IMG/VR virus record: IMGVR_UViG_3300048577_000442
Location: 1-34,075 of that record
DNA from: a virus
Lineage: Duplodnaviria; Caudoviricetes
Strand: one strand, 5' to 3'
Length of the DNA: 34,075 nucleotides
The notes beneath the pieces were generated by a model. The model saw only the letters and a list, made by a program, of their open reading frames with translations, did not search any database and was not told where the DNA came from. A program made the position numbers and the translations under genes. This document shows, in pieces, positions 1-34,075 of this stretch. The first letter of the stretch is position 1. Every line of letters begins with the position of its first letter.

Positions 1-1245
1 ATGCTGAATCTGTATCGGCGGCACGTCGGCAACAAGGAAAAGAAGACCGGGTGCTCACTCGCTGGCACTCGGTCAAAGGAATGCCCGTCAAAGCCGAAGT
101 GTCCAATCCACTTCGAGGGCATCGACGGCCAAGGCCAACGCATCAGACCACAAGCACTGATTGATCCGGCCACAGGCTCAGGTGTACGTGACTGGAGCCG
201 TGCCGTCGAGATCATCCGAGAGCTTGAACTTCCGAAGCCACCAGACCAGCAGCAAGCCCCAAAGGTGTCCATCCAAGACGCCATCGCCACCTTCCTCAAA
301 TCCAAGTCAGGGATCAGCAGTTCCGCCTACGGCAAGTACGTGCTCGTGCTGAACCGCCTTGCGGCCTACATGGAACTACAGAAGCGGACAGCGGTGGAAG
401 AGGTCACCCTTGTTGACTTGGTGAACTTCCGTGCCACCTGGACAGGCGAGAACACCACTCAACGCAGGGACCAAGAGAACCTGAAGGGGTTCTTCCGTTT
501 CTGCGTTGATGCCGACTACATCCTCAAGAATCCGGCAGCGAAGCTCTCGCCAATTCAGAAGACAAGGCCACAGACAGACCCATTCGAACCGGAAGAGATG
601 GACCGCATCTTTGCTGCGCTGTCAGAACTCACGGATGAGTACGGGCGCAAAGGTCAGGCTATAGCCGACCAGACCAAGGCATTCGTGTACGTGATGAGGT
701 ACACGGGCCTGTCCATTGGCGACGTTGCCAAGCTAGAGAAGGCGCACGTTCAGGGCAACCGCATCATGACCTACCGTAAGAAGACGAATGAGGAGGTCTT
801 TGCGGCAGTTCCGCCTTTCGTGATTGCAATTTTGAATTCCGCACCACATGACAGTGACAGGTACTTTTTCTGGAGCGGGAACGGAAACATCCACACACGC
901 ACCAGCAAATGGGGCACACGCCTGCAACGACTGTTCGTGCTGGCGGGTGTGAGAGTGGTTGAAGTGGAGAAGGTCCGCAGATCAGGCGGAGTCCTAAAGG
1001 ACAAGCCCGAACTCGTCAAGGTGTCTGAGGCTGTACCTCACATGTTCCGGCACACGTTGGTCCGTGATCTTCTGACGGCAGACAACCCGGTCCCGATGGA
1101 GGCGATTGCGGAACTGCTGGGAGACAAGCTGGAGACTGTGCGGGAACACTACAGCAAGTGGGATCGTCGGCGGCAAGCACGGCTGGAATCACATCTCACT
1201 GACTTCTGGAGCAACGACAAACTCACCAACTCACTGTCGGCCTAA
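1..1245 (+). CDS. int: Tyrosine recombinase / phage integrase (atypical active site)
   Basis: SAM-like core-binding region (FFRFCVDADYILKNPA), RYTGLSIGD box I, RKKT lysine, PHMFRHT (HxxR), LLGD...EHY box II. N-terminal His/Cys-rich arm (RRH..C..C..CPIH). Confidence 0.93.
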   Translation: MLNLYRRHVGNKEKKTGCSLAGTRSKECPSKPKCPIHFEGIDGQGQRIRPQALIDPATGSGVRDWSRAVEIIRELELPKPPDQQQAPKVSIQDAIATFLKSKSGISSSAYGKYVLVLNRLAAYMELQKRTAVEEVTLVDLVNFRATWTGENTTQRRDQENLKGFFRFCVDADYILKNPAAKLSPIQKTRPQTDPFEPEEMDRIFAALSELTDEYGRKGQAIADQTKAFVYVMRYTGLSIGDVAKLEKAHVQGNRIMTYRKKTNEEVFAAVPPFVIAILNSAPHDSDRYFFWSGNGNIHTRTSKWGTRLQRLFVLAGVRVVEVEKVRRSGGVLKDKPELVKVSEAVPHMFRHTLVRDLLTADNPVPMEAIAELLGDKLETVREHYSKWDRRRQARLESHLTDFWSNDKLTNSLSA

Positions 1246-1282
1246 ACGGCACGAGCCAACCCGACCATGGTTGGCTCTGTCT

Positions 1283-1507
1283 TCATGCGGCTGGATTCTG
1301 GCGGCGCTTGTAGACTCGCACGAGCACCGATTCTGGAATCATGATCGTGCGGTGACTCCGTTTGTATCTGGTGGTTCTTCCTTGCGGATTCGCCGACACG
1401 TCCAGCACACCGGGTTCGATGAGGAACATTCGACGTACCGTGTCGTAGGAAATGTTCCACAACTCAGCAATCTCTCTCACAGTGTAGTGCCTCTCAGAGC
1501 ACTGCAT
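1283..1507 (-). CDS. Excisionase-like / MerR-type HTH DNA-binding protein
   Basis: ERHYTVREIAELWNISYDTVRRMF..EPGV..RTIMIPESV motif, next to the integrase. The ORF track extends to 1621; ATG at 1507 is more likely. Confidence 0.7.
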   Translation of the reverse strand: MQCSERHYTVREIAELWNISYDTVRRMFLIEPGVLDVSANPQGRTTRYKRSHRTIMIPESVLVRVYKRRQNPAA

Positions 1508-1718
1508 GACAGCAAGGTTGCTGCTCGTACTTGTTGACGGGGCGAGAGGCGGACTTCCCTGCCCTTCGCAATACTTGGAACGCATCTTTGCGGATTCATT
1601 CTGAAATCGCTTCTTCGTCAAGTGTCAGTTGTTGACGAACAAAGAGGGTAGCGGCTCATCGATTCTCCTTACGCTAGCATTTCTGATTCCTCAACCGACA
1701 ATAGCTGCGTCACCGCTG

Positions 1719-2111
1719 CTATGCGTCAGACTTCAGTTCCTGTGAGCGCTGATACAATATCTCAGCAACATTCTGATGAACATCCTTAGGTCTACCAAAG
1801 CAAGAGCACTTCGGATTCTTGCAGGTATTCGACTGTCGTCCATCCCACATAGGATCCGTCTCGGCCAGACCACTCGTCCCCCACGTTTCAATCAACTGGA
1901 TACTGCCAGCTAGCTCTTGAAGGGTCTCCTTGAGCATCTTCGCCATTACTGCGTGAGGACCTTCCCAGATTTGAAGGGTGCCATCACTATCCCACAGTAT
2001 CGTCAGCGGTTGATCTTCGACAATACAATACCACACTTTGATGGTGGGTTTCGTATTAGACTTCACTCTAGATCGCTTCCTATGCCTCATAACTTCTCTT
2101 TCTTCATTCAA
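1719..2111 (-). CDS. Hypothetical protein
   Basis: 130-aa ORF in a run of co-oriented minus-strand genes; small CxxxxCxC cluster. Confidence 0.55.
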   Translation of the reverse strand: MNEEREVMRHRKRSRVKSNTKPTIKVWYCIVEDQPLTILWDSDGTLQIWEGPHAVMAKMLKETLQELAGSIQLIETWGTSGLAETDPMWDGRQSNTCKNPKCSCFGRPKDVHQNVAEILYQRSQELKSDA

Positions 2112-2123
2112 TCAATAATAGGG

Positions 2124-2621
2124 TCAAGCCGCCCTGCCAATGGGTACGCAATTGAATAATGCATTGATCGCCGCTTCCAATTTCGGAAGTGCGCTCTTGC
2201 GATCACGGTCCCAGATGCCCTTGTAATACGGCAACTCTTTCCGGGGGGAGAAATGCCACGAGATCTGCCCGACCCCTGGCAATTCGAAGTAGATGATGTG
2301 AGTCGTGTCAGCTACGTTCGATTGGTGGACACCATACACCCATCCTTGCCCTGCGGCAATCTGGATCAACTCTTGGATCAGCGAAGCCTTTTTGAAGTAG
2401 TTGACCTGGGCGTAGGTGTAGCCGCCCAGATCACCCCCATAGTATCTCTTCGCCGTAAGATTACTGTCTTCAATCTCTAGAGCGATCCTCAACGCCTTGG
2501 CGTAGATGTCGTGCTTCGCCAGTTTGTTTAACCGCAGCTTGGTCCTCCGGGTTCCCATGCCTGCAAACTCGGTTCTGCTCCTGATTAGTCTATTGATCTT
2601 CTTCTTGGTGTCCTTCTTCAC
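2124..2621 (-). CDS. Phage hypothetical protein (WDGH-domain-like)
   Basis: YFELPGVGQISWH...PYYKGIWD motif resembles LPxGQISxH...WDG phage proteins. GTG at 2621 follows AGAAAGGA; ORF track start is 2684. Confidence 0.55.
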   Translation of the reverse strand: MKKDTKKKINRLIRSRTEFAGMGTRRTKLRLNKLAKHDIYAKALRIALEIEDSNLTAKRYYGGDLGGYTYAQVNYFKKASLIQELIQIAAGQGWVYGVHQSNVADTTHIIYFELPGVGQISWHFSPRKELPYYKGIWDRDRKSALPKLEAAINALFNCVPIGRAA

Positions 2622-2659
2622 CGCAATTTCCTTTCTGTGTCCCACATTGCGGTCCGTCG

Positions 2660-2935
2660 TCACCACGACGCCGCTTCGTCGCACACCTCATCAATGCTCG
2701 ATAACTCGATCTCGTCCTCTATCTGCCTTCCGATATCTTTGACAAAGAACGGCACTTCGACGTCATCCGGATCGAACGAGAATGACGCCTTGCCATCGTA
2801 GAAGTTTCTGATCGCAAGCTCTGTGATCTCATCCTCAGTCAGTGAGGGCAGTACTTCAATAACCTGCTCACTATAGACATAGCACCGAATCTGTGCGGCC
2901 AGCTTCACATGTTTCTTCACCGTTGTGCTGCTCAT
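2660..2935 (-). CDS. Hypothetical acidic protein
   Basis: ATG at 2935 preceded by GAGGAG; ORF track start is 3001. Confidence 0.55.
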   Translation of the reverse strand: MSSTTVKKHVKLAAQIRCYVYSEQVIEVLPSLTEDEITELAIRNFYDGKASFSFDPDDVEVPFFVKDIGRQIEDEIELSSIDEVCDEAASW

Positions 2936-3060
2936 ACGCTCCTCATTTCTGTCGCTCAGCGGCGACAACCTCATTATGCCGAGAGAGCAATCACAATGCA
3001 ATATAATTCACTCCTCAGGCCACATTTTTTCTCGCTATATCTATTTCTCGGCCCTCTAAT

Positions 3061-3106
3061 ATCTACCTCTGTCTATTTCCATCTATTTTCATCTACTTCT
3101 ATCTAC
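3061..3106. repeat. 10-bp-periodic RTCTAY array (5 copies)
   Basis: ATCTAC 3061, GTCTAT 3071, ATCTAT 3081, ATCTAC 3091, ATCTAC 3101, plus ATCTAT at 3039. Confidence 0.8.
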
Positions 3107-3441
3107 CCGAGGAGCATTTCGTTAATCTCCTGCTGTTCTGTGATCTCCACCAACACGGCGGATCCCGCAGGAAACGCCTGCTCATACGTCGATGGCGGGT
3201 GCCCTGCCAGGATGTTCATCAAATGAATTTGGTCTGACTCCGCTAACACGTCGATGTCGGGCTCTCTCGCTGGTCCGTCCATCGCTCCATCGCTGACGAG
3301 AGGCCGACCGAACTGGATCAAGTGCCTTCTGTCGGCCTGTGCCAGCAACTCTAATGCCTGATAGGACGGCAGGCCGTGGTTCAGGAGGTAGCGGAGTGCT
3401 GCCATGGTTTTGTCGAGGTCGATGTGAAACCGTACAGGCAT
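3103..3441 (-). CDS. Shortened Panacea (DUF4065/SocA-like) antitoxin-domain protein
   Basis: RFHIDLDKTMAALRYLL..LL..ADRRHLIQFGRPL..D..AM.GP...PDIDVLAESD matches Panacea-family motifs, with the middle segment missing. Confidence 0.6.
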   Translation of the reverse strand: MPVRFHIDLDKTMAALRYLLNHGLPSYQALELLAQADRRHLIQFGRPLVSDGAMDGPAREPDIDVLAESDQIHLMNILAGHPPSTYEQAFPAGSAVLVEITEQQEINEMLLG

Positions 3442-3446
3442 ACAGT

Positions 3447-3452
3447 TATTTA
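3447..3452 (-). promoter_or_regulatory. TAAATA T4-late-like promoter motif
   Basis: Minus strand tTAAATAactgtATG, 5 nt before the start at 3441, no SD. Confidence 0.65.
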
Positions 3453-3659
3453 ATTCACGGACTCAGAGGCCTGACTCAGCATCAGATACGGCATCACATC
3501 AGCATCAGTCAGATACCCACGCAGATAATCCTTGATGATGCAGGCGACGGCAGCAGGGGTGAGGTTTCCACTGAGGCTTTGGTCTAGTTCCGCATCCGTC
3601 AACTCATTCTTCATATTCGCTAAGATCAATGCCTCTTCAATGTTGATTGTGATTGTCAT
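3450..3659 (-). CDS. Hypothetical protein
   Basis: 69-aa ORF co-oriented with the downstream genes. Confidence 0.5.
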   Translation of the reverse strand: MTITINIEEALILANMKNELTDAELDQSLSGNLTPAAVACIIKDYLRGYLTDADVMPYLMLSQASESVN

Positions 3660-3755
3660 TGCTCGATCAAATCACAGTTCAAACTACTTTGCATCTACTT
3701 TCTTTTCATGAGATGATAGATGGGTTGATAGAGATCAGGCTTAATACATAAACCA

Positions 3756-4652
3756 ATGGTCATTTATGGCGAGTCGTTACTAATGCTGCAAGGCATTGCA
3801 GATACGGAAGGAGAGACATTCGATGCTTGTGTGTGCGATCCTCCTTACGGATTGAGATTCATGAATGCGAAGTGGGATCATAATGTTCCATCCGTTGCAA
3901 TGTGGCAAGCCGTCATCGGCGTCCTCAAGCCCGGTGCTCATCTATTGGCTTTCGGCGGAACCAGGACTTACCACCGGATGGTTGTTAACATCGAGGACGC
4001 AGGGTTCGAGATCCGTGACCAGTTGGTTTGGCTGTATGGAAGCGGCCTCCCCAAGTCGAAAGACCTCAACGACGGTATGGGAACCGCTCTCAAACCTGCC
4101 ATGGAGCCAATCGTCTTGGCCCGGAAGCCTCTCTCAGAGCGGAATGTCACGGCGAACGTGAGGAAGCACGGTACAGGCGGGCTGAACATCGACGCCTGTC
4201 GCATAGGTACAGACCAAATCAGGACTTATCACAGTGCATTCCTCAAGTACAGCGGTCAAAATCGTCGCCCGTGGCACGACCGCCACGTCAACCACACGTC
4301 CAAGCACACAGGTCGCTTCCCGGCGAACGTCTTGATAGATGAAGAGACAACAACAGTTCTGGACAGCGAGCCACACCCCACCAAAGGGGGAGCATCACGG
4401 TTCTTCTACTGCGCCAAGGCTTCAAAGTCTGAAAAAGGTGATGCGAAACACCCAACAATAAAGCCGCTAGCGCTCATGCGCTATCTTTGCCGCCTCGTCA
4501 CGCCATCGCAGGGCCGAATCCTTGATCCGTTCGGTGGCACAGGAACCACCAAGGAAGCGGCTCATCTGGAAGGGTTCGATTGCACGGTAATCGAGCGAGA
4601 ACGGAAGCACATCGCAGACATCACAAAACGAATGAGAAAGCATGAGGTATGA
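3756..4652 (+). CDS. DNA methyltransferase, N6-adenine/N4-cytosine, beta class
   Basis: Catalytic DPPY near the N-terminus, HPTIKP and SAM-binding ILDPFGGTGTT near the C-terminus; no cognate endonuclease adjacent. Confidence 0.93.
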   Translation: MVIYGESLLMLQGIADTEGETFDACVCDPPYGLRFMNAKWDHNVPSVAMWQAVIGVLKPGAHLLAFGGTRTYHRMVVNIEDAGFEIRDQLVWLYGSGLPKSKDLNDGMGTALKPAMEPIVLARKPLSERNVTANVRKHGTGGLNIDACRIGTDQIRTYHSAFLKYSGQNRRPWHDRHVNHTSKHTGRFPANVLIDEETTTVLDSEPHPTKGGASRFFYCAKASKSEKGDAKHPTIKPLALMRYLCRLVTPSQGRILDPFGGTGTTKEAAHLEGFDCTVIERERKHIADITKRMRKHEV

Positions 4653-5064
4653 TGACGAAATGTCCGACATTTCGACTCTAATACGACAAATGGAGGAGAC
4701 CGCCAAGGAGGTCTCCGAACTGACCGCAAAGTTGGAGGCCACGAAGCTCAAGGGGCGGGAACTGGCGACCAGATATCAGGAGTATCACCTAGCCATCCTC
4801 AGGCAGTTCGACGTGGAGGAGGAACCAGCCTCGAAACCGACGAAGCCGAAAAGCGGACGACCGCCCAGGTCGCTGGTAGGGCGGGCGCAGTCGTCTGTGA
4901 CGAGGTTGCTGAACTCCATCGACACAAAGGCCACTGCCAAAGCGGCTGCGCTGAAGCAAGCGACGGAAACGGCTGAGCGAGTCTGCCGGAAGAACGGCTC
5001 ACTGCTCACAGACGAAGTGAAGGCAATGGTGGAAGCAAAGATCAGCGAGATGTACAAGAGATAG
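4642..5064 (+). CDS. Small basic coiled-coil protein (paralog of 5067..5435)
   Basis: N-terminal coiled coil, KPKSGRPPR linker, helical C-domain shared with the next gene. Confidence 0.65.
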   Translation: MRYDDEMSDISTLIRQMEETAKEVSELTAKLEATKLKGRELATRYQEYHLAILRQFDVEEEPASKPTKPKSGRPPRSLVGRAQSSVTRLLNSIDTKATAKAAALKQATETAERVCRKNGSLLTDEVKAMVEAKISEMYKR

Positions 5065-5066
5065 AT

Positions 5067-5435
5067 ATGCCATCCATACTTGATCAGATACGGGACCTCG
5101 AAACCAAGAAACAACAACTCCTCGACACGGCGATTGCCCAACTACAGGCAGAAGTCGATGCATTGAACGATCTGGGCTACTCATACGTCCTCGTTCGCAC
5201 CGTGGACTCACCAAGCCGCAGCAAACGGGCCAGGGCCACATCAACGGAGATCAGATGGAGCACGAGCATCACTCGGATCCTGAACTACGCTAAAGCGAAC
5301 AAGCTCACGAAGGCACAAGCTCTAGATGCGATCAGGCTCGCCTTGCAAAAGCTGGCGCACAAGAAGGGCACCACAGTACCAGCGGATGTGCTGCAACAGG
5401 CTGAGCAGCAGGTGGCCGAAGCATTGAAGAAATGA
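5067..5435 (+). CDS. Small basic coiled-coil protein, H-NS-like architecture (paralog of 4642..5064)
   Basis: Starts 2 nt after the previous stop; coiled coil ending LNDLGYSYVLV, basic linker, SITRILN..KAQAL..KKG domain. Confidence 0.65.
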   Translation: MPSILDQIRDLETKKQQLLDTAIAQLQAEVDALNDLGYSYVLVRTVDSPSRSKRARATSTEIRWSTSITRILNYAKANKLTKAQALDAIRLALQKLAHKKGTTVPADVLQQAEQQVAEALKK

Positions 5436-5529
5436 ACTGTAACGTCTTCTCTGCCACGCCAAGGCAGGTTGACAGCCCCACCTCCAGTCACCCGAGTAGC
5501 CTAGTACCGAACACAGAACGATACTCTCT

Positions 5530-6234
5530 ATGGCGATAGATGCAAGACTGATACGGAAAGAGGAACTTGCCCTCTGGGAGACAATCAAAGCAGCAGGATT
5601 CGATCCAGCAGATTTTGAACTCAAAGAGATTGTACGCACTGAAATAGATCCCTCTGGTGTACCTAACAGAAGGAGACATGAATACCGTGTTACATCTTGC
5701 GTCCACACATCAAGCGGCAGCTACTTCGTTGTAGGTGTATTCTGGCTTGTCTGGTCGCCAGACCCCGACCAAAGAACCAATCAAACAATAAAGGAGGTCG
5801 AGTGGTCGCTGAACCGCTTCGCTATCCAACGATGGCTTGCCGCCATCAAATTTGACCTAGACAATCCCAGCCCTTGGGAGTCATTACGCTCCAGCAAATC
5901 ACTCAATGAGTTCCTTGACACTCAGACAGACGACGGTCCATTCACGCCACACGAGCAACAGGTAATTGCAGAAGCCACCGATACCGCTAAGGAAACCGCT
6001 AGCGCAGTAAGTAATCTCCCTGCTGATCACCTTAAGCGCATTGCCGATTCTCTCGACACCCTGAAAGCCAGTTCAGCGAGTGTTACAAAGAAGCAATTCA
6101 TTACTCTAGCGCTGGGCGAAGCTGTGAAACTGATGATGCAAAAGATCAATCTAGATGTGATCCGATCCGTATGGGATACACTGTTGCACGGCATTGCAGC
6201 CATCTACGGGTACATTCGCTTATTGAGTAGCTAG
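5530..6234 (+). CDS. Hypothetical accessory protein
   Basis: 234-aa ORF, visibly more AT-rich than the core genes; helical hydrophobic C-terminus. Confidence 0.7.
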   Translation: MAIDARLIRKEELALWETIKAAGFDPADFELKEIVRTEIDPSGVPNRRRHEYRVTSCVHTSSGSYFVVGVFWLVWSPDPDQRTNQTIKEVEWSLNRFAIQRWLAAIKFDLDNPSPWESLRSSKSLNEFLDTQTDDGPFTPHEQQVIAEATDTAKETASAVSNLPADHLKRIADSLDTLKASSASVTKKQFITLALGEAVKLMMQKINLDVIRSVWDTLLHGIAAIYGYIRLLSS

Positions 6235-6386
6235 CTATGAGATTCGACTTGTATGCTAAGTAGCTTGACGCTATTGGAAGTTACTCCTAAGTTGTCATGA
6301 TTGACTACCCAGGACACGGACTGGTCGCATTACGTAAGGCACAGGCAACTTACTTTCGATTCAGAAGGAAACGAGGCGGGAAGATA

Positions 6387-6845
6387 ATGGCACGTCTTAT
6401 TGCAATTTGCGTTCTATATGGCGGATTGACTCTTCATGCGGGCGATCCCTACAATTATTCCAGGTGGTGGTCATCACTTACGCCACAGGCGCAACATACC
6501 TATATTGATGGTTACATGTTGGGTGTACAAAGCGCCTATAACACGCTACGCTTCTTGTGGATTCCAGACCCTGAGCGCTTTCACGCACCGCCAAGTAAGC
6601 GAATTGCTGATGCCGATGAGCGCCTATTCCCAAAGACAATTGACTCTGATGTTCTTGTGCCGATCATTTCAGACCTATACAAAGACCCCTCTAATCTTTA
6701 CGTTGCACCACATCGCCTGCTTTACATTGCCAGCAGTAAGATAAACGGCCAGAGAATTGATGATGATCTTGTCTTTGAACGGCGCAGAGCGATTGAACTC
6801 CACGAGGCCAGTGAAAAACTCCAAAAAGCGATGGAGAAGAAATAG
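6387..6845 (+). CDS. Putative exported protein
   Basis: ATG at 6387 after GAGGCGGGAAG gives MARLIAICVLYGGLTLHA, which is signal-peptide-like. ORF track start is 6297. Confidence 0.65.
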   Translation: MARLIAICVLYGGLTLHAGDPYNYSRWWSSLTPQAQHTYIDGYMLGVQSAYNTLRFLWIPDPERFHAPPSKRIADADERLFPKTIDSDVLVPIISDLYKDPSNLYVAPHRLLYIASSKINGQRIDDDLVFERRRAIELHEASEKLQKAMEKK

Positions 6846-6971
6846 GAGGACCTTCCTATGGCAGGCCACTTCGTCAGCGATGGTGCGGTCACGCCTCTAC
6901 GCCCTGCGGCAAGTCCGAATGATTGATGCGGCTGGAACAGACAGCCCAACCGCAGACGACCCTAATCCACC

Positions 6972-7595
6972 TTAAGCTCTCACTATGCGGTGGGCGCTCC
7001 CAGCAAGCACGTGAACCTCGATCCTAACACCAATGATGAGTGGGGCTTCGAGACTGTAAGTGTTAAAGTTGGGCTTGATCGCCAATACGACATTATTGCC
7101 TTCTTTGATATGGCATCCCGGCAATGTTCCGTAATTGCCATAAGCCACGACAATACCCTCAAGATCATACACGTGGCCAATTAAATCTCCAGTTGCGGCA
7201 TTAACCACCTTCTGCCCGATTAGACGCTTCAGGATGTCAGCATTACTGGTTTGCCAATTTGGAGGAAGTGCCATTTCTCCTTCTGGTGTGACAAATATCG
7301 ATCTTCGTCCGGTCTTCCAGGTCTCAACAAGCAAATCTTCTCCATTGCCAACGGGCAACTGAAGTCCTTCTACTTTGGATCCCACTGTTTTCATGACTGA
7401 AGTAACGCATTCCTTCCCCAGCCTAACACCAGCAGGCTGCGCCATGCAGTCGTGGTTCGGCAAGGAACCTTGAGTAGTAATTGCGTCTAGCTGGCGATCA
7501 CTCTGCTCCGCTCGCACATTAGCGAACGGCATTAATTCATTGATTACTTGGATCGCCGCATCTGTTACTGCGTCGAGGCGTTCTAGATCTGTCAC
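6972..7595 (-). CDS. Hypothetical accessory protein
   Basis: 207-aa ORF, no motif recognised. Confidence 0.6.
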   Translation of the reverse strand: MTDLERLDAVTDAAIQVINELMPFANVRAEQSDRQLDAITTQGSLPNHDCMAQPAGVRLGKECVTSVMKTVGSKVEGLQLPVGNGEDLLVETWKTGRRSIFVTPEGEMALPPNWQTSNADILKRLIGQKVVNAATGDLIGHVYDLEGIVVAYGNYGTLPGCHIKEGNNVVLAIKPNFNTYSLEAPLIIGVRIEVHVLAGSAHRIVRA

Positions 7596-7736
7596 TTAGT
7601 ATTCATCCCTTCTGAATAAATCCCCCGATGACCGTTCGGAGGCCCGCTCATCATACCATTCCGTGAACTCTCCTGAGAGTGATTGAACGTAACGTAAGCA
7701 ACATTACACAGCGATCAACTATATCTGTCATATTGA

Positions 7737-7886
7737 CTACACTGCCTTCAGCTTCCAGCCTCTCCTCGTCTTCACCATCCGCACATCCCCTGATCGCTCC
7801 CTATCTTGCTTACGATCCTTGCCTTGTTCTGCGATCAACGCCGCAAGTTGATCTGACGCCCGTCGCTCTTTCTTCCTCTTTTTCAT
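7737..7886 (-). CDS. Small basic hypothetical protein
   Basis: ATG at 7886 with GGGAGA upstream, just after the stop of the rep-like gene; 49 aa, K/R-rich. Confidence 0.4.
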   Translation of the reverse strand: MKKRKKERRASDQLAALIAEQGKDRKQDRERSGDVRMVKTRRGWKLKAV

Positions 7887-7891
7887 TCGTT

Positions 7892-8896
7892 TCAATTCTC
7901 CCAGGTCGGCAGAGCCGTCATCATGTCGGGCTCTTCGATCCATTCCACGTTGGCAGCGTCGCTCTCAAACCCGACTGAGAAGTGATCCATGACAGGCGGA
8001 GCCTTGTAATCTGCAATTCCATCTGTGATGCCCATCTGCGCCAGTGCTCTGCATGCTCGGTCGGACAGTTCTTCTGTCGGCGGCAATGCTGGTGATCTTG
8101 TGATGACTGGCGCTGCCTGTGTGACTGGAGACGCTGAAAGACAAGTGATGACCTGATCACGTCGAGGCATCACTTGTCTGAATACAGGCATGTTGACATG
8201 CGGCTCTGCGATCTCATACAGCCCCCAGCATCCATCAGGCTTCACAACCTCACCTGCTGCGAGCAGCCGCCGCAACTGGGCACTGACAGTCGAGACGTTC
8301 GCTTCCAGGTCCGTGGCAAGCTTCCTGGGTGTGGATCTGCCCTGGCGAAGCTGATCCAGGATGCGGTCGTGCAATGTGTCAGGCCCAGTTTGCTTGGGTC
8401 TTCCCCTCTTGGTGTTTGTTTTCATAGTGTTATATCTCTCCCTCCTCTTCTCGTTCCGTTTGTTCTTCACTTTGTGAAGTTCAGGCTGGACTGCCTTTTC
8501 TACCTTTCGCAACAGCGCCGTCAGATGTGTCCGCAGTTGATCGGCGGTTGGATACCTGCCGTGATGGTGCATCCACGCCAGCACGACCCATCCCGTCTCG
8601 ACGAATGTCAGCCGATGCATGAAGCACACCCACGCCATGTGCTTTGCTGTGTCGGCAGTTGCCGCCTGCCAGTGCTGCTGGAATGTTCTCGTCGTGAACC
8701 AGAGGCCGAACAGCTTGTGATCGGCGGGCGGCTGGCTGTCGAACGATGAGGCTGTTTCATTCACTTTGTGAACGAACCAGACGAACCTTGGATCATCCTG
8801 ACGGCGGATGGAGAACTCAGGAACGTGTGACTTTGATGTCTCGGTTACGTGCTTGACGAGATCAGTGTTGATGGTACGATAAATAGTAGTAGTCAT
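7892..8896 (-). CDS. Putative replication initiator / origin-binding protein with winged HTH
   Basis: wHTH (RILDQLRQGRSTPRKLATDLEANVSTVSAQLRRLLAAGEVVK..GLY), AT-hook-like KRGRPK, adjacent to the iteron-like array. ATG at 8896 preferred over the track GTG at 8989. Function inferred from context. Confidence 0.55.
   Translation of the reverse strand: MTTTIYRTINTDLVKHVTETSKSHVPEFSIRRQDDPRFVWFVHKVNETASSFDSQPPADHKLFGLWFTTRTFQQHWQAATADTAKHMAWVCFMHRLTFVETGWVVLAWMHHHGRYPTADQLRTHLTALLRKVEKAVQPELHKVKNKRNEKRRERYNTMKTNTKRGRPKQTGPDTLHDRILDQLRQGRSTPRKLATDLEANVSTVSAQLRRLLAAGEVVKPDGCWGLYEIAEPHVNMPVFRQVMPRRDQVITCLSASPVTQAAPVITRSPALPPTEELSDRACRALAQMGITDGIADYKAPPVMDHFSVGFESDAANVEWIEEPDMMTALPTWEN
8853..8880 (+). 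promoter_or_regulatory. Sigma70-like promoter antisense to the rep-like gene
   Basis: TTGACG (8853-8858), 16 nt, TACGAT (8875-8880) with TGn extension; TAAATA overlaps at 8880-8885. Confidence 0.5.
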
Positions 8897-8943
8897 TTCA
8901 ATATCATGGCGCTTCTGGGTTCCACCCCCAGAAGCGCTTTTTT
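8887..8943 (+). ncRNA. Putative counter-transcribed antisense RNA (~55 nt) over the rep start codon
   Basis: Bounded by the predicted promoter and a plus-strand intrinsic terminator, complementary to the ATG at 8896 and its leader. The 5' end is approximate. Confidence 0.45.
8909..8943 (+). terminator. Intrinsic terminator
   Basis: Perfect 11-bp stem GCGCTTCTGGG / CCCAGAAGCGC, 7-nt loop, followed by T6. Confidence 0.75.
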
Positions 8944-8954
8944 GTGTCTGCTCG

Positions 8955-8962
8955 TATTTATA
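8955..8962 (-). promoter_or_regulatory. TATAAATA, exact T4 late promoter consensus, upstream of the rep-like gene
   Basis: Plus strand TATTTATA, flanked by the inverted repeat CTCGT...ACGAG (8951-8968). Confidence 0.65.
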
Positions 8963-8993
8963 CACGAGGCTCGTTTCAAACTCCCGCACTCAA

Positions 8994-9312
8994 CTCATGC
9001 GTAATCTTCGTACACGTAGGCGGGGGCAAGCCACTACCAAACGTCGTACACGTGATGCATCTCATGCATAATCTTCGTACACGTGCCGGCACCTAATTCG
9101 TGCAAAATCATCGTACACGTGCGGAAACTCGTGTCTAATCTTCATACACGTGGAAGAGACGGGTTTCGTGCGTTATCTTCGTACACGTCCTGAATCTCGT
9201 GCGTAATCTTCGTACACGTACGGAGACTCGTGCATAATTTTCGTCGCACTATGTACTCTATAGTAATAATAAAAAATATTCTAGAATGGTGCGACGAAGA
9301 TTTTGCACGAGT
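8994..9312. repeat. Iteron-like array with AT-rich core: putative replication origin
   Basis: 24-bp unit CTCGTGCRTAATCTTCGTACACGT starting at 8994, 9030 (degenerate), 9061, 9097, 9128, 9165, 9196 and 9227; AT-rich tract 9250-9288; inverted copy 9289-9312. Confidence 0.88.
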
Positions 9313-9854
9313 TGGAATGGATCAAGACTATCGTCGGGTGCTTGCACCCTCCGACCTCAGCCCCTACGGGGCTTCGGATCCTGATGGAGAAACCCTTTCA
9401 GGGGGTTGTAGAAACAGAGATGGAGAAGGGTAGATGGAGGAGGAGATCAGATGGATCAATCTCTACAGCCCACCAGAGGGGTGCCGCTTTCAGCGATAGG
9501 GATCCTGACACACATCAGAATGCCCATTCCAGAGGCTAGAAGGCATCAAGAAACGATCCACAGCGCTGTTCCCATGGGTTAGACACCCTGCCTACAATAA
9601 AACCAAACTGTTCCGGTTTTTGATGACGACATCAAATCCACACTCACACCAGATGAGTGCCGCCTTCGGCGAGAGAATCTGTCAGATCTAGATCCGTCCG
9701 TTCGCCTCTGGCTCACGGACGCTACGCATCCTCGTGATTGCTCTCTAGAGTGATTCTATAGATCTTGCTAATATCAATGGATACATTCGATATTGTACCA
9801 TTCCAATAACAACTGTCAAGGTTGCCTCGATCCGATCAAGTTCATACCTAGTTT

Positions 9855-9892
9855 GAACAAAGACACATCTACATCGAACAAAGCTACATCTA
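9855..9892. repeat. 17-bp direct repeat, 21-bp period, with CATCTA boxes
   Basis: GAACAAAGACACATCTA (9855) and GAACAAAGCTACATCTA (9876); similar to 13750-13782. Confidence 0.65.
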
Positions 9893-9921
9893 GTTGACAA
9901 GGTTCGTCTTCGACCAACTCA

Positions 9922-9927
9922 TAAATA
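9922..9927 (+). promoter_or_regulatory. TAAATA T4-late-like promoter motif
   Basis: aTAAATAa, 18 nt before ATG 9946. Confidence 0.65.
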
Positions 9928-9945
9928 ACTCATAGGCATCACTCT

Positions 9946-10296
9946 ATGAGCATTTCCAATTACCTCGAAAACAAAATCCTGACCGACAACCTGACGGGCT
10001 CCTGCATCTCCCTCCACACTGCTGATCCTGGTGAAACTGGAACCTCCGAAGTCACTGGTGGTTCCTATGCACGCAAGTCCTGGACCTTTTCCGGTCCGTC
10101 CAATGGCGTCATCACGTCATCGGCTACAGTCCTTTTCACAGGCATGCCAGCATGTACAGTGACGCACTTCGGCGTCTGGGATTCGGCGACAGGCGGCAAC
10201 TGCCTGTGGACTGGTCCTGCCACTGCCAGCAAGACCTATGGCGCTGGCGATACTGCCGAGATCACTTCTGGCACTCTCTCCATAACCATCGACTAG
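9946..10296 (+). CDS. Virion fibre/appendage-associated structural protein
   Basis: SNYLENKIL..LHTADPGE..EV.GGSYAR..TVTHFGVWD.ATGGN.L motif typical of small phage fibre-associated proteins. Confidence 0.75.
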   Translation: MSISNYLENKILTDNLTGSCISLHTADPGETGTSEVTGGSYARKSWTFSGPSNGVITSSATVLFTGMPACTVTHFGVWDSATGGNCLWTGPATASKTYGAGDTAEITSGTLSITID

Positions 10297-10298
10297 TC

Positions 10299-10481
10299 AT
10301 GGACTCCATCCAAATCCAGGTCCGGTTCACAATCGACAACTACTCAGACGCCTTGTACTACACCCTCGACGAGTGGCCGTCAGTGACGCCAGAACGCATC
10401 GAGACAGACAAGCAGGCCCGCTACGACGATTGGGTGACGAGGATTGCGGCCATGAGTCAGATGGAAACCACAGAGGAGTAG
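10299..10481 (+). CDS. Hypothetical protein
   Basis: ATG 2 nt after the previous stop; 60 aa; fills the gap up to 10488. Confidence 0.6.
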   Translation: MDSIQIQVRFTIDNYSDALYYTLDEWPSVTPERIETDKQARYDDWVTRIAAMSQMETTEE

Positions 10482-10487
10482 AGCAGG

Positions 10488-13238
10488 ATGGGAAATCGGT
10501 ATTGGGTAGGCGGAACCGCAACCTGGGACGCCACGGCAGGCGCTAAGTGGAGCAGTGTCTCTGGTGGAGTCGCTGGAGCATCAGTGCCGACATCAGCGGA
10601 TGACGTGTATTTCACTGGCGCCTCAGGTTCAGGCACAGTCACGCTGTCATCCGCTTCCACCTGCCGGAATCTGACTGCTACTGCCTACACAGGCAGACTC
10701 GACCATCCGACATCGATCACACTACCTATCGCTGGCTCACTGGCTTTCGGTAGCGGGATGACATACACGTTGGGCAATGCCTCAACCTCCGCAATCAACT
10801 TCACCAGCACCAGCACTGGGAACACCATCACAACCGCTGGGAAGGCACTCGGCAATATCACCTTCAGTGGTGCGGGTGGATCCTGGCAAAATCAGGACGA
10901 CCTGACGGCCACTGGTGGCACGATCACATTGACTGCGGGCGAATGGGACACCGGAAACCGATCCATCACTGCGGTCAGTTTCTCCTCTGCCAATTCCAAC
11001 GTACGTACGTTCACACCTGGGTCATCCAATTTGACCTTTACGGGCACTTCGCCTGCCTGGACAACCAGCACGCACACCAACATGACGGTCACGGCTAACA
11101 CGGCTACCGTCACATTCACGGGCACGTCGCCGAACCTGCTTTTCGGCTCCTCACGAGACTGGAACGGCATGAGCATCAATCTGCCTGGATCAGGTTCGCC
11201 AATTATCAACGGAGCGGGTTGTGTGTTTTCATCCGTCACCAGAACCGGAACCGCTGTTACGACTGATGGCCTCTTTGTTTCTGGTGATTTCGCCGTGACG
11301 AGCGGATGGACGCTTGCAGGCAACAGCCAAACGAACCGTCTCCTCGTCACTGGCAACATTGCTGGCACGCAACGTACCATCACGAACACTGGGGCGACGA
11401 TGACCTGGAGCAATGTAGACTTCGAGGACATCGGCCTTTCTAGCGCCTACAATGCTTCAGCGATCACTGGTGGTTGTGGTGATTGCGGCGGTAACTCTAA
11501 CATCACGTTCACATCTCCGTCCACTCAGACATGGTCTGGGACGGCATCAGGATCATGGTCAGGCAACTCGTGGACCAGTCGGATGCCTCTACCCCAAGAC
11601 AACGTGGTGATTGCATCAGCCTTTTCTCCGACTGGCAGGGTTGTCACTGTAGACGTACCTCGCATGGGTGCCTCTATCGACTTCACAGGAACAACGGGCA
11701 ATCCGGCACTTACATTCACATCCGGGATCACCAGCAACATCTTTGGATCCTTGACACTTGTCAGCGCAATGTCTGTTGCCAACATCAACACTGTCATTCA
11801 GTTCGCTGGACGAGGATCTTACACGCTCACGACAGCGGGGCAGTTGATCGCACCACAAATTGTTCTCAACGCTCCTGGCGGCACGCTTACGATGCAGGAT
11901 GCGCTGACGGCAGGCCGCAACTTGACCGTCACCATGGGCACATTGACGACATCCGGCTATGCCGTGGCTGTTCAGACAGCAATGGCGTTGAATAGCAGCG
12001 CATTAGCTTACCTCAACCTCATATCAAGCACTGTGACACTGACTGGGACGGGTGCAATTTGGAATGCCCAAACGAACGGCACGCTGAACGCAGGCACATC
12101 AACAATCGTGCTCACCAACACGACCGCCGCAGCAAAGTCATTCACGTCGTCAGGCACGAAGAGTTATTCGACTGTGACCATGGCGGGAGACAACGTCACC
12201 GTCAACAACACTGGCACGGCCTCGATAGGCACACTGGCGGTCAACACGGCTGGTCTCCCGACAGGCCTCAAGCTGACATCGGGTCAAACCATCCCGGTCG
12301 GCAATGTGACCAGCAATGGAACCGCAGGGAATCTGGCGAAGCTGTCGAGCACGACATCAGGCTCAGCGGCACTACTGACGTCATCGTCGTCACAGATCGC
12401 AGTGGACTACATGTCGATCCAGGACATCACGGCAGCGGGAACCGCTACGTGGTATGCCGGGTCTCATTCAACTGATGTCTCTGGCAATACAGGTTGGCTC
12501 TGGAGTGATCCGTCAGTGGGATCAACGATTGCAATCGCTGGTGCGCTGACGGGCTCAGGTTCCCTATCGGGCGCACAGGTCCGTCGAGCAATCCTACAGG
12601 CCGCTCTGGCAGGCAATGGATCGATGGTCGGGACGCTCCGCAAGCGCATCCTGATCGCATCGAACCTCTCAGGATCCGGCACGCTCTCCGCCACACCAAA
12701 GAGACGAGTCCTCATCTCGTCAAACATGACGGGAACAGGATCGCTATCAGGCACAGTCACCAGACGGGCCATTCTGGCAGCAAATCTGGCTGGGATCGGA
12801 TCACTGTCCGGAACCATAACCCGACGGGCTTTGATCGGGGCTAACCTCACTGGGACAGGCTCCCTCACAGGAGCACTCTTCGGTGCGGGTGGATTGACCA
12901 TCCCCATCGCTGGAGCACTATCAGGCACGGGTTCGATGACGGCCACTATGGTCCGTCGCAAACTCATGCAGGCCGCACTGACAGGCACGTCGAGCATGAC
13001 TGGTTCCATGGTTCGCCGTCAGCCGATCACAGGAGCACTGACAGGCACATCAGGCCAGACAGTGACACTGGTCACCAGAAAACAACTGGCCGCAGCGCTG
13101 GCAGGCCAAGGTTCGCTCATCGGCTCTCTAGCTGGAATCCAGGTGATTCAGAGGGTCAGATCATTCTCACCTGTCATTGCAGGACCAAGGCCTGTATCGA
13201 ACACCATCACCAACACAAGACCCGTCAGCCGGGACTGA
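10488..13238 (+). CDS. Large Gly/Ser/Thr-rich beta-solenoid fibre/adhesin-like protein
   Basis: RYWVGG..W..VPTSADDVYF start, beta-repeat body, ten ~20-aa C-terminal repeats (xLxGxGSLxGxxxRR). Confidence 0.75.
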   Translation: MGNRYWVGGTATWDATAGAKWSSVSGGVAGASVPTSADDVYFTGASGSGTVTLSSASTCRNLTATAYTGRLDHPTSITLPIAGSLAFGSGMTYTLGNASTSAINFTSTSTGNTITTAGKALGNITFSGAGGSWQNQDDLTATGGTITLTAGEWDTGNRSITAVSFSSANSNVRTFTPGSSNLTFTGTSPAWTTSTHTNMTVTANTATVTFTGTSPNLLFGSSRDWNGMSINLPGSGSPIINGAGCVFSSVTRTGTAVTTDGLFVSGDFAVTSGWTLAGNSQTNRLLVTGNIAGTQRTITNTGATMTWSNVDFEDIGLSSAYNASAITGGCGDCGGNSNITFTSPSTQTWSGTASGSWSGNSWTSRMPLPQDNVVIASAFSPTGRVVTVDVPRMGASIDFTGTTGNPALTFTSGITSNIFGSLTLVSAMSVANINTVIQFAGRGSYTLTTAGQLIAPQIVLNAPGGTLTMQDALTAGRNLTVTMGTLTTSGYAVAVQTAMALNSSALAYLNLISSTVTLTGTGAIWNAQTNGTLNAGTSTIVLTNTTAAAKSFTSSGTKSYSTVTMAGDNVTVNNTGTASIGTLAVNTAGLPTGLKLTSGQTIPVGNVTSNGTAGNLAKLSSTTSGSAALLTSSSSQIAVDYMSIQDITAAGTATWYAGSHSTDVSGNTGWLWSDPSVGSTIAIAGALTGSGSLSGAQVRRAILQAALAGNGSMVGTLRKRILIASNLSGSGTLSATPKRRVLISSNMTGTGSLSGTVTRRAILAANLAGIGSLSGTITRRALIGANLTGTGSLTGALFGAGGLTIPIAGALSGTGSMTATMVRRKLMQAALTGTSSMTGSMVRRQPITGALTGTSGQTVTLVTRKQLAAALAGQGSLIGSLAGIQVIQRVRSFSPVIAGPRPVSNTITNTRPVSRD

Positions 13239-13248
13239 GGTACACACA

Positions 13249-13497
13249 ATGAATTACTTCGAGCAATCCGCTACCGAGAAACTGGCCTACAGCCAGACCA
13301 TCAGTAGAGACACCATCACGACCGCCGCATGGACCATCACGCCATCTGCCACGCTGGCACCGCAAGCAACCACTACTGACACAGCGACGTGCATGGTGTC
13401 GGGCCTGACATCCGGCACCACGTACACACTGACCGTGCTCATGACGTGTGGCTCAGGGCAGATCGTCGAGCGCAATGTAACGATAGCCTGTGTTTAA
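13249..13497 (+). CDS. Small beta-sandwich fibre adaptor-like protein
   Basis: ATG at 13249 after GAGGT; ITTAAWTI...SG.T.GTTY.LT...T.GSGQ..ER.V.I. Confidence 0.6.
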   Translation: MNYFEQSATEKLAYSQTISRDTITTAAWTITPSATLAPQATTTDTATCMVSGLTSGTTYTLTVLMTCGSGQIVERNVTIACV

Positions 13498-13515
13498 TGC
13501 TGGCGAAATGCCGAT

Positions 13516-13773
13516 ATGTTCATCGGCAACCACGATTCACTCATTGATCACCTATTCGCCTCATTCAAGGACGAGCAACCCGTCTACTACGATGTGTTGC
13601 TCATCATCCTGAGGCGACGTGGCATGACGCAGCGTCTCTTTCGAGAGAAGTACGGCATCAAAACGGCAAAGGCGTATTGCATAATCCGAAGTGAAGCGTT
13701 AACCGCATTCAGATCACATCTTCATAGAGCATGGCGTGTCAAGCATCGTAGACATATCTACATGAAACACTAG
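13516..13773 (+). CDS. Small basic protein, possible HTH (sigma region-4/late activator-like)
   Basis: RGMTQRLFREKYGIKTAKAYCIIRSEALTAFR resembles a terminal HTH; weak. Confidence 0.4.
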   Translation: MFIGNHDSLIDHLFASFKDEQPVYYDVLLIILRRRGMTQRLFREKYGIKTAKAYCIIRSEALTAFRSHLHRAWRVKHRRHIYMKH

Positions 13774-13780
13774 ATACATC

Positions 13781-13815
13781 TAAATACTGTTGTGCTTTGG
13801 AGAGCACGACGGTAT
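13781..13815 (+). promoter_or_regulatory. TAAATA motif plus RBS/start-masking hairpin
   Basis: TAAATA 13781-13786; 14-bp stem ATACTGTTGTGCTT / GAGCACGACGGTAT with G-U pairs, spanning GGAG and the AT of ATG 13814. Confidence 0.7.
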
Positions 13816-14302
13816 GAACAGAACAACAATCCATCACAACGGATTCAGAGTCCGCAGCATCCCAGAACTTACAAAGAAAGAGATCCGCCGCTTCTGGAAC
13901 AAAGTCGACATCGGCACTCACAACGAATGCTGGAACTGGACGGCATCCACATCATTTGGCGGTTACGGTCAGTTCTCGATTCAACATGACAATTGGAAAG
14001 CGCCACGAGTTGCCTACTTTCTCTATTATGGAATAGATCCCGCAGAGCGTATGATCCTACACTCGTGCGATAATCGTCGCTGTTGCAATCCTCATCATCT
14101 TAGAACCGGAACGCCCAAAGACAATGCACACGACGCAATCAACAGAGGGCGTCATGTATGCACACGAACTGGAACGGTACTGGATCAAGAGGCGAGAGAG
14201 ATCGTGAGGATGTTTGATCGTCGTCGCCTGTCAAGAACACACATTGCGATCATCATGGGTGTCTCGCCTGCAACTATCACGAACATCTGCCGCAATGAAT
14301 AG
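13814..14302 (+). CDS. HNH homing-type endonuclease with C-terminal HTH
   Basis: RFWNKVD..CWNWT..GYGQF..APRVAY..ILHSCDNRRCCNPHHL..GT..DN..D, then an HTH. Confidence 0.9.
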   Translation: MNRTTIHHNGFRVRSIPELTKKEIRRFWNKVDIGTHNECWNWTASTSFGGYGQFSIQHDNWKAPRVAYFLYYGIDPAERMILHSCDNRRCCNPHHLRTGTPKDNAHDAINRGRHVCTRTGTVLDQEAREIVRMFDRRRLSRTHIAIIMGVSPATITNICRNE

Positions 14303-14402
14303 CGAAGAGTACCAAGAGATACAGGAATTGATTGTCGCCCTAGCTGAACGCCTAGAGCGAAAGATGGCTATGCTTAGTGCGCTGATCAGCGATCTTGGGT
14401 AG
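14295..14402 (+). CDS. Very small hypothetical protein
   Basis: ATG overlaps the end of the HNH gene; 35 aa, amphipathic helix. Confidence 0.35.
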   Translation: MNSEEYQEIQELIVALAERLERKMAMLSALISDLG

Positions 14403-14408
14403 CCGCCA

Positions 14409-14774
14409 ATGCCCTCCAAGCTCCCAACACGTTGCCGCAACCACCACAAGGGCTGTCCCGCTCTCACGACAAATAAGAACGGCTGGTGCGACGAGCATCA
14501 GCCAATCGCATTCAGTCTCTTCGGCGAACGCAAGAAGACGGAACATCGTAGACTCTACAACACACCCGCATGGCGCAAGCTCAGATTGGCCGTGTTGGCA
14601 GAGGATCCCCTTTGTGCGGAGTGCCTGAAGGGAGGCTTGACTGTCGGCGCTACGGACGTGGATCACATCATCGACCTGGCTAACGCACCGGAACTTGCCC
14701 TGGTGCGAGCCAACCTTCAGTCGCTCTGCCATCCATGCCATTCGAAGAAGACGATTTCCAAGATGGCTCTCTAG
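14409..14774 (+). CDS. Terminase-associated HNH endonuclease (HK97 gp74-like)
   Basis: YNTPAWRKLR..L..DPLCAEC..ATDVDHI..NLQSLCHPCHSKKT. Confidence 0.9.
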   Translation: MPSKLPTRCRNHHKGCPALTTNKNGWCDEHQPIAFSLFGERKKTEHRRLYNTPAWRKLRLAVLAEDPLCAECLKGGLTVGATDVDHIIDLANAPELALVRANLQSLCHPCHSKKTISKMAL

Positions 14775-15072
14775 TTGGAACCATTCTACACAGGACTTCC
14801 AAGGTTGCCGAAATGTCAATACAACAAAGCGTCAAAGTGTCAAAACGGTAAAGGATCAAACATCAAATCGTAAAAACGTCAAAACCGTAATTCGTCATGT
14901 CAAATCCGCTCTCAAGCAGTATCAGTGAATGAGCTTGGAACGTCTTGAAAGAAGGCGCTTGACTTTTATCATTCAATTGATGATAGTTGCTATTAAGACC
15001 GAATCGCTAGAAAGAGGAATCTCCGGTCAAGTAGCCGGGCCTGTCCTCTCCACTAGCAGAAAGGAGAATCCT

Positions 15073-15210
15073 ATGGCAGCCAAGCAAGGTGGCAACAGCG
15101 GCGGAGGCAAATCTCGCAGCGCAAAGACTGGCGAGTATGTCAAACCCGAGTACGCCAAGAAGCACCCCGCCACTACGGTAGTCGAAAAAGACCAGCCAAA
15201 GAAGAAGTAG
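15073..15210 (+). CDS. Small basic protein (RSAKTGEYV..YAKKHPATTVVE type)
   Basis: Strong SD AAGGAGA at 15061; 45 aa. Confidence 0.7.
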   Translation: MAAKQGGNSGGGKSRSAKTGEYVKPEYAKKHPATTVVEKDQPKKK

Positions 15211-15310
15211 CTAGTGCCTGCGCATAGCGGCCTGAAGTAACCGGGCCGCAGCATCTATGATGTTCGGTGAGGTAGATTAACGTGATAGTACTGCAAGAAA
15301 GTCAGGCGAC

Positions 15311-16114
15311 GTGAACCAGCCGATCTCTTACTGCGTTCTCTGCCAGCAAGAGCGTCAGTTGCAGAGGAGCCATCTGCTGCCCGCAGCTCTTTATCGGTTG
15401 ATGACATTTCGAAACAATGGCAAGACGCTTGATCCGGTTACCATAACAGGCTCGGCTGTCTGGACCACATCTCAGCAACTCCGTACTCCTCTGTGTTGCT
15501 CTGAATGCGAACAGCGCTTCCACGCTGGTGGAGAGAACTATACGATGAAGCAGTTGTATCGGGGGCCTACTACATTTAGGCTTCGCAAGCGATTGCTAGA
15601 GAGTCCGGCTATCCATGAAGATGACAACCTTCGCATCTACCGAGTAGCCGACCTTCCCGATGTCAATATTGCGGCACTTCTTTATTTCGCCGTTAGTGTA
15701 TTCTTCAAAGCCTCTGTCTATCGCTGGAGTCGTTTTCACCACTGTGACGACATTGACCTCGGGGAATATTACAATGAGCGGTTGCGGCACTATCTTCTTG
15801 GAAATGGCACACTAGATTACTCAATTGCAATTGTCATTGACGTGTGCGGCATTGATTCTCCATATCTCCACAGTGTTTTCTACCCTGCTGGTGGCCGACA
15901 GGAGGGGCATCACGCCTACCAATTCACTGTCAACGGCATCACATTCGTGTTGTTTCTAGGGAAGAGGCTTCCCTCTTACATTACACAATATTGTACAAGC
16001 TCTGCGCAGAATCCGGTATTGTACTCAACCAAGTCTGACAGAGACATTGTGAATTCCTTTCTTCACCTGATGAAAACGGCTAGGGTTGCGACATCACTAA
16101 AGCGTGGCCAATAG
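15311..16114 (+). CDS. HNH-like zinc-binding nuclease-domain protein (moron)
   Basis: CVLC..LQRSHLLP...LCCSECEQRF..GE.Y; AT-richer than the flanking genes. Confidence 0.65.
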   Translation: MNQPISYCVLCQQERQLQRSHLLPAALYRLMTFRNNGKTLDPVTITGSAVWTTSQQLRTPLCCSECEQRFHAGGENYTMKQLYRGPTTFRLRKRLLESPAIHEDDNLRIYRVADLPDVNIAALLYFAVSVFFKASVYRWSRFHHCDDIDLGEYYNERLRHYLLGNGTLDYSIAIVIDVCGIDSPYLHSVFYPAGGRQEGHHAYQFTVNGITFVLFLGKRLPSYITQYCTSSAQNPVLYSTKSDRDIVNSFLHLMKTARVATSLKRGQ

Positions 16115-16174
16115 TTCCGGACTTCCAGCTAGATCGTTGCAATAACTGGCCTGCTGATTGCGACAGCGTCGACA

Positions 16175-16250
16175 CCCCTCCCCTCGACTCTCTGGCTGCG
16201 TGCCACTGAGACCGCACTCCGTCCTCTCGTACGTGTAGTTCCTCAATTGG
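16175..16250 (+). other. Candidate cos packaging site
   Basis: Non-coding gap just upstream of terS; C-run followed by GAC-CGCACTCC-GTC (16210-16223). This is the expected position in HK97-like cos phages. Confidence 0.4.
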
Positions 16251-16251
16251 C

Positions 16252-16257
16252 TAAATA
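16252..16257 (+). promoter_or_regulatory. TAAATA T4-late-like promoter motif
   Basis: cTAAATAg, 29 nt before the terS ATG. Confidence 0.6.
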
Positions 16258-16286
16258 GTTCCGGCCACAAGAGCCAAAAACTACAT

Positions 16287-16769
16287 ATGAAGAGAAGCGG
16301 AAACCCACGAGGGCGGCGTCACGCCATCACACAGGTTGACAACCCGGCAGATCCGGCCAAGCTGCGCTGTCCGGAATGGGTTCCATCTGATGGTGCGGCG
16401 CTGTTCCGGAAACTGAAGGCTGCGGTTGCACCCATCATGGCAGACAACGACATCACAAGCCTTCTGGCGATGTGCGCTGCCTACGGCTACGCAGTGAAGG
16501 CGGCGAAAGAACTCAACGAGAAGGGGATCACGATAATGGACGAGCGCAAGATTCCACGCAAGAACCCCGCTGTCCAGGTGTGGAGGGATCAAATCGCCCT
16601 CTTCAACGCATTGGCGACAAACTTCGGCCTGACTCCCGCAGCACGAGCGAAGCTCAACAGCCTTACGCCACAGGCCAGCCAAACCCTTGACGAACTACTA
16701 GACGAGGCCGATTCGAACACGGCCAGAGAGGAGCAGTGTATTCCGACCGACACGCCAACAGAGTCCTAG
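16287..16769 (+). CDS. terS: Terminase small subunit (P27 family)
   Basis: GNP.GRR, P.W, L..YC-like MCAAY, KNPA, FGLTPAARAKL. Confidence 0.92.
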   Translation: MKRSGNPRGRRHAITQVDNPADPAKLRCPEWVPSDGAALFRKLKAAVAPIMADNDITSLLAMCAAYGYAVKAAKELNEKGITIMDERKIPRKNPAVQVWRDQIALFNALATNFGLTPAARAKLNSLTPQASQTLDELLDEADSNTAREEQCIPTDTPTES

Positions 16770-18304
16770 CCTTCATCGAGCGTGCCTGTGTCATTCCATC
16801 CGGCAAGGGTGCTGGCGGATCCTTCAAGCTGCGTGGCTGGCAGAGAGACCTGATTTGCCCGCTTTACGGGACGTTGAACGAGGACGGCACCAGACAGTAC
16901 CGCACCGCTTACATTTCGATGGCCCGCAAAAACGGCAAGTCTACTCTACTGGCTTGCCTTGCCCTCTATCATTGCTTCGCTGACGGCGAGCAGATGGGCC
17001 AAGTCATCCTGGCTGCAAACGACAGGGCGCAAGCCTCTATTGTCTTCGATGCGGCGGCACAGATTGTACGGAACAGCCCGATCCTGAACCAACGATCCAC
17101 GATCATCCCATCTCAGAAACGGATCATCGACAAGATTTCGGGCTCAATCATTCAGGCCGTCTCCAGCGACGTGCCAACCAAGCTCGGTCTGAACGTGTCG
17201 GCGCTGATCTACGACGAGCTTGCCTTTGCGCCGAACCGGGAACTGTGGGATGTCTTGACGACTGCCGTGGGCGCTAGAACACAGCCGATGGTGATGACCA
17301 TCACCACGGCAAGCTGGAACTCATCACCTGGGGACATCGGCTACGAACTCTACACCTACGCCCATGACCTCGCCAAGGGACTGAAGCAAGACAGCACATT
17401 TTACAGCTTCATTCGAGAAGTTCCACAAGAGGCTGACTGGACATTGGAGGCGAACTGGAAGCGGGCAAACCCTGCCATGGGTGACTTCCGCTCGCTTGAG
17501 GAAATGCGGACCAGTTTCAACCGTGCCGTGAACATCCCGGCTGCGCAGAACACCTTCAAGATGCTTTATCTGAACCAATGGGTGAAGCAGGAGAGCCGCT
17601 GGATTGACTTGGTAGTGTGGGACGAGTCGGCAGGCATTGTTGACGCCGCAGAACTCGAAGGTCAGCCTTGCTATGCAGGGCTGGATCTCTCCTCTACAAC
17701 AGACCTGTCAGCCTTGGTGCTTGTGTTCCCGCAGCCAGAGGGTGCATTCATGGTCCTGCCGTTCTTCTTCCTGCCATCGGACGGCCTCCGTGAACGATGT
17801 CTGAAGGATCACGTGCCGTACGACGTGTGGTCGGCAGACGAATCGACAGGGCTCACGCTCACACCGGGCAACGTGATCGACTACGACTACATCACGGAGA
17901 AGCTGCGGGAACTCGGCACACGTTATGACATCCGTGAGGTTGCCTTTGATCGTTGGGGAATGGCGAAAATCAGCCAAGACCTGACAGCCGTTGGCTTCAC
18001 AATGGTGCCCTTCGGACAGGGATTCCAGTCTATGAGTCAGCCGACAAAAGAACTTCAGAAGCTCGTGCTGTCAGGCAAGCTTCACCACGGCGGCAATTCC
18101 ATCCTGAGATGGATGTTGGACTGCGCATCGGTGGAGCAGAAGCCGGGTGATCTTATCAAACTGGTCAAGCCAGACCGCTACAAATCGTCTAAACGTATTG
18201 ACGGTCTTATTGCGACCGTCATGGGCCTTTCAAGAGCCCTAGTACACAATCCAGAGCCAGATGACTTCGTCATTGCGCTTGGCGGATGGTCAACTACTCA
18301 ATAA
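16736..18304 (+). CDS. terL: Terminase large subunit
   Basis: WQ adenine motif, Walker A ARKNGKS, Walker B IYDE, ITTA, nuclease GLDLSSTTDL, KRIDG. Confidence 0.97.
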   Translation: MYSDRHANRVLAFIERACVIPSGKGAGGSFKLRGWQRDLICPLYGTLNEDGTRQYRTAYISMARKNGKSTLLACLALYHCFADGEQMGQVILAANDRAQASIVFDAAAQIVRNSPILNQRSTIIPSQKRIIDKISGSIIQAVSSDVPTKLGLNVSALIYDELAFAPNRELWDVLTTAVGARTQPMVMTITTASWNSSPGDIGYELYTYAHDLAKGLKQDSTFYSFIREVPQEADWTLEANWKRANPAMGDFRSLEEMRTSFNRAVNIPAAQNTFKMLYLNQWVKQESRWIDLVVWDESAGIVDAAELEGQPCYAGLDLSSTTDLSALVLVFPQPEGAFMVLPFFFLPSDGLRERCLKDHVPYDVWSADESTGLTLTPGNVIDYDYITEKLRELGTRYDIREVAFDRWGMAKISQDLTAVGFTMVPFGQGFQSMSQPTKELQKLVLSGKLHHGGNSILRWMLDCASVEQKPGDLIKLVKPDRYKSSKRIDGLIATVMGLSRALVHNPEPDDFVIALGGWSTTQ

Positions 18305-18325
18305 GGCACAAACAGACGCCAACTC

Positions 18326-18331
18326 TAAATA
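18326..18331 (+). promoter_or_regulatory. TAAATA T4-late-like promoter motif
   Basis: cTAAATActgtctATG, 6 nt before the portal start, no SD. Confidence 0.7.
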
Positions 18332-18337
18332 CTGTCT

Positions 18338-19540
18338 ATGACAATCGTGGACAGAATTGCAGGCTTCTTCGGCGCCCGCAGACAGGTTGACCTCCCTCAG
18401 GACCTAATGGCCCTTTATGGTAGAAATGCTTTTGCAGGGGAAGTCGTTACCAAAGAGACCGCACTCGCAGCAAGTGCGGTCTACGCATGTACTCGCATTT
18501 TGGCGAACACATTCGCATCGCTTCCAATTCATACCTTCAGACGACTGGGTGATGCGAAAGAGAGAGTGTCTGACCATTACCTCTCCGATCTTTTGAAATA
18601 TAAGGTTAACCCGTACACGACAACGTTCTTGTGGAAACAGCACATGATGACGAGTCTCTGCCTCACGGGGAATGCCTACTCGCAGATCATTTTCAATGGG
18701 CGAATGCAGGTGCTGGGGCTGTATCCGCTCAACGCCTCACGCATGAAGGTGTCGCTCTCCAACGGCGTCCTGACCTACGAGTACAGAACTGAAAGCGGAA
18801 CTGTCACCATTCCAGCCGATGAGATCCTACACATTCGCTCACTGACTATTGACGGTTTCACTGGCCTGTCTCCATTGGATGCGGCTAGAGAGTCGGTCGG
18901 GATCTCCCTCAGCACTCAACGCCACACCGCCCAGTACTTCGCCAATGGAGCCACGCTCGGAACCGTCATAAAAGTCCCTCTCGCCAAACCCGATGCAGCC
19001 CAAGCCAAAGCCTATCAGGACGCCTTTACAAAGGCGCACGCCGGAAGCCGAAATGCAGGCGAGCCACTGTTTCTGTTCGGTGGCGCAGAGCTACAGCAGC
19101 CGACTCTCAACTACCAGCAACTCCAGTTTCTTGAATTGCGAAAGTTTACCGTCGCTGAGATCGCACGCATCTTCGGAGTCCCACTCCACATGCTGAACGA
19201 ACTAGACAGGGCCACATTCAGCAATATTGAACAGCAGTCAATGGAATTCCTTCGGGACACGCTGCGACCAATCGTCTCGAACGTGGAAGCCGAACTGAAC
19301 ACAACTCTACTGTCCAACCGTGAACGGCAAAGCGTCTTCGTCGAGTTCCTACTGGACGATTTCGTTCGAGCGGACCTGAAGTCCCGTTACGACGCCTACG
19401 GAGTAGCCTTAGGCACAGGGATTCCATTCCTGACACCGAACGAAGTGCGTGCCATCGAGAACCGCCCACCTGTCACTGGTGGAGACCAACTCTACATCCC
19501 ACGACAGAACACTCCGGATCCGACCGTACCGAATCTCTAA
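18338..19540 (+). CDS. Portal protein, HK97 family
   Basis: SAVYAC..ILA..ASLP, GNAY, EILHIR, GLSP, EIARIFGVP, SNIEQQ, TPNEVR. Confidence 0.97.
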   Translation: MTIVDRIAGFFGARRQVDLPQDLMALYGRNAFAGEVVTKETALAASAVYACTRILANTFASLPIHTFRRLGDAKERVSDHYLSDLLKYKVNPYTTTFLWKQHMMTSLCLTGNAYSQIIFNGRMQVLGLYPLNASRMKVSLSNGVLTYEYRTESGTVTIPADEILHIRSLTIDGFTGLSPLDAARESVGISLSTQRHTAQYFANGATLGTVIKVPLAKPDAAQAKAYQDAFTKAHAGSRNAGEPLFLFGGAELQQPTLNYQQLQFLELRKFTVAEIARIFGVPLHMLNELDRATFSNIEQQSMEFLRDTLRPIVSNVEAELNTTLLSNRERQSVFVEFLLDDFVRADLKSRYDAYGVALGTGIPFLTPNEVRAIENRPPVTGGDQLYIPRQNTPDPTVPNL

Positions 19541-19543
19541 ATA
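19538..19543 (+). promoter_or_regulatory. TAAATA T4-late-like promoter motif
   Basis: cTAAATAatctccATG, 6 nt before the protease start; overlaps the portal stop. Confidence 0.68.
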
Positions 19544-19549
19544 ATCTCC

Positions 19550-20134
19550 ATGATTCGGAGATCGTTTTCATTTGATGTTCGGGCCGAAGACTCACAAAGT
19601 GATGTCATCCAGGGCTACGCTGCTGTGTTTGACAAGCCCTCACTCGACCTTGGCGGCTTCACTGAGCGCATCGCACAGGGTGCCTTCACAAACACGTTAG
19701 CGGACAGCACCAATGATGTGCTGGCACTGTGGGCGCACGACTGGTCCATGCCTCTTGGTAGGCGCTCGGCGGGTACCCTGAAGCTCATCCAGGACGAAGT
19801 TGGCCTGTCCGTAGAGATCACCCCAAACGACACGACCTGGAGTCGAGATGCGGTTGCGAGCCTGAAGGCGGGCAACGTCAGGGGCATGTCATTTGGGTTC
19901 GTCGTCGATGCTGAATCTTGGGATTACGAAACCAAGACAAGAACCATAGATGCCATCACTCTGTATGAAGTCTCCTTAGTTGCCAATCCTGCATATCCGG
20001 ACACAGCAGTGTCTGTTCGCTCATTGATTGATGAATTGGATGCAAGCTTCCACACCAATCGCCCCTCCGAGTCCTTTCTAAATGTCACGAGTCGCCAGCT
20101 TCACATTCTGAAGTTGAAACATAAAGCGCTCTAA
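19550..20134 (+). CDS. Prohead maturation protease, HK97 family
   Basis: GYAAVF, FTERI..GAF, catalytic H (WAHD), GMSFGF, LYEVSLV..PAY. Confidence 0.96.
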   Translation: MIRRSFSFDVRAEDSQSDVIQGYAAVFDKPSLDLGGFTERIAQGAFTNTLADSTNDVLALWAHDWSMPLGRRSAGTLKLIQDEVGLSVEITPNDTTWSRDAVASLKAGNVRGMSFGFVVDAESWDYETKTRTIDAITLYEVSLVANPAYPDTAVSVRSLIDELDASFHTNRPSESFLNVTSRQLHILKLKHKAL

Positions 20135-20137
20135 ATA
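20132..20137 (+). promoter_or_regulatory. TAAATA T4-late-like promoter motif
   Basis: cTAAATAa upstream of the capsid SD GGAGG (20156). Confidence 0.65.
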
Positions 20138-20170
20138 ACATTGAATGACAATTTCGGAGGATTCTTCTCT

Positions 20171-21358
20171 GTGAAGCATCTATTTGAACAAAGAAATAAG
20201 CTGATGTCTGATCTCCAGGCTATCATCACTTCCTGCAATACGGAAAAACGTGACATGACGACTGAAGAAAAGGCCAGCTTTGACACGATGACGTCCGATG
20301 TGGATGCCATCGACGAGCAAGTCGAACGACAGAAGAAGGTCGCAAACCTCAATGAGCGTGCTTCGCTGCCCGTAAACAATCCTGTCCTGGAGACATCCAA
20401 GGGCAACACCAACTTGGATGAGCACGGCAGTTTCCGCCACTACCTAAGCACTGGCGAGACTCGTGCCGCATTCCTGAGCGTCGGGACGAACGCCGATGGC
20501 GGTTTCACTGCTCCAGTGGACTTCGCCAAGGAACTTGTCAAGATCATCATCGAGAAGTCACCCATCCGCCAGCTAGCTACCGTCGTCGAGACGTCTCTGA
20601 AGGCAGTTCCCTTTCCCCGCAAGAGCGCTGGTCCCACCGCAGCATGGACAGGTGAACATGCAGCGTCCGGGCAGACTCAGAGCACCTACGGGAACGTCAA
20701 TGTGTCGGTGGCATCCGCACGTTGCTATACGGACATCACCACCGAACTTTTGCAGGACTCCACTTTCAACCTGGAGCAGTTGGTTCTATCGGATCTAGCT
20801 GAGGAGTTTGCTCGGCTCGAAGGACAAGGTTTCATCACTGGAGATGGGTCGAACAAGCCTTCCGGTATTTTGGATGTCACTAACAACGGCATCACACCAG
20901 TCCTCACCGCCGCTGTCGCCACATTGACAGCAGACGACATGATCGGCGCCTTGTACGGCCTGAAGATGGACTACATTGCGAATGCAACGTGGGTGTTCAA
21001 TCGGGCGACGATGGCCAAGGTTCGGCAACTGAAACTCAACTCGCAGTACATCTGGAACCCCTTCGTAGGTGGACAACCGAACAACATCGTTGGCGGATTG
21101 CCGGGAACCATTCTGGATCGCCCATACGTGATCGCACCGGACATGCCGAATCAGGGGACCACAGGGAATCTATTCATGGCCGTAGGCGATTTCCGCAATG
21201 GCTACCGGGTTGTGGTCAAGCCAGCCGCTCAGTCGGTAAGCGTCCTCAGAGACGACTTCACGCAAGCCGTCAATGGAAGCGTACGCTTCCATGGCTACTA
21301 CCGTGTAGGTGGCGCAGTTGTGAACCCCGAAGCAATCGTGATCCTCAAGGACAAGTAA
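20171..21358 (+). CDS. Major capsid protein, HK97 fold with delta domain
   Basis: Coiled-coil N-terminus, DGGFTAP, ELLQDS, F..GDG..KP.G, GDF..GY, RVGG.V..PEA. GTG at 20171 follows GGAGG; track start is 20141. Confidence 0.97.
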   Translation: MKHLFEQRNKLMSDLQAIITSCNTEKRDMTTEEKASFDTMTSDVDAIDEQVERQKKVANLNERASLPVNNPVLETSKGNTNLDEHGSFRHYLSTGETRAAFLSVGTNADGGFTAPVDFAKELVKIIIEKSPIRQLATVVETSLKAVPFPRKSAGPTAAWTGEHAASGQTQSTYGNVNVSVASARCYTDITTELLQDSTFNLEQLVLSDLAEEFARLEGQGFITGDGSNKPSGILDVTNNGITPVLTAAVATLTADDMIGALYGLKMDYIANATWVFNRATMAKVRQLKLNSQYIWNPFVGGQPNNIVGGLPGTILDRPYVIAPDMPNQGTTGNLFMAVGDFRNGYRVVVKPAAQSVSVLRDDFTQAVNGSVRFHGYYRVGGAVVNPEAIVILKDK

Positions 21359-21376
21359 ACAATCACACGCAACACG

Positions 21377-21410
21377 AAAGGCTGGTCTTCGGATCAGCCT
21401 TTTCTTATTT
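21377..21410 (+). terminator. Intrinsic terminator after the capsid gene
   Basis: AAAGGCTGGTC-TTCG-GATCAGCCTTT with cUUCGg loop and T-rich tail. Confidence 0.8.
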
Positions 21411-21413
21411 CCA

Positions 21414-21590
21414 ATGACAATCCAATTCACACAGGCATTTCTTGGTCAGTCCGTAGGAGACGTGATCGACCAACCGCAAACCATTGCAATGGCGCTGATC
21501 CACCTCAAAGTGGCGGAAGAGATCGAACCCAAGCCCGTTCAGGAAACGGCAACCATCAAACGGCCACGCCGTACAGCAATCACTAAATAA
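21414..21590 (+). CDS. Small capsid-adjacent hypothetical protein (58 aa, not in the ORF track)
   Basis: MTIQFTQAFLGQSVGDVID...AMALIHLKVAEEI...KRPRR; typical position between capsid and adaptor. Confidence 0.65.
   Translation: MTIQFTQAFLGQSVGDVIDQPQTIAMALIHLKVAEEIEPKPVQETATIKRPRRTAITK
21584..21589 (+). promoter_or_regulatory. TAAATA T4-late-like promoter motif
   Basis: cTAAATAactttgcATG, 7 nt before the start, no SD. Confidence 0.68.
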
Positions 21591-21596
21591 CTTTGC

Positions 21597-22157
21597 ATGT
21601 TCGAACTCGTCAGCAGTCCTGCCACAGAACCGATCACACTCGATGATGCCCGCACGCATCTGAACCTCACGACGGGCGACTTCGATGGCTTTCTGGCGGG
21701 ACTGGTGACGGCGGCAAGAGAGTTGGTCGAGAAGGAGATCAATGGATCAGTCATCACGACAGGCTTCAACTACTATCCTGATTGCTTCGGCTTCCCTGTC
21801 GCCATCTCAAAAGGCAATATCCTAGCGGTCTCTGCCGTGTCCTATCGCACGCAGGACGGCCAATGGCATGACCTAGACAATACGCTGTGGGATTTCACAA
21901 GCTACAGCCGGGAAGTCTTCCTGAAGCCGAACGCCACCTATACGACGGGAAGTCTGTATCCACGGCACCCGATGCGAATCAGCTTCACGGCGGGATTCGG
22001 AGCTACACGTCAACAGGTCCCAGCAGCGATCAAGCATGCTGTCAAGATCATCCTGTCTCATCTTTTCGAGCACCGTGAGGACGGGATGTCTGAGATGCCA
22101 TTCCCTGCTCGCATGATCCTCTCTCACTACCAGACTGTGACACCGGAGATGTTCTAG
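21597..22157 (+). CDS. Head-tail connector (HK97 gp6-like adaptor)
   Basis: P..EPITL..AR.HL, AARE.VE, FTAGFG..VPAAIKHA...HLFEHRE. Confidence 0.92.
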   Translation: MFELVSSPATEPITLDDARTHLNLTTGDFDGFLAGLVTAARELVEKEINGSVITTGFNYYPDCFGFPVAISKGNILAVSAVSYRTQDGQWHDLDNTLWDFTSYSREVFLKPNATYTTGSLYPRHPMRISFTAGFGATRQQVPAAIKHAVKIILSHLFEHREDGMSEMPFPARMILSHYQTVTPEMF

Positions 22158-22474
22158 TGACTGCCGCAACGCTCGACACCCTCATAACGATCCAGTCACG
22201 CACCGTCGCTCAGAACACAGTCGGTGAAGCCGTCGAGACCTGGAATGATCTGGCCTCAACCTACGCCCACAAGTCATCACGTTCCGGCAGGGAGTTCTAT
22301 TCCGCCTCTCGTACCGTGGCAGAGGATGCCGTGTTCTTCCTCATCCGGCACATGGACGGGCTCGACAGCACAATGCGTGTCATTCATGGAGCGGACACCT
22401 ACGACATCACGGCAATCCGGTATTCCGAGAAGCGCCGTGAATCCATAGAGTTGCAATGCAGGCTCGTCCGCTAG
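22157..22474 (+). CDS. Head closure protein (SPP1 gp16-like)
   Basis: L...ITIQ..GE..ETW..SGREF..F.IR..MRV..YDI. Confidence 0.9.
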   Translation: MTAATLDTLITIQSRTVAQNTVGEAVETWNDLASTYAHKSSRSGREFYSASRTVAEDAVFFLIRHMDGLDSTMRVIHGADTYDITAIRYSEKRRESIELQCRLVR

Positions 22475-23115
22475 TCTCAGCAGTCTGTCCGACCAGGACA
22501 AGCCGAATTGACTACCTGCCCACCGCCATTCGTTGCTTTCAAAACCAGACATATCCGCATCTAGAGCTAGTCATAGTCACTGAGGACGACGTATCAGCCG
22601 TCATCCCCACAGATCCACGTATCCGGCTCGTCAGGTGCCCTCCAGGGCTCTCACTGGGCCTGAAACGGACCATAGGCGCTGAAGCCGCATCCGGCGATGT
22701 CGTGGCGCACTGGGACGATGATGATCTGTATCATCCATCTCGGCTCAGTGAACAGCAAGCCATCCTTACGCCTGACAAGCCGATCACTGGCTATCGGTCC
22801 ATTCGCTTCTACAACGTCATTGACAATCACGCCAGAGCCTACCGCTATCACGATGACGCTCTCGTGCTCGGCACCAGCATCACCTATCACCGTTCCGTTC
22901 TGACCGATCATCCATACCCTGATCTGACCCACGGTGACGAGTGCATCTGGCTCGCTGGTCTCGGGTCTCTCTTGACACCTACAGACGGCCTTGACCGCTG
23001 CATTGCTCTCGACCACCACGGCAACACATGCCCACGGATCTACACGAGCAGCTACAGCGACATCGACACGGCGGAGACACTGAGTCTCATGCAAAGCTGG
23101 CAAACCCATAAATAA
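22456..23115 (+). CDS. Glycosyltransferase family 2 (GT-A fold)
   Basis: PLVSAVCPT, QTYP.LELVIV, LG.KR..G...A.GD.VAHWDDDD.YHP.RL. Confidence 0.9.
   Translation: MQARPLVSAVCPTRTSRIDYLPTAIRCFQNQTYPHLELVIVTEDDVSAVIPTDPRIRLVRCPPGLSLGLKRTIGAEAASGDVVAHWDDDDLYHPSRLSEQQAILTPDKPITGYRSIRFYNVIDNHARAYRYHDDALVLGTSITYHRSVLTDHPYPDLTHGDECIWLAGLGSLLTPTDGLDRCIALDHHGNTCPRIYTSSYSDIDTAETLSLMQSWQTHK
23109..23114 (+). promoter_or_regulatory. TAAATA T4-late-like promoter motif
   Basis: aTAAATAactgcATG, 5 nt before the start, no SD. Confidence 0.68.
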
Positions 23116-23119
23116 CTGC

Positions 23120-23629
23120 ATGGCACGATCAGTAAGAGTCGATGGACTTTCAAAGCTCGAACGCTCAATCCACAGGATCATCGAGCAGGCCCAAGGGCAA
23201 GCCGTGATGGATGTCCTGGGCAAAGCCGCAAACATGTTCCGCCAGCAGGCTGTCGCCAATGCCTCCTCAGAGGGACTGCCGAAGGAAGTTGCAGACAGCA
23301 TCTTTGCTTTCGGGCGGCTCCGTGGAAAGGTCAGAAAGAACCCATCAGCACTAGTTGGGGTGAAGCGTGGCAAGGGCACACCTGCCTACGTTGAGTGGCA
23401 AGCCGCAGGCGGTCCAGGTGCTCGTTCTGCTGTGGGCAGTGGCAAGGACATCAAAGCCAAGTCCGCATCAGGCCGCACCATCGGCATGTCGCTGGCTACG
23501 ATGTTCGAATTCGGCACCAGCAAGATGGCACCACGGCCATTCTTCTTACGGGCGCTCAAGGAAAAGAAGGCCGAAGTGAAGTCATTCGTACATAGCGAAC
23601 TGCTCAAGGTGCTCACCAAGGTGGAATAG
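23120..23629 (+). CDS. Tail completion protein, HK97 gp10 family
   Basis: V.GL..L start and EFGTSKMAPRPFF..A. Confidence 0.88.
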   Translation: MARSVRVDGLSKLERSIHRIIEQAQGQAVMDVLGKAANMFRQQAVANASSEGLPKEVADSIFAFGRLRGKVRKNPSALVGVKRGKGTPAYVEWQAAGGPGARSAVGSGKDIKAKSASGRTIGMSLATMFEFGTSKMAPRPFFLRALKEKKAEVKSFVHSELLKVLTKVE

Positions 23630-23630
23630 C

Positions 23631-23987
23631 ATGATCGAACAAACAATCAGACAGGCCCTCATCACGGCGGGCATAGCCAACGTCTACCCCATTGCGGCTC
23701 CACAGAGCGCACCACTACCCTATGCAGTCCTCTGGCGGATCGGCGCAGATGCCGAAATGACGCTCGATGGGGATGCATCGTTGCGGCAGAAGACGATTCA
23801 GGTGTCATATTTCTCCACAAGCAGCACAGACGCATTGGAGAAAGCCGATGCCATCGCAGATGCATTGATTGGCTTTACTGGTGACAATATTCAAAACATT
23901 GTATTGATCACTGAAGGTTCCGCCTATGAATACGACACGAGTCTCTATCACGTCTTTCTAAGATTCGACGTTTGGCATTCTGCATAA
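23631..23987 (+). CDS. Tail terminator (DUF3168-like)
   Basis: VYP..APQ....PY.V, IQVS.F, YE.DT.LY. Confidence 0.85.
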   Translation: MIEQTIRQALITAGIANVYPIAAPQSAPLPYAVLWRIGADAEMTLDGDASLRQKTIQVSYFSTSSTDALEKADAIADALIGFTGDNIQNIVLITEGSAYEYDTSLYHVFLRFDVWHSA

Positions 23988-23998
23988 TCGCCAACACA

Positions 23999-24035
23999 TA
24001 AATAACTTCTGAGAATTCTCATCTCGGAGGTTATT
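23999..24035 (+). promoter_or_regulatory. TAAATA motif plus SD-masking hairpin
   Basis: TAAATA 23999-24004; 14-bp stem AATAACTTCTGAGA / TCTCGGAGGTTATT pairs the GGAGG SD. Confidence 0.75.
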
Positions 24036-24039
24036 CAAC

Positions 24040-24462
24040 ATGGCAGTAAAGAATGCTGCAAAAGGCGTGGTGTTTAGCATTGGCTCACCGCTAGTTGCAA
24101 TCGCATCGCTCAAAACCATTTCTGGTCCGAAGCTGTCTATGGAACAGCTCGATGTCACTACACACGACAGTTCCGGTTCATTCCGTGAGTTTGTTGGTTC
24201 ATTCAAGGATTCAGGCGAGATTACCCTGGGCCTGCTTTGGGATCCAAATGAAACCACACATGGCAATACAAGTGGCCTGCTGTCGCTTTTCAATAGTTGC
24301 GCATTAACGGCCATGTCACTTAGCTATCCAATGTTTAGCCCTGTCAAGAAGTTAACCTTCAGTGGCATTGTAATTGGATACGAGTGGGCCTCAGCAGATA
24401 TTGGATCTGCGTTGGATGTAAATGTGACAATCAAGGTAAGCGGCGCTGTAACACTGGCATAA
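24040..24462 (+). CDS. Major tail tube protein
   Basis: ISGP.LS..DVTTHDS..FREF....D.GEI, F.G.V, TIKVSG. Confidence 0.92.
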   Translation: MAVKNAAKGVVFSIGSPLVAIASLKTISGPKLSMEQLDVTTHDSSGSFREFVGSFKDSGEITLGLLWDPNETTHGNTSGLLSLFNSCALTAMSLSYPMFSPVKKLTFSGIVIGYEWASADIGSALDVNVTIKVSGAVTLA

Positions 24463-24466
24463 CATC

Positions 24467-24805
24467 ATGCGTAACTACCCTGACCGCCTAAAAGTCTCGG
24501 TGGACATCTTTGGTGACGGCGTCCTTCGCACCCTCGTCGTCACCACGGGTGTACTCCGCAGGCTCGATGAAAAGCACGGCATCAAGTTCGACGGCTCCGT
24601 GACTGATCGCCCTCTGTATTCCATCGTTCCTCAGGCCATCGCCGAAGCGTGCGTCGGGAAGGATGTCAGCATTGAGGACGTTGAAGATCTTCCCGTCTCG
24701 GAGATCGAGCGTCTTGCCGTTGCGTTCTTCAATGCACTTTCCGCATCTTTGGGCTCCGATCAAAAGGACCCAAACGAACAGAAGGGCGAGACAGCAAAGC
24801 AATAG
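24467..24805 (+). CDS. Tail assembly chaperone (gpG-like)
   Basis: Position between tube and TMP; slippery site near the 3' end. Confidence 0.8.
   Translation: MRNYPDRLKVSVDIFGDGVLRTLVVTTGVLRRLDEKHGIKFDGSVTDRPLYSIVPQAIAEACVGKDVSIEDVEDLPVSEIERLAVAFFNALSASLGSDQKDPNEQKGETAKQ
24769..24775 (+). other. Programmed -1 frameshift site C CCA AAC
   Basis: X XXY YYZ in the correct phase; the -1 frame is open to 25128. Confidence 0.8.
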
Positions 24806-25128
24806 ACTGGCTCGCCCTCTGGGCTGATGCCCGGATGCAACTGAGACTTACGGAAGATGAATTGTGGGAACTGACATTCATTGAATTGGATGCGCTGTTT
24901 GCATCACATCGAAAACAAGAAGCGTATCAGGATTATCGCTTCGGCAAAGTATGTGAAATTATCGCACTGAGTCAAGGTGTAAAAACAAACAACGGAGCTA
25001 AGATCAGTCCTGAGCTGTTTTTCCCATCTGTCAAGAATCTAACAAAAGAAACAGCAGAGCAAACACCAGACCAGATGCTGGCCTGGGCTGAAATGTTCGC
25101 CGCCTTAAACAAGACCCCCGATAAATAA
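24769..25128 (+). CDS. Tail assembly chaperone frameshift extension (gpGT-like)
   Basis: The -1 frame reads ...IDWLALWADARMQLRLTEDELWELTFIEL..., continuous with track ORF 24835..25128. Confidence 0.78.
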   Translation, partial: PKRTEGRDSKAIDWLALWADARMQLRLTEDELWELTFIELDALFASHRKQEAYQDYRFGKVCEIIALSQGVKTNNGAKISPELFFPSVKNLTKETAEQTPDQMLAWAEMFAALNKTPDK

Positions 25129-25142
25129 CATATCGGGGGTTT
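25112..25142 (+). promoter_or_regulatory. TAAATA motif inside a hairpin masking the TMP SD (possibly also a terminator)
   Basis: AGACCCCCGATA-AATAACA-TATCGGGGGTTT; TAAATA at 25122-25127. Confidence 0.7.
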
Positions 25143-25149
25143 CTCTATT

Positions 25150-27690
25150 ATGGCGAACACATTGGGCGATTTTATCGTAAAGATTGGTGCTCAGGTCGAT
25201 GGTTTTGAAGATGCGATGCTTGGCGTTCTCGCATCCGCCGAAAAGACCGCCAAGGGCGTTGAAACCAAGTTCGCCAACTTCGACAAGCTCGGTGATCGCC
25301 TCTCCGGACTCGGAACTAAACTCTCAGCCGCAATCTCACTGCCTCTGATCGGTGCTGGTGCCTATGCGGTCAAAGCCGCAATGGACATGGAGTCCCTTGA
25401 GATGGCACTCCGTGGCGTGGCTGGATCTGCTCAAGAAACAGAAGCGCAAATGAAGCGCCTGAAGGATTTGGCCAAGCTGCCGGGTCTCGGCGTGGCCGAA
25501 GCTGTGCAAGCCAGCGTGGCACTCCAGTCTACGGGCATGAGTGCGCAGATGGCCGAAAAGTACATCCGCCTGTTTGGCAATGCCCTGGCAGCAGCAGGAA
25601 AAGGCAAAGCTGATCTTAATGGCGTCATCACGCAGCTTCAGCAGATGTCCAATAAATCGAAGGTCACGGCAGATGACCTGAAGCCTTTGATGCAGGCTGT
25701 TCCACAACTAGGCAAAATCATCAAAGACGCCTTTGGCACCATCGACACAGAACAGTTGCAAAAGATGGGTGTTTCGACTTCCGTGTTTTTGGCCGTCATT
25801 TCTGATGGTTTGGGACGGATTGGACCAGCGGGCAACACGACCAAGAATGCATTTGAAAATCTGAAGGATTCCATCGCCGACACAGCGGCGGTTGTTGGCA
25901 TCAATTTGTTGCCAATGGTGAAGGAGCTTTTGCCGAGACTTGAGAGTTTGTCGAACACTGTTGGAAGATTGTCTGGAGAATTCTCCAAGTTATCTCCGGA
26001 AACAAAGTCGTTCTGGACCAACTTCGCCATCGGTGTAACAGTCACTCCGCTTATCATTTCAGGCATTGGCGGCATGATCAAAGTGGTCAAGGATCTAGCC
26101 AGCGCATTTGCTTACCTGCAAGGAATTGGCGCATTCAGCATGTTGTTCAGTCCGGTTGGTTTGACCGTGATGGCTGGACTCGGCACTGCTGCGATCATCG
26201 CAAAAGAACTCAAACACGGTGACGAGGTTGTTAAGGCAGGCCGGGAACGAGTGTATGCCGAGGCAGCACAGCGAGCAAAGGCGCAGGACTCCGAACTGGA
26301 GCGCAAGGCAGCAACAGCATGGGCACAGCGTGAAATCGAGGATGGGCAAAAGCGTGCCGAAGCAATCCAGAAGCAACTCACAGCGCAGAAGGGCCTCACT
26401 GAAGAGACCATTAAGTACTACCAGCCGGGCCATGCCAAGCTCGAACTGTCCATCAGAGAGCGTGCTGAGCTTGACCTGATCGGCGAACGCTACACGGACG
26501 CCAAGAAGTGGCTCGACGCCTACTACACAAGCAAAGCCCTCGACAAACAACTCACATCGGAACTGCTCCAGATCGGCGCTGGCTTCCGCACCGAACTGTC
26601 CGCACAGACGGCGGAGTATGCCAAACAAGTCACATCGCTGGATCAGGTTGCGGCGGGCCTTGAGAAGATCTCTAGGTCCAACGCAAAGGTAACGGATCTT
26701 ACATTGCCCAAAGGCATGAAGGTCTCATATGACGAGACCACTGAGGCAATGTTCAAGTACGAGGAGCGCCTGAAGGCACTGAACATCAAGACCTACGAGG
26801 TCATGCGGGGCACGGAAGTGAAGGCAGCAATGCAATCCACCATCGCCGCATTCCAGGAAGGTGCTATCAGCGTTGAGGAGTTCAAACGGGTGTACCAGGA
26901 GTTGCTGAAGGTCTACAACGGCAAGACTGGCGGTGGTTCGCATGGCCAGAAAGACAGCGTGCTGAAGGAAATCTCAACGATTATGACCCACATGAACGAG
27001 TCGATTGCTGACGCCATCGTCAATTGGAAGGGCTTTGGTGAGACCGCAGTCAGCGTGTTAAAGCAGATCGGCAAAGCCATCATTGCTGAGATCCTGACAA
27101 AGATGGTGCTAACAAAAGACCGCATCAATGGCATCGTCGATGTGTTGGGCTCTGGCTTGAAAAAAATCGGACTCGGCAAGATCCTTGGCTCTGGTGTGGA
27201 TAAGGCGGCTGACATTGGTTCATCAGCAGCCAAGTCAGCCTCATCGGCGGCTTCAAGCGCTGGTGGTGCGCTGGGATCTATCGGCGGCATCGCTGGTGCC
27301 GTCAACATGGTCTCTGGCATCGCAAGTGCCATTGGATCGCTTGGCAGCATGTTCATGATGGGGAAGATGAACTCGAAGCTATACGCCATCGAGTCTGGCA
27401 TCCGTGGCATGGTCGGCAACTCAACCGGACTGAACGAACAGATCAACGAGTACCTTCCGGCGCTGAAGGGCATCGAGGATCGTATCAAGCAACTGATCAC
27501 AGGCGGTCTGGGCGTCTACTCGTTCCCCGATTCAGAGGTCCGTGTTCGAATGGCGGACAACTCACTGGTAGGTGCTGGCGGCACCATGCAAGTAGTGGTA
27601 AATGGCGGCTACTTCATGACGGAGGGCGCACTTGATTCATTCACTGATGCATTCATCAGCAGATTGCGTGCTCGTGGCCTGAAAGTCTAG
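25150..27690 (+). CDS. Tape measure protein
   Basis: 846 aa, helical and Ala/Gly-rich, tape-measure domain (..QLQQM..K..V...DL..L), central hydrophobic segments; follows the chaperones. Confidence 0.93.
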   Translation: MANTLGDFIVKIGAQVDGFEDAMLGVLASAEKTAKGVETKFANFDKLGDRLSGLGTKLSAAISLPLIGAGAYAVKAAMDMESLEMALRGVAGSAQETEAQMKRLKDLAKLPGLGVAEAVQASVALQSTGMSAQMAEKYIRLFGNALAAAGKGKADLNGVITQLQQMSNKSKVTADDLKPLMQAVPQLGKIIKDAFGTIDTEQLQKMGVSTSVFLAVISDGLGRIGPAGNTTKNAFENLKDSIADTAAVVGINLLPMVKELLPRLESLSNTVGRLSGEFSKLSPETKSFWTNFAIGVTVTPLIISGIGGMIKVVKDLASAFAYLQGIGAFSMLFSPVGLTVMAGLGTAAIIAKELKHGDEVVKAGRERVYAEAAQRAKAQDSELERKAATAWAQREIEDGQKRAEAIQKQLTAQKGLTEETIKYYQPGHAKLELSIRERAELDLIGERYTDAKKWLDAYYTSKALDKQLTSELLQIGAGFRTELSAQTAEYAKQVTSLDQVAAGLEKISRSNAKVTDLTLPKGMKVSYDETTEAMFKYEERLKALNIKTYEVMRGTEVKAAMQSTIAAFQEGAISVEEFKRVYQELLKVYNGKTGGGSHGQKDSVLKEISTIMTHMNESIADAIVNWKGFGETAVSVLKQIGKAIIAEILTKMVLTKDRINGIVDVLGSGLKKIGLGKILGSGVDKAADIGSSAAKSASSAASSAGGALGSIGGIAGAVNMVSGIASAIGSLGSMFMMGKMNSKLYAIESGIRGMVGNSTGLNEQINEYLPALKGIEDRIKQLITGGLGVYSFPDSEVRVRMADNSLVGAGGTMQVVVNGGYFMTEGALDSFTDAFISRLRARGLKV

Positions 27691-27721
27691 CTGTCTACAT
27701 ATTATTAGTTCATACCCATTG

Positions 27722-27762
27722 GGCGTCGGCATCTCCTATCACATTCTGCCGACGCCTTTTTT
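27722..27762 (+). terminator. Intrinsic terminator after TMP
   Basis: GGCGTCGGCA / TGCCGACGCC 10-bp stem, 15-nt loop, T6. Confidence 0.7.
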
Positions 27763-27771
27763 CATTCCCGA

Positions 27772-27777
27772 TAAATA
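27772..27777 (+). promoter_or_regulatory. TAAATA T4-late-like promoter motif
   Basis: aTAAATAttgacATG, 5 nt before the start, just after a terminator, no SD. Confidence 0.72.
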
Positions 27778-27782
27778 TTGAC

Positions 27783-30700
27783 ATGTCCCTGACTGTCACT
27801 ATCGGATCAATCACTCGCCACATCGCAGAATCATCACTTTCCATCTCAAGCACATTAGGTCAAGTTGGCACATGTGAGCTTGTTTTGCCAGATGTACTCG
27901 GCACCCTCACGATTCAAGTCGGCGAGACCATCACTGTGGCAGATGATGCGCTGATCCTGTTCTCAGGATTTGTTACCGACACAAGCATCAAATTGGTCCA
28001 CGGCAATACTCGTGTCATGTCTATCTCTGCTCACGATTGGAATGCTCTTCCATCCCGCTATTCAAGTGGTGAATACGAATGGCCAAAAGACACACGACTG
28101 AATAACATCGTCCGTGAACTGATCACCAACTCCCCAATGAACGATGATGGCATCAATCTGTCGATGGTTCCGGCTGGTGCTGGCGATCTGACGACCGAAG
28201 TCTTCAATCCCGTTTACACCACACTCACCGATGCGTTGAACACTCTGGCGACGTTGTATAAGAAATTCTGGAAGATCGATTACACTAAGACTCTTCAGTT
28301 CGGAGCTTGGGATGCTGGCATCATTAGCGCTGTTGTGACCGACACAAGTCATAATGTTCGTGCTCAAACATTGTCGTCAAGAGCAACGCTTGAGCAGTAC
28401 GCCAATTACGTTATTGTTCGATACTCCAATTTCATCAAAGACTTTACTCAGTCGTTTACTGGCAACGCATCACAGACCGATTTCAGCGTCAACAATCCTG
28501 TAGCATCACAGCCAACAGTCAAAGTAAACGGCACCAATCAAACCATTGGTGTGTTCGGGCAGGACACAGGAAAACAATGCTACTGGACTGCTGGAGGGCG
28601 AGAGATCACGTTCACGACCGCACCAGCTTCAGGCGCAACCGTCTCTGTTGCCTATCGTGGCCGGGTGATCGACGTGAAAGACGCCATTGATCCTGCTGGC
28701 GTTGCCGCAATGCAGGCGCTTGTTGGTGGATCTGGTGTGTTCGTCAAAAACATCAATGTCAGCGACGACACAACCATCACTGACGCACAGGCCATTGCTG
28801 ACAGGCTTCTGGAGAAGTACAAGTACATCTCCTATGTCGTGACCTTCGAGTCCGACACAATCACATCCCAGATCGGTGACCGCATCACGATCAACGTCAC
28901 GGGTGTGCCGCCTGGAAACTACGTGGTTCGATCTGTGCGGACGAACATGATTGGTAAGAGCTTGAGACGGTCGTATGAATGCGTTTCAGGCAACATCCTG
29001 TCTGACGGCTTCGATGCCTTCTCAGCCATGACGGGTCAGTCTGTTCTGTCAGGCGGCACGATCACGCTACCGCCTGACACGTCTAGCAGCACATCGGGTC
29101 TGGCGTCCATCGGCGACAACATCCTCGTCAATGCCGACTTTGAATCGGATCTGGACGGCTGGACAGTCTATGCGCCCATCACCAGCAGCGTCAGCATCGG
29201 CTCGACAGGCGCAAAGTCGGGCAGTAAGTATCTCCACCTGGAGGCGATGAGCGGCGCAGGATACGTCGGTCAGTATGCCGACCAGACATTCCCGTTGGCG
29301 GCTGGCGACTGGTACACGGTCGAGTTCTGGGTCCGTGCGAATGGGTATGCCCTTGGTCCAGGTGGTGAAGGCATCTCTTCGCCACAGATCAACATGCGGA
29401 GTGCTGGCGGCGGCTACATCGACTCCATCCAGGGCAGCATTCCAGTTGGCACTTACGATTGGACCTTCTTTCGATTTTCGAAGCAGGTTCCTGAGAACGT
29501 GACGAAGGCAAGCCTTTTGGCATTCTATGGGCGAGTCGTTAGCGGCACCGTGGACATCGACGCCATCCGGATGTACAAGGGCGCACCGTCACAGCAGACC
29601 GTTGGCGCAAACCTGCTTCTCAATCCAGACTTTGAGCGGGCATTGGAACAATGGGAAGTCGAAGTTCCTCTCATCTCCTACTCATCAATTCAGACGGGTG
29701 GCGCAAAGTCGGGCGGCAAGTTCCTCCGAATCGCAGGCGGCCAGTCCATAGCTGCTGCCATCAAGCACTCATACAGCGGCACTGGGTTCTATCCAGTTGT
29801 CGAAGGACAGTCCTTCAAGTTCGAAGGTTGGTATCGAACAAATGCGGCCGTCAAGGCGGTCGGCAACAACCTGTTCACGCAGGTCGGCTTCTACAATGCG
29901 GCTCAAACATACTTGGGCGGTTTTGTCTTCAGCTATCCAGAGGGTACTACGAGCACCTGGACACACCTGACGGGCCACGGTGTTGCGCCTGCTGGTGCTG
30001 TGTACCTGTCGTTCTTCGCTTTCATTGGCAAGCTCCAGTCTGGCTCTATCGACATTGACTCGTTGCAACTCTACTTTGAGGATGCCGTCGAGAAGACGCC
30101 TCTGGACTACGGCGCATTGGGCGATGGTGTGGCTGATGACACTCTCGCAGTCCAGACGGCCATCAACGACAACACGACACTGAAGATTCCGGCAGGGTAC
30201 ACGTTCCTCATCAATGGAACTTCCGTCTCAGGCAAGACCTCACCCTACATCTATGGCGGCGGCACCCTCAAACAGAAAGCCAATGCACCAGCAGGTTCAT
30301 CACTGCTGCTGGTGACGAACTGTGGTGAGCCTTACATTGAGGGCGTGATCCTGGACGGCAACAAGACCAATCAGTCCAATGCTGTCGATAACCTGCTGTA
30401 CTTCTCGAATTGCACTGGCACCATCACGGCTGACGCTGTAACGGCCAAGGACGGCAAGGCTGGTGGCATCTCTTCTGTGTCCGCTTCTGGTGCGGGTGTG
30501 CCATCTGGCGTCATTTACAACGCATGCACGGTCACCAATTGCACCACAGCCCTAGGCGTAGTGAACAACGCCACGGCTGGATTGATTCCTGTCGGCAACA
30601 TCACAGATTGCGTCATGGCCGGAAACTCTGTAGACGGCATCAGCGTGAAAAGGGTGACAGATATCGCCGTCACCAACACTCAGAGCACTGGTAACACTGG

Positions 30701-33524
30701 CTGGGGCGTGAAGGCGGATACCTGCAATGTCCGATTCTCGGATTGCAATCTCAGTGGCAACACGGCGGGTGCATTCAGCAATGTTGGCACCACAACATGG
30801 ACCGCATACAACACGGTGCCGCTGTCTGACCAGCGGGTGCCCATTGCGGCTCCGCCTCCTGTGAGTGCGATGACATTCACCGTCACGGATCAGGGTGCGT
30901 CATTTGGCTTTGATTGGACCTGGACCCTGCCGACCAATACAGGAACCGCATTTGCCAGCATCAGACAAGTTCAGTTCTGGGCGAAGGTTGGAGGTGTCTG
31001 GGTAATTGATTCACCATGGCGGACAATTGGCCAGACGCTTGATCTCACGACTCTGTCGGCTACCGATGGGACATTCGGGAAACGCTCCGGCGAGTTCCGT
31101 GTCGAAGGTCAGATTGCGTTGGTCAATTACGAGGGAACCAAATCCACCTATGTAGCAACCACAGGACAAACGGACATCAGCCCTTTACCCATTGATGCGA
31201 GCTTGGACGATGTGACATTGAACACCAGTTACAACGGGTCTGGATACAAGGTCGTGTCGAACACTGACGGCACGATGGACATCAGCGTCCAGTACGCACC
31301 GCCATATCCTCAACCGCCAACACGGGTCACCAACCTGATTGCGGCTTTGCCGATCATTGAGTTGCCTGACGGCAACGTGCTCAGCTATCCGGCGCAACCA
31401 TACACTTCGAATCCGGCATTGGACCCGCCTGGGAACCTCCAGGTCATCGGCGTCAACATCGTAAAGCCGACAGCACCGCAGACGATCTGGTTCCACGTAT
31501 TGAGCGTAAGCACGAATGGCCAACTTGGGTACAAGGACCATTCCCTCGCCAATCCAAGCCGATGGTTGGCGGTCTCTATCACACAGGCGATGATCGACGG
31601 CACAGGCCAGAATCCGAGTGATGCACCTGTCGCACCGACAGCAGTGACCATCAGCGTGGATTCTTCGAAGCCTGACGTGTTCTCGCTGACGCCTTCATGG
31701 ACTGTGCCGACAAACAAAGGCGGCAACGTGGGCTACGCAATCGAGGTTCAGTATCTCGACACCCCTACCGGAACACTGCTGGAGACGGAATGGAAGGCAC
31801 CCACGAGGGTTGACGGGAAAACCACGACATCAGTAACAATCGGTCCATATCCACGGCAGAGCGTTGACCGATACGTGTTCGCACGAGCCAAAGCAGTCAA
31901 CGGCAACAGCCTGCCTTCTTCATGGGTGACGATGACAGGTTCTGGTGCGCTGGTGCCGAAAGGCGTCAGCTACCAGACACCCTCTGACATCAGCGGATTC
32001 ACGTTCTCGGTTGGTGGCAACAACGTCTCGTACACGCTCGTGCCTGCGTTCACGCCTCCGACCGATCCCGCCATTGTTGGTTATGCCGTTCAAGCCAAGT
32101 TCTTTCTGGACCCGGCTGCAACAACAATTGTCGATTCGGACTGGAGCGACATCGGCACTCGCCTGGATATCACCGACCTTACACAGTTCGGTCCATTTGA
32201 TAGACAGAACTATGCGGCATACGTCAGACTGCGGATCAAGTCACTGAATGCAACAGGTGGAGCGGGCAACTGGGTTACATCAACAACGATTGGCACTGTT
32301 GCCGCCATAGCGGCTCCACCTGTACCGACAGGGGTTTCCTTCACACTGGCGACAACGACCATTTCGGGTCAGCCGAAATGGAGACCTACAATCACAGTCT
32401 CTCCAACAGCAGCACTCGGAACGACCGAGAACTATCTGCGGGAGATTCGACTGTGGAATGACTCGGGGTTGACAAATCCCGATAGCGACTGGGTTCCTCT
32501 GGGTCCTGTCTATCGCACCACAACTGTAAGCACTACCGACTGGTTCGATTGGGACAAGACGACCAAGTATGTCCGTGTCCGTGTCGCAGGAGAAAACAAG
32601 GACGGCACGCCGGGGGCATATGTCACGTCCTCAACGGTTACCCTTTCGGCTTCTGCTGGTCTTGATCTCTCAGCAGCAGACACTTCGAAGCTCAATGGTT
32701 TGGAAGTCGTCAACAACAAGCTGCAACCCAAGTTGGACAGCAGCACCCTCGTTGTTCTAAATGGAAAAATCACACAGGTTGCGACAGACCTCGCAAAGGC
32801 CATCGGGTACGACTCCAATACGTTCGGTCTGGATGGCGGTTATTTCACGCAAACGAAAATCGCAACCAATCTCCTGGTGTCGGCATTGGCACTCATCACC
32901 ACTTCCTTGCAAGTGGGCGGCGGATCTAACAATGTTGTCATCAGTCCAACTGGCATCTCACTGAACAGCAGCGGCGGCACCGTTCTGTTGTCAGCCTCAG
33001 GTTGCTCATTTAACGGCATGACCCTGTTCAATGTCGGATCTCTGTCTACCAGTTATTTGCAGGTTGGTACTGGCTGTACGATTGGCACCACGGGCGATAT
33101 CACCGCCAAGACATTGTCTTTGACTGGAAGCCCGATCAGTGTCTCGTATGGCGGCACTGGTGCAACAAGCGCATCAGGCGCACGCTCAAACCTGGGACTG
33201 GGCAATGCAGCAACGATGAACGTTGGTACAACCGCTGGCACCGTGTGTGCGGGTGACGATCCACGATTGTCTGGTGGCGGATCCGTGGCCTGGACAAGCA
33301 TCTCAGGCAAGCCGACCTTCGGAAACTCATCCGCCCTAAATGTTGGCACATCATCCGGCACTGTCTGTGCTGGTGACGACTCCCGACTCAGCAATGCAAG
33401 AACGCCTGTGTCCCACAAGCACGCCATCAACACTGAAGACGTAGAAGTGCTAACGCCGTCCGGATCACGTTGGATCAAGGCTGTGTCGATGAGTGATCCC
33501 AACACGGGCTACACAGGCAGCTAA
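27783..33524 (+). CDS. Multidomain tail tip / receptor-binding protein
   Basis: N-terminal hub-like region, two CBM-like modules (NADFE..W, NPDFE..W), pectate-lyase-like beta-helix (DYGALGDGVADDT.A.Q.AI), FN3-like repeats, C-terminal fibre repeats (NVGT..GTVCAGDD.RL twice). Confidence 0.88.
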   Translation: MSLTVTIGSITRHIAESSLSISSTLGQVGTCELVLPDVLGTLTIQVGETITVADDALILFSGFVTDTSIKLVHGNTRVMSISAHDWNALPSRYSSGEYEWPKDTRLNNIVRELITNSPMNDDGINLSMVPAGAGDLTTEVFNPVYTTLTDALNTLATLYKKFWKIDYTKTLQFGAWDAGIISAVVTDTSHNVRAQTLSSRATLEQYANYVIVRYSNFIKDFTQSFTGNASQTDFSVNNPVASQPTVKVNGTNQTIGVFGQDTGKQCYWTAGGREITFTTAPASGATVSVAYRGRVIDVKDAIDPAGVAAMQALVGGSGVFVKNINVSDDTTITDAQAIADRLLEKYKYISYVVTFESDTITSQIGDRITINVTGVPPGNYVVRSVRTNMIGKSLRRSYECVSGNILSDGFDAFSAMTGQSVLSGGTITLPPDTSSSTSGLASIGDNILVNADFESDLDGWTVYAPITSSVSIGSTGAKSGSKYLHLEAMSGAGYVGQYADQTFPLAAGDWYTVEFWVRANGYALGPGGEGISSPQINMRSAGGGYIDSIQGSIPVGTYDWTFFRFSKQVPENVTKASLLAFYGRVVSGTVDIDAIRMYKGAPSQQTVGANLLLNPDFERALEQWEVEVPLISYSSIQTGGAKSGGKFLRIAGGQSIAAAIKHSYSGTGFYPVVEGQSFKFEGWYRTNAAVKAVGNNLFTQVGFYNAAQTYLGGFVFSYPEGTTSTWTHLTGHGVAPAGAVYLSFFAFIGKLQSGSIDIDSLQLYFEDAVEKTPLDYGALGDGVADDTLAVQTAINDNTTLKIPAGYTFLINGTSVSGKTSPYIYGGGTLKQKANAPAGSSLLLVTNCGEPYIEGVILDGNKTNQSNAVDNLLYFSNCTGTITADAVTAKDGKAGGISSVSASGAGVPSGVIYNACTVTNCTTALGVVNNATAGLIPVGNITDCVMAGNSVDGISVKRVTDIAVTNTQSTGNTGWGVKADTCNVRFSDCNLSGNTAGAFSNVGTTTWTAYNTVPLSDQRVPIAAPPPVSAMTFTVTDQGASFGFDWTWTLPTNTGTAFASIRQVQFWAKVGGVWVIDSPWRTIGQTLDLTTLSATDGTFGKRSGEFRVEGQIALVNYEGTKSTYVATTGQTDISPLPIDASLDDVTLNTSYNGSGYKVVSNTDGTMDISVQYAPPYPQPPTRVTNLIAALPIIELPDGNVLSYPAQPYTSNPALDPPGNLQVIGVNIVKPTAPQTIWFHVLSVSTNGQLGYKDHSLANPSRWLAVSITQAMIDGTGQNPSDAPVAPTAVTISVDSSKPDVFSLTPSWTVPTNKGGNVGYAIEVQYLDTPTGTLLETEWKAPTRVDGKTTTSVTIGPYPRQSVDRYVFARAKAVNGNSLPSSWVTMTGSGALVPKGVSYQTPSDISGFTFSVGGNNVSYTLVPAFTPPTDPAIVGYAVQAKFFLDPAATTIVDSDWSDIGTRLDITDLTQFGPFDRQNYAAYVRLRIKSLNATGGAGNWVTSTTIGTVAAIAAPPVPTGVSFTLATTTISGQPKWRPTITVSPTAALGTTENYLREIRLWNDSGLTNPDSDWVPLGPVYRTTTVSTTDWFDWDKTTKYVRVRVAGENKDGTPGAYVTSSTVTLSASAGLDLSAADTSKLNGLEVVNNKLQPKLDSSTLVVLNGKITQVATDLAKAIGYDSNTFGLDGGYFTQTKIATNLLVSALALITTSLQVGGGSNNVVISPTGISLNSSGGTVLLSASGCSFNGMTLFNVGSLSTSYLQVGTGCTIGTTGDITAKTLSLTGSPISVSYGGTGATSASGARSNLGLGNAATMNVGTTAGTVCAGDDPRLSGGGSVAWTSISGKPTFGNSSALNVGTSSGTVCAGDDSRLSNARTPVSHKHAINTEDVEVLTPSGSRWIKAVSMSDPNTGYTGS

Positions 33525-33525
33525 C

Positions 33526-33741
33526 ATGATTCCACTAACTGATGAACAAATCGCCATCATCGAAAAACTAAAAGCCGATGCAGAGGCAGCCTACGAGAAA
33601 GACCGTGCGGCCTTGCAAGCTCAACACACTCAGACTCTAATGAATCAGGTGTATGGCGTGCTTGTAACATTGAGAACAATTCATGGAGTCGATGATAAGT
33701 ATAAGTTTTCGGAGGACTTCCGATCACTCATCGAAGTATAG
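33526..33741 (+). CDS. Hypothetical protein (possible fibre chaperone)
   Basis: ATG 1 nt after the tail gene stop; 71 aa. Confidence 0.6.
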   Translation: MIPLTDEQIAIIEKLKADAEAAYEKDRAALQAQHTQTLMNQVYGVLVTLRTIHGVDDKYKFSEDFRSLIEV

Positions 33742-33748
33742 GGATCAA

Positions 33749-33754
33749 TAAATA
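33749..33754 (+). promoter_or_regulatory. TAAATA T4-late-like promoter motif
   Basis: aTAAATAa followed by SD GAGGA and ATG 33770. Confidence 0.65.
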
Positions 33755-33769
33755 ATAGAGGACATTCCA

Positions 33770-34075
33770 ATGGACACCGACAAGATCATCGAACGCATCA
33801 TGGACACTCTCGATCAAATGAACAACAAGATCACGACCATCGTGACGGACATCGCCGAACTCAAGAGTGGCATGCGTGAGCGAGAGACGAGCATCACGGC
33901 ACTCCAGTCTAGAGTCGATGAGATGGCAGGATCGATGAAGGTGTCCTCAGCAACGCTGGTCAAGATCGTCGCCATCATCTGCGTCACAGCAGTGACGGTG
34001 ATGGGCGTGAAATGGGAAGGCGCTCTAGAGGCGCTGAAGAAGCTGGTCGTTGGGTTCTGGTTTGTGGCGGGATAG
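33770..34075 (+). CDS. Coiled-coil plus transmembrane protein (holin/XhlA-like)
   Basis: N-terminal coiled coil, hydrophobic LVKIVAIICVTAVTVMGV; lysis-module position. Confidence 0.55.
   Translation: MDTDKIIERIMDTLDQMNNKITTIVTDIAELKSGMRERETSITALQSRVDEMAGSMKVSSATLVKIVAIICVTAVTVMGVKWEGALEALKKLVVGFWFVAG

Follow-up and report, generated by a model that had tools for sequence, protein, structure and literature searches.

TAAATA boxes resembling T4 late promoters precede sub-operons of an integrated HK97-type phage and may be read by a sigma factor supplied in trans

The stretch of DNA that we analyzed (the window; 34,075 nucleotides) is an HK97-type provirus. It was assigned to the provirus class by IMG/VR (CheckV 44%, the right boundary not being seen), and its proteins are carried on a contig of 367,199 bp. 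Judging from sequence, the host is most likely a Bryobacteraceae acidobacterium, because the integrase is 92% identical to that of Paludibaculum fermentans T20B24. According to the annotation of the window, it encodes a fibre module, two HNH genes, HK97-type packaging and head genes, a siphovirus tail and an XhlA-like gene. The virion set is complete by gene content (head, connector, tube, tape measure protein, tip and fibre), with none of the borrowing of virion parts by which satellites are recognized. A family 2 glycosyltransferase gene (22456-23115) sits among the head-tail connector genes and is 87-89% conserved in the relatives described below; its product may modify virion proteins. Features other than the TAAATA sites are as follows.

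1-1245, plus strand: tyrosine integrase, 92% identical to the integrase of a P. fermentans prophage inserted at a tmRNA 3' end
1283-1621, minus strand: excisionase-like HTH protein (weak match; 86% identical in a relative)
3756-5435, plus strand: DNA methyltransferase and two small coiled-coil genes, without a TAAATA box
7892-8896, minus strand: Rep-like protein, 334 aa, winged HTH, putative initiator
8983-9312, no strand assigned: candidate iteron-type origin with an AT-rich patch, at least six direct repeats spaced 31-67 nt apart and a copy in inverted orientation
13516-13773, plus strand: conserved ORF of 85 aa directly ahead of the HNH gene, candidate cis regulator (its sigma-4-like HTH signal is weak)
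21376-21403, plus strand: terminator-like hairpin 3' of the capsid gene

The Rep-like protein is a putative initiator because iterons adjoin its gene and it has a winged HTH. Its leader contains a strong hairpin followed by a four-codon uORF (8893-8907, minus strand) whose stop overlaps the rep ATG, and translational coupling is possible there. No repressor, Q/RinA, endolysin or sigma factor was called with Pfam, PHROG and NCBIfam among the ORFs called within the window, several of them unannotated. There was no gp55, gp45, gp44 or gp62 in the window by tblastn and profile searches and no gp33 by PHROG scans, and no clamp loader or T4 replisome genes were found.

There are 15 exact copies of TAAATA in the window, 13 on the plus strand and two on the minus strand, referred to here as boxes.

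3447-3452, minus strand: 5 nt before the ATG of ORF 3103-3441; overlaps the stop of ORF 3450-3659
8880-8885, plus strand: antisense to the rep-like gene and barely within its 5' end (gene start 8896, minus strand); faces the iterons; sole exception to the placement before genes
8955-8962, minus strand: full TATAAATA, 58 nt upstream of rep
9922-9927, plus strand: 18 nt before the gp80-like gene, first of the fibre module; kept in both relatives
13781-13786, plus strand: 27 nt before the HNH gene ATG at 13814
16252-16257, plus strand: 29 nt before terS
18326-18331, plus strand: 6 nt before the portal ATG
19538-19543, plus strand: 6 nt before the protease ATG; overlaps the portal stop
20132-20137, plus strand: before the major capsid gene; overlaps the protease stop
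21584-21589, plus strand: 7 nt before the gp6-like adaptor gene
23109-23114, plus strand: 5 nt before the gp10-like gene; kept in both relatives
23999-24004, plus strand: 35 nt before the tail tube gene; in the 5' arm of a predicted GGAGG-hiding hairpin
25122-25127, plus strand: 22 nt before the tape measure gene; within a terminator-like hairpin (25112-25142)
27772-27777, plus strand: 5 nt before the tail-tip gene (1913 aa)
33749-33754, plus strand: 15 nt before the XhlA/holin-like gene; also in both relatives

An exact scan reproduced the coordinates and strands of all 15 sites given in the first-pass annotation. The mean number in shuffled sequences was 3.26, none of 100 shuffles reached 15, and TAAATA was the most over-represented hexamer of the window under a Markov model. 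One-mismatch variants occurred 0-10 times per strand and did not have the same placement. For 13 of the 15 sites, a gene on the same strand starts no more than 40 nt after the end of the box, a zone that makes up 2.5% of positions (binomial p 1e-19; 41 curated gene starts). At up to 60 nt the number is 14, which confirms the earlier observation that 14 of the sites lie upstream of a gene on the coding strand and adds a significant enrichment against starts. TAAATA ranked first among 3687 hexamers in a start-placement test made with a start set in which some starts were a few bases off. Six of the 15 sites overlap an upstream TAA stop. Sites had been reported by eye to be missing deep inside the long ORFs; this absence is real (no sense sites within ORFs) but is not significant alone (2.0 expected, p 0.11). 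Sigma-70-like promoter sites were not in excess in the window (12 vs 12.5).

There is one box per sub-operon, not one per late gene. The proposal that each late gene has its own promoter was overstated, because a box is present at only 14 of the 41 genes; terL, fibre, HNH2, head closure, GT2, gp17, TAC and T have none. The capsid gene probably starts at GTG 20171, a choice made because of a GGAGG. The gene described as holin-like did match XhlA, with a score below the curated cut-off. ORF 3103-3441 (minus strand) is a box-bearing gene that is neither structural nor rep; the label "Panacea-like", given to it by eye, found no support in Pfam, NCBIfam, PADLOC or PDB.

Spacers between box and start are 5, 5, 5, 6, 6 and 7 nt or fall between 15 and 58 nt, with none of 8-14 nt when the presumed capsid start is used. 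The sequence [A/C]TAAATA is present at 35 of 36 sites in the family, the base before the box being A in 67% and C in 31%. T4-type late promoters have a -10 box and no conserved -35 region; in this family, six orthologous sites are 58% identical over the 20 nt upstream of the box, and the family profile spans 6 nt upstream. Late promoters of T4-like phages are TATAAATA in T4 and NATAAATA in S-PM2 (PMC2988020 and PMC2984593). In T4 the bases at -13/-12 are TA, whereas Aeh1 has C at -12 (PMC2988020), and adenines occupy -12, -9 and -8 (PMC7892883). With this numbering, +1 falls on the ATG wherever the spacer is 5 nt, and the A or C in front of the box agrees with position -12; as far as can be read from the DNA the position and spacing of the boxes fit T4 late promoters. 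In 80 viral contigs that carry gp55, a start followed within 44 nt for 154 of 705 boxes, the spacing being 5-7 nt in 26 cases and 8-14 nt in 10; the background in these contigs is high because they are AT-rich.

Ribosome sites in T4 are hidden in hairpins that are opened by late starts (PMC3014915). In the window, predicted stems cross the presumed +1 at the HNH (11 pairs), tube (15 pairs) and tape measure (10 pairs) sites, and at the HNH site a predicted 14-bp hairpin hides the Shine-Dalgarno sequence in read-through RNA. Start regions were less accessible in read-through RNA than controls (0.35 vs 0.54, p 3e-4, from control values that are not independent), and a late start did not raise accessibility significantly more than in controls (p 0.07). 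Four of the eight long leaders have their own Shine-Dalgarno sequence.

The cultured host P. fermentans T20B24 carries a member of the box-bearing prophage family. It is 29 kb long, lies between copies of a 22-bp repeat at the 3' end of the tmRNA and has all 11 of its boxes on the coding strand. All 11 boxes of a second relative (G802) are also on the coding strand, and its excess in counts is weak (6 vs 3.7, reached in 12 of 100 shuffles, and 4 vs 1.3, in 4 of 100). The tail and fibre proteins of both relatives are 63-92% identical to those of the window; terL, portal and protease are only 28-38% identical. The packaging and head module (14409-22157 of the window) was swapped wholesale in comparison with the relative loci L084 and L138, with the fibre and tail modules shared, and boxes in the relatives precede terS, portal and protease of the swapped head module, in unrelated flanks. 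Both relatives have a box before the second HNH gene, which the window does not, and both are without an exact box before the capsid gene. They have neither rep nor the iteron array, and no recognizable replication gene.

Host DNA and other prophages of the order had no excess of the box. In two host genomes there was no enrichment of TAAATA followed by ATG relative to a reversed control (71 vs 62 and 44 vs 44), host DNA flanking the prophages had 1 TAAATA vs 1.1 expected and 2 vs 3.9, and 20 other Bryobacterales prophage stretches used as controls had 27 vs 27.5 expected. Searches with portal, TerL and capsid gave distant relatives at best: 80 portal loci were at most 40% identical and none had a TAAATA excess, the capsid scan was empty, and eight loci with capsid relatives of 44-47% identity, about 4 kb each, had no boxes. 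Scans with gp80 gave one family member in 80 viral loci and nothing above 63% identity among the matches listed (at least 79 metagenome loci).

We searched for gp55 with T4 gp55, the G262 gp55 described below, a 9-sequence profile that recovered T4 gp55, and phrog_234. It was absent from the window, the relatives and the P. fermentans assembly. Matches to phrog_234 were found in one of 401 order-level genomes and in none of 401 phylum-level genomes. No T4-like phage was linked to an acidobacterial host in this analysis, and HNH homologs gave no pointer to a T4-like helper.

The gp55 homolog lies on contig C1 of an assembled bin, G262 (G262:C1:102604-103152; L227:2604-3152, minus strand; phrog_234, E 9e-44). 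It is part of a lambda-type prophage that comes from the same host order but is unrelated to the window; host genes flank this prophage, and a 53-bp repeat in a tRNA-Leu bounds it. The prophage has an integrase, gp55, head and tail genes and a methyltransferase, and a scan of 48 of its ORFs called neither a repressor or lysin nor gp33 or gp45. All 13 of its boxes lie on the coding strand (6.6 expected; 2 of 100 shuffles reached this number). A methyltransferase gene followed by two small basic coiled-coil genes is an order common to the window (3756-5435) and the G262 prophage (L225:4567-6254); the set is possibly a silencer-like or protective cassette. The G262 gp55 keeps four of seven residues of the T4 promoter pocket, with two conservative changes: T4 N13, L54, F86 and Y97 are retained, R57K and T99S are altered, and H95F is as in three other aligned homologs. 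It departs from T4 at E77 and R114, and the C-terminal clamp-binding segment of T4 gp55 has no counterpart in it. Basal transcription can still be started by a truncated T4 gp55. On supercoiled DNA gp55 is weakly active by itself at this basal level; adding gp45 and gp33 increases its transcription about 300-fold, on DNA that must be loaded with the clamp. The sequence CTAAATG, 5 nt before the gp55 ATG, is a near-match to the box and suggests self-amplification of the G262 gp55. The closest cultured relative of this gp55 is that of DLP6, tied with cyanophages, and the portion of the DLP6 paper that was available (PMC5349666) gives no link to box-bearing elements.

The same bin contains two sister modules (C11 and C49, the arms of record G800) with nine and eight coding-strand boxes; co-binned modules do not necessarily come from one cell. 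Neither module has a gp55, nor does G802. In G800 (1-60500; L423-L426) the two related lambda-type virion modules are back to back and divergent, and a single integrase is found, on the left. Since no protein detectably common to these modules and the window was found, the box has spread over virion modules that are not related to one another. The box-bearing elements as a group have no window protein in common, an argument that the box is read in trans.

Boxes also accompany small Rep islands. The Rep-like family has 47 matches including the window copy and is present in six of 381 genomes, in four of which there is no box near the homolog. One homolog (G265, L438:1-14200) is 27% identical, has different iterons, and has TATAAATA upstream with a convergent antisense box at its start; the convergent pair is 84 nt apart there vs 80 nt in the window. 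This 14-kb stretch has seven boxes vs 1.7 expected and carries an integrase, HNH and structural-like genes with no capsid gene, and is cut by the contig end. An integrase-primase island in G051 (L439:11600-20000) has three boxes, and its serine integrase and primase adjoin a type I restriction-like locus. A single-sequence structure model of the Rep-like protein had a pLDDT of 40; an Atlas search gave no match and a viral scan no locus.

Spacing, strand, hairpins, conservation across a swapped module and the presence of gp55 in another prophage with these boxes favor reading the boxes as T4-like late promoters, as first proposed, apart from the idea of one promoter per late gene. With a probability of about 0.75, judged from sequence comparisons, the boxes are gp55-type late promoters read in trans and the window is a helper-gated element. 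The gp55-type sigma would be supplied from elsewhere because no gp55, gp33 or gp45 was found in the element, and we infer helper dependence because the sigma and a lysin are missing from the window. The larger share of this probability goes to a T4-like lytic phage infection as the source of gp55, and the smaller to a co-resident or superinfecting temperate phage that carries gp55. Of the two sources, a lytic T4-like phage would drive the boxes more strongly, because gp55 alone is weak and gp45 and gp33 add about 300-fold. Host sigma-70 would read the box poorly, leaving the prophage silent by default and a repressor unneeded. With RNA starting some 6 nt downstream of the box, transcripts from the six sites with 5-7 nt spacers would be leaderless, and at several boxes with longer leaders a late start may open hairpin-blocked ribosome sites. 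The box before rep and the box facing the iterons would couple replication to the same trigger. The element would then assemble its own head and tail and exit through the helper's lysis.

Some observations would suit a self-sufficient lineage in decay, for which an own gp55 was normal and the boxes are now relics, the window copy being lost or beyond the trimmed edge. The G262 C1 prophage proves that a temperate element can carry gp55, the right att of the window is not seen, and rep is missing from both relatives. We consider this unlikely: the att-to-att P. fermentans relative has just 1.3 kb past the holin-like gene and no gp55, its genome included, the G802 element and both G800 modules are likewise without it, and neither the genes nor the boxes show the decay expected of relics, the proteins being 63-92% identical. 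There is a similarly small chance that the box is read by a factor of the element or the host, for example ORF 13516-13773 as an activator like RinA or Q, or an alternative sigma of the host. Three elements have this ORF in conserved form; its resemblance to sigma-4 HTH clusters (scores 0.89-0.91) is a lead only, and fold searches with it gave no clear match. However, it is itself downstream of a box and was not found in the box-bearing G262, G800, G265 and G051 elements, and neither the host genomes (TAAATA before ATG) nor the 20 control prophage stretches (27 vs 27.5) have an excess.

A translation signal (stop-restart or a non-Shine-Dalgarno enhancer) instead of a promoter would account for the TAA stop overlap at six of 15 sites and for the six sites 5-7 nt from an ATG. 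We regard it as very improbable, given spacers of 5 to 58 nt, nine sites with no stop overlap, four of eight long leaders that have their own Shine-Dalgarno sequence, one conserved site that is antisense, and the presence of both a gp55 gene and the box in G262. Sequence between genes is richer in A and T, and stop codons provide TAA, but the chance that the boxes are no more than AT-rich intergenic words is close to nil: this is contradicted by the shuffle counts, the control prophage stretches and the placement at starts, as well as by one-mismatch variants that lack this placement, the strand purity and the recurrence in unrelated elements.

If the boxes are gp55-type promoters read in trans, a prophage could be induced by another phage's sigma factor instead of by losing repression; one phage would thus parasitize another, and defence may also be involved. 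We propose more tentatively, at somewhat less than even odds, a cross-phylum class of T4-gated, repressor-less integrated parasites, from small Rep islands to full virion-coding prophages, that are induced by the late sigma of a T4-like lytic phage infecting the cell. Such elements would replicate and package in a doomed cell and be released by its lysis. In one branch, gp55 may have been acquired as an amplifier, expressed from a near-match to the promoter that it reads. The class, if real, predicts T4-like phages of Acidobacteriota. The G262 gp55, without a clamp-binding segment, makes clamp-free late transcription amenable to direct test. The promoter type is known. We found no report of its use by integrated non-T4 elements, or of T4 late promoters in temperate phages or satellites, in the literature searched, mostly main texts from outside subscription journals. 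New here are a temperate gp55 carrier with such boxes, co-binned sisters without gp55, and a box-flanked Rep-origin module.

The gene order and virion module of the window are those of lambdoid phages controlled by Q or RinA, and the element differs from them in having 14 boxes and internal terminators where they have a single late operon with one promoter, and no Q, RinA or CI was called in it. In P4 and P2, late promoters are read via a factor supplied by the helper, and a homolog of this factor is found on some elements, just as G262 carries gp55. Ogr and Delta are activators that act with sigma-70 at few promoters, and P4 is without virion genes; the window, in contrast, has many boxes and full virion genes. 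PLE of Vibrio cholerae, which is triggered by ICP1, uses ICP1 virion parts, whereas the window element encodes a full head and tail and its trigger would be a predicted sigma factor. PLE is an integrated element with its own Rep, origin and HNH genes (PMC7145576, PMC8096241), to which the integrase, Rep-like gene, candidate origin and HNH genes of the window correspond, and the window element, like PLE, would be woken by infection with another phage. In its promoters the element resembles T4-like phages. Their late promoters have the same TAAATA core after A or C and many boxes through the late genes, the same distance of about one turn to the presumed start, and hairpins that hide ribosome sites (PMC2988020, PMC2984593, PMC3014915). 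One review treats the gp55 late system as a feature of the T4-related family; the window is instead a 34-kb integrated HK97-type siphovirus in which no T4 late-sigma or replisome genes were found. Capsid-forming PICIs, which are helper-dependent, resemble it in having HK97-type head and packaging genes (10.1101/2022.09.08.507074). They steal tails, whereas the window element has a full tail module.
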